Position numbers and translations under genes: made by a program | Part shown: piece after piece, positions 1-63,753 of the stretch | Numbering within the stretch: the stretch's first letter is position 1 | Layout: each line of letters opens with the position of its first letter | DNA from: a bacterium | GTDB taxonomy: Bacteria; UBP14; UBA6098; JAFGQG01 | Direction of reading: 5' to 3' | DNA: 63,753 nucleotides | NCBI GenBank assembly: GCA_016930435.1 | Contig: JAFGGQ010000010.1 | Span: forward strand, 1 to 63,753 | The notes under the pieces: model-generated | Seen by the model: only the letters and a program-made list of their open reading frames with translations | What the model was told of the DNA's origin: nothing | The model's database searches: none

Positions 1-773
1 AGGATTCCCATAATTCGTTACTTTGTATTGGATTAGACCCTGTTATCAGCAAGCTTCCGGAGAGTTTTCAAAAGCAGGAATATCCTTTTTTTGAATTCAA
101 CAAGACCATTATAGACGCTACTTCAGACCTGGTATGCTGTTATAAGCCCAACATAGCTTTTTATGAAGCTTATGGTATAGATGGCTTAAGATCGTTAAAG
201 CTTACCTGTGATTATTTAAAGGGGAAGGTCCCCATTTTATTGGACAGCAAAAGGGGTGACATCGGCCATTCTTCGGCCAGTTATGCAAAAGCCATCTTTG
301 AGTATTATCAGGCGGATGCCACAACGGTGAGTCCTTATTTGGGGAGTGATTCTATTTTTCCTTTTGCGGAATACCGTGATAAGGGAATATTTGTACTGGC
401 TTTAACCTCCAATGCAGGTGTAGAGGATTTTCAGTATCTGGATACGGGTGGGCTTAAGTTATATCAGGAAGTAGCCCGGAAAACAGAGGTTTGGAATCAA
501 AAATATAGCAATTTGGGATTGGTAACCGGAGCGACTCATCCGGAGGAATTGGCCCGGGTTCGGGAACAAGCGCCCAATCTCCCATTTCTGATACCCGGTA
601 TCGGAGCGCAGAAAGGGGAGATTGAACCCACATTGAAATTCGGCAGTACGGTCTCCGGATTTAAACCACTTATAGTAGTAGCGCGTTCTATAATCTATGC
701 CGATTCCAGCCGTGATTTCAGCGCTGCGGTCAGAGAGGCGGCTATGAAATACAGAACCTTATTAACCATTTAA
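1..773 (+). CDS. pyrF: Orotidine 5'-phosphate decarboxylase (type 2), 5' end cut by window edge
   Basis: Frame 3 is open from nt 3 (DSHNSLLCIGLDPV..YKPNIAFYEAYG..LLDSKRGDIGHS). The tracked ORF 240..773 only begins at an internal TTG. The LCxGLDP, KPNxAFYE and DSKRGDIG motifs are PyrF hallmarks. Confidence 0.85.
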   Translation, partial: DSHNSLLCIGLDPVISKLPESFQKQEYPFFEFNKTIIDATSDLVCCYKPNIAFYEAYGIDGLRSLKLTCDYLKGKVPILLDSKRGDIGHSSASYAKAIFEYYQADATTVSPYLGSDSIFPFAEYRDKGIFVLALTSNAGVEDFQYLDTGGLKLYQEVARKTEVWNQKYSNLGLVTGATHPEELARVREQAPNLPFLIPGIGAQKGEIEPTLKFGSTVSGFKPLIVVARSIIYADSSRDFSAAVREAAMKYRTLLTI

Positions 774-782
774 AGGAGTATC

Positions 783-1358
783 ATGTCAGACCAAATTATG
801 GATATCTTTTTAAGGACAGGGGCTTTAATGGAGGGCCATTTCGTATTGACTTCCGGTCTTCATAGTGGCAAGTACTTTCAATGTGCGCAGCTTCTCCAGT
901 ACCCGGACTACACCGAGTTTGCAGCCCGGGAATTACTCCTCAAACTATCCCCGCTTCAGGTTGACCTGGTGATCTCCCCCGCCCTGGGCGGTATTGTTAT
1001 TGGTTATGAAGTAGCCCGTCAACTGGGGGTAAGATCCATTTTTGCGGAACGGAAGGAAGGTCCGTTGGTTCTGCGCCGGGGTTTCAAGATCGAAAAAGGC
1101 GAGAAATGCCTGGTTATTGAAGACGTGGTGACCACCGGGGGCTCCACTCAGGAAGTTATCGATGTTGTACTGGCCAATGGCGGTGAGGTTGCTGCGGCCG
1201 GCGTGCTGGTTGACAGGAGTGGAGGACGGGCAAACTTCCGATATAAAATGGCCAGTTTGATCCAGGTTGATGTAAAGAACTGGCAGCCCGATGAATGCCC
1301 CCTATGTAAGCAGAACATTCCTTTTGACAAGCCAGGGAGCAGACCGATTAAACGTTAG
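783..1358 (+). CDS. pyrE: Orotate phosphoribosyltransferase
   Basis: 191 aa with the PRPP-binding loop [12 protein letters not shown]. It lies 9 nt downstream of pyrF. Confidence 0.9.
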
Positions 1359-2419
1359 GATTTTCCACCTTTATCCTTGGATTCAGCCTTTGCCGGTTCA
1401 TCTGCTGGTTTGTCGTCAGCAGGTATCAAACCCATTTCCTTTCGAATGGCAATTTCGATCTTCTTAGCGATATCGGGGTTTTCCTTAAGGAACATCCGGG
1501 CATTTTCCCTGCCCTGACCCAATCTCTCCTCCCCCATGGAATACCAGATTCCGCTTTTCTGCAGGATACCCATTTCCGCCCCATAATCGATCAATTCACC
1601 CTCTTTGGATATCCCTTCACCATAGAGCAGATCAAAGGTCGCCTCCTTAAAAGGAGGCGCCACCTTATTTTTGACTACGGTTACTACAGCCACCATACCG
1701 GTTGCTTTTTCCTTATCTTTAATTGATGTTGTTCGCCTGATCTTCATTCGTATTGAGGCATAGAATTTAAGCGCGGTTCCTCCGGATGTGGTTTCGGGAT
1801 TCCCGAAGAAGGTTCCGATTTTCATTCGTGTCTGATTGATAAAAACTACGGCGGTTTTGGATTTGCTTATCGCTGCGGTAAGTTTGCGGAGGGCTTGTGA
1901 CATCAGCCGTGCCTGCAGTCCAACATGAGCATCGCCCATCTGGCCCTCTAATTCCGCCCGGGGGACCAGCGCTGCCACCGAATCAATAACAATTACATCG
2001 ATTACACCGCAGCGAACCAGGGTTTCAGCTATCTCCAGGGCCTGCTCGCCCGAATCCGGCTGAGATACCCAAAGGTTCTCAACATCAACACCCAAACACC
2101 TTGCGTAATTAGGGTCTAAAGCGTGTTCAGCATCGATAAAGGCTGCTGTCCCACCCGTATTCTGGGCTTCTGCAATAACATGCAAGGCCAGGGTGGTTTT
2201 GCCCGAAGACTCCGGTCCGAAAATCTCGATAACCCTACCCCGGGGAACACCACCCACACCCAGCGCAAGGTCCAATCCAAGTGAACCAGTGGAGATTACC
2301 GGTATGGCTAATCTGGAAAAACTATCCCCCAATTTCATAATAGAACCCTTCCCAAATTGCTTCTCTATCTGCGAAAGCGCTATTTCAAGCGACTTTGCCC
2401 GTTGATCTTGCTTTTCCAT
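1355..2419 (-). CDS. recA: Recombinase A
   Basis: 354 aa with Walker [14 protein letters not shown] and the motif [10 protein letters not shown]. It has a short Lys/Asp-rich C-terminal tail. Its stop overlaps the pyrE stop convergently (TTAG). Confidence 0.97.
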
Positions 2420-2477
2420 CGTTATTTCTCCTTTGCAATGATAATTTGTAAAGATTGGAAAATCAAACTATAGTTAA

Positions 2478-2506
2478 ATAATGTATGACAATCTGCCATT
2501 TGTCAA
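2478..2506 (-). promoter_or_regulatory. Candidate sigma70-type recA promoter overlapping a palindrome
   Basis: The minus strand reads TTGACA (2506..2501), a 17-nt spacer, then CATTAT (2483..2478), about 60 nt upstream of the recA ATG. The inverted repeat TGACAA-N8-TTGTCA (2486..2505) overlaps the -35 and spacer. Confidence 0.35.
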
Positions 2507-2542
2507 ACAAAAACTGCTCACCCGGCTAATTAGAAACGAAGA

Positions 2543-3121
2543 TTATTGCCCTCCCAGAATATATTCACCCAGGGGTTCATAAATGGAGCCCCCCGGGGAA
2601 AGAGTGCTTTTCATAAAAACCAGGCGGTCTGCCTGGAATTCCTTAACCGGGACCTTTAAATCCTCGATCTTCCGGAGAAGCAATGTTCCATTTTCCGGGT
2701 TTCTAACCCTTCCCAGGGTAAGATGTGGAGAGAATCTCCTGTCCTCGGGTGGGAATCCCATCCGGGCGCAAATTTGTATAACAGCATTAGCCAGGTTTGT
2801 CAATTGGTCTATTTCACCTGAAAAACCTGTCCAGACGACCCTGGGGAAGCGTGAAGAACCGAATGTGCCCAGGCTACCGGTACTCAGGTTCAACGGTTCA
2901 AATCCCTGAACCAGGTTCTCCAGAGATTTTCCGATCCCCCCTACCTGTTGAGGCTGAATATCACCCAGAAATTTCAGGGTAAGGTGCATATTTTCAGCCT
3001 TCACCCAGCTCACCTTTACGGGCAACCGTTTTAATTTTTGGATTAGCTCCCGGTATATCAACATCTGGATTGCAGCGGGTATCTCCAGGGCAATAAAAGA
3101 CCTTATACTATCGTTTAACAT
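2543..3121 (-). CDS. thpR: RNA 2',3'-cyclic phosphodiesterase (2H family, LigT/ThpR)
   Basis: 192 aa carrying the two H-x-T-x motifs of the 2H superfamily (HLTLKFLG and HLTLGR). Confidence 0.85.
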   Translation of the reverse strand: MLNDSIRSFIALEIPAAIQMLIYRELIQKLKRLPVKVSWVKAENMHLTLKFLGDIQPQQVGGIGKSLENLVQGFEPLNLSTGSLGTFGSSRFPRVVWTGFSGEIDQLTNLANAVIQICARMGFPPEDRRFSPHLTLGRVRNPENGTLLLRKIEDLKVPVKEFQADRLVFMKSTLSPGGSIYEPLGEYILGGQ

Positions 3122-3129
3122 TTCATTTC

Positions 3130-4377
3130 CTATACCTTTTGCGAGCCATTTATAAATTCAAAATCAATAAGGGCCTCATTTAGTTCAAGCCAAAGCAAAA
3201 AGAGACCGGCATTCCGGGTTTTGTCGCGGACCTGCTTCCGGTTACCGCTGAAATTATATTTACGGCAGTAAGTTTGGTCGTGCTTATCCAGGGCGATATA
3301 AACCGTACCGACCGGCTTTTCCGGGGTGCCACCGGCAGGCCCAGCAATTCCGGTTATCCCTATACCATAATGAGTTTTACTCAAGATTCGGATTCTTTGG
3401 GCCATAGTGCAGGCAGCTTCCTTACTGACCGCCCCATACTCCTTTAGAATACTGGGTTCCACCCCCAGACTGCTGACCTTTTGTTCATTACTATATGCAA
3501 CAATACCCAGGCTGAAGAAATGGGAAGCCCCCGGCACGTTTACCAGTGCAGCGGCTAATAAGCCCCCCGTACAAGATTCAGCCGTTGAAACTGACCGTTT
3601 TTTTGTTTCGAGCTTCTGGCCAATTACATCCTCTAATTCCAGCCAGGATTGGGCATAGGTAAACCAGCCCAGGGCTTTCTTAAGCTTTCCTGAGTATTCG
3701 ACCAAGCTAGACCGGTAGGTTTGAGTAGCGGTGAGCACCAGATCCACACCCTTTTCATCCGGATAATAAGCGATTTCCACCCCTATTGGCTGCGGATATT
3801 GTTGGACCAGTTTTTGGAGCTGTATCTCCCGAATCTCTGCCGTTCGGATTATTTCCAGATACTTTTCGCGGCACTGCTGACGGCTGACCAAGCGTGGCAA
3901 CACCTCTTCCCGCAAAATGGCCTCCATTTCCAGGGGCACTCCCGGCAGGCAATAAAGCTGTTTATCAACCCTTTCAAGATATATCCCCGGCGCATATCCG
4001 AGGTGGTTGGGCAACCATTCCGATCCTGATGGCTTCAGTGCTACACGTTGATAACCATCTTCAAAGAGACCAAATTTTTTCAGTGTCTTCAGAAAAGCCT
4101 TGTCTTCTTTTAGGGTTACCTTTAAAAACTTGGCGAGGCCCTCCCGGGTCAGATCATCGCTAGTCGAACCTAAACCACCGGTAGTTATGATGATGTCCGC
4201 CCGGGAAAAAGCTTCCTCTAAAACACGGGCAATATTGTCAGGGTCATCACCTACCGAGGTATGCTGAATAATTTCCAGAGCCAGCGGAGTGAGGTATTTA
4301 ACCACTGTTCTATAATTTAAATCGACAGTACCCCCCCGGATCAATTCGTTTCCTATAGTGATGATCTCTGCTTTCAT
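3130..4377 (-). CDS. cinA: CinA-family competence/damage-inducible protein (MoCF-binding domain plus nicotinamide-nucleotide amidohydrolase domain)
   Basis: MKAEIITIGNELIRGGTVDLN.. is a typical CinA N-terminus. The C-terminal half (ESCTGGLLA..GITGIAGP) is PncC-like. I start at ATG 4377, which gives an ATGA overlap with the pgpA stop, not at the tracked 4434. Confidence 0.88.
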   Translation of the reverse strand: MKAEIITIGNELIRGGTVDLNYRTVVKYLTPLALEIIQHTSVGDDPDNIARVLEEAFSRADIIITTGGLGSTSDDLTREGLAKFLKVTLKEDKAFLKTLKKFGLFEDGYQRVALKPSGSEWLPNHLGYAPGIYLERVDKQLYCLPGVPLEMEAILREEVLPRLVSRQQCREKYLEIIRTAEIREIQLQKLVQQYPQPIGVEIAYYPDEKGVDLVLTATQTYRSSLVEYSGKLKKALGWFTYAQSWLELEDVIGQKLETKKRSVSTAESCTGGLLAAALVNVPGASHFFSLGIVAYSNEQKVSSLGVEPSILKEYGAVSKEAACTMAQRIRILSKTHYGIGITGIAGPAGGTPEKPVGTVYIALDKHDQTYCRKYNFSGNRKQVRDKTRNAGLFLLWLELNEALIDFEFINGSQKV

Positions 4378-4841
4378 AGGCGGTTCAAAAGGCACCCGCT
4401 GAGGCCGGGAGTAATTATCAATATACCCAGGCAAAGATTGGTATAAACCCCGGCGAAAAGGTCGTCAAGTAATATTCCCAATCCACCGTTAAAATTCTCC
4501 ATTTGTTTCACCGGGAATGGTTTCAGGATATCAAAGGTTCTGAACAGGACAAAACCGAGAACGAAAATAATCAGTCCTTTAGGGATAAAGAGAAAACTGA
4601 GCATAATTCCCATTGCTTCATCCAGGATTATATGGGGACTGTCTCCTTCCCACCGGATGCCGGCCTGGTGGCAGAAAAGTGCGGCTAAAGGGATGGATAA
4701 CAGCAGGGCTACCACATACCACGGTGACATGGTATCTATCCAGAAATACAGTATTAAGGCTGTCAGCAGGCTACCTGCAGTGCCCGGAGCCAGTGGTAAA
4801 TAACCCAACCCGAAAAGAGAAGCGAATATCTTCCAGAACAT
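4374..4841 (-). CDS. pgpA: Phosphatidylglycerophosphatase A
   Basis: 155-aa membrane protein with GLGYLPLAPGTAGSL and FRTFDILKPFPV motifs typical of PgpA. Confidence 0.85.
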   Translation of the reverse strand: MFWKIFASLFGLGYLPLAPGTAGSLLTALILYFWIDTMSPWYVVALLLSIPLAALFCHQAGIRWEGDSPHIILDEAMGIMLSFLFIPKGLIIFVLGFVLFRTFDILKPFPVKQMENFNGGLGILLDDLFAGVYTNLCLGILIITPGLSGCLLNRL

Positions 4842-4917
4842 AATACCGGTTCTTTTCCTTAGTCATGGTGTCAATTATTAGCTGATAAAGGCGATAGTAG
4901 TCCCCTCCCGGTGGGAT

Positions 4918-5991
4918 CTACAATTCCTCTCCGAAGTTTAACGCTCTTTTAAAATCTGCCGGGGAAGAGCAATTGAGTAAGGCTTCGTCTTTGGTTATCA
5001 AACCATCCTTGAATATCTTCATGATGGCCTGGTCGAAGGTCTGCATATTATACTCAGTTTTTCCCTGGGCTATAAAGCGATGGATCTGGTTTATCTTATC
5101 GGATTCGAGGATACAGGATTGTATCGTTGAGGTAACGGTCATGGCTTCAGCTGCCAGGGCTCTTCCCACCCCTTTCTTCAGTTTGAGAAGACGTTGCGAA
5201 ATCACACCTACCAGGTTGGATGCCAGTTGGGAGCGGATCTGGGGTTGCTGGTGAGGCGGGAAATAATTTATCAAGGCGGAGATGGTCTCCACGGCATTAG
5301 TAGTATGGAAGCTGGAGAACACCAGATGGCCCGTGGAGACGGCCCGGAGAGCAGTTGCGATGGTTTCAGAATCCCTCATCTCCCCGATTAGAAGAACATC
5401 CGGGTCCTCTCGCATAGCCGACTTGAGTGCGACCAGAAAGGATGGGGTGTCCACTCCAACCTCCCGTTGATTAATTACGCTTTTAATATCAGAATGTACA
5501 AACTCGATAGGGTCTTCAATAGTAATTATATGCGCCTTTATACTCTTATTGATATAATCTATCATGGAGGCAAGTGTAGTAGTTTTTCCGCTTCCTGTGG
5601 GTCCGGTAACCAGGATTAATCCTCTTTTCTCAAGGCAAAAGCTTTTAGCCAGGGGGGGTATTCCCAGATGCTCCATAGTCGGGATATAGTAGGGTATATA
5701 GCGCATAGCTATGGAGAAATTACCCTGCTGCCGGTAAATATTAACCCGGAAACGGGCTTTATCTTGAATGGTGTAAGTAGTATCGATCTCGGTCAGGGAA
5801 CGAAAATTTCGCATAGCTGAACGGTTCAGGAATGTAAAGGTAAGGGATGCGGTGTCCCGGGGGTTTAATGAGGGGCCCTTGGTGATCAGAAGATTTCCGT
5901 CAATGCGAAGAATCGGAGGGCTTCCTACTTTGAAATGAATGTCCGAAGTCCCCTTTTGAATTACACTCAGTAAAAAACTGTCTAAATCCAT
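4918..5991 (-). CDS. pilT: Type IV pilus retraction ATPase PilT (twitching motility)
   Basis: 357 aa with SDIHFKVGSPPILRIDG, Walker A GPTGSGKTTTLASMIDYIN, Walker B/Asp box DPDVLLIGEMRD, and a His box. Confidence 0.88.
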   Translation of the reverse strand: MDLDSFLLSVIQKGTSDIHFKVGSPPILRIDGNLLITKGPSLNPRDTASLTFTFLNRSAMRNFRSLTEIDTTYTIQDKARFRVNIYRQQGNFSIAMRYIPYYIPTMEHLGIPPLAKSFCLEKRGLILVTGPTGSGKTTTLASMIDYINKSIKAHIITIEDPIEFVHSDIKSVINQREVGVDTPSFLVALKSAMREDPDVLLIGEMRDSETIATALRAVSTGHLVFSSFHTTNAVETISALINYFPPHQQPQIRSQLASNLVGVISQRLLKLKKGVGRALAAEAMTVTSTIQSCILESDKINQIHRFIAQGKTEYNMQTFDQAIMKIFKDGLITKDEALLNCSSPADFKRALNFGEEL

Positions 5992-6015
5992 AATGATCCT
6001 CGTTTTTTATAAAGT

Positions 6016-8577
6016 TTATTCATTCTCTGCTTTAAGTTCATCCAGGTAGTCCAGATCATCGACCAATACTTCACGGGCTTTGCTGCCCCGGAAGGGGCCA
6101 ACAATACAGGCATCTTCCAGTTGGTCAATGAGGCTGGCGGCTCTGGTATAACCAATTCTTAATTTCCGTTGCAGGAGTGAACTGGAGCCCTTCTGGGAAA
6201 GGATAACCAGTTTAGCGGCTTCGAAGAAAAGCTCATCACGTTCTTCTGATTCTAATTGCCGGGCTTCCATTTCCCGGAAGGAGAGCATTTCCTCTTTATA
6301 GGGATTATCAAATTGTTTCAGAAAATCTACCAGCCTTTCCGTTTCAGCGGTAGAGATAAAGCTTCCATGAACCCTGATGGGGTCGGCGCTGCCGGGAGGC
6401 AGATATAGTAGGTCTCCATTTCCCAGCAGTTTTTCTGCTCCGCTGGTATCCAGTATGGTTCGTGAATCGACTTTTTGTCGTACTTTAAAGGCGATCCGGC
6501 AGGGGAAATTTGCCTTGATCAAGCCGGTCAGCACATCAACTGAAGGGCGCTGAGTCGCCACGATAAGGTGTATCCCTACCGCTCTCGATTTCTGGGCAAT
6601 ACGGGCTATTGGGGTTTCGATCTCACTGGAGATCACCGACATCAGATCCGCCAGTTCGTCTATAACTATCACGATATAGGGTAAAAATTCCAGGTCGATA
6701 TCCAGTTCCTGTTCAAGCTTTTTATTATATTCCTCAATTTTCCGAACTCCGGCTTCAGCCAGCAAGATGTAACGCCTCTCCATCTCATCTACTGCCCACT
6801 GCAAGGCTAAAACAGTATCATCAGGTTCGTTCACTACTTTTGATCGGAGATAAGGAATATCATTGTAAATGGAAAGTTCAAGACGTTTTGGGTCGATCAT
6901 GATGAACTGGACCAACTCCGGGGAGGTTTTATAAATAATGCTTGTAATGATTGTATTTATGCCCACGGATTTGCCCGAGCCGGTCGCTCCTGCTATCAAT
7001 AAATGGGGCATTTTAGTGAGGTCCACTACGAAGGGAAGACCGCCAACCGTTTTCCCCAGTGCTATTGTAAGGTCGGTTTTACATTCCTGGAACTTTGAGG
7101 TGTTCAATATTTCCCTGATATAGACCATTTCTGGTTGTTCGTTGGGGATTTCGATGCCTACGGCTCCTTTACCCGGAATAGGAGCAACGATCCTAATATC
7201 CTGGGCGCGCAGGGCTAACGCCAGATCATCCGCAAGGGTAACAATACGATTGACCTTCACCCCAGGGGCGGGTTCCAGTTCATATCGGGTAATCACCGGA
7301 CCGGGATTAATCTCCGAAATAGTGCCCTCCACTCCAAAGCTCCTTAAGGTATCGATCAGCAACCTTCCCTGCTGTTTGAGTTCATAATCGCTGATCCTCT
7401 GTTCAGAGGGCGGTTTACTGTTTAAAAGGCTCAACGGGGGCGATTGGAAATCAGGGATCTTACGCGATGCGCTATCTGCCATTGAAGGCTTGGGTGGATT
7501 CTTGGACTGCTGGAAAGAACCCTGAAACCGGTTGACCCGGATATCCTCCGGGGAAGAAGAACTGCCCCGGTACTCCTCGACCGGCCCTAAGGAAGCAGTG
7601 GGTTGCTGCTCAATAAAATCGGATTCCTGGAGAACCTCCTCCATTTTTTTATGTTCTTCGCTATTCCGAACCTCCCATTGCTCATCAAGTTCGGGAAGGT
7701 TATCACTTTCCGGCTCTGAAACAGCTCTCTGTTGATCGATTTTCATTTCCCGCACCCGGATACGGGGGTTCTTTACCAGTTGCGGTGGAATAAACGTCAT
7801 TTCCATTGCATTCCCAGGAATGTTTTCCTCCACATCCTCCTCCCGGACTTCTTCTTTCTTTGAAGAGATGGCAGGATTGATGGTTGGAATTGGTTTTTCC
7901 TCCGGGCTATGTAGGGTAATATCCCTCTTTATGCGCGATAGTTGTTTATCTTTGTATTCCTGGATCAGCGACTCACGGGCTTTTTGTTTACGTTCACGGG
8001 ATTCCAAACGACGGTCCTTCAGATTTCGGAATAGACCCGTTACAATGCCTCCGGTAAACCGAAAGGGCTCACGAAAATCGAATCCGGTAACAAATCCAAG
8101 GAAGGCGATGAACAGGATAATGACTACAAAGTAAGCTCCTACTGCTCCGAACAGGTCTTGAGCAAGTAAGGCCAGTTGCAGGCCCATCTCCCCGGTTAGA
8201 AAAAAGGAGATTTCTTTCCCTGCCATGCTTACAAGAGTAGCAATAAGGATAAAAAAAACGGTTATGATAGCAGTAATCTTGAGAATATCCGTAAATTTCC
8301 GTTTAGCCAGTCGCTGTATTCCCCAATAGAGCAGCAGAAAGGGCAATATCAAAGAAAATATTCCCATGAAGGAATGAAGGGCGAAGGCCACCAAAGCCCC
8401 CAAACGCCCTCCGTAATTATTAACTTTCTGAGAAAATTGCGTTATGCTGATATGATTGGAATAATCTGACTTGTCATAAGAGATCAAGCTTAATAAAACC
8501 AGAATACTGAAAAGTATAAAAAGCAGCCCGGATATAAGCCGGGATTTTTTTTTGATGAACCTGAGCATTTTTCTCAC
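6016..8577 (-). CDS. ftsK: DNA translocase FtsK
   Basis: 853 aa. It has N-terminal TM helices, a long charged linker, a motor domain (PHLLIAGATGSGKSVGIN, VIVIDELADLM) and a C-terminal gamma winged-helix (LLQRKLRIGYTRAASLIDQLE). Confidence 0.95.
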   Translation of the reverse strand: MRKMLRFIKKKSRLISGLLFILFSILVLLSLISYDKSDYSNHISITQFSQKVNNYGGRLGALVAFALHSFMGIFSLILPFLLLYWGIQRLAKRKFTDILKITAIITVFFILIATLVSMAGKEISFFLTGEMGLQLALLAQDLFGAVGAYFVVIILFIAFLGFVTGFDFREPFRFTGGIVTGLFRNLKDRRLESRERKQKARESLIQEYKDKQLSRIKRDITLHSPEEKPIPTINPAISSKKEEVREEDVEENIPGNAMEMTFIPPQLVKNPRIRVREMKIDQQRAVSEPESDNLPELDEQWEVRNSEEHKKMEEVLQESDFIEQQPTASLGPVEEYRGSSSSPEDIRVNRFQGSFQQSKNPPKPSMADSASRKIPDFQSPPLSLLNSKPPSEQRISDYELKQQGRLLIDTLRSFGVEGTISEINPGPVITRYELEPAPGVKVNRIVTLADDLALALRAQDIRIVAPIPGKGAVGIEIPNEQPEMVYIREILNTSKFQECKTDLTIALGKTVGGLPFVVDLTKMPHLLIAGATGSGKSVGINTIITSIIYKTSPELVQFIMIDPKRLELSIYNDIPYLRSKVVNEPDDTVLALQWAVDEMERRYILLAEAGVRKIEEYNKKLEQELDIDLEFLPYIVIVIDELADLMSVISSEIETPIARIAQKSRAVGIHLIVATQRPSVDVLTGLIKANFPCRIAFKVRQKVDSRTILDTSGAEKLLGNGDLLYLPPGSADPIRVHGSFISTAETERLVDFLKQFDNPYKEEMLSFREMEARQLESEERDELFFEAAKLVILSQKGSSSLLQRKLRIGYTRAASLIDQLEDACIVGPFRGSKAREVLVDDLDYLDELKAENE

Positions 8578-8657
8578 GGTTAAATTAGAATCTTTAATAT
8601 GTTTTGATTTAATATAACTTGATATTAAGATTCAGTCAACAAAAATGAATTTATAAT

Positions 8658-9239
8658 TTAGAGGTAAAGCTTATGAGAACTAATATACCGGGAAACAACG
8701 GGTGGGACAAGGTATCTGATAGACTTTCGATTTTTAACCCTTTCCCGTATGATAGTGGAGGAAATATCGATCAGGGGGCAGGAAGAAAGCAATATTCTAT
8801 CCCGAATCCCATTTTCAGCATCCTGTGAAGGATAATTTTTCCTGGGGATCACCACGATCTTTGCGTACTCCCAGAGTTGTTCCCATTTGTGCCAGGATTT
8901 AATTTCCAGAAGGCTATCGGAACCTATCAGAAGATAGAACTGATCCCCTTGCCGGCTTCGTGATCGAATGGTTTTAAGAACTTCCACGGTATAGGATGAT
9001 TGGCCGTCTTCGAATTCCAGGTCGCCGATCTGGAAAGCGGGATTATCCTCGACTGCACTGCGGGTCATCTCCAAACGGTCCTGTGGGGCACTCATCATTC
9101 TATATTCTTTGTGAGGCGGATTGAAGGCTACCAGAAAGATAATCCTATCGAGTTGAAATTCTTCCCGAACATATTCAGCTATGACCAAATGGCCTATATG
9201 CAGAGGGTCAAAGCTGCCCCCTAAAATACCCCATTTCAC
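8658..9239 (-). CDS. nadD: Nicotinate-nucleotide adenylyltransferase
   Basis: Carries the GGSFDPLHIGHL (T/H)xGH motif and ISSTIIRE (ISST). I start at in-frame GTG 9239, which gives a GTGA overlap with the upstream stop. The tracked 244-aa ORF would overlap the upstream gene by 157 nt. Confidence 0.8.
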   Translation of the reverse strand: MKWGILGGSFDPLHIGHLVIAEYVREEFQLDRIIFLVAFNPPHKEYRMMSAPQDRLEMTRSAVEDNPAFQIGDLEFEDGQSSYTVEVLKTIRSRSRQGDQFYLLIGSDSLLEIKSWHKWEQLWEYAKIVVIPRKNYPSQDAENGIRDRILLSSCPLIDISSTIIRERVKNRKSIRYLVPPVVSRYISSHKLYL

Positions 9240-9994
9240 GGTGATAATTCCTTTGATATTTGGTTCGCTTTTTCCAGGATCTGCGCTTGCGAACAATTTT
9301 CCAGGAGGGTTTTTATAAGTTCCCGGGCCTCTGTGATATTTTCGAGTTTCTGATGAGCTTGGATCATTATTAAATATGCAGGGCAGATCCATTCTGAATT
9401 TGAATATTCCTCTATCAGCAAGTTACCATAAAGCAAAGCCGCTTCATACTTTCTCAAATTATAGTATAGCTCCAGGTTTTTATATTCCTTTAAGGCCAGC
9501 TTTTCCTGACAAAGAAAGATAATAGAGTCCGCCTGAGTATAGAATGGGGAATCCGGATAATACTCCGCAAAGTCTTTCAACCAGCTTATAGCCCTCATGG
9601 TATATTCCTGGTCCAGTTCTGAACGGGGGGATTCCTTATAATAACACAATCCCACCATATATTCCGCTTCCTCGGAGTACTCGCTTTCGCCAAAGCTATC
9701 CAACACCCTTTTGAATTCACCAACGGCTAAAATATACTGTTTGCTGCGGTAATAGCTTCTGCCCAGCAGCATGTGTGCGTCATCGATCAGCTCAGTTCCG
9801 GGGAAATCGAAAACAAATTTTTCCAGAATTTCAATAGCTTTGGTATATTTCCCCCGTTCATAAGCAGAATATGCCTGCTCATAGGCTATATGAGGGTCCT
9901 GGTAAACTTTGATCCGTCGTGAACAGCTCAGTGTAAAAAGATTCAGGGCCAATAAGCCCAAAATCCCCATTATCAAGTACTTGTAATTTCTCAT
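9236..9994 (-). CDS. bamD: BamD/YfiO-like TPR outer-membrane assembly lipoprotein
   Basis: Signal peptide with a lipobox-like FTLSC. TPR-like repeats show the BamD pattern (FPGTELIDDAHMLLGRSYY.., YPDSPFYTQA). I start at ATG 9994, not 10072. Confidence 0.6.
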   Translation of the reverse strand: MRNYKYLIMGILGLLALNLFTLSCSRRIKVYQDPHIAYEQAYSAYERGKYTKAIEILEKFVFDFPGTELIDDAHMLLGRSYYRSKQYILAVGEFKRVLDSFGESEYSEEAEYMVGLCYYKESPRSELDQEYTMRAISWLKDFAEYYPDSPFYTQADSIIFLCQEKLALKEYKNLELYYNLRKYEAALLYGNLLIEEYSNSEWICPAYLIMIQAHQKLENITEARELIKTLLENCSQAQILEKANQISKELSP

Positions 9995-10005
9995 TTGACC
10001 CCTTT

Positions 10006-10620
10006 TTATCTGTTTGAAAAAAACAAGAATGTTAAAGTTATTGCGGCAGCACTTACCAAAACAGGTTCCCACAGGTAATATTTAATCGTATAATCTTCAA
10101 TTTCAGGCCTTAGCATATTATGTTGTCCCTGGACATTGTTCAGGTATTTCTCCTCAAATTCATCAGTATAATTGAACGTATATTCATTCTTAAACATAAT
10201 GCTATCCCCCTTGCTCCATTTGATACCGACGCTGACCAACGCGGTTCTTTGCACGACGCGGGGGCTCCAGGGTGTTCTCCGGGTAGCCTTGGGATATCGG
10301 AACTGGAGTTCATTAATGCGGGGCATTATTTCAGCGACAGTTAATGGCGGGGTCGTCCCCGAACCCTTATCATTCTCAATAAGATCAAGCCCGATAACCC
10401 TTAATTTTTCCTGCCAAAGATCATGAAAAAAGCTATCCCCCTCAAATTGCAAGAGGGTTTTTAAACCGGGTTTCGCCTGCAAACCGGCCAGCAATGAATC
10501 TATAGCTGTATTCATCAGCTCCAGGTTCCCCGGAGGAATTGAACCACAATGAATAGGCTGGATAAATAAAGACAGCGCGGCAAATATAATCAGAATAAAT
10601 AGACTTAGCCTTATTTTCAT
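10006..10620 (-). CDS. Hypothetical exported protein with a C-terminal TM helix
   Basis: 204 aa with an N-terminal signal peptide (MKIRLSLFILIIFAALSLF) and a hydrophobic C-terminus (WEPVLVSAAAITLTFLFF). It has an ATGA overlap with the upstream gene. I recognise no family. Confidence 0.55.
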   Translation of the reverse strand: MKIRLSLFILIIFAALSLFIQPIHCGSIPPGNLELMNTAIDSLLAGLQAKPGLKTLLQFEGDSFFHDLWQEKLRVIGLDLIENDKGSGTTPPLTVAEIMPRINELQFRYPKATRRTPWSPRVVQRTALVSVGIKWSKGDSIMFKNEYTFNYTDEFEEKYLNNVQGQHNMLRPEIEDYTIKYYLWEPVLVSAAAITLTFLFFSNR

Positions 10621-11093
10621 TTCGATGATTTTACTTTTTCTTCAATTTCCGTTAATTTCGCTTTTACCTGCGGGTACAATGAATTCTCCGGGAAAAAGAC
10701 AATCAGCCTGTTCAAATAATATTTTGCCCGGTTAAATTCCTTCAGGGCAACGTAAGCATTGCCCAATCCCCACAAAGCCTCCGGTTGTTTCGTACTCCCC
10801 TTCTTGTTGTAAAGCTCCATAAATTTTTCGATCGCTGACTGATAGTTTTCCTGGGAGAGATAGGTCATTCCTGCCATATAATGAGATTGATCAGATAGGC
10901 TGTTACTTTCGTTTGAACGGGTTATTTCCAGAAATATTTCCCGGGCCTCATCGTATTTTGTTTCGTTATAAAGGATATTTGCTACATTAAACAGAGAATC
11001 AACATCCTTAGCCTTCAAACGTAGTGGGCTGGCAACAATCAGGATTAGGGTCATAAGAATTAATCCGGATAATATTTTGTGGTACTTTTTCAT
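10617..11093 (-). CDS. Exported TPR-repeat protein
   Basis: 158 aa with a signal peptide and two to three TPR-like units (YDEAREIF.., YQSAIEKF.., FNRAKYYL..). It is translationally coupled on both sides by ATGA overlaps. Confidence 0.6.
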   Translation of the reverse strand: MKKYHKILSGLILMTLILIVASPLRLKAKDVDSLFNVANILYNETKYDEAREIFLEITRSNESNSLSDQSHYMAGMTYLSQENYQSAIEKFMELYNKKGSTKQPEALWGLGNAYVALKEFNRAKYYLNRLIVFFPENSLYPQVKAKLTEIEEKVKSSK

Positions 11094-12406
11094 ATAATTC
11101 CTTTAAATTCATATTGTTCAGCTTCGACTATTGTTGCTTCAACAATCCTTCCTATTTGGCTTTTTCCCTGAAGCTCAACTATTCTATCGATCTGGGGTGC
11201 ATCCCAAATGGTGCGCGCAGTCCAGCGTTTTACTCCGGGAGCCTTGCCTTCCACCAGCATGGGAACTTTTCTCCCCACCAATTTCTGATTTTTATGCAAT
11301 ATAATGTCCCCCTGAATAATTTCAAGTATTTCCTTTCTATTTCGTGCAATTTCTTCCGGAATCCTTGGTGATAGATTATAGGCGGGTGTATTTTCCTCGG
11401 CTGAAAATTCGAAAAAACCAAGATGATCGAAATAACCCTCCTCAATTAATCGGACGAGTTCATCGAACTCCCGATCACTTTCCCCCGGAAAACCGACCAT
11501 AAAAGTACTTCTCAGGGCAAAATCAGGATTTTTTTCTTTCAATTTTCCAAGGAGAAAGCGGATCTGCCGTGAGTTAACCTTACGGTTCATTTGGGTTAAT
11601 ATGCGGTCGCTTATATGCTGCAGGGGTAAATCCAGATATGGCACAACTTTTTCGGTATTCAAAATTGTCATTAAAAGTTTATCATCAAGGCTTTTTGGAT
11701 GTCCGTAAAGAAGGCGAATCCAGAAATCTCCCCGGAGGGCGGCTATATCCTCGATCAGGCTAGCCAGGTCACAAGTCGGATAGAGGTCGGATCCATAATT
11801 TGTAGTCTCTTGGGCGATCAGGATAAGCTCCTTGTAACCCTGGTCTATCAGGTGCCGGGCGTAGCTTTTAATCCTATCAGCGGGGTAACTTCGGAAAGGC
11901 CCCCGTATCTGGGGGATCCGGCAATAACTGCAGTGGTTACTGCATCCCTCTGCGATTTTTATATAGGCATAGGGGAAAGTGGGAGGTAATCTGCAGAAAT
12001 AAGGATCAGATACATAAGATCGTGGAATACTAATAAGAGGGGTGGTGGCTGCAAATTCGGCTAATATACTCTCAGCAGTCTTTTTAAGGTCACGGTTCCC
12101 CAGTAAACCGTCAATGTCAGGAAATTTTCGAAGAAGCTCCAATCCACTCATTTCCACCCAGCAACCCATCAGGTAAATTTTAAGGGATGGTTTTTGCTTT
12201 TTAAAAGAGAGCATATATTCAACCTCTGCCTGGGTTTCCAGACGGGCTTCCCGAATAAAGGAGCAGCTATTAATGATAATGATCTGGGCTTTTGATGGAT
12301 CATCAAGGACTCGAGCACCCAGGTTTTTCAGGTGGGCTTCAAATTCAAAACTGTCCACTTCGTTCTTGGGACACCCTAAAGTGATAATATAAACCTTAGG
12401 ACCCAT
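11090..12406 (-). CDS. rimO: Ribosomal protein S12 methylthiotransferase (radical SAM, MiaB family)
   Basis: 438 aa. It has the N-terminal UPF0004 cysteines (LGCPKNEVDS), the radical-SAM motif CSNHCSYCRIP and a C-terminal TRAM domain. Confidence 0.8.
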   Translation of the reverse strand: MGPKVYIITLGCPKNEVDSFEFEAHLKNLGARVLDDPSKAQIIIINSCSFIREARLETQAEVEYMLSFKKQKPSLKIYLMGCWVEMSGLELLRKFPDIDGLLGNRDLKKTAESILAEFAATTPLISIPRSYVSDPYFCRLPPTFPYAYIKIAEGCSNHCSYCRIPQIRGPFRSYPADRIKSYARHLIDQGYKELILIAQETTNYGSDLYPTCDLASLIEDIAALRGDFWIRLLYGHPKSLDDKLLMTILNTEKVVPYLDLPLQHISDRILTQMNRKVNSRQIRFLLGKLKEKNPDFALRSTFMVGFPGESDREFDELVRLIEEGYFDHLGFFEFSAEENTPAYNLSPRIPEEIARNRKEILEIIQGDIILHKNQKLVGRKVPMLVEGKAPGVKRWTARTIWDAPQIDRIVELQGKSQIGRIVEATIVEAEQYEFKGII

Positions 12407-12451
12407 AATACAGGGGATAAGTTAAATGGAATAGAATATCGATCAGAGTAT

Positions 12452-13234
12452 CTACTCTGCTATTTTATCTTCATCCTGAATGGCATCGCTATCCGATGTT
12501 TCATCAGGTTCTGAGGTCTCGTCGTCAACTTGCTCTTCTGAGACAGAGGCTTCTTCCTGCTCCGGAGCTGTTTTCTCTGGAGTTGGGTTTTCCGCTTTTT
12601 GGGGCCCTTCGCCCTCTTCTTCAACGGAAGAGGCTACTTCTTCTGGTTCAGGAGAAATCTCTTTTTGTAAGGGTTCCGGTTCAATGGCAGTATTTTCGGC
12701 TACTTCCACCGGGCTTTCGGTAATCGGTTCAACCTTTTCGGGTTCAAGTGTTTCTTCGGGTGCTGTACCTATTTTTTCTTCAGGGAGGGGGGTTTGCTCG
12801 GTGGCTGTTTTTATTTCGGGAGCGGGGGTTTCCTTGATTGCTTTCTTCCCTTTTTTACCTGCTTCCAATTTTTCTTTTTTACGGTGTGTCAGTTCCAAAA
12901 GGACCATTGGAGCGCCGTCACCTTTTCGGAAACCCAGTTTCAGAATCCGCAGATATCCTCCGGAGATTTCCTTATATCGTGGTCCGATCTCATTAAATAA
13001 AATATGGACAACTTCCTTATCGGGGATCATTTTCAGGACGTGCCGCCGGGAGGCCAGGTCACCTTTGATGCCGAAGTTAATTATTCTTTCGGCCAGGCTT
13101 TTAGTAACTTTCGCCCTTGTTTCGGTGGTTCGGATCCGCTCATGGATGATCAGGGATCTTACCTGATTGAGCAGGGTGGCCTTGCGGTGGTCGTATCTCA
13201 TTCCCAGCTTTTTTACTTTATTTCTATGCCGCAT
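12452..13234 (-). CDS. rplQ: 50S ribosomal protein L17 with a ~140-aa acidic, Pro-rich C-terminal extension
   Basis: The N-terminal ~116 aa are canonical L17 (MRHRNKVKKLGMRYDHRKATL..GGYLRILKLGFRKGDGAPMVLLEL). The remaining residues are E/P/T/S-rich low complexity. Confidence 0.93.
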   Translation of the reverse strand: MRHRNKVKKLGMRYDHRKATLLNQVRSLIIHERIRTTETRAKVTKSLAERIINFGIKGDLASRRHVLKMIPDKEVVHILFNEIGPRYKEISGGYLRILKLGFRKGDGAPMVLLELTHRKKEKLEAGKKGKKAIKETPAPEIKTATEQTPLPEEKIGTAPEETLEPEKVEPITESPVEVAENTAIEPEPLQKEISPEPEEVASSVEEEGEGPQKAENPTPEKTAPEQEEASVSEEQVDDETSEPDETSDSDAIQDEDKIAE

Positions 13235-13243
13235 TTTAACTCA

Positions 13244-14236
13244 TTACTCCTTTTCCGGTTCAGTTTCCTCGATGTATTTGGAAACATCCATTCCGAAAGA
13301 AAGCCCTAATTTATCCAGAATTTCGATCAATTCAGCCAGTGATTTTCGGCCGAAATTACGGTATTTGAGCATTTCCGATTCGGATTTTCTTACCAGATCT
13401 TCAATAGCTTTTATTTTAGCTGCTTTCAGGCAATTACTGGATCTTACCGAGAGTTCCAACTCGGAAACCTTCATACTTAGGAGTTTTCTAATCCGGGCGG
13501 TCTCTTCATCGATCTGGTCGGTTTCTTCCCTTTGGAGTTCCATTTCGGGTTTATAAAAGAGATTGAAATGGTCGTTAAGGATTTGAGCGGAGTAAGCCAG
13601 GGCTTCACGGGGACTTACACTGCCGTCAGTTTCCAATTCCAGGATCATTTTATCGTAATCGGTGCGTTGTCCTACCCGTGCGGATTCTACCCTGTAGTTA
13701 ACGTGTAGAATCGGCGAAAAAACCGAATCTATAGGGATAGTACCCAAGGGTTGTTCATCATGTTTGTTTTCTTCAGCGGTGCTATATCCGCATCCCACTC
13801 CCAGTTCCAGGTCGATTTTCAAGCGTACCTTTTCGGTGAGGGTAGCAATATGATGATCCTTATTGAGCACTTCCACAACGCTGTCCCCTTTAATATCCCT
13901 GGCGGTCAACTCCCCTTTTCGATGCACACTTATGCGCATTGGCTTGGGGTAGTCCCCGTTCAATTTGAATTTGATCTCTTTCAGGTTCAGCACTATTTCG
14001 GTAACATCTTCATAAACACCCGGGATAGTGGAGAATTCGTGAGAAACACCTTCTATATTCAGGGCAGTTATAGCGACCCCTTGCAGGGATGAATAGAGGA
14101 TTCTGCGGAGGGCATTGCCCAGAGTTATACCATATCCAGGTTCCAGAGGTTGCACGATGAACCGGCCGAAAGTATCAGTTGAACTTTCGGGTTCTAAAAC
14201 AACCTCCTCTGGCATTTGAATAGGTTTCCATTTCAT
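13244..14236 (-). CDS. rpoA: DNA-directed RNA polymerase subunit alpha
   Basis: 330 aa with the GYGITLGNALRRILLSS-type N-terminal domain and a C-terminal domain (LELSVRSSNCLKAAKI). Confidence 0.97.
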   Translation of the reverse strand: MKWKPIQMPEEVVLEPESSTDTFGRFIVQPLEPGYGITLGNALRRILYSSLQGVAITALNIEGVSHEFSTIPGVYEDVTEIVLNLKEIKFKLNGDYPKPMRISVHRKGELTARDIKGDSVVEVLNKDHHIATLTEKVRLKIDLELGVGCGYSTAEENKHDEQPLGTIPIDSVFSPILHVNYRVESARVGQRTDYDKMILELETDGSVSPREALAYSAQILNDHFNLFYKPEMELQREETDQIDEETARIRKLLSMKVSELELSVRSSNCLKAAKIKAIEDLVRKSESEMLKYRNFGRKSLAELIEILDKLGLSFGMDVSKYIEETEPEKE

Positions 14237-14250
14237 ATTATTACCCCACT

Positions 14251-14883
14251 TTATCTTGAATAATATTCAACGATTAATTGTTCATTAGCAATAACGGGTA
14301 TTTCTTCTCGTGAAGGCAAGCTCAGCACCCTTCCTTCCAGTTTTGCCTTATCAAGAGAAAGCCATGAGTATTCATCGGTGCTTTTTTTCCGTTTCAGGGT
14401 GTTATGGATCAATGCCAGTGCTTTGCTTTTCTCCTTAACAGAGATCAGGTCACCTGGTTTGACCTGGTATGAGGGGATATCGACCTTAGCGCCATTAACG
14501 TTAATATGTCCATGGGTGACCAATTGTCGTGCGGTTCTTCGGGATGGGGCGAAGCCCAATCTATAAACCACATTACCCAGTCTCATTTCCAGCAGTTGCA
14601 GCAAATTTTCACCGGTCTTTCCTTTTAACCGGGAAGCCTCGTTAATATAGACCCTGAACTGGCTTTCCATAATCCCGTATATCCTTCTGACCTTCTGTTT
14701 TTCCCTCAATCTAATTCCGAAATCGGACAGTCTTTTACGGAACCGGGCTCTTTTTTGCTGGCCGGGAGGGTATCCTTTTATGGTCAGGGCACATTTATTG
14801 GAAAAGCATCTTTCCCCCTTGAGGAACAATTTAACGCCTTCCCGCCGGCATAATCGGCATACTGGTCCAGTATATCTTGCCAT
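14251..14883 (-). CDS. rpsD: 30S ribosomal protein S4
   Basis: [26 protein letters not shown].. followed by an S4 RNA-binding domain. Confidence 0.97.
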
Positions 14884-14902
14884 CTTATCTCCTCTAATCT
14901 AA

Positions 14903-15295
14903 TTAAACGCGTCTTCGCTTTTTAAGTCGGCATCCACCATGGGGTACCGGTCTAATATCCTTAATTCGGGTTAACTGTAATCCTTCAGCCTGCAGGGCTC
15001 TTGTGGCTGCTTCTCTTCCCGGTCCGGGTCCCTTCATGTGCACTTCTGCCCTTTTCATACCCAGATCCATAACCTCATTAGCAACTGACCTTGCAGCGAG
15101 CTGAGCTGCATAGGGAGTGCTTTTCCGTGTACCCTTGAATCCGATCCGCCCCCCGGAAGACCATGTATAAACATTTCCCTGAACATCAGATACGGTAATA
15201 ATGGTATTATTGAAGGTAGAATCGATGCTGACCAGGCCTTCCTCATCAACGTGTTTAACCTTCTTCTTTTTTGTTCCTCTCGGACGTCGAGCCAT
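14903..15295 (-). CDS. rpsK: 30S ribosomal protein S11
   Basis: 130 aa with the motifs [10 protein letters not shown] and [13 protein letters not shown]. Confidence 0.97.
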
Positions 15296-15319
15296 AATCT
15301 ATATCCTCCTGGACTATTA

Positions 15320-15694
15320 CTATTTCTCTTTTTTCTTGGTTCCAATGGTTTTCCGGGGACCCTTTTTAGTCCGGGCATTGGTTCTGGTTCGTTGCCCTCG
15401 CAAGGGCAAACCCGATTTGTGCCGCGTGCCCCGGTATGAACCGGTTTCGATCAGTCTCTTTATATTCGAAGTAACTTCGCTCTTAAGAGCTCCCTCAACC
15501 TTTAACTGCTTCTCTATCTCAGTCCTTAAGCTCGAGATATCTTTTTCGGTCAACTCCTGAACCTTGGTGTCCGGATTAATCCCGGTCTTCTTCAATATTT
15601 CCTGAGAAGTGGATAATCCAATGCCATATAGATAAGTTAAACCGATCTCAATCCTTTTACCTTTGGGTAAGTCTATACCTGCAATCCTGGCCAA
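15320..15694 (-). CDS. rpsM: 30S ribosomal protein S13 (TTG start)
   Basis: (M)[25 protein letters not shown].. The start codon at 15694..15692 reads TTG. Confidence 0.96.
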
Positions 15695-15711
15695 TTAAAT
15701 CCTCCTTGTTA

Positions 15712-15828
15712 CTACTTACCTTGTCTTTGTTTATGCTTAGGATTTTTGCAAATGACGAATACCTTTCCTCGCCTACGGATAATCTGGCATTTATCACACA
15801 TTTTCTTTACTGAAGGTCTTACTTTCAT
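15712..15828 (-). CDS. rpmJ: 50S ribosomal protein L36 (absent from the ORF track)
   Basis: My own translation of the minus strand gives [38 protein letters not shown], the canonical zinc-binding L36 (C-x2-C-x12-C-x4-H). It sits in the conserved infA-rpmJ-rpsM position. Confidence 0.93.
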
Positions 15829-15847
15829 TTTTTAATTCCCGCTTTTA

Positions 15848-16066
15848 TTATTTATATCTGTAGATTATTCTTCCCTTGGTCAAATCATAGGGGGAGATTT
15901 CCAGGCGAACCCTGTCCCCGGGCAGTATACGGATGAAATATTTCCGCATTCGGCCAGAAACATAGGCCAAAACTTCATGACCGTTTTCCAGTTCGACCCG
16001 GAATGTGGTATTGGGCAATGCTTCTTTTACCACTCCTTCTACTTGTATTATTTCTTCTTTAGGCAT
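15848..16066 (-). CDS. infA: Translation initiation factor IF-1
   Basis: 72-aa S1-like OB fold ([32 protein letters not shown]). Confidence 0.97.
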
Positions 16067-16070
16067 TTAT

Positions 16071-16835
16071 CTACAATATCGTTAATATTTCAGAGCCATT
16101 ACCGGTAATGGCTATTGTATTTTCAAAGTGTGCTGATGGTTTCCCATCGCTGGTTACAATCGTCCATCCATTGGACGCGGTTTTCACCCTGAATGTACCC
16201 ATATTAACCATGGGTTCTATAGCGATTACCATCCCTTCTCTCAGGGGACAATTAAGCCCTGAGCCCGTAAAATTGGGAACCTGAGGCTCCTCGTGGAGAT
16301 TCCGTCCTATCCCATGTCCAACCAGATCACGCACTACCGAAAAACCCTGATCTTCGACCGTGGTCTGAATGACACGGGCAATGTCTTCCAGTTCGTTTCC
16401 GGCTTTAGCTATATTTATAGCCAGTTCCAAAGCCCGTGCGGTAGTATTAAAAAGATTCAGCCTGGGAGGGTCTATTTCCCCAACCTTAAAGGTACGGGCG
16501 GCATCACCGTAGAACTGGTTTTTCAAAACCCCTACATCAACGCTGACCAGATCACCCTCCCTAATCTCACGGTTATCGGGTATTCCATGTACAACTTCCT
16601 CATTGATGGATACGCAAATATGACCCGGGTATTTACTCTTACTGCTTGGCATAGAATAACCTAAAAAAGCCGATTCCGCTTTATTGGCATCGAGAACCTG
16701 CTTGGCTATAACATCCAGTTCCAGGGTTGTAATTCCTGGCTTAATAGCCTCCTTAGCCCGTTCCAGGATCTCGGCAACGATCCTCCCGCTTTCCCTCATC
16801 TTTGCGATCTCGCGCTTCGACTTATAGATTATCAT
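16071..16835 (-). CDS. map: Methionine aminopeptidase type I
   Basis: 254 aa with metal ligands in the contexts VHGIP, DVGV..GYYGD-like, HGIG and EPM. Confidence 0.95.
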   Translation of the reverse strand: MIIYKSKREIAKMRESGRIVAEILERAKEAIKPGITTLELDVIAKQVLDANKAESAFLGYSMPSSKSKYPGHICVSINEEVVHGIPDNREIREGDLVSVDVGVLKNQFYGDAARTFKVGEIDPPRLNLFNTTARALELAINIAKAGNELEDIARVIQTTVEDQGFSVVRDLVGHGIGRNLHEEPQVPNFTGSGLNCPLREGMVIAIEPMVNMGTFRVKTASNGWTIVTSDGKPSAHFENTIAITGNGSEILTIL

Positions 16836-17473
16836 TGCTTAATAAGCTCCATTATTTCATCCAGAACATCGTCAACATTGATGGCTTCGATCTTTAGATA
16901 GCCTTTACGATTCTCATAGTAATGGATCAGGGGTTGCGTTTTATCCTTATATACCAGTAAGCGTTTCTGGATCACTTCGCTATGATCATCATCCCTCTGC
17001 ATCAATTCAATTCCGCAATCGTCACATAGAAGATCGTTTTTTGGTTTAATATTGATGAGGTTATAGATGCGGCCACATTGGGGACATTGTCTCCGGTTAG
17101 ATAATCTCTGGATCAATCCTGCTTCATCCAGGAAAAAATCCATGATGTAGTCTATTTTTTTATTTAATTTATCAAAGAGCCGGTCCAGCATTTCAGCCTG
17201 CGGTACCGTTCTGGGGAAACCATCCAGAATAAAACCTTTTTGGGCATCCTCTTTCTGGATCCTCTTGCTGACCAGGATCATCATGTCATCATCAGGCACC
17301 AGTTTGCCCTTTTCCAGGATCTTTCTAACCTCCAGTCCTAATTCTGTGCCTTCATCAACAGCAGCGCGGAGGAGGTCTCCTGTAGAGATATGGGGGATAC
17401 CCAATCTCTCTTCCAATCCTTTAGCATAAGTTCCCTTGCCCACTCCTGGTGGACCCATAATAACGATAATCAC
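16832..17473 (-). CDS. adk: Adenylate kinase (zinc-lid type, GTG start)
   Basis: P-loop GPPGVGKGT. The lid carries CPQCGRIYN..CDDCG. It has an ATGA overlap with map. Confidence 0.95.
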   Translation of the reverse strand: MIIVIMGPPGVGKGTYAKGLEERLGIPHISTGDLLRAAVDEGTELGLEVRKILEKGKLVPDDDMMILVSKRIQKEDAQKGFILDGFPRTVPQAEMLDRLFDKLNKKIDYIMDFFLDEAGLIQRLSNRRQCPQCGRIYNLINIKPKNDLLCDDCGIELMQRDDDHSEVIQKRLLVYKDKTQPLIHYYENRKGYLKIEAINVDDVLDEIMELIKQ

Positions 17474-18789
17474 TATCTTCTTCCCTTAATCCGGCCCTTC
17501 TTCATGAACCCGTCATAATGGCGCATCAGCAGATGGGATTCCAATTGATTCAATGTATCAAGGGCTACGCCCACCAATATAAGCAATGAGGTTCCGCTAA
17601 AGAAAAAGGCAAACTCTTTCTGTGGTATAAAGAAAATAGGAACGATAGCGATCAGGGCTAATCCAATTGAGCCTGGCAGGGTAATTCTGGTTAATATTTT
17701 ATCAATGAACGTACTGGTTTGTTTCCCGGGCCTTCGGCCGGGGATAAAACCGCCGTATTTCTTCATGTTCTCCGCAACGTCAACAGGATTGAAAACAACC
17801 GCGGTATAGAAGTATGCGAAGAATACTATCATTAATCCATAGATTATATTGTAGAGTGCGCTGAAGGGTGTGAACATATTAGCGATATTGCGCATGAATT
17901 CGACATCGGGGAAAAAGCTCAGGATGGTATTGGGCAAGAACATCACCGCCTGGGCAAAGATGATGGGTATGACACCTGCGGCATTCAGGCGGAGCGGCAA
18001 GTGTGTAGCCTGTCCCCCGTATATTTTCCGGCCTACTACCCGTTTAGCATATTGTACCGGAATCTGCCTTGTGCCCTGGGTCAACAGAATAGCCGCTACG
18101 GTAAATATCAAAGCGCCAACGATGAGCAGTAGAATAGATGATAGTTTTCTACCCCCTGCAGCGATCAGTTGTACTTCCTGGATAACATTTCCGGGAAGCC
18201 GCGCAACGATACCGGCAAAGATAAGCAGTGACATTCCGTTTCCTATCCCTTTTTCGGTGATCAATTCTCCAAACCACATCACTATGGCTGTACCGGTGAC
18301 CAGGGTAGCTACTCCCAGCAGTTTGAGACCAAAATTTACGCCGGGGAAAACCGGACCGATACCTGATTCCATGCTGGATAAATAAGCCATCATTCCCCAT
18401 CCCTGAGCAAAAGCAATGACCAGCGCTCCGTATCTGGTGTACTGGGTCAGTTTCCGTCGGCCTTCCTCACCCTCTTTCTGCAATCTCTGGAAATAAGGGA
18501 TGACCGCTCCCAGCAACTGCAGGATAATGGAAGCGGTGATGTAGGGCATAATACCCGCTGCGAAAATCGTAGCCCTTCGGAAAGCTCCTCCCACGAAAAG
18601 GTCGTATAGGGCGAATACGCCACCCATTCCTCTATCCATGAAATTGGATAGCGCCGCAAGATCTATCCCCGGAATAGGGATATGAGTTCCCAGCCGGAAT
18701 AGAGCCAATATAGCCAAAGTAAACAATAGCTTCTTTCTTAGGTCCGGTATCTTGAAAATATTCTGAATACTCTCGATTATCTTTTTCAA
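17473..18789 (-). CDS. secY: Preprotein translocase subunit SecY
   Basis: 438 aa with 10 predicted TM segments, in the conserved position between rplO and adk. Confidence 0.96.
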   Translation of the reverse strand: MKKIIESIQNIFKIPDLRKKLLFTLAILALFRLGTHIPIPGIDLAALSNFMDRGMGGVFALYDLFVGGAFRRATIFAAGIMPYITASIILQLLGAVIPYFQRLQKEGEEGRRKLTQYTRYGALVIAFAQGWGMMAYLSSMESGIGPVFPGVNFGLKLLGVATLVTGTAIVMWFGELITEKGIGNGMSLLIFAGIVARLPGNVIQEVQLIAAGGRKLSSILLLIVGALIFTVAAILLTQGTRQIPVQYAKRVVGRKIYGGQATHLPLRLNAAGVIPIIFAQAVMFLPNTILSFFPDVEFMRNIANMFTPFSALYNIIYGLMIVFFAYFYTAVVFNPVDVAENMKKYGGFIPGRRPGKQTSTFIDKILTRITLPGSIGLALIAIVPIFFIPQKEFAFFFSGTSLLILVGVALDTLNQLESHLLMRHYDGFMKKGRIKGRR

Positions 18790-18790
18790 A

Positions 18791-19237
18791 TTAAATCTCC
18801 TCTACAATACCGCCAGCGGCTTTAACCTTTTCTGCTGCTGCTTTTGAGACAGCCTCTAATTTGATTGAAAGCTTTTTCTTAAGTGTGCCATCTCCGAGTA
18901 ATTTAACTGGGCCACGGCCATTGACCAGGCCTTTTTCCCGCAATAATTCGGGAGTAATGACAGCCTCATCATCAAAGACATTGAGGTTTTTGACGTTGAC
19001 CAGGTGAAAAATCTCCTTGTGAGGGCTTTTAAAACCCTTTTTAGGGATTCTTCGTTGTAAGGGCATCTGGCCTCCTTCAAACCATTGTTTTCGTTTTGCA
19101 CCAGCTCGAGATTTCTGGCCATTTTCACCCCGACCGGAGGTCTTGCCATAACCCGAACTGCTGCCGCGGCCAACCCTCTTTCGGGAATGGGTAGCCCCCT
19201 TGGGACTCTTTAAATTTTCCAGTTTCAGGTCTTTCAT
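18791..19237 (-). CDS. rplO: 50S ribosomal protein L15
   Basis: KRVGRGSSSGYGKTSGRGENGQKSR motif. Confidence 0.96.
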   Translation of the reverse strand: MKDLKLENLKSPKGATHSRKRVGRGSSSGYGKTSGRGENGQKSRAGAKRKQWFEGGQMPLQRRIPKKGFKSPHKEIFHLVNVKNLNVFDDEAVITPELLREKGLVNGRGPVKLLGDGTLKKKLSIKLEAVSKAAAEKVKAAGGIVEEI

Positions 19238-19239
19238 AA

Positions 19240-19428
19240 CTATTTACTAACCTCTTCTACCTTTAATAAATGCCTTATTTTATTGACCATTCCCAGTACC
19301 GAAGGGGAGGCTTCCTTCTCAACGCTTTGATGCATTTTTGAGATACCCAACGCTTTTAAGGTACCTTTCTGGCTTCGATGGTAGCCTATACCGCTCTTGA
19401 TCTGGGTTATTTTAATTAACTTTTTCAT
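19240..19428 (-). CDS. rpmD: 50S ribosomal protein L30
   Basis: 62 aa, IKITQIKSGIGYHRSQKGTLKALGI. Confidence 0.93.
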   Translation of the reverse strand: MKKLIKITQIKSGIGYHRSQKGTLKALGISKMHQSVEKEASPSVLGMVNKIRHLLKVEEVSK

Positions 19429-19447
19429 AATATGGACTCCCTGGCCT

Positions 19448-19954
19448 CTATCCTCTTAGTTTTTCTACTGGTATCTCCCGGCGCTTAGCAACCTGATACA
19501 TATCTTCCAGGTCCAAAAGGGCATTCATAGTCGCCTTCGCCAGGTTACAGGGGGTTGTGGATCCCAGGGCTTTGGTCAAAATGTCTTTTATCCCGGCGGT
19601 TTCCATGATAGCCCTAACCACGCCGCCAGCTATTACTCCGGTACCCGGCGAAGCCGGCTTAAGGATTACTTTTGAACCGCCGCATTTTCCATTTGCAGCA
19701 TGGGGTATAGTATCACCAACGGTAGGGATACGCACCATACTCTTTCGGGCCTTCTCGGTGCTCTTTCTAATGGCATCGCTGACCTCCGGGGCTTTCCCCA
19801 GGCCTACTCCCACAGAACCATTACCATCTCCTACGGCAACTATGGCGTTAAAGCTTAAATTACGCCCCCCTTTTACTACCTTGGAAACTCTATTTACAGC
19901 TATTAAACGCTCTTCCAGGCCTTCTTCCAAATTCTCGTTCGCTGGCAATTCCAC
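19448..19954 (-). CDS. rpsE: 30S ribosomal protein S5
   Basis: NRVSKVVKGGRNLSFNAIVAVGDGNGSVGVGLGKA. Confidence 0.97.
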   Translation of the reverse strand: MELPANENLEEGLEERLIAVNRVSKVVKGGRNLSFNAIVAVGDGNGSVGVGLGKAPEVSDAIRKSTEKARKSMVRIPTVGDTIPHAANGKCGGSKVILKPASPGTGVIAGGVVRAIMETAGIKDILTKALGSTTPCNLAKATMNALLDLEDMYQVAKRREIPVEKLRG

Positions 19955-19962
19955 CTCCTAAA

Positions 19963-20328
19963 TTAAAATATTAACCCACCTTCACGGGCACTTTCGGCAA
20001 GAGCCTTCACCCTTCCGTGATACCGATATCCATGCCTGTCAAAGACCACCTTGTTCAAACCCTTTTCAATTGCCTTCTGAGCGATCAGTTTACCCACCAG
20101 CTTAGCACCTTCAACTTTATTAAGCTTCCGAACCTCTTCCCTGATCTCCGGTGAAAGTGATCCGGCGGATAGCATCGTTTTGCCTGCCAGATCATCTACC
20201 AACTGCACATAGATATGGTTCAAACTCCGACTTACTATCATTCTGAGCCTCTCGGGGTTGCCCTGTATTTTGGTTCTAACCCTTCGGACCCTTTTAGCAT
20301 GCAGTTTTTGTTTTTCTTTAGTGTTCAT
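19963..20328 (-). CDS. rplR: 50S ribosomal protein L18
   Basis: 121 aa, [22 protein letters not shown]. Confidence 0.96.
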
Positions 20329-20343
20329 GATCTCTTATATAAT

Positions 20344-20925
20344 TTAAATAGCGGCCTTAACCGGTTTAAGATGTATTTTTTCTCCTTTGAATCGAATTCC
20401 TTTACCCTTGTAAATATTCGGCTTTTTCAGGGATTTCAGCTTGGCGCATACCTGGCCTACCAGCTGTTTATCAATACCTTTTATCTTGATGGTGCAGATC
20501 AGAAGCTCTTTGGTGCCCTCGGCAATCGTACGGCGAAGGGGACGCTCCACTTCAAACTCGATACCAGGCGGTTTCTGAAAATAGATTACGTGAGAAAAAC
20601 CCAATCCGAAAATAAGACCATTGGGTTGCTCTTCAACTTTGTATCCTACACCAACTACTTCCAATTCCCTTTCATATCCCTGGGACACCCCAACAACCAT
20701 ATTATTGATCAAACTCCGGTATAGACCATGGAAACCCTTGATTTGCTTGTAATTGGCCTTGCGATCTACCTTTAAGATATTTTCCTCCTGCTTAAGTTCG
20801 ATCAGGGGATTTATCTTTTGGCTTAATACCCCTTTGGGTCCTTTCACTTCAACCAGGTTGCCGGGTTTTAACTCCACAGTCACCCCCTTGGGGATTTCTA
20901 TCGGCTTATATCCTATTCTTGACAT
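20344..20925 (-). CDS. rplF: 50S ribosomal protein L6
   Basis: MSRIGYKPIEIPKGVTVE.. I start at ATG 20925, which is preceded by AAGGAGA. The tracked 20958 start would overlap rpsH. Confidence 0.95.
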   Translation of the reverse strand: MSRIGYKPIEIPKGVTVELKPGNLVEVKGPKGVLSQKINPLIELKQEENILKVDRKANYKQIKGFHGLYRSLINNMVVGVSQGYERELEVVGVGYKVEEQPNGLIFGLGFSHVIYFQKPPGIEFEVERPLRRTIAEGTKELLICTIKIKGIDKQLVGQVCAKLKSLKKPNIYKGKGIRFKGEKIHLKPVKAAI

Positions 20926-20942
20926 TACGATCTCCTTAAAGG

Positions 20943-21341
20943 TTACCACACATAACAAACCAGTTCTCCACCCACCCTGAGCATCTTTGCCTGCTTATCG
21001 GTCAATACTCCCTTGGAGGTAGATAGTACCGCAACACCCAGTCCATTTCGTACCCGGGGGATCTCATCGAGACTCACATACATTCTGCGGCTGGGCTTGC
21101 TGACTATCCTTAGTCCCTTTACAACGGGATCATTCTGCTTATTATAACGGAGAAAAACCTGCAAGTTCCGTTTATTCTGGCCAATATCTACGATTCGATA
21201 CCCTTTAATGAACTTCTCTTCGGTCAGTACCCGAGCAATTTGATGCTTCATCTTAGAGGAGGGCATTTCTACAACCCTTTGCTCAGCTTTCAGAGCATTC
21301 CTTATCCTGGTCAACATATCGGCAATAGGGAAATTGTTCAT
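20943..21341 (-). CDS. rpsH: 30S ribosomal protein S8
   Basis: IADMLTRIRNA.. and a ..GGELVCYVW C-terminus. Confidence 0.97.
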   Translation of the reverse strand: MNNFPIADMLTRIRNALKAEQRVVEMPSSKMKHQIARVLTEEKFIKGYRIVDIGQNKRNLQVFLRYNKQNDPVVKGLRIVSKPSRRMYVSLDEIPRVRNGLGVAVLSTSKGVLTDKQAKMLRVGGELVCYVW

Positions 21342-21368
21342 ATCTTTATTCCTTTTTAATATCTAAAT

Positions 21369-21554
21369 TTACCAGCTTGCCTTAGTGATCCCGGGGACAT
21401 CCCCTTCGGAGGCTAACTCTCTGAAACAGATCCGGCAAAGTCCGAAATCTCTCAGATAACCTCGCACTCGTCCACATCGATTACACCGGTTATATTTCCG
21501 GGTCGAGTATTTAGGCGTCCGTTTTTGTTTCTCTACTAATGCTTTTCTTGCCAT
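21369..21554 (-). CDS. rpsN: 30S ribosomal protein S14 type Z (zinc-binding, 61 aa)
   Basis: [25 protein letters not shown]. The short 61-aa form is the type Z protein. Confidence 0.95.
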
Positions 21555-21560
21555 TAAAAA

Positions 21561-22100
21561 TCACCTACTAAATGGAAATCCAAAAAGTTTTAATAATTGA
21601 AATGCTTCTTCGTCAGTTTTTGCGGTGGTCACGATGGTGATATTCAATCCCCTGATCGAGTCCACTTTGTCATATTCGATTTCAGGAAAAACGATCTGTT
21701 CTGTCATGCCGAAGGAGTAATTACCCCTTCCATCGAAGATATCAGCGGGGATACCCCGAAAGTCCCGGACCCGTGGAATGGCGATATTGATCAGCCGATC
21801 CAGGAAGTCGAACATCTTATACTTCCGCAGTGTAACCATGCAACCAATGGGCATACCTTTTCGCAATTTGAAATTAGCAATGGATAATTTTGCCCGGGTA
21901 ACCTTGGGTTGTTGCCCGGCTATCCTGCCCATTTCACTTAAACCCTGGTCGATCAATTTAACGTTCTGGGTCGCATTACCCATGCCCATGTTCAGAACGA
22001 TCTTATCCAACCGGGGAACCTGGTTAATATTCTTGTACCCGAAATGTTCCATCATCGCCGGTACAATTTCCTTCCTATACTTTTCCTGATATCTTGTCAT
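21561..22100 (-). CDS. rplE: 50S ribosomal protein L5
   Basis: 179 aa with MGNATQNVK and [17 protein letters not shown]. Confidence 0.97.
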
Positions 22101-22133
22101 TTCTAATACTTCCTCAAAAGTGGTCCGTTATAA

Positions 22134-22478
22134 TTAGGCATCTACCATTTCATGGCATTTTTTGCACACCCTGAGTTTAGAACCCGACTCCAGCACAACC
22201 TGACCTATCCTGGTAGGGTAATTGCATTTGGGGCAAATCAGCAATACTTTGGATACATGGATCGGTGCTTCCCTTTTCACAATAGTACCCTGCGCACCGC
22301 CGGAAGTGGGCCGCTGATGCCGGTGAATAAAGTTGGCCCCCTCTACGATCAAGGATGCCTTCCTTGGAAATACCTTTAAAACCTTACCTACATATCCCTT
22401 GTCATTACCCGCAATGATCTTTACCGTATCGTTCTTCTTAATCCTGAGTGGTTTAATCCTGTTTTCTTTTTTAGTCAT
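22134..22478 (-). CDS. rplX: 50S ribosomal protein L24 with a C-terminal C4 zinc ribbon
   Basis: KOW motif (IKKNDTVKIIAGNDKGYVGKV) followed by CPKC..x18..CKKC, as in Thermus-type L24. Confidence 0.94.
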   Translation of the reverse strand: MTKKENRIKPLRIKKNDTVKIIAGNDKGYVGKVLKVFPRKASLIVEGANFIHRHQRPTSGGAQGTIVKREAPIHVSKVLLICPKCNYPTRIGQVVLESGSKLRVCKKCHEMVDA

Positions 22479-22491
22479 TTTCTCTCCCTGC

Positions 22492-22860
22492 CTACAATAC
22501 TTCAGGAGCTAATGAAATTATCTTAAAATACTCTTTTTCCCTTAGTTCCCGGGCTACCGGTCCAAACACTCTGGTAGCTTTCGGTTCGCCATCATCGTTG
22601 ATCAGAACAACTGCATTTTCGCTAAACCTGATATAGGTACCATCCTTGCGGCGAACACTTTTCCTGGTGCGCACCACAACTGCATTAAGTACAGTCCCTT
22701 TCTTCATATCAGAACGGGGAATAGCCTCCTTTACGGTCACCTTGATCTCATCGCCTACCGATGCATACTGCTTGCCACCAGCTCCAGGGATACCTATGCA
22801 CAAACACTTTTTCGCTCCAGAATTATCAGCCACGGTCAACATCGTTTCTACGCGAATCAT
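22492..22860 (-). CDS. rplN: 50S ribosomal protein L14
   Basis: [18 protein letters not shown].. I start at ATG 22860 behind AAGGAG. The tracked 22941 start adds a non-homologous 27 aa. Confidence 0.96.
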
Positions 22861-23125
22861 TACTCTCACTCCTTTCCGAGGGCATTCCCAGATTCTCCAA
22901 TAGAATCCATCTCTTCCTCTTGGACAGAGGGCGGGATTCAATTACTCTAACTTCTTCTCCCACTTGAACGGTATTCTTAGGATCGTCAACCATTACTTTG
23001 GACCGTTTCTTAATCCGCTTATCATAAAGAGGATGCTTCTCCAAATTGGTAATCTGAACAGTAATAGTTCTATCCATGCTGTTCGAAACACAGGTTCCGG
23101 TCAATATTTTCTTATAAGTTTTCAT
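22826..23125 (-). CDS. rpsQ: 30S ribosomal protein S17, with an ~18-aa C-terminal extension overlapping rplN by 35 nt
   Basis: [46 protein letters not shown]. The ORF runs on to TGA at 22826. Confidence 0.92.
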
Positions 23126-23405
23126 TATCCAAAAGTCTCCATCTATAAAGTATTAAAAGTATTCTTAATACAAACAATATACCTTTTACCAAATAAAAAG
23201 GTATAACATACCATCGAAAACAACAACTAATTTCAACCTAAGGGGATGCAAAAATCAGCTATAGTAAGTATTTAACTAAATCATCCTCCTTAATTAAAAA
23301 AATAAGCATTTTTAGAATTTATGTTCTCCTGGGATTTTGTCAATATAATTATTAAAATAATTGAATTTTTTCAAAAAAAATCTTAAATTTGAGAATATAT
23401 CCAAA

Positions 23406-24146
23406 TTAAAGAGCCATTCCTCCGTCAATATTCAGAACCACACCGGAAATATAATCTGCTTGAGGGGATACCAGAAAGAGAGCAGCCTGGGCGACTTCAC
23501 AGGGCAAGCCGGGGCGTTTCAAGGGTATGCCCTCCAGGAATTTCGCTTTCACTTCCTCCGGGAGCTCCTGTGTCATCCGTGTTTGGATATAGCCCGGAGC
23601 GAGGGCATTTACGGTAATTCCACGGCTTCCCAATTCCTGCGCAAGCGTTTTGGTGAAGCCTATCAAACCAGCTTTACTGGTGGAATAGGCAACCTGGCCC
23701 GGATTCCCTTTCAAGCCAACTACCGAAGATATATTGAGGATTTTACCGTAATGTTGCCGTAACATCTGACGGGCTACCGGTTTGGTAATATTGAATGTCC
23801 CCGTGAGATTGACTTCCATGGTACTCCGCCATTGCTCGGGCTGAACCCTGATCAATAAAGAATCCCGGGCTATTCCGGCATTATTTATTAAAATATCGAT
23901 CCGGTCATGATGCTTGATTACATCCTGAATGACCGATTGAACCTTCTCCGAATCCACCAGGTCGCAGCAGAAAGACTGCACGCAAAAGCCCTCGTTCTGT
24001 AGATCCCGGGTAGTATCCAGCAGGGCATCTTCGTCCAGATCCACTAAAACCAGACAAGCCCCCTCCTTACCAAACAGACTGGCGATCTCCCGCCCAATGC
24101 CTTGTGCAGCGCCTGTGACAATAGCTATCTTGTTCTCAAGTATCAT
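23406..24146 (-). CDS. fabG: 3-oxoacyl-ACP reductase (SDR)
   Basis: 246 aa with TGAAQGIG, NNAGI and YSTSKAG (the YxxxK catalytic motif). Confidence 0.9.
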   Translation of the reverse strand: MILENKIAIVTGAAQGIGREIASLFGKEGACLVLVDLDEDALLDTTRDLQNEGFCVQSFCCDLVDSEKVQSVIQDVIKHHDRIDILINNAGIARDSLLIRVQPEQWRSTMEVNLTGTFNITKPVARQMLRQHYGKILNISSVVGLKGNPGQVAYSTSKAGLIGFTKTLAQELGSRGITVNALAPGYIQTRMTQELPEEVKAKFLEGIPLKRPGLPCEVAQAALFLVSPQADYISGVVLNIDGGMAL

Positions 24147-25123
24147 TCCTGCTCCGGAGTTTGGGTTTGAACTCCGTTAAACGTTTTTTCCCATTCCTGA
24201 AGGCTTTCTACTCCTTCAATATTAAAGCTGTCTCCCTCACTATAAATCCTTTTGACCAAACCATTAAGCACTTTTCCGGGCCCGATCTCACAAAATCCCT
24301 CGATCCCATCACCGACCATATTGGCAATGATCTGTATCCAGCGTACCGGCGAGCAAATTTGGTTTATAAGCAGCTTTTTGATCTCCATACCGTTTTTGAC
24401 AACCTCACCGCTTACATTTGAGTAAATGGGAATACGAGGATCACGGAAGGTCATATTATTCAGGATTGTTTCCATTTCCCTGGCGGCATCGTTCATCAAC
24501 GGCGAATGGAAAGCCCCTCCCACCGGTAGGGGTATAACCCTTCGTGCGCCAGCGGCCTTCAACAACCTGATAGAATCAAGTAATAATTCTTCATCGCCGG
24601 AGAGAGCCACTTGGTTTGGAGAGTTATAATTAGCAATGGTGATAACACCTTTACCGGAGAGTTTTTGTACGATCTCGTTCAGTGTTTCAACATCCAATCC
24701 AATTACCGCCAGCATTGCGCCTTTTCGATCCCCTGATCGGGCCATTAAGGCTCCCCTAACCCTTACTGCTTGCAGGGCTTCTTCAAATGAGAGCACCCCG
24801 GCAGCTACCAGTGCCGAATATTCCCCCAGGCTATGGCCGGCAAGGGCTGATAATTCGATTTTATCCTTAATGAGGTCCCAAACCGCTATGCTGTGAACAA
24901 AGATAGCTAATTGGGTATATTGAGTTTGTTTTAAAACATCCTCCGGTCCTTGAAATGAGATCCGGGTCAGGGGAATTCCGGTTAATTCTTCAGCGTTTTG
25001 GTAAAGCTGCTTTGATCCTAAATAGGTTTGGTATAGATCCTGCCCCATACCCACGAACTGGGAACCCTGTCCGGGGAAGATTCCGGACCATTTGATATTT
25101 GCCGAGTCGGTCTGTTCTACCAT
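24143..25123 (-). CDS. fabD: Malonyl-CoA:ACP transacylase
   Basis: FPGQGSQ, active-site GHSLGEYSAL, and GAFHSPLM. Confidence 0.92.
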   Translation of the reverse strand: MVEQTDSANIKWSGIFPGQGSQFVGMGQDLYQTYLGSKQLYQNAEELTGIPLTRISFQGPEDVLKQTQYTQLAIFVHSIAVWDLIKDKIELSALAGHSLGEYSALVAAGVLSFEEALQAVRVRGALMARSGDRKGAMLAVIGLDVETLNEIVQKLSGKGVITIANYNSPNQVALSGDEELLLDSIRLLKAAGARRVIPLPVGGAFHSPLMNDAAREMETILNNMTFRDPRIPIYSNVSGEVVKNGMEIKKLLINQICSPVRWIQIIANMVGDGIEGFCEIGPGKVLNGLVKRIYSEGDSFNIEGVESLQEWEKTFNGVQTQTPEQE

Positions 25124-26097
25124 CTAACCAACACCGAACCCCATGTAAATCCGGCTCCGAATGCTACCATAAGAACATTATGACCGGGTTTTATACGGCC
25201 ATCCTGCACTGCCATTGCCAAAGCAGTAGGTATAGAAGCAGCAGAGGTATTCCCTAATTTATCGATGGTTACTATCACCTTTTCACGTGGTAGCTTGAGC
25301 ATCTTTGCTAAAAAATCAATTATCCTTATATTCGCCTGATGGGGTATCAACCAGTCCACATCTTCTTTGCTCATTTTTGCCTTTTTAAGGGCTTGCATGG
25401 CGGACATTTTCATTGCGTTAACAGCAGCCTTAAATACCTCATTCCCTTCCATTTTGAGGTAATGTTGCCGCTGGTCCAGTGTTCTCTGGGTTGCTGGCAA
25501 GCGTGAACCCCCGGCAGGGATATAGAGCAGATTACCCAGACTGCCATCCGCACCCAGATAAGTGGATAAAATACCGGAGGCATCCTCCGACTTGCCTACT
25601 ACTACTGCTCCGGCAGCATCTCCAAAAAGCACGCAAGTTGAGCGGTCCTCCCAATCGGTTATCTTGGAAAGGCTTTCTACGCCAACCACCAAAATATGCT
25701 GGTATGATCCGTAATTAAGGAAGGATTCCGCCATAACCAAGCCATAAATAAATCCGGTACATCCTGCGGAAAAATCGTAAGCAGGAACCTGCCGGGCGCC
25801 TAATTTGTGCTGCAATAGGCAAGCGGTGGAGGGGAAAAGTGTGTCCGGGGTTACCGTACCTACTAAAATAAGGTCAATATCCTGAGGGGTAAGCCCTGCT
25901 GATTCTATTGCCTGCAAGGATGCGACCGTAGCCAGATCAGAGCTGGCTGTTTGAGTATCCGATATCCTGCGTTCCCGAATGCCGGTTCGTTGGACTATCC
26001 ATTCATCGGAGGTATCCACCATCTTTTCCAGATCGAAATTGGTCAATACCCTTTCCGGGATACCCATACCGACCCCTAATATTTTAGAGCGTACCAT
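25117..26097 (-). CDS. fabH: 3-oxoacyl-ACP synthase III
   Basis: 326 aa with active-site AGCTGFIYGL, HQAN and GAGFTWG. Confidence 0.93.
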   Translation of the reverse strand: MVRSKILGVGMGIPERVLTNFDLEKMVDTSDEWIVQRTGIRERRISDTQTASSDLATVASLQAIESAGLTPQDIDLILVGTVTPDTLFPSTACLLQHKLGARQVPAYDFSAGCTGFIYGLVMAESFLNYGSYQHILVVGVESLSKITDWEDRSTCVLFGDAAGAVVVGKSEDASGILSTYLGADGSLGNLLYIPAGGSRLPATQRTLDQRQHYLKMEGNEVFKAAVNAMKMSAMQALKKAKMSKEDVDWLIPHQANIRIIDFLAKMLKLPREKVIVTIDKLGNTSAASIPTALAMAVQDGRIKPGHNVLMVAFGAGFTWGSVLVRW

Positions 26098-26157
26098 GAT
26101 TGTTCCCTGGTTTCGCGTATGAACAAATAATTTGATCGTGAAAAGTTGGAAATACCC

Positions 26158-26340
26158 CTACTCTGATTTCACAGTGATTACTTGTTCACCTTTGTAATAA
26201 CCACAATTCGGGCAAACCCGATGCGCCAACTTGGGCTGATGACAATGTGGACATTCCATTACCTGGGGTTCAGTAAGCTTCCAATGAGTCCGCCGTTTTC
26301 TACCCCGCGATCTTGATATTCTTTTCTTTGGAAGGGCCAT
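26158..26340 (-). CDS. rpmF: 50S ribosomal protein L32 (zinc-ribbon form)
   Basis: MALPKKRISRSRGRKRR..CPHCHQ..CPNCG. Confidence 0.93.
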   Translation of the reverse strand: MALPKKRISRSRGRKRRTHWKLTEPQVMECPHCHQPKLAHRVCPNCGYYKGEQVITVKSE

Positions 26341-26875
26341 TTTTTCCTTCTTTTTTTAATGCTGTATTTTTCCCTTTAAGATCCTCCAGGGTGTTCCACA
26401 CACTGGAGGGCTCTTTAACCGTACAATTGCATGTACCTTTATTTAAATCCATTCCACAAACCGGACACAATCCGCGACAATCATCAGAACATAAGGGTTT
26501 TAATGGGAGTTCAATGATCAGGGCATCCCGTATCCGCGGTGAAAGATCAAGGGTACCATAAGCCTGTGCCCTGACATAATCATCCTGCCACACTACAGTG
26601 CAGCTCGAACCACCCCCTACTAATTTCACGTATAATTGTATTTTAGTACAAAGAGAATACCGAAAATCCTTTAAACAGCGAACACAATTAACCAGAATTT
26701 CGGTTTTTACCACTCCCTTTATGATAATATCATCCCCTTTGCGATTCTCTGTGCCCTTGAAAATCACTGGTTCGGTAAAGAGACCGTTCCCATAATCCAA
26801 CTCCATCTCGCCGGGGGTCGAGGTGGCGCAGAAATCATGGATCCCTTCTTTGATATTTACTATTTCCCTTAGCAT
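26300..26875 (-). CDS. yceD: YceD/DUF177 family protein (large-subunit rRNA accumulation)
   Basis: Cys-rich C-terminal motif CSDDCRGLCPVCGMDLNKGTC, in the conserved position just upstream of rpmF. The first ATG is at 26875 (the tracked start is TTG 26884). The 3' end overlaps rpmF by 41 nt. Confidence 0.7.
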   Translation of the reverse strand: MLREIVNIKEGIHDFCATSTPGEMELDYGNGLFTEPVIFKGTENRKGDDIIIKGVVKTEILVNCVRCLKDFRYSLCTKIQLYVKLVGGGSSCTVVWQDDYVRAQAYGTLDLSPRIRDALIIELPLKPLCSDDCRGLCPVCGMDLNKGTCNCTVKEPSSVWNTLEDLKGKNTALKKEGKNGPSKEKNIKIAG

Positions 26876-27005
26876 AACTGACAAAAAATAGAAGTTTTTC
26901 CATGAAAGTCAAGTAAAATCTATAGTATAGGTTCCTTAATACCCTCCAGGGGATAAGGTCTGGAATTTTTCCATTTCGGATAATGGAATTACAATGAAAG
27001 CCGGA

Positions 27006-27263
27006 TTATTTTATTATAACAAGTTTATTATATGTTGTAAAGTTTTCTGACTTTGCGCAGATATAATATATCCCTGAGGGGAGTGCGTGTTCAGAATAAT
27101 CGGATGGTCTCCGGTGAAGGCAGGTTATTCCACTGTCAAGATAACCATCAAAGAGAATGCCCTGGAGTTTGCCCTGAATACTGTAGAGGGATAATACTAA
27201 TTTCCCGGGGCTTGATAAGGTCAACTGTATATTGATCCAGCAGTTAAGGGGATTGGGATAAAG
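27006..27263 (-). other. Degenerate T9SS type-A C-terminal sorting domain
   Basis: LYPNPLN..(85 aa)..SGIYYICAK....KLVIIK. This is weaker than the other five copies: NPL replaces NPF, and it lacks the W(D/N)G.D block. Confidence 0.5.
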
Positions 27264-27827
27264 GGAGAGTTCCCATTGCGGGATTATGCTGATGCAGTTA
27301 TCCGGGGGGATACTAACCAGATCGAAATATCTGATTCTGACCTCCTGTGCGGGGAGAAATGGTAATTCTTCAAGGCTATCCATAGGATGCCAGATCTCGA
27401 TAGGCAAACCGGGGTAGTTTGCTCCGATATATGCCTGTGGTTGCAGATCCACCCTTCCCGGGAAGGAATCCGGGTTCCATTGGGCCAGCCGGGGTTCTAT
27501 GGAATCATCGCCGCTGTGCCGTATGGTCCATTCCAGAGAATCGGCATAAGAACTTCGTATATCCCGGCTAAGAAAACTAAGTTCCGGATAAAGGGTGTCA
27601 GTCAAGGTGAAATAGGCATAGAATCCATAGGGAGATGGCCAGGTGGGGATATCGAATTCATCGTCAAAACCATCTGTCGCCATAGGATCAAGTCCCATAA
27701 AAAGATTCAGGTAATCCGTCCTGCCGCCTGAGACCAGTCTAATTTTGCCCACCCACTCCAGGGCATCAAGTGAGACAGCGAATACTACCAATATAACCAG
27801 CAAGATTATCTTAAAGTTGGTCTTCAT
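27006..27827 (-). CDS. Small secreted protein: signal peptide, one copy of the island's ~140-aa module, and a degenerate T9SS-type C-terminal domain
   Basis: I start at ATG 27827 (MKTNFKIILLVILVVFAVSL). The module is at 27324..27761 (MATDGFDDEFDIP..YAYF..SRDIR..WNPDSFP..). The C-terminus LYPNPLNCWINIQLTL..LPSGIYYICAK..KLVIIK resembles the CTD of the neighbouring genes. Confidence 0.7.
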   Translation of the reverse strand: MKTNFKIILLVILVVFAVSLDALEWVGKIRLVSGGRTDYLNLFMGLDPMATDGFDDEFDIPTWPSPYGFYAYFTLTDTLYPELSFLSRDIRSSYADSLEWTIRHSGDDSIEPRLAQWNPDSFPGRVDLQPQAYIGANYPGLPIEIWHPMDSLEELPFLPAQEVRIRYFDLVSIPPDNCISIIPQWELSLYPNPLNCWINIQLTLSSPGKLVLSLYSIQGKLQGILFDGYLDSGITCLHRRPSDYSEHALPSGIYYICAKSENFTTYNKLVIIK

Positions 27828-27855
27828 ATTTAATGGAATCCATCTCCAGAGAGGT

Positions 27856-28785
27856 TCAATGTTCAGTGACGGTGCCAACTTGGTTAAAAGTGATAGTCCG
27901 GATGATCTTATCACTTATAAATTTCCGTTTACCGGTCCGGATACTCTTCTTAAGTTCGCTAAGATTATCGTAGAATACTTTCTCACCGGTCAGGATCAGA
28001 GTATCGACGTCGTCAAATGCCGCCCAGCCGATCTGGCCCACGGGAGGCAGAAAAAGAAAATCTGCTTGCTTTATTTGCTCCTCGAACCTCTTCTGAACTG
28101 CTATACGGCTGGCACGTATTATCACCTCCATGGCAGAATTAAACTTTTTGTCCTCCCGGATCTGAGTGGGCAATCCTACAGCGATGACAAAATCGGCTCC
28201 CCGTTCCCTGAGCACAGAGATTGGAACGGGGCTTACCACTCCCCCGTCAATATAATAGCTATCGTCAATCTTGACCGGTGGAAATACTCCCGGTATGGCT
28301 GCACTGGCCAGAATGCCCTTTCTCATATTTCCCTCGCCAAATACTCTTTCCTGGCCATTTTGAGCATTAGAGGTAACCGCATAAAATGGTATCTTGAAAT
28401 CGGTGGGATCCTCGGGAATAACCATATCAATGAAATTTTTTAGAATATAGTTCTGAAGAAGGGAATCACGGGTAAGGGATTTGGTAAATATAATCTTTTC
28501 CTGAAGCCAAATTTTAGCTCCTTCCAGAGAAAAACGTCCCAGACCATTGCCCTTATGCATCAATTTTAGTACTTGATTGACAGTATTATCACTCAGATAC
28601 TTCTTCACCTCGGACTCGATCTCCTGCGGGGTTTTCCCCAAAGCAAACATAGCCCCTAATATTGCACCAACACTGGTCCCCGCAATCATGCTGATTTCTA
28701 TTTCCTCTTTTACCAAACCCTTAAGCACCCCTATATGAGCCAAACCTCTGGCTCCACCGGAACCAAGAACCAGCCCAATTTTCAT
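27856..28785 (-). CDS. Patatin-like phospholipase
   Basis: 309 aa with the oxyanion loop GLVLGSGGARG, the nucleophile elbow GTSVGA (GxSxG) and the catalytic Asp in IDGGV. A 28-nt gap separates it from the downstream module protein. Confidence 0.85.
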   Translation of the reverse strand: MKIGLVLGSGGARGLAHIGVLKGLVKEEIEISMIAGTSVGAILGAMFALGKTPQEIESEVKKYLSDNTVNQVLKLMHKGNGLGRFSLEGAKIWLQEKIIFTKSLTRDSLLQNYILKNFIDMVIPEDPTDFKIPFYAVTSNAQNGQERVFGEGNMRKGILASAAIPGVFPPVKIDDSYYIDGGVVSPVPISVLRERGADFVIAVGLPTQIREDKKFNSAMEVIIRASRIAVQKRFEEQIKQADFLFLPPVGQIGWAAFDDVDTLILTGEKVFYDNLSELKKSIRTGKRKFISDKIIRTITFNQVGTVTEH

Positions 28786-28816
28786 CCTGCTCCACTCCTT
28801 TTAATGGTGTTAATAC

Positions 28817-28844
28817 ATATTAATGAAAATAAAATGAGTGTCAA
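28817..28844 (-). promoter_or_regulatory. Candidate sigma70-type promoter for the patatin operon
   Basis: The minus strand reads TTGACA (28844..28839), a 16-nt spacer, then TAATAT (28822..28817). An AAGGAG Shine-Dalgarno sequence precedes ATG 28785. Confidence 0.4.
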
Positions 28845-29160
28845 TACTAATATATATATCCGGTGAATATAGAAATACATTAGTAATAAATAGTGCTGAG
28901 AGATTGATAATTCAAATAAACTGTTTTTAAACCTAATCATCAGGTACCTGACGTGGAGTCCGTGAATGAACCGTATTTCAGTTGGGACTTCACCTTAGCT
29001 CATCAACCCGTTTAATGGAACATCTTGAACTGAGCTAAAAGTATTTATGATATAAGTGATTTTACCCGGGTTCGGTTATATCACCTTAATATCCTGGCGG
29101 ATTATAATATCTCCCCGGGCAAACTAAGTATCCTCGCCGGTAGCATCTGAGAATAAAAAC

Positions 29161-29182
29161 CCTTTTTTACCGGGAAAAAAGG
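29161..29182 (-). terminator. Rho-independent terminator after the 1440-aa gene
   Basis: Inverted repeat CCTTTTTT / AAAAAAGG with a 6-nt loop, 25 nt past the stop at 29207. On the minus strand it is followed by GTTTTTATT. The stem is A/T-rich, so only moderate strength. Confidence 0.5.
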
Positions 29183-29206
29183 ATCTAATTTAGCCTTCAG
29201 CTACAG

Positions 29207-29464
29207 CTATTTAAGCATGGTCAGGCGTTTGCTGATTATCTCATTACCGGCTTTCAGGGTATAGAAGTATATGCCTGTAGAGACTTCCCGGCCGGCGGCA
29301 TCAGTACCGTCCCATTCAACTATATAGTGCCCGGCAGGCAAGGATTGCGAAAACAGTACCTTCACCTCTTTGCCCATAATATCGCAAATGGTCAGTTCTG
29401 CCCGTGTATTTTCCTTCAGGCTGAACCCGATATAAGTATTCAGGTTAAAGGGATTGGGATAGTT
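29207..29464 (-). other. T9SS type-A C-terminal sorting domain
   Basis: NYPNPFNLNTYIGFSL..ELTICDIMGKEV..YIVEWDGTDAAGREVSTGIYFYTLKAG..KRLTMLK. Confidence 0.8.
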
Positions 29465-32400
29465 TTGAGCCAGGTCGTAGTGAGTTGGCAGGGAAGCCAC
29501 ATTCAAGGGTTTAACGCCTTCCAGAACGTTAATGCCGGTCAGGTATTCGAAGATTGTACCCAATGCCATGTATTGAGTATGAGGGAACGGTCCGTCTTCA
29601 ATTGCACCCAGGTAGATAGTAGAGTGTACGGTCCGGTAGTTATCCACCTGGTAAGCTCCCATTCTGCCTGTGGCTGAATCCGGAATGAAGGTGGTATCGA
29701 AAGAGAACATGACCATATCAGCCCCATCGGGTCCGATCTCATCAATGAAGCGATCGGCGATAGTAGCGACCGGATAATCCAATTCCAGGTTATAATCAAA
29801 GAACCAATCCTGTCCTTCCAGCCACTGGACATTTCGGTCCGGGTTACCATCACTGAGGAATTCGACTCCGAACATCTGGTAAAGGTAGCGGGAGATTTGT
29901 GGGGCGTGAGTATCCCGGAAATAGTCATAACCGAAATCGGCGCCTTCCCAGTAAATCCGGCCGCCGGCATGGAGATAAGCAGCTAATTGCCGCAAGCTTT
30001 GCGTATTTATCTTGGTCTGGTCCGAATCGTATATGCCTGTACCCACGAAAACAACCAGATAATCGATAAGCCGATATTCGCTCAGGGACACATCCTGACC
30101 TGTTAACTGGTAAGGCACTTCGAAGGCTTCCAGCATTCGAACGTGTGAAGCCTCAACGCCTTCAGTGCCCCCGGAGCAGAGCCGCGCGCTATTATCGAAA
30201 TCGTAAACCAGAACCAGGGGGTCGGTACTATTAGGCCTTGGATTACCGATAGCCCAGTTGGATAAGTCGCTGTAACCCTCTGCATATTTTGCCCGAACCC
30301 AGTATGTATTAAAATCCCAGTTGTCAACATTGTGATCGATGAAACTGCGCACCCATCCGGGAACATACCCAATGCTGTCCACAGAGAATGTCCCCCGGTA
30401 TATTATATACCCTTCGAGGGTTGCTTCAGAAGATTCGGGAGCATCCCAATACATGGGAACCCTTTTCTCCAAACCATTAATAACCGTCAGGTTAAGGGGT
30501 GGATTCAGGTCTCCGGCATAAGCTATCAAAGTGAAGTCAAGTACCAGATCATCATCGAGGTAGATTATCGTATCCTGTGGAATATATCCTGGTTTGCGGA
30601 GGTATAAGTGATACTCCCCGGGCAAATTATCTAAAAAGCCGTAGTAACCATCCTCGGCAGTAATCACCGAATCAATAAAACCGTCCTCGATTCGGATCAT
30701 CGAACCCTCGAGGGTAGCCGGTTCATCTGATAAGTAGATAGTACCTGTTATATCATAGCGTTGAAAACGGAGGAATATATTCAACACTTCTTCTTCTTCA
30801 TCCAGATAGATGTTCGTATCCAGTGCTTCATATCCTTCCCGCCGGAGGGAGATCAGATAGGTTTGGTGCATTACCAGATTGGTATAGAGGAATTCTCCGA
30901 AAATATTGGTATAAAATGTATCTACTCCATTCATCAATACCATAGTTCCTTCCAGAGGATCTTCGCCCTCCAGTGTAACCAACCCATATATGCTTCCACG
31001 CTGAGCGATCAAGGTGGTATTTACAACTAAATCATCGTTGATGACTGCTATGGTAGTATCATAGGGGAAAAATCCCAGGTGGTAAAAGCTCATAGGATAT
31101 TCACCGGGAACGATGTTATAGAAAATATAGTAACCGTCTTCATTGGTATAAGCAGTATCTCCATTCAGGGTAACCATAGTCCCTTCGTAGTGTTCTTCGG
31201 GGAGTCCATCCAGGACGACCGTTCCGGAGATTGTATAAGCTAATGGGTTCAGCTCGAAATCGTGATACACATCGGAAAGGATGGCGATATTCAGGGAAAC
31301 GGTTTCGTAGCCATTGCGGGAGACGTAGAACTGGTATATTCCGGAGGGGATATCACAGAGTTCGTAAAAACCGGTGGAATCGGTTGTGGCGCTGATCTCC
31401 AGTTCCGGGCAGCTTATGACGCTTCCGTAGAGATCATCGGAGCCATCCGAGAGGTTAACGAATCCTGATAAGCACCATCGGTCGGGCCCGGTCAGCCAGA
31501 AGTGTATTATAGCCCTTCCTATACCCACGAAATCAAGGCTGGAATTACGCCGCATATTCAACCATTCGGAGGGGGGGCTGATAAAATCAGTAAATCCTAT
31601 ATAGAAATTACCTTCCTCGGGGAGTAATTCGGGATACCAGGTCAGCCAGCTATGGGCTTCTTCATCATAGGGGAAATACAGCATATATGCTTCCCAGTAG
31701 AGTGATTCTGCCAGGGAGTAGCGAATGTCCTTCAGGAGGTTGGGGAAATCGGGATCATCGATCACAAAATATGTATATGGATTATCGCCGGGGGGCATTG
31801 GGGGTGAAAGCATATCCAGCCCTGCGTCGAATAGCTCGGTACCCACTTCATCAGCGCCAAAGACCAGTTCAAAGCGTGTGGGCTCGGTGAAGGGATCCGG
31901 GGTTGTCCATACGAACAAGGTGTCCATCCATTCGGGTGCAACAAAGTAGCCGGTAGTGAAGCGCAAGGTGGACGTTGCCCAGTTGGGCGGGGATGCAAGG
32001 TCTAAAACATCCAGCACGACCTCGATAGCGCTGATCTGTGGAAAATCGACTGGCGGATCATAATAAACCCAAATATAATCTTCATATTCTTCGATTATCA
32101 ATGCCGAGGAAACATCCGTGCTGTTCACGTGCATCACTATGCTTTCAAGGTCCACACCGGTTTCGTAGTCGGTTATAAAGACTGATATATTTGCGGATAC
32201 GGAGATCCCCATAGCGCCATTTTCAGGATTCCAGTTGTAGATCACGGGCGGGTTGGAGTCCACGACAGCCCGGATCGATTTGATCCAGATAACTTCTCCG
32301 ATCAGAACCCCTGTCAGGGAGTTAACAGCGGACATATCGAACCAGGTTTCGGGAATATCTGCGGGATATGCGGAGCCTATCATAAATGTATAACCGGTGG

Positions 32401-33529
32401 GCAGCATTTCCGGGTTCCAGTTAACGCCATTATAAGTAAATCCGCTGCCTATGTTAATTTTCCAGTAATCGAGGTTTAAAGCTGAATTATGAATATCCCG
32501 GAAAAGCATTGTAAAATAGGAATATTCCGGATCCGAAATAGGGAAATAAGCGTAAGGCATACCCGGTGGCGGAGGGGGCAAGGGTGTATCAAATCCATAA
32601 TCGAAACCATCAGATGCGGCGGGGTCCCCTCCATAGGAAATGGGGAAGAAAGCAGTATCTGCACCACCCATGGTTGACCAGACGGTTAGCGGCACCTCCC
32701 ATTCGGTAACATAAGAAGGTTCATCCAGGGTTTTGAAGGTAATCGCATGGTCAAGTGTATTAGGAGGATAAGCCAAATCGTTCACCACTACCCTGACTTC
32801 CACCCATGAGTTCAAGGGATAAGGTTCGTCAGGGCTGTAATAAAGGGAATATTCACCGGAACTCTTGGCAATCGAGAGGTCTTCCGTTACTTCCTCCCCT
32901 TCCACGAAGAAGTGCAGACTCTCAATGTTCACTCCGGTCTCATCGTCCATTATAGTAACTGAAATAGGGGTATTGGGGTAATTATCTTCAGAACCGGGGA
33001 GAGGGTCCCATTCGCTTACATAGGGAGGCGAGGTCCCTTCGATACCGTCGGGGCTATATTGGATCTCAAGCATTTGAGCGGGGGCGAACTCAAGTGAACT
33101 AATAGACCTCATATCCTGCCAAACAGTCGGATACTCGCCTGGGTAGAAAACCGCTATTCGGAAATCGCCCCGGGGCAACAAATCTGGATTCCAGTACAAG
33201 ACCTGGGGAGCAACCCCTCTCATTAGCATAACCTGCCATGTATAGAGCTCCTCAGAATCTCCCCGAATATCAGTAGTAAGCATACTGACATAAGGATTCA
33301 TGGGATCTGATATGGGAAAGTATGCATAGGGATTTATAGGAGGAGGAATAGGTAAATTCACATCAAGACCCATATCATAAGAATCGGTAGCATAGGGTGA
33401 GGTTCCCAGGATCAAGGGCAAACTAAGTCCACCGGAAACCGTCTGCAGATCAACTCGCCAAGCTTCGGCAAAAGCCAAAACAGGAAGTAAGAATATTATT
33501 ATGATACAAATAGTTAATTCTTTACGCAT
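29207..33529 (-). CDS. Giant secreted multidomain surface protein (1440 aa) with T9SS sorting domain
   Basis: The signal peptide is MRKELTICIIIIFLLPVLAFA. There are three copies of the ~140-aa module (33056..33463, 32276..32707, 31496..31936), the first two each followed by an SbsA-type Ig-like domain (PPYVSEWDP.., PPVIYNWNP..). Next come four CarboxypepD_reg-like beta-sandwich repeats (30521..31474) and an FN3-like segment. The protein ends with an alpha/beta module (29525..30223) and the CTD. Confidence 0.85.
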   Translation of the reverse strand: MRKELTICIIIIFLLPVLAFAEAWRVDLQTVSGGLSLPLILGTSPYATDSYDMGLDVNLPIPPPINPYAYFPISDPMNPYVSMLTTDIRGDSEELYTWQVMLMRGVAPQVLYWNPDLLPRGDFRIAVFYPGEYPTVWQDMRSISSLEFAPAQMLEIQYSPDGIEGTSPPYVSEWDPLPGSEDNYPNTPISVTIMDDETGVNIESLHFFVEGEEVTEDLSIAKSSGEYSLYYSPDEPYPLNSWVEVRVVVNDLAYPPNTLDHAITFKTLDEPSYVTEWEVPLTVWSTMGGADTAFFPISYGGDPAASDGFDYGFDTPLPPPPPGMPYAYFPISDPEYSYFTMLFRDIHNSALNLDYWKINIGSGFTYNGVNWNPEMLPTGYTFMIGSAYPADIPETWFDMSAVNSLTGVLIGEVIWIKSIRAVVDSNPPVIYNWNPENGAMGISVSANISVFITDYETGVDLESIVMHVNSTDVSSALIIEEYEDYIWVYYDPPVDFPQISAIEVVLDVLDLASPPNWATSTLRFTTGYFVAPEWMDTLFVWTTPDPFTEPTRFELVFGADEVGTELFDAGLDMLSPPMPPGDNPYTYFVIDDPDFPNLLKDIRYSLAESLYWEAYMLYFPYDEEAHSWLTWYPELLPEEGNFYIGFTDFISPPSEWLNMRRNSSLDFVGIGRAIIHFWLTGPDRWCLSGFVNLSDGSDDLYGSVISCPELEISATTDSTGFYELCDIPSGIYQFYVSRNGYETVSLNIAILSDVYHDFELNPLAYTISGTVVLDGLPEEHYEGTMVTLNGDTAYTNEDGYYIFYNIVPGEYPMSFYHLGFFPYDTTIAVINDDLVVNTTLIAQRGSIYGLVTLEGEDPLEGTMVLMNGVDTFYTNIFGEFLYTNLVMHQTYLISLRREGYEALDTNIYLDEEEEVLNIFLRFQRYDITGTIYLSDEPATLEGSMIRIEDGFIDSVITAEDGYYGFLDNLPGEYHLYLRKPGYIPQDTIIYLDDDLVLDFTLIAYAGDLNPPLNLTVINGLEKRVPMYWDAPESSEATLEGYIIYRGTFSVDSIGYVPGWVRSFIDHNVDNWDFNTYWVRAKYAEGYSDLSNWAIGNPRPNSTDPLVLVYDFDNSARLCSGGTEGVEASHVRMLEAFEVPYQLTGQDVSLSEYRLIDYLVVFVGTGIYDSDQTKINTQSLRQLAAYLHAGGRIYWEGADFGYDYFRDTHAPQISRYLYQMFGVEFLSDGNPDRNVQWLEGQDWFFDYNLELDYPVATIADRFIDEIGPDGADMVMFSFDTTFIPDSATGRMGAYQVDNYRTVHSTIYLGAIEDGPFPHTQYMALGTIFEYLTGINVLEGVKPLNVASLPTHYDLAQNYPNPFNLNTYIGFSLKENTRAELTICDIMGKEVKVLFSQSLPAGHYIVEWDGTDAAGREVSTGIYFYTLKAGNEIISKRLTMLK

Positions 33530-33556
33530 TCTTAAACCTCCTGTAAGGATTTAAGG

Positions 33557-33808
33557 TTATTTTATAAAAAGCATATTCTTAATAATGCTCTTGGTTCCAA
33601 ATTGAAGCCTGTAGAAGTATATTCCGGATGGGGAATCGAGCTTTGAAGCATCCCAGTTTAAGCGGTATTCACCAGCTTGCAGCTGCTGATTATCGATAAG
33701 TACATCCATCTCGGTACCCATGACATTATGAATGGTGAAGCGTACTTCTCCGCTTTGAGGCAAGCTAAAGCTAAAAGAGGTAGTAGGGTTAAAGGGATTG
33801 GGATAGTT
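33557..33808 (-). other. T9SS type-A C-terminal sorting domain
   Basis: NYPNPFNPTTSFSFSLPQSGEVRFTIHNVMGTEM..YRLNWDAS..SGIYFYRLQFG..KNMLFIK. Confidence 0.8.
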
Positions 33809-35971
33809 CTGCTGCAGACCCAATTGCGCCGGGACAGTAGGCTTGTATGAGGTTATCCCTATAGTATAGCAGAAACCGGAATCTGCATTTGAGAATTCAC
33901 TTACACCGTAGTTATAAACCGCATTTACCCGGTAATAGTACCAGGTATCCACTTCGATATCCTCATCAAGGTATTCGGATGCGGATGCCGGATTCTCAGC
34001 GATAAGAGCAGCTTCGGAGGGTTCTTCAAAGTAATGGAGGCAGCGGTAAAGTTCGTAACCCAGTAGCTCCAGTTCCAATGAGGCTTTATCCTCGTATGGC
34101 GACCTCCAGGTTACCCTTATCACCTCTTCCAGGGTATCCGATGCTTCAAGGAATGACGGTGGATCAAAGTGCATTTCTTCAAGTTCGAAATCGATCATTG
34201 TATCAGAAACCAGACCTAAAACCACGGTATCCGGAAAGAATCCCTCATGGCTGGCGATAACAGTGATCTCTTCATTAATAACCTCATCGAACATGTAGTC
34301 GCCATAATAATCGGTAGTATCCATTCCTACACCCAATATCTCCACAATGCTTCCCGATAGATCACCTGTAACTCCCATAAGATATACGTTTCCCCAAACA
34401 CTGCTTGAAGTATCGTCAAGCTCAAACAGATAGAAATTTACGGTAGTATCATCGGTCAGGTTTATAATTGCGGTATCAGGATAATAACCGTCGTGGTAAG
34501 CGATAAGGGTATATTCTCCGAAGAGCACTTCAATGAAGGAGTAAAAACCGGCGATATCGGTGGTATCGACACCCACACCAACCAATTCAACAACTGTACC
34601 CGATAAATCGTCGAATATACCTTCAAGGCCGACAATACCGGTTATATTTGCGGATGTATCCACGATTATACTTTCAAGAGAGAAATTCAGCACGGTATCG
34701 CTGACCAGGATAAAGATCATGGTATCCGGGAGATAGCTATCATGTGATACAATTATCACCTGTGGTCCAAATGGGACATCAATAAAACTGTAATTGCCAT
34801 AATAATCGGTTGTATCGGTATCGAATCCGTATATCTCAACGATGCTATTAGAAAGGTCACCGGATGCACCTTCAAGCAGCACCGTTCCGGAAACATCGCC
34901 CAGTGAATCGATCAGCGGATACAGGGTAACGTTCCAGGTTGTATCTCCGATAATGCTCATGGTCGTTTCCGCGAAATCATATCCATCATGAGCAGCGTGA
35001 ATATTATAAGTCATTTCTTCCAGTCCTGTTACCTCATAGTAACCGCTTGCATTTGTGATTGCGCTTCCGTCTTCGAGCAAAATGACCAGCGAGTTTTCGA
35101 AACTTGCTGCCCCGTCCAGGTAAACATATCCAGAAAGAGTAAACCCGGTGGAGTCCGTAGCGGTTGTGAACGTAATGGTATCGGCCATGTGATTATCATT
35201 AAGGTCATCGGCATTCAAGATAATTGTTATATCAGTATTTGTAGGAAGCTCGATCATTGATGGCAGCGATACATGAAAGCCTCCGGTTATTGGCGTAATA
35301 TTAAGAAGGCTGGGGGGCACAGGCCCTACGCCGGGAACATACATTATAATGGAAGTTTCATCGACTCCGACACCCGCATCGAGCACATCAACATCTATGT
35401 CAGTATCGACCGGGACATCCGTCTCTCCATCATAAGGATTCCAGTTCATAGTATAAGGCGGATCTGTATCCTCGACGGGACCGGAGTAGCGGATCATCGC
35501 ATATTGGGCAGGCAGGAAATTAAATATATTAGTTGTCCTCATATCCGTAGCAGTTTCCCAGTTTATACTTCCTGAAGGGTATGCTGAACCTACCAGAAAC
35601 TCCCCTGTTGATGGGAGCCCGGTATTATCCCAAACCAGGTTAGGATAAGGGATACTTGGAACGCCGCCGCAAATTTCAACCTTCCAATAATTCTCAGGTT
35701 CACCAGCAGCCTGGATATCGGTATAAAGCTTATCAATCAAGGGATTCAGGGGATCATCAAGTTCGAAATAAGCATCCAGTACCATCGGGCAAGGTGGATG
35801 TATAATATCCAAAGGATCATAACCATTCAGGCCCATCGGGTTTACCCCAAAGGTCAGGAAAATAGTGTCTCCCTCGGATACATTCACCCCTAAAGGTAAT
35901 GACCATTGGGGATATGTAACAGAAAACATTAATGTAACTATTAGTCCAGCCCAACACAATTTTTTTAACAT
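33557..35971 (-). CDS. Secreted multidomain surface protein (~804 aa) with T9SS sorting domain
   Basis: I start at ATG 35971 behind AAAGGAGAG (the tracked start is TTG 35998). It contains one module (35483..35908), an Ig-like domain (DPPYTMNWNP), four tandem ~82-aa CarboxypepD_reg-like repeats (34169..35152), an FN3-like segment and the CTD. Only 27 nt separate it from the next gene. Confidence 0.85.
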   Translation of the reverse strand: MLKKLCWAGLIVTLMFSVTYPQWSLPLGVNVSEGDTIFLTFGVNPMGLNGYDPLDIIHPPCPMVLDAYFELDDPLNPLIDKLYTDIQAAGEPENYWKVEICGGVPSIPYPNLVWDNTGLPSTGEFLVGSAYPSGSINWETATDMRTTNIFNFLPAQYAMIRYSGPVEDTDPPYTMNWNPYDGETDVPVDTDIDVDVLDAGVGVDETSIIMYVPGVGPVPPSLLNITPITGGFHVSLPSMIELPTNTDITIILNADDLNDNHMADTITFTTATDSTGFTLSGYVYLDGAASFENSLVILLEDGSAITNASGYYEVTGLEEMTYNIHAAHDGYDFAETTMSIIGDTTWNVTLYPLIDSLGDVSGTVLLEGASGDLSNSIVEIYGFDTDTTDYYGNYSFIDVPFGPQVIIVSHDSYLPDTMIFILVSDTVLNFSLESIIVDTSANITGIVGLEGIFDDLSGTVVELVGVGVDTTDIAGFYSFIEVLFGEYTLIAYHDGYYPDTAIINLTDDTTVNFYLFELDDTSSSVWGNVYLMGVTGDLSGSIVEILGVGMDTTDYYGDYMFDEVINEEITVIASHEGFFPDTVVLGLVSDTMIDFELEEMHFDPPSFLEASDTLEEVIRVTWRSPYEDKASLELELLGYELYRCLHYFEEPSEAALIAENPASASEYLDEDIEVDTWYYYRVNAVYNYGVSEFSNADSGFCYTIGITSYKPTVPAQLGLQQNYPNPFNPTTSFSFSLPQSGEVRFTIHNVMGTEMDVLIDNQQLQAGEYRLNWDASKLDSPSGIYFYRLQFGTKSIIKNMLFIK

Positions 35972-36016
35972 TATCTCTCCTTTCACAGTTATTATCAATG
36001 GTATTAAATTATATAT

Positions 36017-36045
36017 AATTTATTTACTAAATGTATAATTGTCAA
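36017..36045 (-). promoter_or_regulatory. Candidate sigma70-type promoter for the 33557..35971 / 29207..33529 pair
   Basis: The minus strand reads TTGACA (36045..36040), a 17-nt spacer, then TAAATT (36022..36017). It lies between the upstream terminator and ATG 35971. Confidence 0.4.
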
Positions 36046-36100
36046 GAAAATTAATAAATACAATTATATTATAGGCTTACATACACATATAATAAAAAAA

Positions 36101-36127
36101 AAGCCCCTTGTTTCTGACAAGGGGCTT
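36101..36127 (-). terminator. Rho-independent terminator after the 1572-aa gene
   Basis: A perfect 10-bp GC-rich stem AAGCCCCTTG / CAAGGGGCTT with a 7-nt loop, 26 nt past the stop at 36153. It is followed on the minus strand by a 9-T run (and by T5 on the plus strand). Confidence 0.85.
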
Positions 36128-36152
36128 TTTATATCCGCATTGAATTTGGATT

Positions 36153-36410
36153 CTATTTCATGAACATCATCTTTACTACTTTGGAATAGGAAGGGGTTTG
36201 AAGCTGGCAGAAATATACTCCGCTTGGGAGGGTTTGCCCGGACATATCCCTTCCATCCCACATCACCGTATAGGTTCCGGCTGCTTTCAGGCCATCAATT
36301 AGAGTAACCATCTTCTCGCCATAGATATTGAAGACAGCGACCTCAACAGCCTCATCGGCAGGCAATCCGAATTGAATAGTGGTAGTGGGATTGAATGGAT
36401 TGGGGTAGTT
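36153..36410 (-). other. T9SS type-A C-terminal sorting domain
   Basis: NYPNPFNPTTTIQFGLPADEAVEVAVFNIYGEKM..YTVMWDGRDMSGQTLPSGVYFCQLQT..VKMMFMK. Confidence 0.85.
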
Positions 36411-39400
36411 CTGGTTCATTACGAAGTCAGTTGGAATATTTTCCTTTTCGTAAACATAACTAATCCCAGGTTCTATTCCGAAGAAGTTTAGAATAGCGTC
36501 GTATATTCTGGCAGGGCCAAACGGGGCGGCGACTAATTCCATAGCTCCTGCATAGCAAGCTGACAATACGGTCTGATAGCCATGGGTATAGGCAGCCACG
36601 CGCGCATTTCCGTCCTGATCGTGTAGTATCATGGTAGCGCCATCAGCATCGATCACATCAATGTATCGGTCTGCGAGTGACCCATCGTCATAGTCGGCTA
36701 CTATAAACCTGGGGCCAAAGAATGAACCGCCGACATAGGAGAACAATGAATCGACGTTACCAGTTGTTTCAACATAGCCATCTTCTATGAAAGATACTCC
36801 GAAGTAATCAAAGAAGGCTTGTTCAGTAGCGCTTCCGGATGAATATTCAGCGGCGAAGTCAGGCCCTTCAATATAGATGGGATTCCGCTCATCCAGATAA
36901 TCCATCAGCATATCCAGGCTGCTTTCGGGAATCTTGGTGTCATCGGCATCCTGAATACCAAGGCCGATGAAAATTGCTTCGTAGTCATCCAGAACATACA
37001 TATCCAGAGAGGCATCCTGGTCTGTTATGGTATAGCTTACGTCAAGGTCGTCCAGGTACATTGCCATAGCTTCATCTACACCCATTATTCCGCCAATCGG
37101 GGTAGCGCCATTATCGAAATCATAGATCAACAAGGTATTGGGATCGGGTATAGAGAGTACAGTTCCGCATGCGTATTCCCACACTTCATCACAATAGTCA
37201 TCACCATAAAATGTAACCATAGTAAAGCAATAGCTAACGCCTTCATCGAGGCCATAGACTCCCAGTCCCAGATCTCCCAGTCCGGTTCCGAACGGGATAC
37301 TTCCCAGGTAAGTCCAATCCCAGATATAATCAGAGTAGCCGTCTTCTGGGGCGATAAAGATACCTATGCTATCGCCTACTACCGTGGGCTCATCCCAGAA
37401 GAGGGTGATAAACAGTGTATCATCGATCAATGGACGGGCAAGGGTATCAGCTACTACATAAAGTTCGGGAATAAATGGTATAGCGGGAATAGTGAAGTTA
37501 TAAACAACGTCATCATCAACAGATGTAAGTGTTTCCACAACGGTGTAATAGCAATTAATACTGGCTGAGAGTATATAATCTGCACCACAGGCAAGATCGG
37601 TAAATTCATATTCACCGGTCTCATCGGTAGTAAATGGAACGCTGTTAAGTGTGATCAGAATTCCCGAGAAATCGGATACGCCTTCTAATGAGGCTGTACC
37701 TGATATTGAAACCATACGGGGCTGGAGGTTCAGGTTAACGGTCATGTGGTCCAGGAATTCGATAGTTGTATCGGCATCCAGAAAGCAGTTGTAACTTGCA
37801 GTAATGGTATAATCACCGGCATATACGCATGAATCAACGTAGTGACCGGAGGCATCAGTATAGTATGTTCCGAGGCCAGGGATCATTACCATAATTCCTT
37901 CGGCTGGTGTACCTGCAAGAGTGACCGTACCCTGAAGCATAAAACAGCCTTCAACTATGGTGAAATTAACCCCGCTCATATCACCTATAACTGTAACTTC
38001 ATCTTCCACATCGGGATAACCTATGTGAGAGATAGTAACTGTATAAGTTCCGGCATGAGCGCAATCGAACATATAGCTACCATCGTCAGCGGTTGTAGTT
38101 TCCAGGGTTTGTGTGGGAGATGTAAAGTTGACCACGGATCCACCCCATTCTCCGGAGGGTAATCCTTCAATATCTACAACGCCGGATACCTCGTAGCAGA
38201 AGAGCAGTAGTTCAGTAGTTTCCATGATTATATCTTCATCCAGGTCCACTTCAAAGCACTGGTCATAGTAACCTTCATAATGATAACAAAGGGTATAGTT
38301 AGCAGGATAATTATCAAGGAAGCAATAATCACCTGAGGCATCGGTCATTTCGGTAAGAAGTGTATCGCCTGTTCCGGTAATCATATAAACGTAAATATTT
38401 GAATAATCGGTTGCGTCTTCAAGTGTAACATTGCCGCAGAGGTCATAATAATCTTCTTCATTCCAGACGTGTACCCAAACCTGCTGACCAACTTCGACAT
38501 CGATCATACTTGTGGAGTGCATATCTACCCAAGCCGGTGAATCACCGGGATATACTGCGGCAATACTGAAATGCCAATCCTCTTCAGTAGGAAGCAGGGC
38601 AGTGGGATTCCAGCTAACCCAGTATGAGTTGCCATCGTCGGCGTTTTCCTGTTGGATAAGCCAGGTATGATCCAGCACGCCACGGTTGCGTATATCAGTG
38701 GTAAGATGATCGAACATGCAGCCGGGGTCATCGACGGGGAAGTACACGCAGAGTCCTGAAGGAGGACACAGCGGGAAACCTGCATCGTTAGGGTCACAGC
38801 CAATAGCGCCATTTTCCGCGGTGCCGATAACCAATGAGTAGAGGTTTTCGCCGATACCATCGTCTTCATGGTAAGTTAATGTAGCTGTCCAGATAGGCCC
38901 GGGGCTGACGGAGAAGCAGATCAATGTATCCAATTCGTTAGGCGGGATAGCCTGGTCTAAAGCAATTATCCTCACGCAAACTGTGCTGTAAGGGGGAAAT
39001 GGTTCTCCGGCATGATCATATAATAATGAATATCCGCCGCATTCACCAAGGGTTCCCATGTCAACTTCGCTGGTTACATCAATACCATTAACCATCATCA
39101 TAATAGAAGCCATTTCAACACCAGAACCTGCATCACAGATCTCAACATATACCGGTTCAGTGACATCTACTCCGGCTGCACCATTAATAGGATCGCTGTC
39201 GAGAACATAAGGGGCTGCAATGTCAAGTGTATCTGTAAAGTATTTGATCCAAACTACTTGGCCCGGGGAGAATGGTAAAGAATTGTACAGGTGCATATTG
39301 TACCAGTTATCTTCTGCGGGAGGGGTAAGGGAATCGCCCAAACCTATAAAGTAGGTTAATCCGGAAGGAAGCTCATCATTGTCCCAGTAAGTTCCCAGAT

Positions 39401-40871
39401 TATCGCCGGGGTTTTTAACGTACAATTTCCAGTACTTAGTACCGATCATGTTGTCCCGAACATCGGTTTGCAGCTTATCTATAGAAGGATACTCCGGATC
39501 ATTTAACAGGAAGTACATGCAGGGAGCGCCGGGCATGCAAAGCACCAAAGGAACATCAACGCCGGTATCGTATCCGTCACTTCCATCCCTGGATACTCCA
39601 AAATATCTTTCACGGAAAGTTGTATCTGAGCCTATTCTGCTCCAAACGGTAATATTTGCAAGCCAGCTGGCAACTGTGTCTTCACCGAGGCCTGTCCTGA
39701 ACATTATTGTATCAGCGACTGCATTACCATTCATATCTTCTGCATATACCCAGGCGGTATTCCAGTTATTAGGAGGTAAAGGCATAACCGGTTCATAACG
39801 AACCAGGTAATTTCCTGACAAGGGATGGTCAATAGCGCCAATAGTAGCCATTCCGGTAACGTTAGCGCCATTAACATTCAGGATGATGGATTCATCGTCC
39901 ACGCCAACGCCGCCATCCTTTATTTTAACTGAAATTGTGGCGTAGATATTGACACCAGTAGCCCCGTTAGCAGGAGTCCATTGCTCGGTATAAGGAGGAA
40001 TGCTATCCGGGGGAATAGGGGGTTGTGTTACAAAGCAGTAGGTCAGGGTGTCCATTTCATGAGCAGGATCTTCAAGGTCCTTTGCCCATATACGTACGCA
40101 AATTTCTGTTTCATGGTCAAAATCGGCGGGGGGATCATAAACAACATCATAACCATTGTAGTAAAGATAAGTGGTTTCGGTAGCTAAAACATCCCCTGAC
40201 ACATCTACCCCATCAACTTCTAAGAATAGTGAAGCCAAATCCACTCCGGACATATCATCGAATATAACGAACTGGATGTTTCGGTCCACTTCAACACCCA
40301 TACCCAGGGGTTGGAAACTGGTAACCATAGGAGCTTGAACATCGATAGATGATTCGGAGAGGAATTTTATTGCCACGTATTCCGTATCGGCGAACATAAA
40401 TGAATCTACACTGGTCATAACTATCCAGCTGGTAATATCAAATCCGATTACGCCGGCGCCGATATAATAGTATCCGACCGTTGGTCCAGGTACATTATCC
40501 AAATTCCAGGTGATCAATCTGTGGTCAGCAGAATCATCACCGCCCTGGAAAACGGTCCATATAATTGTATCATCTTCAGCATCCCTGATATCGGTTCCTA
40601 ACATGGTAATATGCGGAAAATCAGGATCAGTAAGCGGAAAATAAAAGAAAGAAGCGTCTGGTGGCGGAAAAAAAGGCACATCCAATGCTTCACCAGGCAT
40701 AGATTCGAACATATCGCTTCCATTTAAATCGGTTCCCAGAGTCAGCGTTGAAAAGGTAGAGCGATCGCCTGGATAGGCAACCACGCTAAAACGCCATTCT
40801 GCCGCAAAGGAAGTCACTGCCATTATAAATAGAAGGAACAAGCAGCTTAAGACAAACAATCTCCTTTCCAT
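36153..40871 (-). CDS. Giant secreted multidomain surface protein (1572 aa) with T9SS sorting domain
   Basis: The signal peptide is MERRLFVLSCLFLLFIMAVTSFA. Three module copies (40359..40799, 39237..39674, 38460..38897) are interleaved with SbsA-type Ig-like domains (APMVTSFQP, IPPYTEQWTP, AAPYVLDSDP). CarboxypepD_reg-like repeats follow, then the alpha/beta module (36471..37145) and the CTD. The architecture matches 29207..33529. Confidence 0.85.
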   Translation of the reverse strand: MERRLFVLSCLFLLFIMAVTSFAAEWRFSVVAYPGDRSTFSTLTLGTDLNGSDMFESMPGEALDVPFFPPPDASFFYFPLTDPDFPHITMLGTDIRDAEDDTIIWTVFQGGDDSADHRLITWNLDNVPGPTVGYYYIGAGVIGFDITSWIVMTSVDSFMFADTEYVAIKFLSESSIDVQAPMVTSFQPLGMGVEVDRNIQFVIFDDMSGVDLASLFLEVDGVDVSGDVLATETTYLYYNGYDVVYDPPADFDHETEICVRIWAKDLEDPAHEMDTLTYCFVTQPPIPPDSIPPYTEQWTPANGATGVNIYATISVKIKDGGVGVDDESIILNVNGANVTGMATIGAIDHPLSGNYLVRYEPVMPLPPNNWNTAWVYAEDMNGNAVADTIMFRTGLGEDTVASWLANITVWSRIGSDTTFRERYFGVSRDGSDGYDTGVDVPLVLCMPGAPCMYFLLNDPEYPSIDKLQTDVRDNMIGTKYWKLYVKNPGDNLGTYWDNDELPSGLTYFIGLGDSLTPPAEDNWYNMHLYNSLPFSPGQVVWIKYFTDTLDIAAPYVLDSDPINGAAGVDVTEPVYVEICDAGSGVEMASIMMMVNGIDVTSEVDMGTLGECGGYSLLYDHAGEPFPPYSTVCVRIIALDQAIPPNELDTLICFSVSPGPIWTATLTYHEDDGIGENLYSLVIGTAENGAIGCDPNDAGFPLCPPSGLCVYFPVDDPGCMFDHLTTDIRNRGVLDHTWLIQQENADDGNSYWVSWNPTALLPTEEDWHFSIAAVYPGDSPAWVDMHSTSMIDVEVGQQVWVHVWNEEDYYDLCGNVTLEDATDYSNIYVYMITGTGDTLLTEMTDASGDYCFLDNYPANYTLCYHYEGYYDQCFEVDLDEDIIMETTELLLFCYEVSGVVDIEGLPSGEWGGSVVNFTSPTQTLETTTADDGSYMFDCAHAGTYTVTISHIGYPDVEDEVTVIGDMSGVNFTIVEGCFMLQGTVTLAGTPAEGIMVMIPGLGTYYTDASGHYVDSCVYAGDYTITASYNCFLDADTTIEFLDHMTVNLNLQPRMVSISGTASLEGVSDFSGILITLNSVPFTTDETGEYEFTDLACGADYILSASINCYYTVVETLTSVDDDVVYNFTIPAIPFIPELYVVADTLARPLIDDTLFITLFWDEPTVVGDSIGIFIAPEDGYSDYIWDWTYLGSIPFGTGLGDLGLGVYGLDEGVSYCFTMVTFYGDDYCDEVWEYACGTVLSIPDPNTLLIYDFDNGATPIGGIMGVDEAMAMYLDDLDVSYTITDQDASLDMYVLDDYEAIFIGLGIQDADDTKIPESSLDMLMDYLDERNPIYIEGPDFAAEYSSGSATEQAFFDYFGVSFIEDGYVETTGNVDSLFSYVGGSFFGPRFIVADYDDGSLADRYIDVIDADGATMILHDQDGNARVAAYTHGYQTVLSACYAGAMELVAAPFGPARIYDAILNFFGIEPGISYVYEKENIPTDFVMNQNYPNPFNPTTTIQFGLPADEAVEVAVFNIYGEKMVTLIDGLKAAGTYTVMWDGRDMSGQTLPSGVYFCQLQTPSYSKVVKMMFMK

Positions 40872-40965
40872 CGTATTTTCTCCCTCCTTTAGAAGTTTAA
40901 AAAATTATTCTCTAACAAATCTCTCACAATGTTTCTATAATCTCTCTCCTTACCTTTTAAAAAAA

Positions 40966-40999
40966 GGGCTATAGGAGGGGCAATCCCCTCCCATAGCCC
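40966..40999 (-). terminator. Rho-independent terminator after the 2971-aa gene
   Basis: A 15-bp stem GGGCTATAGGAGGGG / CCCCTCCCATAGCCC (14 of 15 paired) with a 4-nt loop, 14 nt past the stop at 41014. It is followed on the minus strand by T7. Confidence 0.85.
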
Positions 41000-41013
41000 A
41001 TTGAGTCTCGGCT

Positions 41014-41271
41014 TTATTTCATCAAGATCATCTTCTTTATAGAAGAGAACTTGTCAGTCTTTAACTGATAGAAATAGATACCGGTAGCTACGCTGTTATC
41101 GGCAGCATCGCGGCCATTCCACATTACAGTCTTGAAACCAGCAGTTTCCTCACCGTTCAGCAAGGTAACCACTTTATCGCCCAGGACATTGTAAACTTCC
41201 AGAGTAACATTTGCGTCTTCCGGAAGGCCAAAGGAAATAGTAGTGGTTGCGTTAAACGGATTAGGATGATT
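41014..41271 (-). other. T9SS type-A C-terminal sorting domain
   Basis: NHPNPFNATTTISFGLPEDANVTLEVYNVLGDKV..KTVMWNGRDAADNSVATGIYFYQLKTD..IKKMILMK. Confidence 0.85.
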
Positions 41272-44200
41272 CTGTGCCAAGGTGTAACTATCAGGAATAA
41301 TGGCTTTTACTGCCACTAACTTGTAGGTCCCACTTGTAATTGCTACTGGAGTGGAAAGATCATTTCTCTGATCATCCCTCTGCAGGAAGAAGGTGTATCC
41401 TTCTGGCAGATCATTAGCTACCAGATTGAACTCGCCTCTTACGTTCAGGTCCCAGGTAATCACGTTATCTGGTGCCTTTACGCTATGCAGGAGTGATTGA
41501 TCGAGGGAAACATCCGGGCGGTCGGGCATAGCGGGTAAGCTGATCCGGTCCGCGCCGCGATCGTATCCTTCAGTAGCGCCTTCACCAACACCGATGGTCA
41601 GGTCTTTTGCAAAACCTTTACCTTCGATGGAGATCGGGCTATTCCAGAGAGGCTTTACAGCAGCGCTCTTCATGATAGTATGAACCACGCGTCCTCGGGC
41701 GGGTACATAAAGAGTACCGGGAGCAGCGGCGAGTACAAGATGAGCGGCACAAGGAGTGAGTTCTTCTACCTGAATATAAGCGTCGATGCAGGCATCATAC
41801 CAGAATACATTATCAGGTTCGATGATACCGGCAGGATCGGTATCCGGTGTTACGAACGGAATGGGTTCGCACAGGGAACCAACGAGGTTCCAACCGGCCA
41901 CGATGGGTATAGCCCATTCTTCTACGCACCTGCCACAAACGGTAACGGTAGCGTAGTCAGGAGAGAAGGCTACATAGCCCAAGCGGTAATCCAATTCGGT
42001 ATCCCGATCAAGAGGGCCTACGAATAAACCGGAGGCATCCATACTATAGATATCTACATCAGCCGGGAAATTGGCTTCGATCGTAGCATCTTCCAGCATT
42101 CTGGGCAGAGATATGAAGTTCCAGCCAGGGCAGAACTCATAGACGCAGCAGGTGAGGTGAGGAGCCACAACCACATTGGCTTCAATGCAGTTGCCAGCCA
42201 GGTCACAAATGGTCATGTGAACGGTTTGACCATCGGTGAAACCTACCACCACCGGTGTAATACTGCCATCTTCGTTTACCCATACACGTTGTACGAAGAC
42301 GCCATTAGTATCGAGATCGACGTAAACATAGCCACCGCCAACGGGGTCATAGAAACCGGCATCTATGAAGTTATCATAGATTGCGCCAGCATCAGCGGAG
42401 AAGGACACTTCAGTGGCATAGATGAGTTCTTCATCCAGCACTACCGGATAAGTAACGTCAACCAGTACCCATTTCCCTTCGGAGATGGAGGACATGGCCT
42501 CGTCGTAATCCAGGATGTTTCCAGCAACATCGCGGCCCTTTACCTTGATTTTGGTCAGACCGTTACCCCTGACATCATTAGCTACTGTCCAGGTATAGAT
42601 GTAGCTGATATCATCAAAGAAAGCAGGGGGTATCCAGGCGCCCATAGCGGGTAATGTTCCATCGAATACTCTGGAGTGCCATAATCTGGTTTCCAGGGCA
42701 TCATTAGGATCATCGGTATTGAAACCGGGATTGGGTTGACCGTCAATGGTCAATCTCAGGTGGCTCCAATTCCTGCCTGTAGGATCGTAATCGACGAATC
42801 CTTCGCTGCTTTCTTCCTGGTCGAAGACGGTCTCATGCCAGTAAACGTTGATGTCAATTTCATCAGCGTTAGTGACCCATATCTTTTCATCGGGCAGATC
42901 ATCGTGCCGGCAATCCATCAAAGGATCACCAACCTCAGTTCTGGCCAGGGCGGTAACATAATAAGGATCGTAGGTATCCAACAGGATATAAGATACGTGG
43001 TTGGTAATGGTGTGTTCACTATAGAATTCATTCCAGAAGTACAGTGTAACAGTAACCCTAACCGGACCATCGTACCGGTTGTCCATGTCGTCCACGATCC
43101 AGTTATAAACGTAATAATACATCTCGTCACACGGATTCATAACGAGATCATCGGGGGTAAAGAGCAGTTCAATACGGAGGTTTGAACCTGAGATATTGCC
43201 GCCGAATTCATCCTCGATGATCATCCGGATTGAGTCCGCACCTACATCCATGAACATAACGTAGAGTGAATCGCCGGGATATCCGCCGGTCTCTACGTAA
43301 GGATGCAAGAGGGGATCTTCCGGTCCGGAGGTGTAATCAGGATTGGAGAATGTGGTTATGGGGAATCTTTCGAGGTACGGGAATGCGTCCACAATACCAT
43401 CAAGTTCGCCATTTACCCAACCGGGCCAATCCGGGAGGCACATGTCTTCATCCCAAGGATAAAGATCGCCAAAGGTGGACAAAGTGGCATCGTAGAAGTC
43501 GTCGCCCCGGGCGAATAAAACTTCGTAAGGTACCAATACGCTTTCCATAACCGTGCTGAAAGTTTGGTAGTAGGTTTCGTAATCGGTCATGTAGCAGTCA
43601 CCTTCGGATGTACACTCACCATATTGATTATTGATCAGGTCATAACCCCTGGTTTTAATGCTGTAGAGGCCAGGTGTCAAGCCATTGGTCGTCCAATCCC
43701 AATCATATATGATGACATCGTTGACCGGATCGTAGTAAGGATTGCTGGGGTATGCTCCTACGGGAACATAACTGCAGTAACCCGAACTCAGATGAGCACC
43801 CTCTGGATAAATAGAGTAGTGATCGCCGGTCAAGAGGTCCAAATAGTAGTAGAGAACGTAGTCAACATCGGATACGCCGTCACCGGAGAGAACGATCCTT
43901 ACTTCATCAGTAGATTTAGGTATGATGGTCAATCCGATGCCAGGGGGAATGTCCCCGCCAGCGATCGTATCAAAATCTACCTGTCCGCATGGGGATTCAT
44001 TATCCACCATGACATTGAGCAGTATATCGTCCAGGTATTCTTCATGGTAGAAACGGGAGTAAACCCTGAATTCTACGGTGAGGTATTTTTCCTGTGTGTT
44101 GTACTGATGCAGGACATCATATACGGCTGCAGGCAGAATCTGGCAGCTTTCCCTGGGGTTATCGATGACATAATGGAAGGCGGAAACCGCTGAAGCGGGA

Positions 44201-47200
44201 ATCTCGGTCCATTCTTCATCGTGCCAGTAGAGATACCAGACCACACTATCGGTGATAGCGATGTCATAGTTGAAGCTGGAGATATCATAATTTCTGGGAT
44301 CGATAGTATCGCAAGCCCAGACACAGAGTTCGCCGCTTCTACCGGTTATCACCAGGCGATCGTCATAAGGCGGTGAAGCCCAAGGGTCGGTGTGAGCCCT
44401 ATCGGAGCTATCTACCGCAGGCCAGCAGATGTCAGGATAGTAGTAATTGGTTTCGATACGGAACGGGAAGTCGCGGGTAGTCATAATGTTGGCGGCATTG
44501 TCGTCGAAGCCGGACACCCTTAGGGTAGCCACTCCGTCCATCACTCCATCGCCAGCAATTATCATATAACCGATCCATTCCCGGTCGGTATTCCAACCGT
44601 TATCCAGGAACATGGCTTCAGCTTCTTCACTGACGGAGCCCATTTCTCCAAGGCCCTCATCGGGGAACATTCTTGGGGCCATAATTCCGTGGTCATAGTT
44701 AACATATTGATCCGATAAAGGATAGAATCCCGCATGGGTCTCGATAGGTATTACCGGGAACCAGTGGGTCCAGCCTTCGGGCCGGAAACGAACGATATAT
44801 CCGTAGGAGGCATCAGCAGCCCGCATATCCATATTATCGTCAAACCAGAGTCTAACGTAAATGGTGCAGACATCGCCGAAGTTGTATATACCTATTAAGG
44901 AATCCTGTTGAGCGTGGCCCGGATCCCAAGGCAGCCAGCAGTAGCGAGGATCCCAGTCGGTAAATTCATCGACTACCACACAACTGGGTTCTATGGTCAT
45001 CCCACCAAGAGAATCGTAGGTGGTATCGTAGGTACATTCCTCATACTGATAGGTGCTGAAGGCGAGGCCCTTAACTTCAGGCAGGCCGTTATCCAGGATC
45101 ATCTGGGGGGAATACAGATAGCATTGATTACCCAGACGGTCTTGAATAATTGCCTCGGCATGAATGGTATCGGCGATGAAGATAGTATCTTCTTCGAGGG
45201 TATTCAGGACGGCAGTTGTGCCTTCAACTGAATATTCCAGGCCGGTGTACATTGTGATGGGCCCAACGGCGTGATGACGGCCAGGGATCTCTTCAGGAGC
45301 GCAGTTGTAGATGGAAAGATGCTCGTTGGTGTAGAGATAATAGGTGCCGTAGTTGTAGGTCAGCATGAGTTCGGCATTTGCCCAGGTACCCATTTCATAA
45401 ACCAGCCAGTCGGAACCCTGGACCACTGAGGGCAGCGGCCATACGGTGTTCCAACCCATAGGAGTAGTCGTATTGCCGGAGCAACCCACGTCCGCATCCC
45501 TGATATTCTCCAGCCTTACTCTCACGGCATTGTTGTCAGCATGTCTCTCGATGCAGTTAACCTCTTCATAGCCGTAGAGTCCTTCCAGAGTGGCAAACCT
45601 TCCGGTAGGAGGCAGCATATCAATGATGTAGTCCCATCTGAACTCTTTATATGTAGTATAAGGAGTATTGAACTGATTGGGGGTTTTTACATGAATACCC
45701 AGAGTAACTACCAGGCTGTCACGGTGCTGATAACCAATAATGGTATCTATGACCATGGTTTCGCCGATCCAGGTAGTATCGTAATCCCTGTAGGAATCCA
45801 GCCACTGATGCATCTGATCCAAAGGCCCAATGCGGAAGTAGCCGTAGTCATAGCAGCGGTATCTATCGGGGTAGTATTCCAGGAAGCATGGGGAACAGTG
45901 GCAATTGTAATAATCGGTGTAATCCCAGACCAGGTCGCCCATCGCATCCCACAGTTCGAGGTTCACGAAAGGAGCTCTTTCGGTCAGGGTATCATGGAAG
46001 GTATCTTCTACGCATTCCAGGATGAAGCTGTCCACGCAGGTTACCATGGCGACCCACATGAAATTGAGGTCTTTGGCAAACTTATCCACATAATCATCCC
46101 TTGAGTGGATCATCGAGATCCCCTCTAATTCGGGATAAGGAAGAGCATAGATGTAATCGTACATACCATGCAGATCCTGAGGATAGCCATAAGGCCTTGC
46201 CATAGCCCAGTCTGTATAGGCTTCATCATTGAACCAATCCACGGACTGTATATAGGTTTCACCCTGAATCTGGATAGTATCCACATAGACAAGAGCCCAG
46301 TTGGGGTTTACATAGTCCATATAAATATGTCTCCAGTAGTCGTAGCAGGATGAATCCCAGTGGAGGAGTGAATCGGGTCCGATAAAGTAATTATGAATAT
46401 CCCTACGCCAGCTTGTGGTAGGCGTATTGGCATAAGTATCGTTCAGGTGATACCATCGATAGCCATAACCGAATGGGTCTTCAGTAGCAGGGTACCAAGG
46501 CACATTAACCCCGTCGCCAGCCCAGATTTCGACCTGCACCACATCTCCGGGTTGGAAGAAATGGCATTCGGTATTCATGCTATCCCAGCAGTTCAGGCTC
46601 AGTCTGGCTTCCCTGGTGGGATCCAGTCCTAATGGTCCGCCATAATCAAGGGTAGCATAACGGTATTGTTCTCTGTCAACGTGCTCTCCCAGCATCCAGC
46701 TGCCGTAAGTAACATTAGTCCAGCAGATAGTATCGGGAACGGCATTGTAGGGATTACCGCCATGGAGGCTATCCAGGAAGATCAGCCGGATATCCGCGGC
46801 TTCAACCCCAGCTACCCATTCGTCGCACCAGATAGCTCCGACCCTATCGCTGATATCCTTGAGGTCGAAATACCATGGGTCACAGCATGGGCCACCGGGT
46901 TGAGCGTCGATCAGGACAGGGGCATGTATATCGATGAAGAAACTCCAACGTGCCACCTGTCTTTGAATGGGATAGAGAAAATCGGGATCGCGGGTATCGA
47001 TAGCGTGGTTACGGCCGGGAACGAAAACGTCCACCAGCCAGCTTTCGTCTTCACATTCGATCTCGAAATTATCGGGGTGGCAATCGTTGTAAGCGTTATC
47101 CCAAACATAAACGGTAACGCAGATCTTATCACCAGCCCGGAATCTCATGTTGGAGGGGAATCTTCGATACGGATCGAAGGTTACCCTGACGCCCCATTCT

Positions 47201-49929
47201 CCTTCAACCTTTTCCAGATCCATCCAGTCATCGCCGGGTCCGGTCCAGATAAAGTTACGGCCTTCCCATGGCCGAGAGGGGTAATCAATATAGCTGGGAT
47301 GCCAGGTGCCATCACAACCCCGAACCTTGATATTCATAACCAGCCGGTCATCGGGATCGCTGCCGGTATAAACACCAGCTACGCAGTTATAAAGGTTAGC
47401 AAAATTGCTGTCCACATTAGGGCAATCCAACTGGTCGTAGATATCCACGGTGATAACCTGGAAGGAATCGCTTGAGACCCATTGTCTGGGCGGATAGAAT
47501 GTAGTATCCGGAGCAGTAGGGCCCTTCAGGTCGATTCTAACGATACCCAGGGTATCCGGGCTGTACTGGGTATAGCCGGGACAGGCCAGGGGGCCGGATT
47601 CCAGGGTAACGTGGTTATCGCGGTCATTGTCGGTTCCATAGTTAGGATCCATACCACCGGTTGCGCACCAGGAATCGGAGGGTACCAAATCGGCACGAGG
47701 GGGTAATACTCCATAATATGATTCGTCGGATTGACCGTAATCAGGATCGTCAAATAATGAAGTCAATATTACATAAACTACATCACCGGATTGTAGTTCC
47801 CAGTCGGAACCGAAATCCGGATCATAGAGGAAGAGCTCTTCGAAGTTGACCCACATGGTTGAGCGGTAGTAACATTCACCGTAGCATTCATCGATATAAA
47901 CGCCGCCGGTGATGATATCGTCCTCATCGACGTAGAGAGTTCTGGAGAAAGTAGATTCACAGCAGGCATAGATATCGAACTGCACTATGAAATCGCGTTT
48001 GTTTATACCGGCACCGTCAACGTGTCCGGTGTAGTATAGTCCATGATTTGTGCGGTCGTGAACGCGGTCGTAATCATCATAGACTTCGATTTCAAGGGTA
48101 GGCAGCGAATCAGCGAGCCAGCGGTAATAAACCAGCTCTCTTTCGATGGTCTCACTACGACGGTTGATACCGGAGAATTCTTCGGTGTCGTTGTCATGGC
48201 CATCGGCTTCGGGGCATATCAATTCGGCATTGGGGCCGGAGAGGTCAACACGGAACTGCCAGGTAGTATCTGCATACCATCCCTCTAAAGTGGAATAAGA
48301 GGACCAGGGCCAGTCGGCGTGAGTAGTCCGGTTCCAGGTATTAATGGTCACCCGAACATTAGCGCCATCGATAAAGCAGTTGAGGAAATCATCAGAATCG
48401 CCAGCCATCTGCATTCCGTTTTCAATCACGAAGGAGTCTGTGCAGCAGTGTTCCAGGTTTGTGCAACCTAATGGATAAACCATACATTCCGGCCATGTTC
48501 CCCAACCTACCGGTTCAGTCCAGTTAGTGGGGGAATTCCAGTATCGGTATTTCCATTCCCATCCTGCACTGGGACCGCTGTTGAATTGATCGTAAGGAAG
48601 GGTTGGTTTATTCCGGAAGTATATCCTGGTTTGCAGCCAGGGGTCGTGATATTCAGGGAAGAGAGGGGGGTTAATATATTCAATAATAACCATAACTGAT
48701 TCCACGCAGGTCTGCACATCTCTGATTTTGAAGGAGATGGGCTGAGTGGAGTCAGCGGTAAAGATCATGTCATCGGGGTCATCTTGACAATCGGTATAAG
48801 GACCGTTGGAGAGTACCACGTTTCTGGGATAAAGTTCCCTGATCTGGGGCTTTAATTTATCCCAACCGATAATTTCTTCGGAGCGTGCCCACCGGCCCCT
48901 GTCGGGATCAGAACCCCAGCCAGGTAGGGTGGTATCGGGAATGTCAAAGTTTCGAAGAATGTAGCAGTCGGTATGGGCATCGGCCATAGAAACGGGAGCC
49001 ACTTCAGCGGGGTTAATTTTATAGACAATAAGGTGTTCTTTGGCAACGATGTTAACGTAAAATGTATCCAGGTTGGACATACCTTCGATAACGTATCCAT
49101 CGGTCATACAAGGGACATTAAACCAAAAGTTGTCTCCGATGTCGATCCGCGAGTGGCAACCTTCCGCTCTCAGGATCATCCAGTATCTCAGGAAGGGTAA
49201 TCCATAAGAGGGAATATCCAGCATGTCGCGGTCCATAAGATAACTTTCGAACAGTATGGTAGCCTGCCACCATTTCCATGTGGGATAAGGGTTCGGAATT
49301 CCAACGGGGGCAGAAACTTCGTACCACTGATCGTCTGCATAGATAGTTGTGCAAATTTCGGTTGCGGGATTGCAGAGGGTTACCATATCACGATAAGCTT
49401 CGGGATGGTCACGAAGGTCAATATCGTCAAAAGTATTGACATTGGAGCCAGCAGCCATTCCCTGCTCTTCGTAAAACTGTAGGCCCATCATGGTATGAAT
49501 GTCCGGACCACCCACGTAAGCGGAATCAGGATACCGAGCCTGGGCCCGGGCACGAGATATCGGAAGCAAGTCGTGGTTAGGATCGAAATCCGGGCTACCG
49601 TAAAGGGTTACAGTAACACCGATCCAGTAGTTATCAGAAGCTGTAGAAAGCAGGTCGAATCTCATGAAAGCAGCATCCGAATCGAGTGGGTTAAAATCGT
49701 CAGTGGGGTCCACATACCGGAGATACCTGGAGCTACGAGGAGCACCCCAGGAATCAACTCTGGAGTAATCCGTTGTGTACCAGCCAGGGATTTCATCTCC
49801 GTACACGGACGGGGAATAGGGAGGCATTAGGTTGAAGGTGTTTGCGTACTGCCAAGTAGCAAACGCACTTGTACCCATTAATACCAGACAAGCCAGAATC
49901 AGCATGGATACAATCGTTTTCTTTCCCAT
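41014..49929 (-). CDS. Giant secreted protein (2971 aa) of unknown fold with T9SS sorting domain
   Basis: I start at ATG 49929 behind AAAGGAGAG (the tracked start is 50010). The signal peptide is MGKKTIVSMLILACLVLMGTSAFA. This is a single uninterrupted 8.9-kb ORF, strongly enriched in Asp, Tyr, Trp, Pro and Cys. It ends in a canonical CTD. I see no catalytic motif and no family outside the C-terminal ~300 aa. Confidence 0.85.
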   Translation of the reverse strand: MGKKTIVSMLILACLVLMGTSAFATWQYANTFNLMPPYSPSVYGDEIPGWYTTDYSRVDSWGAPRSSRYLRYVDPTDDFNPLDSDAAFMRFDLLSTASDNYWIGVTVTLYGSPDFDPNHDLLPISRARAQARYPDSAYVGGPDIHTMMGLQFYEEQGMAAGSNVNTFDDIDLRDHPEAYRDMVTLCNPATEICTTIYADDQWYEVSAPVGIPNPYPTWKWWQATILFESYLMDRDMLDIPSYGLPFLRYWMILRAEGCHSRIDIGDNFWFNVPCMTDGYVIEGMSNLDTFYVNIVAKEHLIVYKINPAEVAPVSMADAHTDCYILRNFDIPDTTLPGWGSDPDRGRWARSEEIIGWDKLKPQIRELYPRNVVLSNGPYTDCQDDPDDMIFTADSTQPISFKIRDVQTCVESVMVIIEYINPPLFPEYHDPWLQTRIYFRNKPTLPYDQFNSGPSAGWEWKYRYWNSPTNWTEPVGWGTWPECMVYPLGCTNLEHCCTDSFVIENGMQMAGDSDDFLNCFIDGANVRVTINTWNRTTHADWPWSSYSTLEGWYADTTWQFRVDLSGPNAELICPEADGHDNDTEEFSGINRRSETIERELVYYRWLADSLPTLEIEVYDDYDRVHDRTNHGLYYTGHVDGAGINKRDFIVQFDIYACCESTFSRTLYVDEDDIITGGVYIDECYGECYYRSTMWVNFEELFLYDPDFGSDWELQSGDVVYVILTSLFDDPDYGQSDESYYGVLPPRADLVPSDSWCATGGMDPNYGTDNDRDNHVTLESGPLACPGYTQYSPDTLGIVRIDLKGPTAPDTTFYPPRQWVSSDSFQVITVDIYDQLDCPNVDSNFANLYNCVAGVYTGSDPDDRLVMNIKVRGCDGTWHPSYIDYPSRPWEGRNFIWTGPGDDWMDLEKVEGEWGVRVTFDPYRRFPSNMRFRAGDKICVTVYVWDNAYNDCHPDNFEIECEDESWLVDVFVPGRNHAIDTRDPDFLYPIQRQVARWSFFIDIHAPVLIDAQPGGPCCDPWYFDLKDISDRVGAIWCDEWVAGVEAADIRLIFLDSLHGGNPYNAVPDTICWTNVTYGSWMLGEHVDREQYRYATLDYGGPLGLDPTREARLSLNCWDSMNTECHFFQPGDVVQVEIWAGDGVNVPWYPATEDPFGYGYRWYHLNDTYANTPTTSWRRDIHNYFIGPDSLLHWDSSCYDYWRHIYMDYVNPNWALVYVDTIQIQGETYIQSVDWFNDEAYTDWAMARPYGYPQDLHGMYDYIYALPYPELEGISMIHSRDDYVDKFAKDLNFMWVAMVTCVDSFILECVEDTFHDTLTERAPFVNLELWDAMGDLVWDYTDYYNCHCSPCFLEYYPDRYRCYDYGYFRIGPLDQMHQWLDSYRDYDTTWIGETMVIDTIIGYQHRDSLVVTLGIHVKTPNQFNTPYTTYKEFRWDYIIDMLPPTGRFATLEGLYGYEEVNCIERHADNNAVRVRLENIRDADVGCSGNTTTPMGWNTVWPLPSVVQGSDWLVYEMGTWANAELMLTYNYGTYYLYTNEHLSIYNCAPEEIPGRHHAVGPITMYTGLEYSVEGTTAVLNTLEEDTIFIADTIHAEAIIQDRLGNQCYLYSPQMILDNGLPEVKGLAFSTYQYEECTYDTTYDSLGGMTIEPSCVVVDEFTDWDPRYCWLPWDPGHAQQDSLIGIYNFGDVCTIYVRLWFDDNMDMRAADASYGYIVRFRPEGWTHWFPVIPIETHAGFYPLSDQYVNYDHGIMAPRMFPDEGLGEMGSVSEEAEAMFLDNGWNTDREWIGYMIIAGDGVMDGVATLRVSGFDDNAANIMTTRDFPFRIETNYYYPDICWPAVDSSDRAHTDPWASPPYDDRLVITGRSGELCVWACDTIDPRNYDISSFNYDIAITDSVVWYLYWHDEEWTEIPASAVSAFHYVIDNPRESCQILPAAVYDVLHQYNTQEKYLTVEFRVYSRFYHEEYLDDILLNVMVDNESPCGQVDFDTIAGGDIPPGIGLTIIPKSTDEVRIVLSGDGVSDVDYVLYYYLDLLTGDHYSIYPEGAHLSSGYCSYVPVGAYPSNPYYDPVNDVIIYDWDWTTNGLTPGLYSIKTRGYDLINNQYGECTSEGDCYMTDYETYYQTFSTVMESVLVPYEVLFARGDDFYDATLSTFGDLYPWDEDMCLPDWPGWVNGELDGIVDAFPYLERFPITTFSNPDYTSGPEDPLLHPYVETGGYPGDSLYVMFMDVGADSIRMIIEDEFGGNISGSNLRIELLFTPDDLVMNPCDEMYYYVYNWIVDDMDNRYDGPVRVTVTLYFWNEFYSEHTITNHVSYILLDTYDPYYVTALARTEVGDPLMDCRHDDLPDEKIWVTNADEIDINVYWHETVFDQEESSEGFVDYDPTGRNWSHLRLTIDGQPNPGFNTDDPNDALETRLWHSRVFDGTLPAMGAWIPPAFFDDISYIYTWTVANDVRGNGLTKIKVKGRDVAGNILDYDEAMSSISEGKWVLVDVTYPVVLDEELIYATEVSFSADAGAIYDNFIDAGFYDPVGGGYVYVDLDTNGVFVQRVWVNEDGSITPVVVGFTDGQTVHMTICDLAGNCIEANVVVAPHLTCCVYEFCPGWNFISLPRMLEDATIEANFPADVDIYSMDASGLFVGPLDRDTELDYRLGYVAFSPDYATVTVCGRCVEEWAIPIVAGWNLVGSLCEPIPFVTPDTDPAGIIEPDNVFWYDACIDAYIQVEELTPCAAHLVLAAAPGTLYVPARGRVVHTIMKSAAVKPLWNSPISIEGKGFAKDLTIGVGEGATEGYDRGADRISLPAMPDRPDVSLDQSLLHSVKAPDNVITWDLNVRGEFNLVANDLPEGYTFFLQRDDQRNDLSTPVAITSGTYKLVAVKAIIPDSYTLAQNHPNPFNATTTISFGLPEDANVTLEVYNVLGDKVVTLLNGEETAGFKTVMWNGRDAADNSVATGIYFYQLKTDKFSSIKKMILMK

Positions 49930-50092
49930 AACGCTACTCTCCTTTCGGTTATAGGTTTTATTTTTTCTCCACAAATTCTCGAGGAAACAAAAGAATCTAA
50001 CACTACCCAACTTAACCTCCTTGTAAGTTAAAACTTATATAATCAACCATTATTTCAATTCCGCGTTTAGATACCATTATTAATATAGCGTC

Positions 50093-50121
50093 AATATATT
50101 TATTACACTTATAGTTGTCAA
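50093..50121 (-). promoter_or_regulatory. Candidate sigma70-type promoter for the giant gene
   Basis: The minus strand reads TTGACA (50121..50116), a 17-nt spacer, then TATATT (50098..50093). This implies a ~160-nt AT-rich 5' leader. Confidence 0.4.
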
Positions 50122-50221
50122 GTGTTTTCTGACGCTGCGTAAAATTTCTAACATCAAAAAATTGCTAAATCAAATTTGAACCAAAATTAAATGCCACAGG
50201 TAAAATGTCAACAAAAAATTA

Positions 50222-51778
50222 TTAATATTCTAAAAAAAGATTATCGGATGTTGGCCAAAGCCTTTCAAATCTGAGGTTACAAACGATTTTCACCTCACCG
50301 GAAGTGTTCTTTTCAGAACCCTGGTGAAGGTAATTCCGGATGTCAAACCAGTCCAGACAAAGTGCGATGTCGAGCCCATTCCCAAACCATTTACGAATAT
50401 TTAATGAAAGTCTTTGGCTCGTTTCTACAGTGCCACTGGGAAAATCTTCCTTGTAGTGGTTTTCGGGTTGCAGCCATGGTTCGGACCAGGATTCTTCAAT
50501 AGAGCCCTCCCCCTTTCGGCAGACCTGGTAATTTAATTCCATAGGAAGAGTGGGGCTTATCCAGTATCTGCAAGCAACCCGATAGACCTCGACATCATTT
50601 CCCAAGGGGTAGCCCATGGGCTGGCCGGAGTAGGTCCAGCGGTTCCACACAAACCGCTGATTATAAGTCCAGTTGGACACCCTGTCATATTGTGCTTTCA
50701 GGGTCAAGGGACGGGAAAAAAGGGCGAGTCCGCTTTTCAGCCCTAACACCAGTCCATATTCGGTTGGCTCTTCGTCTTCGGGCGAGCTGCTCTCTATTTG
50801 AAAATCATCAATCATCAACTCTCCGTAGAACACAGTGCTCCGGTATTTTACACCCCAATCCAAACTGAGGATAGTATTGTCATTTGTATTGGCATTAAGC
50901 TGTTCGGCATGATACCAGAAGAGTGGCATTACATAAAGGGGCTCCAGTCCCCTTTGGGGCCCACCGTAAAGGACGAGTTCTGAAAGGCCGATGGAAAAAA
51001 GATTTTGGTAATCGAATCTGATCCGATGTCCGGCGATAAATCTCCGGGCTGAGCTTCCACCGTGTATCTCCGCTAATGAATCTGATAGCTGAATTTGATC
51101 CAGGAATCCGGTGAATGCCATGAACCGGAATTGTTTGGTTCCGGCCTCTGCGCTGATCAAGGGGAAAGGGTCGGACCAGGGATTCAGGGTCAGGCCGGAT
51201 GCCCAGCCCATATAATCCTTGCCGCATTTCAGCCGGAAATATGGGTTGAGGGTAGGTTGATAGACCATCATCACCTGTTGTGAACCTCCCGCAAAACCAT
51301 TCCATTTTTTACCCCGATATTCTGGTTCGTCATAAAGCTCCTGGTCAGCAAAATAACTGGTATAGAGGCTTAAACGCCGATCTTCCCAGCCAGTACCCAA
51401 CTTAACACTGCTATAGAGTTCCCGGGAATCCCGGTTTACCCAGCCCCTGCTCTTCAGTTCGGCTTCCACTCCAAAATGCCGCTGAGAAAAATGCGTATCA
51501 TCGATACCCAGATAATCAAGAATTTGGCTCCGGAAAAACGAGTACCTGGTGTCCTGATAATCCGTTGTAGCTTTAAGAATCTCACGCAATTCATTTTTAC
51601 TGAGGATGGTTTCACCCGGATAAAGACCCGAAGCATGAGGAGAAAGTGCAAATTCATCAAACAGGAGATAAAGAGGGTCTTCAGGTGAAAAAGGGATCCT
51701 TTCCCAGGAATGCAGATTACAATAAATGAATAGTATATATATATATATTATTAATATAAATCTTCTTCTATAAAGCAT
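50222..51778 (-). CDS. Outer-membrane beta-barrel protein, Wzi (capsule-assembly)-like
   Basis: 518 aa with the signal peptide MLYRRRFILIIYIYILFIY. A helical N-terminal segment is followed by many amphipathic beta-strand-like stretches, and the C-terminal residue is aromatic (..NLFLEY). The size and N-terminal pattern remind me of Pfam Caps_assemb_Wzi, but this is unverified. Confidence 0.45.
   Translation of the reverse strand: MLYRRRFILIIYIYILFIYCNLHSWERIPFSPEDPLYLLFDEFALSPHASGLYPGETILSKNELREILKATTDYQDTRYSFFRSQILDYLGIDDTHFSQRHFGVEAELKSRGWVNRDSRELYSSVKLGTGWEDRRLSLYTSYFADQELYDEPEYRGKKWNGFAGGSQQVMMVYQPTLNPYFRLKCGKDYMGWASGLTLNPWSDPFPLISAEAGTKQFRFMAFTGFLDQIQLSDSLAEIHGGSSARRFIAGHRIRFDYQNLFSIGLSELVLYGGPQRGLEPLYVMPLFWYHAEQLNANTNDNTILSLDWGVKYRSTVFYGELMIDDFQIESSSPEDEEPTEYGLVLGLKSGLALFSRPLTLKAQYDRVSNWTYNQRFVWNRWTYSGQPMGYPLGNDVEVYRVACRYWISPTLPMELNYQVCRKGEGSIEESWSEPWLQPENHYKEDFPSGTVETSQRLSLNIRKWFGNGLDIALCLDWFDIRNYLHQGSEKNTSGEVKIVCNLRFERLWPTSDNLFLEY
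51734..51748 (-). repeat. (TA)7 dinucleotide tract inside the signal-peptide coding region of the Wzi-like gene
   Basis: The direct read is tatatatatatatat, which encodes ..IYIYI.. . Confidence 0.9.
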
Positions 51779-51889
51779 TTTATTAGATAATTATTTTAAA
51801 AATCTTATTTGTAATTTAGTTATGTTACATTTAGAGCTAACCCATTTTTTTTTCAACCGGGAATAAAATTATACTTCTGCCGAAAAGAA

Positions 51890-52762
51890 TCAAGTTTTAT
51901 TTTGGGAAAATTGGCAATTACCCAAATATTCCTTCAATGCATCTGTCCAGGGACGATTATCGAATCCGGTTTTCTCTAATTTCCTGCAATTTAGGGCTTC
52001 CAGTGATGGGCGGGGGGCAAGAAGGTTCAAGTCATAACTATTTACAGGAATCAATTCATACCTGGACACCCTTAGGTTGTCGGCAATAACCTGCACCATT
52101 TCAGATCTGGAGACAACACCCTGGTTGGCAAAGTGATAAACGCCGTCAAGGGATCTGGAAAGCATATAATATACAGCTTTGGCCAGGTCTCGGGTGTAGG
52201 TGGGAGTGCCCCGGAGGTCTTTAGCAGCATATATAGGCAGCTTTTTTTCCAGCTTTTCTTTGATCTGCTGTACGAATTTTTTGTCCTTTTCATCCCCCCC
52301 AAAGAACCAGCACGATCTTACTATCAAATATGGGCTGTTCCGGAATACCGTCCGGAGGCAGAGTTCACCCTGGTATTTGCTGTGGCCATAAATATTTACT
52401 GGAGCCGGTTTTGCATCTTCAAAGTAAGGCTCCTTAGATTCCCCGTTAAAAATGCTCCCGGTACTCAAGTAAACCATAAACGCATTATTCTGTTTACAAA
52501 CCTGGCCCACATTAAGGGTTCCCTTAGCATTGACCAAAAGCGCTTCAGAGGGGTGTTCTTCACAGTAATCAACATCGGTCAGGGCAGCCAGATGAATAAC
52601 CACCCGGGGCTGGTATTTGTCAAACACATCCTGAATCCTCGTTTTATCGGTAACGTCCAGAATGTTTTCAGGAGGGGCTATCAGCTTAATGTCGGGCGGA
52701 CATTCTTTGATGAAGGCGGAGGCGGCCATTCCATTACTGCCAGTTAATAGAATTCTCTTCAT
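51890..52762 (-). CDS. RmlD-family NAD(P)-dependent sugar-nucleotide reductase (dTDP-4-dehydrorhamnose reductase-like)
   Basis: 290 aa with ILLTGSNGM, VIHLAALTDVDYCE and PVNIYGHSKYQGE (YxxxK). No rmlA, rmlB or rmlC is nearby, so the substrate is uncertain. Confidence 0.7.
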   Translation of the reverse strand: MKRILLTGSNGMAASAFIKECPPDIKLIAPPENILDVTDKTRIQDVFDKYQPRVVIHLAALTDVDYCEEHPSEALLVNAKGTLNVGQVCKQNNAFMVYLSTGSIFNGESKEPYFEDAKPAPVNIYGHSKYQGELCLRTVFRNSPYLIVRSCWFFGGDEKDKKFVQQIKEKLEKKLPIYAAKDLRGTPTYTRDLAKAVYYMLSRSLDGVYHFANQGVVSRSEMVQVIADNLRVSRYELIPVNSYDLNLLAPRPSLEALNCRKLEKTGFDNRPWTDALKEYLGNCQFSQNKT

Positions 52763-52821
52763 TTAGAATTGAGTTTGAAAATTGGGTCGATGATCGGTTG
52801 TATCAATAGATGGGTAAATAA

Positions 52822-53349
52822 TTAACCATCTTTATCCTTATCAAGGGGTACTGGGTCCATAACCCGCCGGAGCCGCTGGGCGGGAATCGCGCTGACAATC
52901 GTATTTGGGGCAACATTTCGGGTTACATAGCAATGAGCACCCACCAGGGCATTTTCTCCGATTGTAACGCCGCACATGATCGTTGCACTGGTGCCAATTG
53001 AGGCTCCCCTTTTGACCAGGGTGGGGGTGCATACCCAATCCTGCTCCGTTTGCAATTTGCCCCCAACCGTAGCCCGGGGATAACGGTCATTGATAAAGGA
53101 AACATTATGGCCTACAAAAACATCATCCTCTATAGTTACCCCTTCACAGATAAATGTATGACTGGAAATCTTGCAGTTCTTGCCGATTTTAACCCCTTTC
53201 TGAATCTCAACAAATGCTCCTACCTGGCTATTATCGCCGATTTCACAGCCATACAGATTCACAAAATCATAGACCTTTACATCCTTCCCCAGCACAACAT
53301 TATCAGCGATCTTCTGAAATTTCATTCCGGGGAACTCGTATTTGCTCAT
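52822..53349 (-). CDS. Left-handed beta-helix (hexapeptide) sugar N-acetyltransferase, WbpD/WlbB-like
   Basis: 175 aa. Hexapeptide repeats and the segment ..FINDRYPRA..LVKRGASIGTSATIMCGVTIGENALVGA.. parallel the UDP-2-acetamido-3-amino-2,3-dideoxy-glucuronate N-acetyltransferases. Confidence 0.7.
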   Translation of the reverse strand: MSKYEFPGMKFQKIADNVVLGKDVKVYDFVNLYGCEIGDNSQVGAFVEIQKGVKIGKNCKISSHTFICEGVTIEDDVFVGHNVSFINDRYPRATVGGKLQTEQDWVCTPTLVKRGASIGTSATIMCGVTIGENALVGAHCYVTRNVAPNTIVSAIPAQRLRRVMDPVPLDKDKDG

Positions 53350-54368
53350 AATTGAATTCGCTTTCCATCATTCTTAATGGATTTCTGGGAAGCTTCAAGT
53401 ATCCTCACCACTTTCAGACCAGCCTCACCGTCAGCTTCTATTTGGACATCATTGCGAATATAATCGTAAAAAGTATCCACTTCCAGTTTCAGGGCTTCGA
53501 TATTGTCAATCTTGGGTGCATACATATCGCCTGTCCGGTATTGCACCAGTGTTTTGTAGATGCTATCCACATCTCCATTTACGATTTCCACGCCTTTATC
53601 ATAAACCCTGACCTTTTCGGATGGTTCTGTATCGTCAAAGACGATCATTTTTTTGCTTCCCCCGATCAAGGTAGTGCGCACTTTTACAGGGGCCAGCCAG
53701 TTTACATGGATATGGCCGATAAGCTCATTTCCGTAATCAACATAAAGGTACGCTGTATTTTCCAGCCCATTACCGATATGATCAGCCCCAAGAGCGGTTA
53801 CCCCGATAGGATTTACCCCCAATAGATGATTCATGATAGATATATCATGGGGAGCAAGGTCCCAGATAACATTGATATCGTGTTGAAATAAACCCAGATT
53901 CACCCTGACCGAATCAAAGTAGTATATATCTCCTATCTCGCCAGAATCGATTATTTCCTTTATTTTCCGGACTGCCCCGGTATAGATAAAGGTATGATCG
54001 ACCATAATTTTGACCTTATTTTTTGCAGCGATCTCCAGCAGCTCCTCCCCCTCTTTCAGGGAAGAGGTCATGGGCTTTTCAATAAGTATATGCTTACCCG
54101 CTTCTAACGCTGCTTTGGCAATATCATAATGTCTAAAAACCGGGGTACAAATGGCCACCGCTTCAATTCCGGGGTCTTTGATAATATCCCTGTAATCCTC
54201 GCAGAGAAGAACCTCGGGATAGACATCCCTGGCTTTCTGCAGCCTGGCTAAATTTATATCCGAAATGCCCTTTAACCGGAATTTGTTATTTGCAAAGAAA
54301 TTCCGCGCCAGATTGGGCCCCCAGTAACCATAGCCAATAATACCGCAGTTAATAAAATCTTCCTTCAA
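53346..54368 (-). CDS. Gfo/Idh/MocA-family NAD-dependent oxidoreductase (WbpB-like sugar-nucleotide dehydrogenase)
   Basis: 340 aa with the N-terminal Rossmann motif CGIIGYGYWGPNLARNF and the EKP motif (LIEKPM). It has an ATGA overlap with the acetyltransferase gene. Confidence 0.7.
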   Translation of the reverse strand: MKEDFINCGIIGYGYWGPNLARNFFANNKFRLKGISDINLARLQKARDVYPEVLLCEDYRDIIKDPGIEAVAICTPVFRHYDIAKAALEAGKHILIEKPMTSSLKEGEELLEIAAKNKVKIMVDHTFIYTGAVRKIKEIIDSGEIGDIYYFDSVRVNLGLFQHDINVIWDLAPHDISIMNHLLGVNPIGVTALGADHIGNGLENTAYLYVDYGNELIGHIHVNWLAPVKVRTTLIGGSKKMIVFDDTEPSEKVRVYDKGVEIVNGDVDSIYKTLVQYRTGDMYAPKIDNIEALKLEVDTFYDYIRNDVQIEADGEAGLKVVRILEASQKSIKNDGKRIQL

Positions 54369-54378
54369 GTTAACCTCC

Positions 54379-55812
54379 TTAGTAGCCTCCTGTTCCCGCG
54401 AACATTACAGGGAAAGTTTTCATTATCATTTTCACATTCAATTTCAGGGAATTATTATGAACATAGAAAAAGTCCATGAACATGGCCACATCGAACATTG
54501 ATTTGCTCCGGCCATATACTTGCCAGGTCCCGGTCAATCCGGGTTTCACCCTGAACCTTGCCATGTGCCAGGGCTGATAATTCTCCACCTCATAGACCAG
54601 CGGGGGACGAGGCCCAACTAAAGTCATATCCCCCTTTAATACATTGAACAGCTGCGGAAGCTCATCGAGACTCAATTTACGCAGAATACGGCCGATTCCG
54701 GTAATCCTGGACTCATCCACTACCTTGACCGTCCTCTTTCCGTTTATCTCCAAAGAATGCTGGTTTTTAACGTATTTTTTAAATTGCTCTGCCCGTTGTT
54801 CCTGATCATCTTCACCACGCATCGAACGGAATTTATAAAAAGTAAATGGCTTTTGATTATAACCAATCCTAATTTGCTTGAACAATACCGGGCCCCTCGA
54901 AGAAAGCTTTATAAAAATTCCGATTAAAAGTAAAAAGGGTAACAGCAATATGATAGCAAAAGAAGATACCAAAATATCCATAATCCTGGTTAGCATTATT
55001 TTGATAGGTGGTTTTTCCCGATTTTCGAATATTACCAGTTTTTCAGTTCCCATTTTCCCCCAGACACCGGGGAAATTATCGGGTAAGCGATCCAACAGCT
55101 TGGAACGCACCGATACACAACGCCGGAAAGGTACAAGATGGTTAATTTCATTACCCAAATCGATAAAATTGAGCGCCCCGCTGGAGATAACCAATTCCTC
55201 AATTCGATTCTCATTTAATCTTTTACTGAACTCGCTTGCCGCCTGAGCGTCTTGAAGTTTATAGCCATTCACCGGTGTCAACCCCAGAAAGCTGTTCTCG
55301 TTAAAAAAGGTTTTAAATTCCTGGAAATCCTCTCCATTTGTAGAAAGCACCAATACCCTCTTAGGTGTAAGTATCTTGAGATCATAAAGGTAATACAGAA
55401 ATCGGGGAAGCATGAACACCCGAACTAAGGTAAATAAACCAATCTGGAAGACTCCCAGCATTAGAATTACCATTCGACTTTGAATGGCAAAGTATGATTT
55501 GGTAAAAAACTGGATCAGGGCAAAGCAAAGAGTAACCCAGATAATAGAGCCGTTCACCTGGAAAAAATATTTTTTAGTATCGGTAAAATTACGTATATTA
55601 TAAAGGTCTCTGAAATAAAAAGTGGCAATCAGCATGACCGTAAGAAAAATGAAGTTTATCTGGATGGAGTGGGAATTTAGGCTGAAAATTGTTCCAAATC
55701 GAATTGAAATGCTGGCCACAAAAGAAATAAAGATAAGGATGAGGTCCAGTAAAATAGTAATTAATCTGGGTATTTTTTCTTGCATTGTTATTTCAATGGC
55801 ATATATTTGCAC
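54379..55812 (-). CDS. Polyprenyl-phosphate sugar-phosphotransferase (WbaP/EpsB-type priming glycosyltransferase)
   Basis: 477 aa. It has N-terminal TM helices and a C-terminal Bac_transf domain (RIMDILVSSFAIILLLPF..GPVLFKQIRIGYNQKPFTFYKFRSM..DELPQLFNVLKGDMTLVGPRP). The start codon is uncertain (alternative ATG at 55785). Confidence 0.85.
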   Translation of the reverse strand: MQIYAIEITMQEKIPRLITILLDLILIFISFVASISIRFGTIFSLNSHSIQINFIFLTVMLIATFYFRDLYNIRNFTDTKKYFFQVNGSIIWVTLCFALIQFFTKSYFAIQSRMVILMLGVFQIGLFTLVRVFMLPRFLYYLYDLKILTPKRVLVLSTNGEDFQEFKTFFNENSFLGLTPVNGYKLQDAQAASEFSKRLNENRIEELVISSGALNFIDLGNEINHLVPFRRCVSVRSKLLDRLPDNFPGVWGKMGTEKLVIFENREKPPIKIMLTRIMDILVSSFAIILLLPFLLLIGIFIKLSSRGPVLFKQIRIGYNQKPFTFYKFRSMRGEDDQEQRAEQFKKYVKNQHSLEINGKRTVKVVDESRITGIGRILRKLSLDELPQLFNVLKGDMTLVGPRPPLVYEVENYQPWHMARFRVKPGLTGTWQVYGRSKSMFDVAMFMDFFYVHNNSLKLNVKMIMKTFPVMFAGTGGY

Positions 55813-55928
55813 CTATATAAATTAATCTGTAAAAATATTGTTAGCTACCTTTAATGTCAAGAGAAAAATCTATCTGCAAGATCAGCCAGCATCGAAAGCG
55901 TTGGACATCATTAAAATAAGGTGGGATC

Positions 55929-57251
55929 ATGATAAAACCAAGATTATACAGGGGCATGCGTGACCTTAACCCGGAAGAGGCTCAAATCCAGGAAGGGGTG
56001 TTAGATGTTGTTAAATCCATATTTTTGAAGTATGGTTTTATCCCCCTAAAAACTCCAGCCATCGAGTATTTGGACATTCTTGCCGGGAAGTACGGCCCTG
56101 AAAGCGAGAACCTTTTTTATACCTTATCCTACAAGGATGGAAGAACCTTAGCCCTGAGGTATGACCTGACCGTCCCCTTAGCCCGGTTCATAGGAATGAA
56201 CCAGCATCAGTTGCCACGGATCTACAAACGCTATCAAATTCAGAACGTTTGGAGAGCGGAGCGAGCCCAGCCTCAAAAAGGACGGTTCCGGGAATTTCTG
56301 CAATGCGACGTGGATACCGTAGGTACAACATCACTGGTAGCCGATGCTGAGATATTAGCCCTTAGCATCGAATGTCTCAGCAAATTAGGCTTTCAGAATT
56401 ATGTTATTAAACTCAATCATCGCAAACTGCTCAGGGGACTCCTGAATAGCGTTGGTATTGACGCCCAGGGCGAACTGACTGTATGCCGCATTCTTGATAA
56501 ACTGGACAAGATCGGAAGGGCCGGGGTACAGGAGGAATTAACGGGATCCGGACTGAATCAAAAACAAACCGAAAGCATATTCTCCTTTTTTGATCTGTCG
56601 GGTTCCAACAAGGATAAAATAGATTATCTGAAAGAAGAGCTAAACACTGATCTGGTAAATTTAGGGTTAAGGGAACTAAAGGAGGTTTTCGAGTTGCTTA
56701 CCAGCTTTGGGATCCCGTCCGACAAGGTCATTTTCGATACCAGTCTGGCAAGGGGTTTGGATTACTATACCGGTTTGATATTCGAGACGGTCCTTCCCGA
56801 TCATCCTCAGATCGGGAGCCTTACCGGCGGCGGGCGATATGACGATCTGATCGGGATGTTCAGCAACCGGGAGATCCCTGCCGTGGGCACTACCATAGGG
56901 GTGGACCGGATCATTACAGCCCTTAACGCAGTATCTCATAACCCCTTTCAAAAGGCCCAGGGCAGCGTACTGGTCACCGCCCTGGATTCCCAGTTCCAAA
57001 AGGTTTCAATTCAATTAGCAGCCAGCCTGCGCAAACATGGCATCTCGGTAAATCTCTTCCCTGAAAGCGAGGGGATCCGTTTCCAGCTTTCCTATGCCAA
57101 CAAAATGGGTTATCGCTTCGTTATATTGATCGGGGAGGAAGAGGTCAGGAACATGAAATTTACCCTGAAGAATATGACAACCGGTTCCCAGCAGGCTTAC
57201 TCGACCAGCGAACTGATTGAACTTTTCAGGAAGGAGAGTGGACTTAAATGA
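55929..57251 (+). CDS. hisS: Histidyl-tRNA synthetase
   Basis: 440 aa with class II motifs (GMRDLNPEE, RYDLTVPLARF, FREFLQCDVD, GGGRYDDL) and a C-terminal anticodon-binding domain. Confidence 0.93.
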   Translation: MIKPRLYRGMRDLNPEEAQIQEGVLDVVKSIFLKYGFIPLKTPAIEYLDILAGKYGPESENLFYTLSYKDGRTLALRYDLTVPLARFIGMNQHQLPRIYKRYQIQNVWRAERAQPQKGRFREFLQCDVDTVGTTSLVADAEILALSIECLSKLGFQNYVIKLNHRKLLRGLLNSVGIDAQGELTVCRILDKLDKIGRAGVQEELTGSGLNQKQTESIFSFFDLSGSNKDKIDYLKEELNTDLVNLGLRELKEVFELLTSFGIPSDKVIFDTSLARGLDYYTGLIFETVLPDHPQIGSLTGGGRYDDLIGMFSNREIPAVGTTIGVDRIITALNAVSHNPFQKAQGSVLVTALDSQFQKVSIQLAASLRKHGISVNLFPESEGIRFQLSYANKMGYRFVILIGEEEVRNMKFTLKNMTTGSQQAYSTSELIELFRKESGLK

Positions 57252-58762
57252 CGGTAAATATTTCGGGGACCAGCCTGACCATAGAGGAAGTCGTCCGGGT
57301 TGCCAGGCAGGGTGAACCGGTATCGCTGACCGCGGAGGCCAGGCAAAAAGTAAACTTATGCCGGGCTTATCTGGAAGAACTGGTAGAGCGAGGGGAGGCT
57401 ATTTACGGTGTAACTACGGGGATCGGAGAATACGCCCGGGTACCCGTACCCAAGGAACTTGGCGAGGAGCTTCAGAAGCGAATAATCAGAAGTCACTCCG
57501 CCTCGGTAGGCGACCTTCTTGAAGAACAATATACACGAGCCGGGTTACTCCTTCGGTTGAATACCCTGGCTATGGGGTTTTCCGGTGTGCGCCTGGAGTT
57601 GCTCAACTTAATGGTCGAAATGCTGAACAGGAAAGTTTTGCCGGTAGTCTATAACAAAGGTTCAATCGGAGCCAGCGGAGACCTGGTACAACTTGCCCAG
57701 ATGGGAGCGGTAATGATCGGCGAGGGCGAAGCCTTTTATAAGGGTGAAAGGCTTCCCGGCGCCGAAGCTCTTAAACGGGCAGGGTTGGCTCCACTTACCC
57801 TTTCATATAAAGAGGGCTTATCAATAATAAACGGGTCACAGCTGATCACCGCTTTTTGCGCACTCTGCTGTTATGATGTTGGTGTATTGCTGAAAACTGC
57901 ACAGGTAGCCAGCGCATTAACCGTCGATTCATTAGGGTGTAAAGAAGGCCCCTTTGAAGAAGAGCTACACCAGGTAAGGCCATTCCCGGGTCAGCTTAGC
58001 GTTGCCGCCAACATTCGGCAGATCACCCAGGGAACCGAGCTGATGTACAAGCGATCCTACCAGGATGCCTACAGTCTCAGGTGCATCCCCCAGGTGCTGG
58101 GAGCAGTCTATGATACCCTCCAATACGCCCGGAACATTGCTAATACCGAAATAAATTCCGCCGGTGATAATCCACTGCTCTTTCCGGATGCGAAAAAGGT
58201 ACTATCAGGAGGCAACTTTCATGGTGAGCCTATCGCATTTGCCCTGGATTTTCTGGGTATAGCGGTAAGCGAAATAGCCAATCTGGCGGAACGCCATATC
58301 AATCGACTGCTTAATCCCAAACTATCCGGCTTGCCCGATTTTTTGATGGAAGGGAAGGGGTTGAATTCCGGACTTATGCTTCTTCAGTACTCCGCTGCAG
58401 ACCTTGCCTCCGAAAACAAGACACTCGCCCATCCGGGCAGCGTGGACAGCATTCCGGTATCCGCGGACCAGGAAGACCACATGAGTATGGGTGCCACTTC
58501 CGCCCGAACCCTTGTGGAGATCATCAAGAACACCCGGGCAGTCATTGCTATCGAATTGATATGCGGATCTCAAGCCCTGGATTTCACAGATCCCGGGCAA
58601 GCAGGAACGGGTACCCGGGCAGCCTACCAGGCTGTTAGAAAACTGATGCCCTTCCTTAAAGAAGATACCATACTATATCCCTTTATCGAAAAGGTTAATA
58701 AGGCCGTCGCTGAAGGCAATATCCTGAAAAATGTCGAGGAGAAAATCGGCCCTTTGAAATAA
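57248..58762 (+). CDS. hutH: Histidine ammonia-lyase
   Basis: 504 aa with the MIO-forming triad in GSIGASGDL. The selectivity motif RSHSASVG carries the Ser-His of HAL, rather than the His-Leu or Phe-Leu of TAL and PAL. It has an ATGA overlap with hisS. Confidence 0.85.
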   Translation: MTVNISGTSLTIEEVVRVARQGEPVSLTAEARQKVNLCRAYLEELVERGEAIYGVTTGIGEYARVPVPKELGEELQKRIIRSHSASVGDLLEEQYTRAGLLLRLNTLAMGFSGVRLELLNLMVEMLNRKVLPVVYNKGSIGASGDLVQLAQMGAVMIGEGEAFYKGERLPGAEALKRAGLAPLTLSYKEGLSIINGSQLITAFCALCCYDVGVLLKTAQVASALTVDSLGCKEGPFEEELHQVRPFPGQLSVAANIRQITQGTELMYKRSYQDAYSLRCIPQVLGAVYDTLQYARNIANTEINSAGDNPLLFPDAKKVLSGGNFHGEPIAFALDFLGIAVSEIANLAERHINRLLNPKLSGLPDFLMEGKGLNSGLMLLQYSAADLASENKTLAHPGSVDSIPVSADQEDHMSMGATSARTLVEIIKNTRAVIAIELICGSQALDFTDPGQAGTGTRAAYQAVRKLMPFLKEDTILYPFIEKVNKAVAEGNILKNVEEKIGPLK

Positions 58763-58832
58763 TTATTGTCAAATCCGGAACCAGCATTATTTTAGATTTT
58801 GAAAATTATTCACTTATATCAGGGAGGCTGTA

Positions 58833-61169
58833 ATGATGTTTAAGTACTTATGTCGGGTTGTAATCCTAACCTTACTATTGTTCTGCACCTCGCTTCTTGG
58901 CCAGTCATTTACCATGAGCATCAATGTATATAACGATGTTGAGGTCAGCGAGGTGATCTTCGGGACATCCCCTGAGGCTACATCCGGTTACGATTTTATG
59001 CTGGACGTTCCCGCCTTCCCCTTGCCATTCTTCTTCGCATATTCTCAGTTATCGGATACTACTTCTCCCCTCTCCCAACTCCAGACCGATATCCGGAATT
59101 CTTTCGATAGCCCGATAATCTGGGAAATTTATACCGGTTACGCGACAGAGGATACCCTGCGCATGGTCTGGAACCCCTCCATGGTGCCCGGTTTTGCAGT
59201 TCTTAAAATAGGCACTCATGCCCCTGGGGATAGCGTCGAACACTACTATCCTATGGACAGCTTCAGTGTTTTTCGTTACCCCGTCGAGAATGTAGTGCAG
59301 GTCTATTACGATGCGGAGGTAGAGCCCAGCGATGATACCATACCCCCTTATGCCCTCAACTGGGTACCCGAAGACGGTGCTACAGGGGTCTCCGGAGAAA
59401 CCTACATTTCGGTGGACATACTGGATGACAGCTCCGGTGTTAACAGCTCTTCTATCACCCTTACCGTTGATCTCCTTCCCATAACCATGTTGGCCTCAAT
59501 TACTCCTATCCCCGGCGGATACAACATAATTTATGAACCCTTCCTTCCCTTTGGAGCGAACGATACTATCAAAGCCAAAGTAACCGCCTGCGATATGGCG
59601 AGCCCCGCCAACTGTATGGCGGACTCTATAATCTTCTACACCGGTACCGGCGATACGACAGGGTTTTACTATACTGTTCAGGGAACGGTTTATTTAGAGG
59701 GAGCTTCCGAGCCGGACCTTCACGGCAGTGAGGTTTCAGCGATGGACCCCTTTGGCGGGGAAACCTTTACCGACACCACCGACGATTTCGGGGCTTATGA
59801 AATCGGTGGACTGACCTCCGGATATAAACTGATAACAGCCCAGCATACCGGATATGCCCTGGCCGGCTCCCTGGTCTCCGTTACCGGCGACAGAATCCTG
59901 AACTTCAACCTTTCAACCAGCGGTATTCCCGGCGAGGTCGGCATCTCCGGGTTCGTTCTCCTCGCCGACGGGTCCACCATACTGGAAGGAAGCATAGTCA
60001 CCGTTGATTCGCTCAACATAGACACTACGAACAGCGAGGGTTATTATTCCATAAGGGGACTCTCATTGGGAATGCATACTATAAATGTAATGAGGTGGGG
60101 TTATCTTCCCCAGGAACAGTCCGTCCTGCTCTTTGCCGATACTACTTTAAATTTTACCCTGGAATGGGATATTCCACCCCAGATCCTGATCTATGATTTT
60201 GATAATGGTGAGAACTCCATTGATGAAGGCACGGTAGGGTGCGAGATCCCCATCGAGGGCTCACTCACCCGTTTGGCGGTTACCTTTTCGGTTACCCCTC
60301 AGGACGCCGACCTTACAGCTTACGATCTCAGTCTTTATGATGCCGTCTTCCTGATTACGGGGCGGCATGGGGGCGCCGGCAGCCCGGTACCCGACAGCAG
60401 CCTCCAGTACCTCCTTGAATTTATGGACGGAGGCAAGAGCCTTTATTGGGAAGGACCCAATGCCGGTCATGACTATTTCGGCTATCCCGGATTGCGCGGC
60501 GACTTTTTCGAACGATTCGGGGTTAACTGGGAAGCTAACGGGCGACCGGCTACTGAAGGAAACATCCGTACCCTCCACGGCACCGGTGAAATCTTTAACC
60601 CGATCTTCGAAGCCGATTATGACTTTCAATCCCTGGCTGACCATTATAATGATGAGCTGACCGCCGCAGAAGCGTTTATGATCCTGGAATCCCAGGAAGA
60701 TGATCCCGAGCCCCTGGACAGCCCTGGACGGGTAGCCGCATACGATCATACCTACAAAACCATAATCTCCACAGCTTACCTGGGTGGCATCAGCGATGCC
60801 CAGGTAAGGGATTCCGTGCTGGCAAAATACCTTGATTTCCTGGGGATCACTTCCGGAATTAAAACTACTCCCGGGATTAAACCCATTGATTACGGTCTCG
60901 GACAGAACTATCCAAATCCCTTCAATGCATTCACACATATACCATTTTACACGGATCCTTCACATTCGGGAAGAAATTGGAAAACAATAAGCGTTAAGAA
61001 TATCCTGGGACAAACCATCCGAACGCTGCCTTTGACAGGGCTTCAGTCCGGGCTCAATTTCATTACCTGGGATGGCCGTGATGATCAGGGCAACACGGTA
61101 CCAGGCGGCCTGTATTTTTATAAAACCGAAGGGGATAAGGAAGTCAAACAGATGATCTTCCTGAAATAA
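58833..61169 (+). CDS. Secreted multidomain surface protein (778 aa) with T9SS sorting domain, a paralog of the 27-50 kb island genes
   Basis: It has a signal peptide, one module (58905..59309), an Ig-like domain (IPPYALNWVPEDGATGV), CarboxypepD_reg-like repeats, the alpha/beta module (60174..60857) and the CTD. An AGGGAGG Shine-Dalgarno sequence precedes the start. Confidence 0.85.
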   Translation: MMFKYLCRVVILTLLLFCTSLLGQSFTMSINVYNDVEVSEVIFGTSPEATSGYDFMLDVPAFPLPFFFAYSQLSDTTSPLSQLQTDIRNSFDSPIIWEIYTGYATEDTLRMVWNPSMVPGFAVLKIGTHAPGDSVEHYYPMDSFSVFRYPVENVVQVYYDAEVEPSDDTIPPYALNWVPEDGATGVSGETYISVDILDDSSGVNSSSITLTVDLLPITMLASITPIPGGYNIIYEPFLPFGANDTIKAKVTACDMASPANCMADSIIFYTGTGDTTGFYYTVQGTVYLEGASEPDLHGSEVSAMDPFGGETFTDTTDDFGAYEIGGLTSGYKLITAQHTGYALAGSLVSVTGDRILNFNLSTSGIPGEVGISGFVLLADGSTILEGSIVTVDSLNIDTTNSEGYYSIRGLSLGMHTINVMRWGYLPQEQSVLLFADTTLNFTLEWDIPPQILIYDFDNGENSIDEGTVGCEIPIEGSLTRLAVTFSVTPQDADLTAYDLSLYDAVFLITGRHGGAGSPVPDSSLQYLLEFMDGGKSLYWEGPNAGHDYFGYPGLRGDFFERFGVNWEANGRPATEGNIRTLHGTGEIFNPIFEADYDFQSLADHYNDELTAAEAFMILESQEDDPEPLDSPGRVAAYDHTYKTIISTAYLGGISDAQVRDSVLAKYLDFLGITSGIKTTPGIKPIDYGLGQNYPNPFNAFTHIPFYTDPSHSGRNWKTISVKNILGQTIRTLPLTGLQSGLNFITWDGRDDQGNTVPGGLYFYKTEGDKEVKQMIFLK
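60906..61169 (+). other. T9SS type-A C-terminal sorting domain
   Basis: NYPNPFNAFTHIPFYT..ISVKNILGQTI..NFITWDGRDDQGNTVPGGLYFYKTEG..KQMIFLK. Confidence 0.8.
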
Positions 61170-61324
61170 AACCCAAATATCCCGGCCTCAAAATTGAAAT
61201 CAATTCAATGGCCATCAAAATACGAACCGTTGCATTCTTTTCGTTTTACTTGCTTTTATGCCTGCAAGCAATTAGAAAAGCCGAATAAACTGTTTTTTAT
61301 TTCGCTGAAAAGAAACCTGACGGT

Positions 61325-61555
61325 TTAGGTACCCCTTCTTCCCCTGATACTGCGGTGGGATCTTAAAGATTTGGCTTTATTTAGATGACTATCATTCTTT
61401 AAGCGGTCTTGACGGAATCCCTTGATTTTACGCTTGTTGGCTTCCTCGTATTCCAGTTCTTCCTTATGCTGGTCCGATAATTCTTCTACAGAATGGACCT
61501 TGTGGTGGCTCTCTTTGCCTTTAACTTTTGCCACTTTTGCACTGTCATCTGCCAT
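61325..61555 (-). CDS. Hypothetical small, highly charged protein
   Basis: 76 aa, Lys/Glu/His/Arg-rich. It overlaps the nagZ 3' end by 11 nt in the same orientation. There is no recognisable family, so coding status is uncertain. Confidence 0.3.
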   Translation of the reverse strand: MADDSAKVAKVKGKESHHKVHSVEELSDQHKEELEYEEANKRKIKGFRQDRLKNDSHLNKAKSLRSHRSIRGRRGT

Positions 61556-62564
61556 GAAAAAAATCCTCCCTTAGTTTAAGTAATCGGTCTTTTGATTTAA
61601 TAATACCGGATTCTTTAATATTGCCATCATGAACATTACGTTCCAGGGCTTTAAAGCCTTCTTCTTGTAATTGAATATTTCTACAGATGAGAAGTAAATC
61701 ATGACCTGCTTTAAATGAATTCAAAACTGTATCATTAATATTAAAGTTATTACATATTGCCCCCATTGTCAAGTCATCAGTTATTAAAACCCCGTTAAAG
61801 TCCATTTTTTCCCTTAACAAAGCGACTATTTCAGTTGAAAACGTCGCAAGGCCAGTGGTTAAGGAGGGGACCCTGAAATGCGAACTCATGATCAGCTCTA
61901 CCCCTTCAGCTATACAGGCCTCGAAGGGCTTAAAATGGACATTTTCAAAATCATCTAAAGATGTATAAAGTGTAGGCAAGTTAAGATGGGGGTCATCCGG
62001 TTCCGAAAGATCGCCCAATCCGGGGAAATGCTTGGCGCAGCTCAGGCAGCCTCCTTCACGCGTGGCCCGGACCGCAATACGCGAATATTCTGACACCAGG
62101 GTAGCATCCCCTCCAAATGAGCGTTCCCAAAGAATATTTTGTTTTCTTACCACATCAACCACCGGAGCCAGATTGGTGTTTATCCCCAGCCTCCGGAGAT
62201 TAGAGGAAGTATTGTAATAAGCCTCGTATATTTTATTGATATCCCATTCAGTAGCCAGCACACGATTACCCGGAAATACAGGGATGCCCTTGTTTATTCT
62301 GTTTTTTGCCCCTCCCTCCTGATCGATCATTATCAGGGGATGGTCACTCAATTCATTTAGCCGGGAAGTAAGCTGGCAAAGCTGATCCAGATCCCGGATA
62401 TTCCTGGAAAACAGGATGAATCCGCCGGGCCGAACGGCTTCCGCAAATTTTAAAAAATCATAGGGGGGTTCGTACCCTTCAAATCCGAAGACAAAAAACT
62501 GACCTGTATCTTTCATTTCATTTCTTATCTCACGCCAAAACAAATTTACAGAAAAAGGGGGCAT
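61545..62564 (-). CDS. nagZ: Beta-N-acetylhexosaminidase (GH3, NagZ-like)
   Basis: 339 aa with IDQEGG, NLAPVVDV and KHFPGLGD motifs of GH3 NagZ. An alternative start is ATG 62516. Confidence 0.85.
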   Translation of the reverse strand: MPPFSVNLFWREIRNEMKDTGQFFVFGFEGYEPPYDFLKFAEAVRPGGFILFSRNIRDLDQLCQLTSRLNELSDHPLIMIDQEGGAKNRINKGIPVFPGNRVLATEWDINKIYEAYYNTSSNLRRLGINTNLAPVVDVVRKQNILWERSFGGDATLVSEYSRIAVRATREGGCLSCAKHFPGLGDLSEPDDPHLNLPTLYTSLDDFENVHFKPFEACIAEGVELIMSSHFRVPSLTTGLATFSTEIVALLREKMDFNGVLITDDLTMGAICNNFNINDTVLNSFKAGHDLLLICRNIQLQEEGFKALERNVHDGNIKESGIIKSKDRLLKLREDFFHGR

Positions 62565-62588
62565 TTAAGGCATTTGTCAAGTAAAATC

Positions 62589-63753
62589 TTACTCTTTCAA
62601 ACCCTTTCTGGCAGCTTTAAAAGATATCTCAATACGGCGGTTCAGCAGCCGTCCCTCCGGCCATCGGTTTTCACCTAATATTTTTTCCCGTAATTCATTA
62701 TTCTCCCTGAACAAAATTCTTGCCGGGCGGGTAGCGCCCTGTCCCCCGATGGTCACCGTAACACCAATGGCCTTCAACCAGTTTTCGGCCTCTTCGTGAC
62801 TGCGGAATCCACCCTGGAAGCTAATCTGATCGAAAAGAAGAATGTAGCCAAGTTCAGCCCGACGCCGGGAAAGCTCATTATTATATCGCTCTTCACCAAT
62901 GGTATCGGCATGACCGGTTATTGTAAGCTCATATCCCGCACCGGCTGAATCTATAATGGTCAGCATACCCTCCACAAAAACAGGGAGCTGGCTTACCTGA
63001 TAAAGGCTGACCGGCTGTGGCAGGTCAAATTCACAACGGGTTAAACTCGTGATCATCTCACTTTGAACCCTATCCGTTGAATATATTGTGATTGGTTCGG
63101 AGTACGCGGTATCGCTCAAGCCCAGCGTATCGGTCAGGTTCAACCTGAAGCGCTCACCCCCCGAAAGCGACAACCGGTTCCCTAAAAGCTCCGACCAATG
63201 CAGTTCAAGGGTATCAATATTAATATCAAATAATTCTACATCTGTCAATATATTCCCAGAGGGATCAAGGAGAACGAGTTCACCCTCCTTCAGGGGGGTT
63301 TCACCTTCTAATGTTATAGCCACTGAAAAACCATCCTTTTCCAGTTCATAGGCCCGTAGTATCTCTTTCACCGGAAGGGGGGCGGCAAGTATCCCTTCAG
63401 CCGAAAGCTGAACGCTGAGCGTACTCAATCCTTTTCCCCTGAGCATCCTTATTCTATCGGGCTCCTTTAATTTCAGGATTTCCATCAAGGTGTTCTTAAC
63501 GTCCTGAAAAACTTTAAAATTAAGCTCCCAGGGTATTTCGACGAGGACATCAAATGCAGGATTATCACTTAGTATCCCTTTCTCCAGGTCCCAGGTATAA
63601 TCGGAAATGAGGGCCTGAATATCTCCACCGGCCGGGAAACAGACCGATTCCGGGAGGTTTGCCCGGAGTTCAAATTCCACCCTCTGGTTTTCAGCAAAGA
63701 TCAATTTATGGTATTTTTCTTCCGGGTCCGGAACATTCAGTTTACTTATTTCC
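62589..63753 (-). CDS. OmpA-family (peptidoglycan-associating C-terminal domain) protein, 5' end beyond the window
   Basis: The C-terminal OmpA_C-like motifs are TITGHADTIGEERYNNELSRRRA .. NRRIEISF. The reading frame stays open upstream of the tracked TTG at 63704 as far as the window edge. Confidence 0.7.
   Translation of the reverse strand, partial: EISKLNVPDPEEKYHKLIFAENQRVEFELRANLPESVCFPAGGDIQALISDYTWDLEKGILSDNPAFDVLVEIPWELNFKVFQDVKNTLMEILKLKEPDRIRMLRGKGLSTLSVQLSAEGILAAPLPVKEILRAYELEKDGFSVAITLEGETPLKEGELVLLDPSGNILTDVELFDINIDTLELHWSELLGNRLSLSGGERFRLNLTDTLGLSDTAYSEPITIYSTDRVQSEMITSLTRCEFDLPQPVSLYQVSQLPVFVEGMLTIIDSAGAGYELTITGHADTIGEERYNNELSRRRAELGYILLFDQISFQGGFRSHEEAENWLKAIGVTVTIGGQGATRPARILFRENNELREKILGENRWPEGRLLNRRIEISFKAARKGLKE

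Follow-up and report, generated by a model that had tools for sequence, protein, structure and literature searches.

What a bacterium would do with a group of very large secreted proteins that have no recognisable catalytic domain is the question raised by a 63,753-nucleotide stretch of DNA (the window; GCA_016930435.1 JAFGGQ010000010.1:1-63753) from an uncultured lineage. A preliminary description had reported five consecutive minus-strand genes for such proteins, sorted by the T9SS. All five open reading frames are present, at the positions listed below, and the estimate that they hold about 21 kb of coding sequence, roughly one third of the window, agrees with the computed 21,195 bp (33.2%). 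They are not consecutive, as a gene for a patatin-like phospholipase is interposed between the first and the second. The features of the locus are:

51890..55812, minus strand: surface-glycan genes, upstream of the Wzi-like gene
50222..51778, minus strand: putative Wzi-family outer-membrane protein, 518 aa (PF14052 match), directly upstream of the giant
50093..50128, minus strand: predicted conserved promoter of the giant (motif scan and alignment of loci)
41014..49929, minus strand: the giant, a predicted T9SS cargo of 2971 aa, with ~2700 non-repetitive residues, a degenerate module copy and a type-A C-terminal sorting domain (CTD)
40966..40999, minus strand: predicted intrinsic terminator immediately 3' of the giant, a 15-bp stem with 10 G-C pairs and then a T-run
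36153..40871, minus strand: conserved ~1580-aa partner, 1572 aa here (profile matches; ortholog synteny)
36130-36098: predicted terminator 3' of the partner, downstream of the 36153..40871 gene
33557..35971, minus strand: lineage-specific paralog, 804 aa, with module, Ig, CarboxypepD_reg, FN3 and CTD
29207..33529, minus strand: lineage-specific paralog, 1440 aa, with modules, Ig, CarboxypepD_reg, FN3-like, alpha/beta and CTD
27856-28785: patatin-like phospholipase gene (Pfam 5.7e-35), between the 273-aa and 1440-aa genes
27006..27827, minus strand: minimal protein, 273 aa, with signal peptide, one module and CTD
58833..61169, plus strand: sixth paralog, 778 aa, outside the island first described, running from module to CTD

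No tRNA was found in the whole window, consistent with the earlier observation of none at the edges of the island. The view that the island sits between housekeeping blocks does not hold, since on one side the genes upstream of the Wzi-family gene make surface glycan and are thus not housekeeping. They encode RmlD, a hexapeptide sugar acetyltransferase, a polyprenyl glycosylphosphotransferase and a Gfo/Idh/MocA oxidoreductase resembling UDP-GlcNAc 3-dehydrogenase, and they end in the Wzi-family barrel gene. Rather than an island flanked by housekeeping blocks, the locus forms the downstream portion of a surface-glycan locus. The range originally given (27006-51778) also takes in the Wzi-family gene at 50222-51778, which had been left undescribed.

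The comparison set comprised 12 GTDB species genomes, including one labelled UBP14 and one labelled Zixiibacteriota. In the related genomes an RmlD-like gene lies ahead of the Wzi-like gene, with GT4, Wza, Wzz, Wzy and Wzx also encoded in most loci, and the order Wzi-like gene, giant, ~1580-aa partner is kept in every related locus as far as the contig extends. In each of the 11 related loci whose contig extends far enough upstream, the Wzi-like gene directly precedes the giant, and an ortholog of the partner is downstream of the giant in every sufficiently long locus. The giant–partner pair occurs once per related locus in a fixed position; the number of the other paralogs varies among lineages. 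Judged by this gene order, the giant, the 1572-aa partner and the putative Wzi-family outer-membrane barrel form a strictly conserved trio at the end of the glycan locus. The giant and the partner are an ancient, vertically conserved pair, fixed in position after the Wzi-family gene in all 12 related genomes, and not the products of a recent duplication of one another. No report of a Wzi-like gene paired with genes for T9SS giant proteins was found in the literature.

Wzi is the outer-membrane lectin of the group 1 capsules of E. coli and Klebsiella. The protein encoded here resembles it in that its gene closes a Wza/Wzz/Wzy/Wzx-type glycan locus and in exceeding the Pfam gathering score (PF14052, 45.6 bits against a cut-off of 30.1, over residues 183-491 and model positions 84-389 of 392), and its orthologs carry the same precomputed match. 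It differs from the E. coli protein in having a longer N-terminal part outside the Pfam match (~180 residues), in that its gene always precedes those of T9SS giant proteins and in the lack of a PDB sequence match: neither phmmer nor a 12-sequence profile found a Wzi chain at E values up to 1, in a library that presumably contains the solved E. coli Wzi. The putative Wzi assignment rests on one Pfam profile, which counts against the surface coat proposed below.

The spacer between the Wzi-like gene and the giant contains a promoter sequence, AAA-N3-CTTGACA-17 nt-TATATT, given as an 11/12 match by the scan. On alignment, TTGACA-17-TAnnnT is kept in the window and in 11 loci, that is, in every locus that includes the spacer, and the 705 kb searched contain the composite motif once in each locus, in this spacer every time, and at no other place. 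In the window it is followed by a leader of ~157 nt and a GAAAGGAG ribosome-binding site 6-7 nt ahead of the ATG at 49929; over the window and the 11 loci the leader measures 110-310 nt and the same ribosome-binding site is present. Directly 3' of the giant there is a GC hairpin of 12-19 bp in 11 of the 11 other loci that include this end of the gene, conserved in position but not in sequence. With its near-consensus promoter, long leader, strong ribosome-binding site and strong 3' hairpin the giant is predicted to be a transcription unit of its own. S-layer genes are characterised by strong promoters, long structured leaders and stable mRNAs (PMC10221546). Codon bias fails to separate ribosomal from other genes in this organism and is no guide to expression.

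Full-length orthologs of the giant (2971 aa, 330 kDa, pI 4.17) are found in 12 species with 36-64% identity and few indels, and conservation is uniform along the length, without a variable tip. It has no internal repeats. Outside the CTD there were no Pfam, NCBIfam or PDB sequence matches in 9 giant orthologs at E values up to 1. With the island paralogs the giant shares only the CTD (residues 2889-2971, DNA 41017-41265) and a truncated, degenerate copy of the ~140-aa module (residues 2762-2855, DNA 41365-41646), besides weak Ig-like profile signals. The characterisation of the proteins as mosaics of shared modules is therefore apt for the smaller proteins and the partner, but not for the giant.

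When the CTDs were compared with T9SS sorting-domain HMMs by hmmscan, a check that the type-A assignment could have failed, all five island proteins matched TIGR04183 (27.3, 34.4, 31.9, 32.6 and 36.7 bits against a curated cut-off of 23). The smallest protein, whose copy had been called degenerate, has the lowest of these scores yet is above the cut-off. PF18962 (Por_Secre_tail) gives 26.2-28.8 against a cut-off of 27, with four of the five passing and the 1440-aa protein below it at 26.2. The sixth paralog matches a CTD model built from the window at 3.8e-33 and, like the others, exceeds the TIGR04183 cut-off. On inspection all six proteins, including the five for which a cleavable signal peptide had been claimed, start with a basic n-region, after which come a 12-18-residue hydrophobic core and an AxA-like site. 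They are acidic (pI 4.05-4.6, K+R 2.4-7.0%) and enriched in W/Y, compared with a pI of 6.9 and 11.3% K+R for the cytoplasmic proteins of the window. The island proteins matched no catalytic family of Pfam or NCBIfam, and in the motif scan HExxH and CxxCH were absent and GxSxG only incidental, both approaches agreeing with the initial finding of no recognisable catalytic domain. These features support the prediction that the six are T9SS type-A-sorted proteins without recognisable catalytic domains.

For proteins that are acidic, type-A-sorted and without a recognisable catalytic domain, a role in a surface coat or in adhesion, as first suggested, appears the most reasonable, and we infer a coat rather than enzymes. 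We put at about even the chance that the locus encodes a highly expressed, T9SS-exported, glycan-anchored surface coat of this uncultured lineage. In such a coat the proteins would cross the inner membrane by Sec, fold in the periplasm and be exported by the T9SS via their CTDs. After removing the CTD, a PorU-type sortase would attach the freed C-terminus to an anionic glycolipid, whose synthesis and organisation would fall to the neighbouring glycan genes and the Wzi-like barrel. As its abundant main component this coat would have the giant. The partner would rest on a stalk made up of CarboxypepD_reg, FN3 and alpha/beta domains and hold out three module–Ig units at its N-terminal end, away from the cell. 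Smaller paralogs, which would display the same N-terminal module, would serve as lineage-specific extra or alternative components. If this is correct, the outer protein coat would be built from hitherto undescribed domains.

A precedent is provided by TfsA/TfsB of Tannerella forsythia, a T9SS-dependent two-protein S-layer (PMC4175972). The likeness lies in two large adjacent genes and in Ig-like-rich surface proteins with type-A CTDs that are linked to surface glycan. However, no sequence homology to TfsA/TfsB was detected, the main subunit here is non-repetitive and, at 2971 aa, about twice as long, a Wzi-family barrel gene is linked to the locus, and the host belongs to an uncultured candidate phylum, not to the Bacteroidota. 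Pfam, NCBIfam and PDB sequence searches gave no full-length homology of the locus proteins to a characterised S-layer protein, the PDB search yielding only FlgD-like matches to the CTD. Counting against a coat, we know of no S-layer subunit resembling a 330-kDa non-repetitive giant, and a cysteine content such as that of the giant (68, 23 of them invariant) is unusual among S-layer proteins. The same applies to the genes of the T9SS translocon and sortase, sprA/sov, porK/L/M/N, porU and porV, none of which lies within the 64-kb window or the +/-10-kb flanks of the related loci.

The partner (1572 aa, 29 Cys) consists of a signal peptide, module, Ig, Ig, module, Ig, module and four CarboxypepD_reg repeats, followed by an FN3-like segment, the alpha/beta module (1244-1464) and the CTD (1489-1572). 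In the 1440-aa paralog two module–Ig units and a further module precede four CarboxypepD_reg repeats, an FN3-like segment, an alpha/beta module (1104-1327) and the CTD; its counterpart in the closest relative, L001, has 1438 aa. The 804-aa paralog, with module, Ig, four CarboxypepD_reg repeats, FN3 and CTD, lacks the alpha/beta module, and its counterpart (984 aa) is seen only in L001. As only 27 bp separate the 804-aa gene from the 1440-aa gene that follows, the two probably share one transcript. The sixth paralog (778 aa) has module, Ig, two CarboxypepD_reg repeats, alpha/beta module (448-670) and CTD. A single module (24-168) and the CTD (189-273) follow the signal peptide of the 273-aa protein. 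This minimal architecture recurs elsewhere, 31 of the 146 best representative module matches being of <=320 aa and 16 of those 31 matching the window-built CTD model, so that the 273-aa protein is not a decayed remnant. The shared module set had thus been correctly recognised, with 9 full copies of the module (~141 aa; iE 1e-45 to 1e-53 in a profile search of the window proteins), 7 Big_5-like Ig modules whose Pfam matches are sub-threshold, 14 CarboxypepD_reg repeats and 3 alpha/beta modules. Expansion by duplication and domain shuffling, proposed for all, fits the 273-, 804-, 1440- and 778-aa proteins only, not the giant and the partner.

The ~140-aa module is an undescribed domain family, found in 1741 representative proteins. 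In T9SS cargo it usually stands at the N-terminal end: among the best matches of the family 73% have it straight after the signal peptide and 75% have a CTD. This position, combined with C-terminal anchoring, would place it at the cell-distal tip. Its predicted structure is a confident model for which there is no analogue in the PDB (best Foldseek E 0.11, TM <=0.21). An identity with cohesin was rejected, with an hhalign probability of 0.2% against the cohesin regions of P0078 and P0107 and no cohesin among the PDB Foldseek matches.

Such a stalk-and-tip architecture, with N-terminal module–Ig units and then CarboxypepD_reg and FN3 repeats, would also suit adhesins forming individual long fibrils, the N-terminal modules binding particles, polysaccharides or cells and the paralogs diversifying specificity. 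This would be in keeping with a paralog number that differs by lineage and with the company of the module in other lineages, where it is accompanied by cohesin, dockerin, cadherin-like, C-type lectin and beta-helix domains, of the kinds that binding or scaffolding proteins typically have. We consider fibrils possible but somewhat unlikely: no ligand-binding fold is recognised, the module having no PDB analogue, and the promoter, leader and terminator point to expression in bulk, as for a structural protein. The even conservation of a non-repetitive giant without a variable tip, and the single, position-fixed giant–partner pair of each related locus, also argue against them.

Many T9SS cargoes are hydrolases, and relatives of the module occur in P0078, a subtilase, and in P0127, a beta-helix protein. 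The proteins might then be surface-tethered enzymes, for example polymer-degrading or glycan-modifying, with catalysis in the giant, the alpha/beta module or both. The ~2700 residues of the giant without a recognised fold leave room for an enzymatic core, and the giant has a 78%-identical stretch (residues 1681-1740) and clusters of invariant Cys; against this stands the lack of any database match beyond the CTD in its orthologs. In the alpha/beta module D16, D18, N19, E100, D166, D170, S202 and Y205 are invariant among 7 aligned modules, and this acidic cluster could be a binding or catalytic site. The first half of the module resembles the class I glutamine-amidotransferase / ThuA-like fold, although the AF2 model is of low confidence (mean pLDDT 49; residues 8-120 at 51-86) and the best Foldseek matches, to ThuA-like 4pxy (E 0.013), GatD and DJ-1/PfpI, all have E >=0.01. 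An amidotransferase with a Cys-His(-Glu) triad was rejected, there being no invariant Cys or His in the 7 modules. With catalytic motifs also absent, enzymes would seem an unlikely explanation.

The T9SS of Flavobacterium johnsoniae exports the giant surface proteins SprB and RemA, and the gene of each adjoins that of an outer-membrane barrel needed to handle it; SprB itself is highly repetitive, ends in a type-B CTD and pairs with a PorP/SprF barrel. The giant adjoins a barrel gene in the same way and, at 29.7 bits, marginally exceeds the cut-off (27) of CHU_C, a Pfam family of type-B-like CTDs. That it is likewise a gliding adhesin, moved along the cell by the T9SS/gliding machinery with a PorP/SprF-like barrel, is nevertheless very improbable. 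Type A is its top-scoring CTD model (TIGR04183, 36.7 bits), no type-B or other sorting-domain NCBIfam model matches at E up to 0.01, repeats are absent from the giant, the barrel is assigned to the Wzi family, and gld genes are absent from the window and flanks. It is also hard to credit that the CTD is merely a FlgD-Ig-like beta-sandwich with another use in a lineage without a T9SS, for although FlgD_ig (Pfam) scores equal those of Por_Secre_tail, the domain forms the very C-terminus of six proteins with signal peptides that share PNPFN, GxYFY and K-x3-K and all pass the curated type-A cut-off, and related loci encode many further CTD-bearing proteins.

Membership in the family of Kustd1514, the S-layer glycoprotein of Kuenenia (NF052345), was rejected, the best score being 29 bits against a cut-off of 1400 with one repeat type shared. 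The shared repeat, of the CarboxypepD_reg type, extends over ~80 residues with local E values of 1e-7 to 1e-4. Together with the Big_5-like Ig modules, the CarboxypepD_reg repeats that match the Kustd1514 model locally are repeat types that correspond to those of S-layer proteins.

All five minus-strand open reading frames of the preliminary description are present, summing to 21,195 bp or 33.2% of the window, and all five encoded proteins have signal-peptide-like N-termini on inspection. They are not consecutive as had been stated, however, since a patatin-like phospholipase gene splits the 273-aa gene from the 1440-aa gene. Nor does the island at 27006-51778 hold the complete family, as a sixth member with the same module set and C-terminal T9SS sorting domain (CTD) lies outside it, 9 kb upstream on the opposite strand. 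A Wzi-family outer-membrane protein is also encoded within the island, where it had gone undescribed.

Features of the region. Domain orders were obtained with HMMs built from window sequences; module, the ~140-aa domain common to the T9SS cargo; alpha/beta, a second shared domain.
27006-27827, minus strand: 273-aa protein; signal peptide, module, CTD
27856-28785, minus strand: patatin-like phospholipase gene (Pfam 5.7e-35; NCBIfam RssA-like, below cut-off)
29207-33529, minus strand: 1440-aa protein; module, Ig, module, Ig, module, four CarboxypepD_reg, FN3-like, alpha/beta, CTD
33557-35971, minus strand: 804-aa protein; module, Ig, four CarboxypepD_reg, FN3, CTD
36130-36098, minus strand: second terminator, after the partner
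36153-40871, minus strand: 1572-aa protein (the partner); module, Ig, Ig, module, Ig, module, four CarboxypepD_reg, FN3-like, alpha/beta, CTD
40999-40966, minus strand: intrinsic terminator of the giant, a 15-bp stem then a T-run
41014-49929, minus strand: 2971-aa protein (the giant)
50121-50093, minus strand: giant promoter (11-of-12 promoter match), leader ~157 nt
50222-51778, minus strand: Wzi-family outer-membrane protein (PF14052, 45.6 bits against a cut-off of 30.1)
58833-61169, plus strand: sixth module-family protein, 778 aa, next to hisS, an aromatic amino-acid lyase gene and a GH3 gene; module, Ig, two CarboxypepD_reg, alpha/beta, CTD

Only 28 bp lie between the patatin-like gene and the gene for the 273-aa module-CTD protein, so the two are probably co-transcribed; the phospholipase gene is missing at the corresponding site in the closest relative, locus L001. 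The island had been placed between housekeeping blocks, which is correct for the downstream flank (yceD, fabH/D/G and the ribosomal operon) but not for the upstream one, which is given over to surface-glycan biosynthesis. A tRNA scan found no tRNA in the window, and an Rfam scan gave no matches. The six cargo proteins are strongly acidic (pI 4.05-4.6), rich in Trp and Tyr and low in Lys and Arg (2.4-7.0%), compared with a pI of 6.9 and 11.3% Lys and Arg for the cytoplasmic proteins of the window.

The proteins had been described as mosaics of shared modules. This applies to the smaller proteins and the 1572-aa protein but not to the giant, which by BLASTP has only the CTD in common with the other cargo of the window. 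Both the alignment of orthologs and a GAAAGGAG ribosome site lying 6-7 nt upstream favour 49929 as the start of the giant over the longer TTG start. Nine giant orthologs, compared one by one with Pfam (E up to 1), matched CTD families alone, and the ortholog profile found nothing among all PDB sequences beyond the CTD, which matches FlgD-like proteins. Profile comparison gave two weak Big_5-like Ig signals, and hhalign placed a shortened copy of the module just ahead of the CTD (residues ~2765-2855, probability 97.9%). All-against-all hhalign of 160-aa slices returned a single weak internal pair (79% probability), so that the giant is essentially non-repetitive. The orthologs are 36-64% identical across residues 1-2971 with few indels, the identity per 60 residues ranging from 34 to 78% with its maximum at 1681-1740, and 23 cysteines are invariant across the nine. 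Two clusters of these, CHCxPC...C (residues 1343-1359; window 45886-45903, minus strand) and CCxYExC (residues 2594-2600; 42130-42150, minus strand), could form disulfide knots or metal sites, and would be unusual for an S-layer protein. The giant offers a secreted stretch of 2700 residues, non-repetitive, evenly conserved and without a recognisable domain, as a target for structure prediction or cryo-EM.

Full-length relatives of the giant form only eight other clusters among 5.8 billion proteins, and relatives of the 1572-aa protein only about five. Scanning one genome per GTDB species yielded 12 giant loci. Their lineage assignment is tentative because only two records bear lineage titles ('bacterium UBP14_UBA6098' and 'Candidatus Zixiibacteriota'); the rest, which stem from Zodletone spring, Guaymas, Auka and further assemblies, are titled just 'bacterium'. 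The order Wzi-like gene, giant, partner is kept in every locus as far as the contig extends, and this trio ends a glycan locus, with an RmlD-like gene upstream in all loci, genes for GT4, Wza, Wzz, Wzy and Wzx in most, and KdtA and LpxK in one. The partner has ~1545-1596 aa with three modules, the alpha/beta module and a CTD, except in L016, where it has 1329 aa and two modules. Additional paralogs are restricted to the window, its closest relative L001/L008, L007/L010 and L018. Since the trio is fixed and the paralogs are lineage-limited, the giant and its 1572-aa partner form an ancient pair passed on by vertical descent. The duplication and shuffling proposed for the whole island holds for the 804-, 1440-, 273- and 778-aa proteins, as later events. 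Downstream of the partner, at least eight loci (L003, L004, L006, L011-L014 and L016) have a conserved block encoding a PatA_N-domain protein (~390 aa), a ~125-aa ORF, a histidine-kinase-like ATPase and Usp, together in most of them with a ~320-aa protein with a T9SS CTD; the paralog expansion of the window stands where its relatives have the PatA_N/ATPase/Usp block.

A long spacer (292-530 bp) separates the Wzi-like gene from the giant in every locus. On alignment the spacers contain AAAAAGGnCTTGACA, exactly 17 nt and a TAnnnT box, mostly TATTTT, with the GAAAGGAG site recurring upstream of the giant ATG. The composite motif AAA-N3-CTTGAC[AT]-N15-19-TAnnnT occurs exactly once in each of 12 sequences (the window and 11 loci), in every case within this spacer, and the two strands of the 705 kb contain no further copy. 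Each giant with a covered 3' end is followed, 10-25 nt past its stop codon, by a GC-rich hairpin of 12-19 bp that is conserved in position and not in sequence. Promoter, leader and 3' hairpin together indicate that the giant is its own predicted transcription unit with near-consensus signals. The same pattern has been described for S-layer genes, whose proteins make up to 10-15% of cell protein (PMC10221546), and is by analogy indirect evidence that the giant is highly expressed. Codon-usage likeness to ribosomal-protein genes was tried as a proxy for expression and cannot discriminate, as the leave-one-out scores overlap (-0.007 for ribosomal against -0.012 for other genes). In six loci (L011, L012, L013, L014, L016 and L019) the first ~25 nt past the predicted +1 form a 5'-terminal hairpin (CCUGCCG-loop-CGGCxGG), whose loops differ and whose stem changes are compensatory; it may stabilise the giant mRNA and is absent in the window, L009 and L010.

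A T9SS-exported surface coat with the giant as its main subunit is a reading to which we would give an even chance. The closest precedent comes from Tannerella forsythia, whose TfsA/TfsB S-layer depends on the T9SS (PMC4175972), and T9SS genes are thought to be present in several non-Bacteroidota FCB phyla (PMC11285876). By analogy with Bacteroidota, the proteins would be exported by Sec, fold in the periplasm and pass through the T9SS by means of the CTD, which a PorU-type sortase would remove in joining the protein to an anionic glycolipid. The adjacent glycan genes and the Wzi-like barrel would supply or organise the anchor glycan and the giant would be the abundant main subunit, with the partner, and in some lineages the paralogs, projecting module-Ig tips on CarboxypepD_reg stalks.

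The module at these tips is modelled with confidence as all-beta (AlphaFold2, 21-sequence alignment; pLDDT 91.6, pTM 0.85). It has no model in Pfam or NCBIfam, no PDB match in sequence and profile searches and no PDB analogue by Foldseek (best E 0.11, TM <=0.21); in BFVD it resembles only two predicted viral proteins with poor or no annotation (TM 0.58-0.60). Searched exhaustively with HMMER, 1.84 billion representatives yielded 1741 proteins at E <=1e-3 and 404 at <=1e-10. A word-indexed search with a 27-sequence alignment had returned only the 273-aa protein of the window, which in view of the 1741 matches is a failure of sensitivity and no sign of rarity; apparent rarity in indexed searches is untrustworthy for short divergent domains. 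Among the best 146 matches the module starts by residue 45 in 106, a CTD model is matched in 109 and 31 have <=320 aa. The 273-aa protein therefore represents a recurrent minimal architecture and no decayed copy. As T9SS cargo is anchored via its C-terminus, an N-terminal module would presumably form the cell-distal tip. In other lineages the module occurs together with subtilase, beta-helix, cohesin, dockerin, cadherin-like and C-type lectin domains; a relationship to cohesin itself was considered and found no support from Foldseek or hhalign. Such tips and companions would also suit an adhesin or fibril system, which, set beside the S-layer-like signals of the giant, seems somewhat unlikely.

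That the proteins are unrecognised enzymes is decidedly unlikely. As claimed earlier, HExxH is absent from the five proteins; CxxCH is absent too, GxSxG is incidental, and neither Pfam nor NCBIfam finds a catalytic family. One place where such activity might reside is the alpha/beta module. Seven aligned copies share D16, D18, N19, E100, G101, Y108, D166, D170, S202 and Y205 and have no invariant Cys or His, and sequence and profile searches of the PDB found no match. Its AlphaFold2 model has a pLDDT of 49 overall, with residues 8-120 at 51-86 in a beta-alpha-beta pattern, and Foldseek gives it weak matches to ThuA-like, GatD and DJ-1/PfpI proteins (E 0.013 or worse). Our best guess from the model is a class I amidotransferase-like fold lacking the catalytic triad; the invariant residues could form a binding site or a non-canonical catalytic one. 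Employment of the CTD outside a T9SS, and a SprB-like motility adhesin, are both highly improbable: the type-A assignment held for all five CTDs (27.3-36.7 bits against the curated TIGR04183 cut-off of 23; 26.2-28.8 for Pfam PF18962, on either side of its cut-off of 27).

The upstream genes encode RmlD, a hexapeptide sugar acetyltransferase, a Gfo/Idh/MocA enzyme and a polyprenyl glycosylphosphotransferase. The best match of the Gfo/Idh/MocA enzyme, below cut-off, is UDP-GlcNAc 3-dehydrogenase, and at 52822-54368 (minus strand) this oxidoreductase adjoins the N-acetyltransferase, a pair that resembles, and may be equivalent to, the WbpB/WbpD steps. In P. gingivalis these steps lead to the di-N-acetylated uronic acid for A-LPS anchoring of T9SS cargo. 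No aminotransferase is encoded nearby. The Wzi-like protein had no match in sequence and profile searches of the PDB.

T9SS-sorted surface proteins and T9SS-dependent S-layers are already known, so the locus adds no new category. What is new is the invariable Wzi-giant-partner trio of an uncultured lineage, a putative main component of 330 kDa that is non-repetitive and without domains, two domain families that have no entry in Pfam or NCBIfam, one of them widespread and without a solved analogue, and the pairing of T9SS cargo with a Wzi barrel, for which no report was found. Likewise, no paper in the literature searched links T9SS to Zixibacteria, and UBP14 is mentioned there only as a phylum name. 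Possible, and put forward tentatively, is a candidate-phylum T9SS-dependent envelope of a new kind, combining a 330-kDa giant coat subunit, a Wzi-family dock or glycan organiser and a beta-sandwich distal module. If so, the barrel would be dedicated to the giant, a pairing undescribed for any T9SS, and the module, with ~1700 representatives, would serve T9SS cargo far outside this lineage as the interaction domain at the cell-distal end. T9SS knowledge is almost wholly Bacteroidota-based, and the locus supplies a defined, conserved cargo set from an uncultured phylum, including a confidently modelled module that is mostly the N-terminal domain of such cargo. That the Wzi-like gene and the giant are so strictly adjacent points to a connection, open to testing, between the assembly of capsule-type glycan and the anchoring of T9SS cargo, and promoter, leader and terminator provide handles for metatranscriptomics and metaproteomics. 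Elsewhere in the window, ribosomal protein L17 (12452-13234, minus strand) has 260 aa with a long C-terminal extension; its partial match to the NCBIfam 'L17 sunset domain variant' scores 133 bits, under the cut-off of 280.

Follow-up and report, generated by a model that had tools for sequence, protein, structure and literature searches.

The window analyzed here is the whole stretch of 63,753 nucleotides from a contig (JAFGGQ010000010.1) of an uncultured sediment bacterium. On its reverse strand, positions 41014 to 49929 hold a single intact open reading frame for a giant protein of 2971 aa plus stop. The frame as delimited by the program runs from 41014 to 50010 and opens at a TTG; the ATG at 49929 yields the 2971-aa product. 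The features of the locus are as follows.

50222 to 51778, reverse strand: gene for a Wzi-like outer-membrane protein (Pfam Caps_assemb_Wzi, 45.6 bits, cut-off 30.1)
50093 to 50121, reverse strand: putative sigma-70-type promoter, TTGACA-17-TATATT, with 11 of 12 consensus positions, the best site of the region
49930 to 50086, reverse strand: 5' leader of about 157 nt, with an AAGGAG ribosome-binding site at 49939-49944 (sequence reading)
41014 to 49929, reverse strand: giant-protein coding sequence, 2971 codons and a stop (collinear full-length orthologs)
49861 to 49929, reverse strand: predicted Sec signal peptide, aa 1-23 (MGKKTIVSMLILACLVLMGTSAFA, cleavage after AFA; sequence reading)
48700 to 49860, reverse strand: N-terminal domain region, aa 24-410, common to one other giant T9SS protein, P0024
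43543 to 48699, reverse strand: family-specific orphan body, aa 411-2129, with boundaries at D562, D800, D1000, D1437, D1613 and a weaker one at D1976
41266 to 43542, reverse strand: C-terminal cassette, aa 2130-2888, common to other T9SS cargo (exhaustive profile search)
42154 to 42459, reverse strand: Ig-like unit, aa 2491-2592, from an LVDVTYP start to a CDLAGN end (Big_6-type, transitive)
41026 to 41265, reverse strand: T9SS type A C-terminal sorting domain, aa 2889-2968 (TIGR04183, PF18962 and FlgD_ig matches)
40966 to 40999, reverse strand: predicted intrinsic terminator, with a 15-bp stem, 10 G-C pairs, a 4-nt loop and T7
36153 to 40871, reverse strand: next gene downstream of the giant, for a 1572-aa T9SS cargo that carries CarboxypepD_reg repeats

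Expression signals, secretion signals and gene order

The preliminary description of an intact 8.9-kb frame with its own promoter, leader, Shine-Dalgarno sequence and terminator was borne out for each of these elements, and with a near-consensus promoter and a strong terminator of its own the gene is predicted to be monocistronic. Both the -35 block (AAAAAGGTCTTGACAGT) with its upstream A-tract and the block from GAAAGGAGA to GCGTTATG ahead of the start are kept in front of the orthologs. The leader gave no Rfam match and its fold was not more stable than that of shuffled sequence (z = +0.6). Codon adaptation was flat over all genes of the window (0.69-0.76) and is therefore uninformative on the expression of the giant.

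The signal peptide is the sole hydrophobic segment of the chain, and equivalent N-termini were found in the orthologs. At the other end, the sorting domain was matched by TIGR04183 (36.7 bits, cut-off 23), PF18962 (28.8 bits, cut-off 27) and FlgD_ig (33.9 bits), and five further proteins in the window carry such a domain. The giant is thus very probably a surface cargo of the T9SS. Genes for the T9SS machinery were absent from the window; we infer that the genome encodes it because sorting-domain cargo is present.

It was noted that the immediate upstream neighbor of the giant is the Wzi-like gene, both in the window and in all five orthologous loci whose upstream flank was read, and that a partner cargo of 1571-1590 aa lies directly downstream in every locus with that side read. 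The window's order of RmlD, Wzi-like, giant and ~1575-aa partner was kept in five orthologous loci with varying outer flanks; a sixth locus starts at the giant, and the partner follows there too. Across the orthologous loci, the Wzi-like gene is the last of a polysaccharide locus that also contains Wza-, Wzz-, Wzy- and flippase-like genes. The giant could owe its place beside such a locus to inherited gene order, with no functional link between the two.

A family of full-length orthologs

Homolog searches, proposed earlier as a check on phylogenetic spread, turned up no fewer than 23 relatives that are collinear over the full length (34-67% identity, ~2970-3280 aa). They belong to independent MAGs of Zodletone, Guaymas, Auka and cold-seep origin; one is labelled UBP14 and another Zixibacteriota. 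Nine full-length proteins were retrieved at 38-64% identity. Extra members came from 14 of 19 species-level MAG loci; of these 14, 12 have a frame that stays open throughout the stretch retrieved, and the other two sit at the end of a contig. The 3280-aa member is 37% identical to the giant across aa 7-2971. Mean column identity was 56% and conservation in 50-aa windows ranged from 0.34 to 0.70, with few indels above 20 aa and no hypervariable stretch along the family alignment. These sequences form a narrowly distributed orthologous family of nearly constant length and even conservation over the entire chain. The giant had been described as impossible to place in any family; it can now be assigned, as a Sec and T9SS type A cargo, to this family of at least 23 members.

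The same relatives bear on whether the frame is a chimera created by assembly, or else a pseudogene that happens to read through. A frame break was seen solely in one other MAG (JBAMLU01), beside a run of 10 N. The collinear relatives derive from different samples and assemblers, the closest is 64-67% identical over the full length, and the start and stop signals are conserved. The artefact reading was rejected on these grounds, its probability being close to nil.

Domain layout, composition and boundary motifs

By comparison with other T9SS cargo, the chain is best parsed into a C-terminal cassette of about 845 aa and, ahead of it, some 2100 aa of N-terminal body specific to the family. The first part of the body resembles P0024 (aa 4-410 against aa 28-369; BLASTP, 25% identity, E 1e-17). 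Searches of Pfam, NCBIfam and PDB with single sequences and family profiles gave zero matches for aa ~411-2129 and no sequence match anywhere outside the C-terminal sorting domain, so that HMM matches over most of the length were not found in these databases. Most of the giant thus appears to belong to no described protein family. An earlier statement that nothing was recognizable outside the last ~300 aa agrees with these searches; it does not hold for relatedness, as the last ~845 aa (2130-2971) are collinear with P0024, P0026, P0027, P0028 and P0030 (25-29% identity, E 1e-61 to 1e-24; P0026 E 1e-61, P0024 E 2e-57) and the cassette also aligns with P0025 (hhalign probability 99.7%).

Within the cassette we distinguished an unnamed module, the D2318 unit, the Ig-like unit, a domain in which the GWN motif occurs twice, and a pre-sorting domain. 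The window protein itself has no direct Pfam match at aa 2491-2592. Where this segment aligns in P0024, P0025, P0026, P0028 and P0030, Pfam Big_6 scores 26.7-30.8 bits, and three of the five relatives reach the cut-off of 27.6 bits; in P0027 another match above the cut-off (28.4 bits) lies a little past its best aligned stretch. By this transitive evidence, the cassette probably includes a Big_6-type Ig domain. The Ig-like unit and the two-GWN domain are, like the sorting domain, common to the giant, P0024, P0026, P0027, P0028 and P0030, whereas the N-terminal payloads differ, for example DUF11 repeats in P0028, with P0024 the exception. These cassette-sharing cargo are uncharacterized proteins, with a function assigned to none.

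The aromatic, acidic and Cys-rich character described earlier was recovered when the composition was computed (W 3.3%, Y 7.1%, D 10.4%, C 2.3%, P 6.4%, K 1.45%). At ~337 kDa and pI 4.16, the mature chain is very acidic, Lys-poor and aromatic-rich. This acidic, Lys-poor make-up is specific to T9SS cargo in this genome, with net charges of -8 to -13% compared to -5 to +3% for cytoplasmic and biosynthetic proteins. Tryptophan is the most conserved residue type in the family. The protein contains 68 Cys, 23 of them invariant, and all four Cys-Cys doublets reported were located (aa 495/496, 656/657, 1015/1016 and 2594/2595). Only the last is conserved in all nine aligned members; the others have one invariant Cys and a second that is confined to the window protein and the relative nearest to it.

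The eight hydrophobic-D-x-x-x-P sites listed in the preliminary description (D562, D800, D1000, D1437, D1613, D1976, D2318 and D2491) proved to be real. None of the eight Asp varies among nine members. Across 23 members, D and P are both retained at seven sites; site 1976 lacks the P in most of them and the D in a few or several. The strict hh-D-x3-P pattern occurs nine times in the giant compared to 2.7 +/- 1.6 in shuffles. The same motif had been taken to open Ig-like domains in neighboring paralogs, a claim that needs qualifying: similarity to the window neighbors is confined to the C-terminal sorting domain, and the motif coincides with an Ig-like match once, at aa 424 of the 29207-33529 protein, on a sub-threshold Big_5 match.

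Self-BLASTP found no internal repeats, and sliding-window and unit-versus-unit comparisons with hhalign gave at most one weak pair, in agreement with the reported lack of a tandem array of near-identical repeats. That pair, units 800 and 1000 in register, reached 61% probability (E 8e-5, 23-sequence profile), and all other pairs stayed below 20%. The suggested string of divergent homologous units is thus hardly supported by these comparisons. A beta-rich character is plausible: the composition favors it (VIYFWT 34.5% vs ALEKQMR 27.7%), and AlphaFold2 models consist mostly of strands by DSSP, at a pLDDT of only 35-39.

Candidate roles at the cell surface

We consider a surface-anchored structural coat protein to be the best reading, at a probability of roughly 0.35-0.4; taken as a whole, an exported, surface-attached giant forming an S-layer-like coat with its partner receives about 0.4. 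As inferred from type A cargo of Bacteroidota, the giant would cross the inner membrane via Sec and fold in the periplasm. The T9SS translocon would export it, a PorU-type sortase would remove the sorting domain, and the new C-terminus would be attached to an anionic surface glycolipid, with the cassette next to the cell and the orphan body outward. Genomic context makes it most likely that the giant and the ~1575-aa CarboxypepD_reg-repeat cargo would together form the outer coat. This coat may be functionally tied to the cell's own polysaccharide, made by the adjacent Wzy-type locus and held by the Wzi-like protein, a coupling that we propose from synteny. In E. coli, Wzi is an outer-membrane lectin that retains group 1 capsule, and to our knowledge no giant secreted protein is coupled to wzi there; the Caps_assemb_Wzi match belongs to the upstream neighbor of the giant and not to the giant itself.

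A somewhat less probable reading is a giant surface adhesin, a T9SS-anchored fiber whose aromatic-rich distal body would bind particles, minerals, polymers or other cells, along the lines of SprB or the large repeat adhesins. The Ig-like boundaries of this T9SS cargo (hhD-x3-P starts, D-x-A-G-N ends) and its Big_6-type unit are compatible with such a role, and a W/Y-rich chain with 41% of its Trp invariant fits carbohydrate-binding surfaces. Foldseek ranked first the extender region from a large adhesion protein, a match to which we give no weight (query pLDDT 39, TM at most 0.1); nor did the structure-based check proposed earlier bring fold-level support to the coat reading. Known giant adhesins typically show repeats, length variation and hypervariable regions, all of which the orthologs lack. 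SprB of Flavobacterium johnsoniae, a giant and highly repetitive T9SS gliding adhesin whose sorting domain is of type B and whose dedicated partner is SprF, is like the giant a beta-rich surface protein of several thousand residues exported by the T9SS (fold and export being predicted for the giant). However, the giant is non-repetitive, with a type A domain and a Wzi-like rather than an adjoining SprF-like gene.

A surface-tethered enzyme or enzyme scaffold, with a novel polysaccharide- or protein-degrading activity in the orphan body, seems improbable. Many T9SS cargo are hydrolases, the cassette relative P0025 has at its end a dockerin, as is typical of complexes that degrade polymers, and conserved polar motifs do occur (VHDxxNHG at aa 623-630, a C-x-C-x-x-C...C cluster at aa 1343-1359). 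However, the Pfam, NCBIfam and PDB profiles found no catalytic family, HExxH, CxxCH and thioester motifs are absent from the giant, and its lone GxSxG and lone GDSL matches are at chance level. Conservation is even across 3000 aa, unlike that of a catalytic domain between linkers.

Returning to the structural coat, the cysteine content and the size speak against it: cysteines are as a rule rare or lacking in classical S-layer proteins, and ~3000 aa would be unusually large for an S-layer protomer. Among the closest parallels are TfsA and TfsB of Tannerella forsythia, surface proteins of ~1200-1400 aa that are large and acidic and end in a sorting domain. Like them, the giant is a large, acidic T9SS type A cargo; in contrast to them, it is Cys-rich, comes from a different phylum-level lineage and, by those sizes, is more than twice as long. 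TfsA and TfsB form an S-layer, whereas lattice formation by the giant is hypothetical. The T. forsythia S-layer consists of these two proteins, and T9SS mutants are without it (PMC4175972). The O-glycosylation sequon of that species, D(S/T)(A/I/L/V/M/T) (PMC8550257), was found to be over-represented in the giant, with 26 sites compared to 13 expected.

Family extent and export signals of the giant protein

The reading frame of the 2971-aa giant protein was found to be intact on the minus strand of the window (41014..49929). A mechanically called ORF begins at a TTG at 50010, and an AAGGAG precedes the ATG at 49929; because a block, GAAAGGAGA..GCGTTATG, is kept upstream of the orthologous genes, the 2971-aa product was taken as the right one. 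In a search of 5.8 billion protein clusters, eight other proteins were recovered, all full length (3011-3132 aa, 98-100% coverage, 38-64% identity), and beyond these only sorting-domain matches were returned, with which a profile search agreed. A further member of 3280 aa (37% identity over aa 7-2971) came from an exhaustive HMMER search across 1.84 billion representatives. With each GTDB species represented by one genome, a scan located 19 loci in uncultured MAGs, with sources including the Zodletone spring, Guaymas Basin, the Auka/Pescadero vents and cold seeps. Of these 19 loci, 14 are additional members: 12 keep an open frame over the range that was fetched, and the other two sit at contig ends. 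The family is very small, with a single locus per MAG. It was noted that one locus (L011, MAG JBAMLU01) appeared truncated by a frame change at ~nt 6678; as this lies beside a run of 10 N, it is probably an assembly gap and not a real truncation. Conservation was even along the giant, at 0.34-0.70 per 50-aa window, and long indels were few; given also the full-length relatives, a chimera or frameshift product is excluded, short of read mapping.

Among the MAG labels, one record was assigned to UBP14_UBA6098 and another to Candidatus Zixiibacteriota. UBP14, a candidate phylum from hydrothermal and marine sediments, has a G+C content of 41-54% (PMC11382960), and the ~46% G+C of the window is in keeping with this range. 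A RecA scan, which was not discriminating, gave a Zixibacteria MAG as the best match (70%) and two giant-bearing MAGs at 63%.

We assessed the export signals at both termini. A Sec signal peptide, MGKKTIVSMLILACLVLMGTSAFA, with equivalents in the orthologs, is the sole hydrophobic stretch of the protein, and the C-terminus carries a sorting domain (TIGR04183, 36.7 bits with a cut-off of 23; PF18962, 28.8 bits with a cut-off of 27) that was matched in all nine family members examined and is shared by five other proteins of the window. On these sequence features the giant is classed as T9SS type A cargo, and it resembles known T9SS-anchored giant surface proteins. None of the annotated ORFs in the 64-kb window encodes T9SS machinery (PorK/L/M/N, Sov/SprA, PorU, PorV); since six proteins there bear the sorting domain, the machinery is likely encoded elsewhere in the same genome. 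The literature search returned no paper joining Zixibacteria with T9SS. The protein was divided into the following regions:

Regions of the giant protein (window 41014-49929, minus strand)
aa 1-23: signal peptide
aa 24-410: N-terminal region
aa ~411-2129: orphan body
aa 2130-2888 (window 41266-43542): shared cassette
aa 2889-2968: sorting domain

Shared cassette and orphan body

The preliminary description could place the protein in no family. For aa 24-2490 this was borne out, as no Pfam or NCBIfam match was obtained with the single sequence or with all nine members, and PDB searches with four family profiles (A1, A2, A3, A6) returned only FlgD and sorting-domain matches. It did not hold for the protein as a whole, which is T9SS cargo, shares its cassette with other cargo, and has a relative, P0024, that also matches aa 4-410 (25% identity, E 1e-17). 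A genome scan with the P0024 N-domain gave no match. Distant relatives of the cassette were found by an exhaustive profile search with aa 1600-2600, and giant aa 2130-2971 proved collinear with the whole C-terminal parts of other T9SS cargo (BLASTP, alignment A6), as listed below.

Uncharacterised T9SS cargo aligned to giant aa 2130-2971 (length, identity, E-value)
P0026: 979 aa, 29%, 1e-61
P0024: 2657 aa, 27%, 2e-57
P0027: 1624 aa, 25%, 4e-32
P0030: 828 aa, 27%, 5e-30
P0028: 1772 aa, 27%, 7e-24

A sixth relative, P0025 (519 aa), which ends in a dockerin and has no sorting domain, matches part of the cassette with an hhalign probability of 99.7%. The last ~380 aa were also encountered in Ignavibacteriota and Bacteroidota MAGs in a genome scan with P0026 that was swamped by the sorting-domain pattern. 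The cassette measures about 845 aa when the sorting domain is counted in. Along it we distinguished an unnamed module, a probable Big_6-type Ig unit, a domain with two GWN motifs and a pre-sorting domain, with no Pfam family covering the unnamed parts. The Ig-like unit (aa 2491-2592) begins with LVDVTYP and ends with CDLAGN. Although the giant itself gave no direct Pfam Big_6 hit, Big_6 (PF17936) matches in P0024, P0025, P0026, P0028 and P0030 fall where this unit aligns, which by transitive evidence suggests a Big_6-type Ig domain; their scores were 26.7-30.8 bits, and three of the five reached the cut-off of 27.6. In P0027, a further Big_6 match above the cut-off (28.4 bits) lies close to, but not within, the best aligned stretch. 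The occurrence of the cassette in otherwise unrelated T9SS cargo suggests an unnamed, reusable stalk or anchor module of T9SS substrates outside the Bacteroidota.

We also considered whether the giant falls into known protein classes. No cadherin, Big_x, He_PIG or similar Pfam family was matched at E <= 0.1 in the giant or at E <= 1 in the nine members, and neither Rhs/YD repeats nor a glycoside hydrolase catalytic domain was matched in the family by Pfam or NCBIfam. An alpha-2-macroglobulin was rejected, with no MG/A2M Pfam match and no C[GLA]EQ thioester motif; the Foldseek matches to alpha-2-macroglobulin came from a pLDDT-39 model with TM <= 0.1. By its sequence, the giant stands outside the repeat adhesins, Rhs proteins, glycoside hydrolases and alpha-2-macroglobulins. 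AlphaFold2 runs on two 1200-aa pieces with 9-sequence alignments gave unusable models (mean pLDDT 35.5 and 38.8, pTM 0.29), and Foldseek found nothing for them but generic Ig/FN3/MG sandwich strings, which (TMq <= 0.1, rmsd 13-46 Å) were discarded as evidence. The low-pLDDT models consist mostly of strands and the composition favours beta structure, which weakly suggests that the giant may be mostly beta. A word-indexed search with the N-terminal sub-alignment A2 was an unreliable negative, returning nothing, not even the nine family proteins present in the database.

That the giant is no tandem array of near-identical repeats was confirmed, as self-BLASTP returned nothing and hhalign over sliding windows reached at best a 58% probability. 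The string of large divergent units proposed earlier gained hardly any support: in comparisons with 23-sequence profiles, the units starting at D800 and D1000 aligned in register over ~134 columns at 61%, but all other pairs remained below 20%. The eight hydrophobic-D-x-x-x-P sites on which the proposal was based all exist (D562, D800, D1000, D1437, D1613, D1976, D2318 and D2491), with the Asp invariant at every site in nine members and both D and P kept at seven sites in 23 members, site 1976 being degenerate. The strict motif was approximately three-fold enriched (9 versus 2.7 +/- 1.6 in shuffles), and D-x-A/L-G/A/Y-N ends were found at aa 944, 1597, 1810, 2467 and 2576. Such starts and ends resemble the borders of Ig-like domains in bacteria; at 173-437 aa, however, each unit must contain a large insertion or at least two sandwiches.

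Two further conserved features were noted in the body, a C-x-C-x-x-C...C cluster at aa 1343-1359 (window 45853-45903) and a VHDxxNHG motif at aa 623-630 (window 48040-48063), either of which could be a metal site or disulfide knot. A motif search of the giant found no heme-binding, zincin or thioester motifs, and its lone GxSxG and lone GDSL matches are at chance level. The ~2100 conserved residues make a clean target for structural discovery, since neither a relative beyond the family nor a usable structure prediction was obtained for them.

Expression signals and gene neighborhood

The giant gene is a monocistronic unit with strong expression signals, and the promoter, leader, Shine-Dalgarno sequence and terminator read from the sequence earlier were all recovered. 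TTGACA-17-TATATT (50121..50093), matching at 11 of 12 positions, was the top promoter-like site of the 9.7-kb region; from its position the leader is ~157 nt, which includes the AAGGAG. The terminator is a 15-bp G+C-rich hairpin followed by T7, 15 nt past the stop codon. The -35 element and the A-tract before it (AAAAAGGTCTTGACAGT) are conserved upstream of orthologs. The leader matched no Rfam family and its fold was no more structured than shuffled sequence (z = +0.6). It was also noted that the promoter block AAAAAAGGTCTTGACAGT-N17-TAT(A/T)TT (window 50093-50140; loci L002 and L004-L009) precedes most orthologs. In several loci, the window among them, a second TTGAC...TATATTT-like element lies upstream.

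Genes for RecA, FtsK, RpoA, SecY and BamD, together with a ribosomal protein operon, mark the window as core chromosome. A surface-polysaccharide set adjoins the giant upstream (50222-55812), comprising a Wzi-like protein, RmlD, a hexapeptide acyltransferase, a GFO-type oxidoreductase and an initiating sugar transferase; no RmlA, RmlB or RmlC was found near this RmlD. Four more large T9SS cargo genes (29207-40871 and 58833-61169) encode acidic, Lys-poor proteins of 1572, 813, 1440 and 778 aa with CarboxypepD_reg repeats. Three of them sit in a row directly downstream of the giant, and only the first is syntenic in distant relatives. Although neighbors of the giant had been described as paralogs, these three share only the sorting domain with the giant and not its body.

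All five orthologous loci whose upstream flank was read keep the order RmlD, (GT4), Wzi-like, giant, ~1575-aa CarboxypepD_reg cargo (hereafter the partner; 1572 aa, 36153-40871 in the window). A sixth locus starts with the giant, and there too the partner comes next. The outer flanks comprise HisRS and HAL in the window, Wza, Wzz, Wzy and flippase in four loci, and LpxK and KdtA in one. Because the core order is kept while these outer flanks differ, we infer that the core genes may be functionally linked, beyond inherited order alone.

A possible outer coat

By analogy with established Bacteroidota T9SS biology, the giant would be exported across the outer membrane, lose its sorting domain and then be attached to a surface glycolipid, with the cassette close to the cell and the orphan body facing away from it. 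Genomic context and evolutionary pattern (one locus in each MAG, a length that hardly varies, even conservation and an absence of repeats) tentatively favor the giant and its co-conserved partner forming a structural coat related to the cell's own polysaccharide. The T9SS-dependent S-layer that TfsA and TfsB form in Tannerella forsythia (PMC4175972) offers a precedent. No named S-layer family matched the giant in Pfam or NCBIfam. The strong conserved promoter and terminator and the co-conserved partner hint, indirectly, at an abundant, lattice-forming envelope protein. Speaking against a coat are the 23 invariant cysteines of the family and the unusual size of the giant. Codon adaptation was flat over all genes (reference: 14 ribosomal protein genes) and says nothing on expression.

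The giant may instead act as an adhesin; its conserved aromatic residues and Ig-like edges speak for this role, and the absence of repeats and of variability speaks against it. The dockerin on P0025 and the conserved polar motifs would fit a surface enzyme or scaffold, a role for which no catalytic family was detected. A bolder reading, given a tentative chance of roughly one in five, is that the giant and its partner form the outer proteinaceous coat of this UBP14 or Zixibacteria-like lineage, the giant being a non-repetitive 337-kDa protomer with a ~2100-aa body of undescribed folds, T9SS-anchored and coupled to Wzi-held polysaccharide. If true, the giant would far exceed every other S-layer-type protomer in size, and the layer would be the first outside the Bacteroidota to depend on the T9SS. 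Possibly the giant is the main envelope protein of this uncultured lineage; were it part of a coat, the family would be the main interface of a poorly known sediment and vent lineage with its surroundings and a handle to detect, label or enrich these cells. What is unusual is the non-repetitive, evenly conserved 2100-aa orphan body and the conserved pairing with a Wzi-like gene; the family is new, and nothing so far points to a new principle.

The aromatic, acidic and cysteine-rich composition first reported was correct (W 3.3%, Y 7.1%, D 10.4%, C 2.3%, with K at 1.45%), and the mature protein has a mass of ~337 kDa and a pI of 4.16. All four Cys-Cys doublets are present, with C2594-C2595 the only one conserved family-wide. 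The acidic, Lys-poor make-up is confined to T9SS cargo in this genome and therefore is a property of secreted surface proteins; halophily was rejected as its cause, since no such acidity is seen in the cytoplasmic proteins of the window.

The Bacteroidota-type O-glycosylation sequon D[ST][AILMTV] was also examined. It occurs at 26 sites in the giant versus 13.1 +/- 3.6 (z 3.6), with z of 4.1-7.6 in the six orthologs tested and up to 5.0 in other T9SS cargo of the window (33557-35998, 36153-40871 and 58833-61169); a cytoplasmic control set gave 23 versus 14.7 (z 2.2). Reverse-order and E/N-based control motifs were not enriched in the giant. The excess hints that the giant and other cargo are perhaps glycoproteins, part of it being general sequence bias. 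Nine of the 26 sites in the giant are conserved in at least 18 members.
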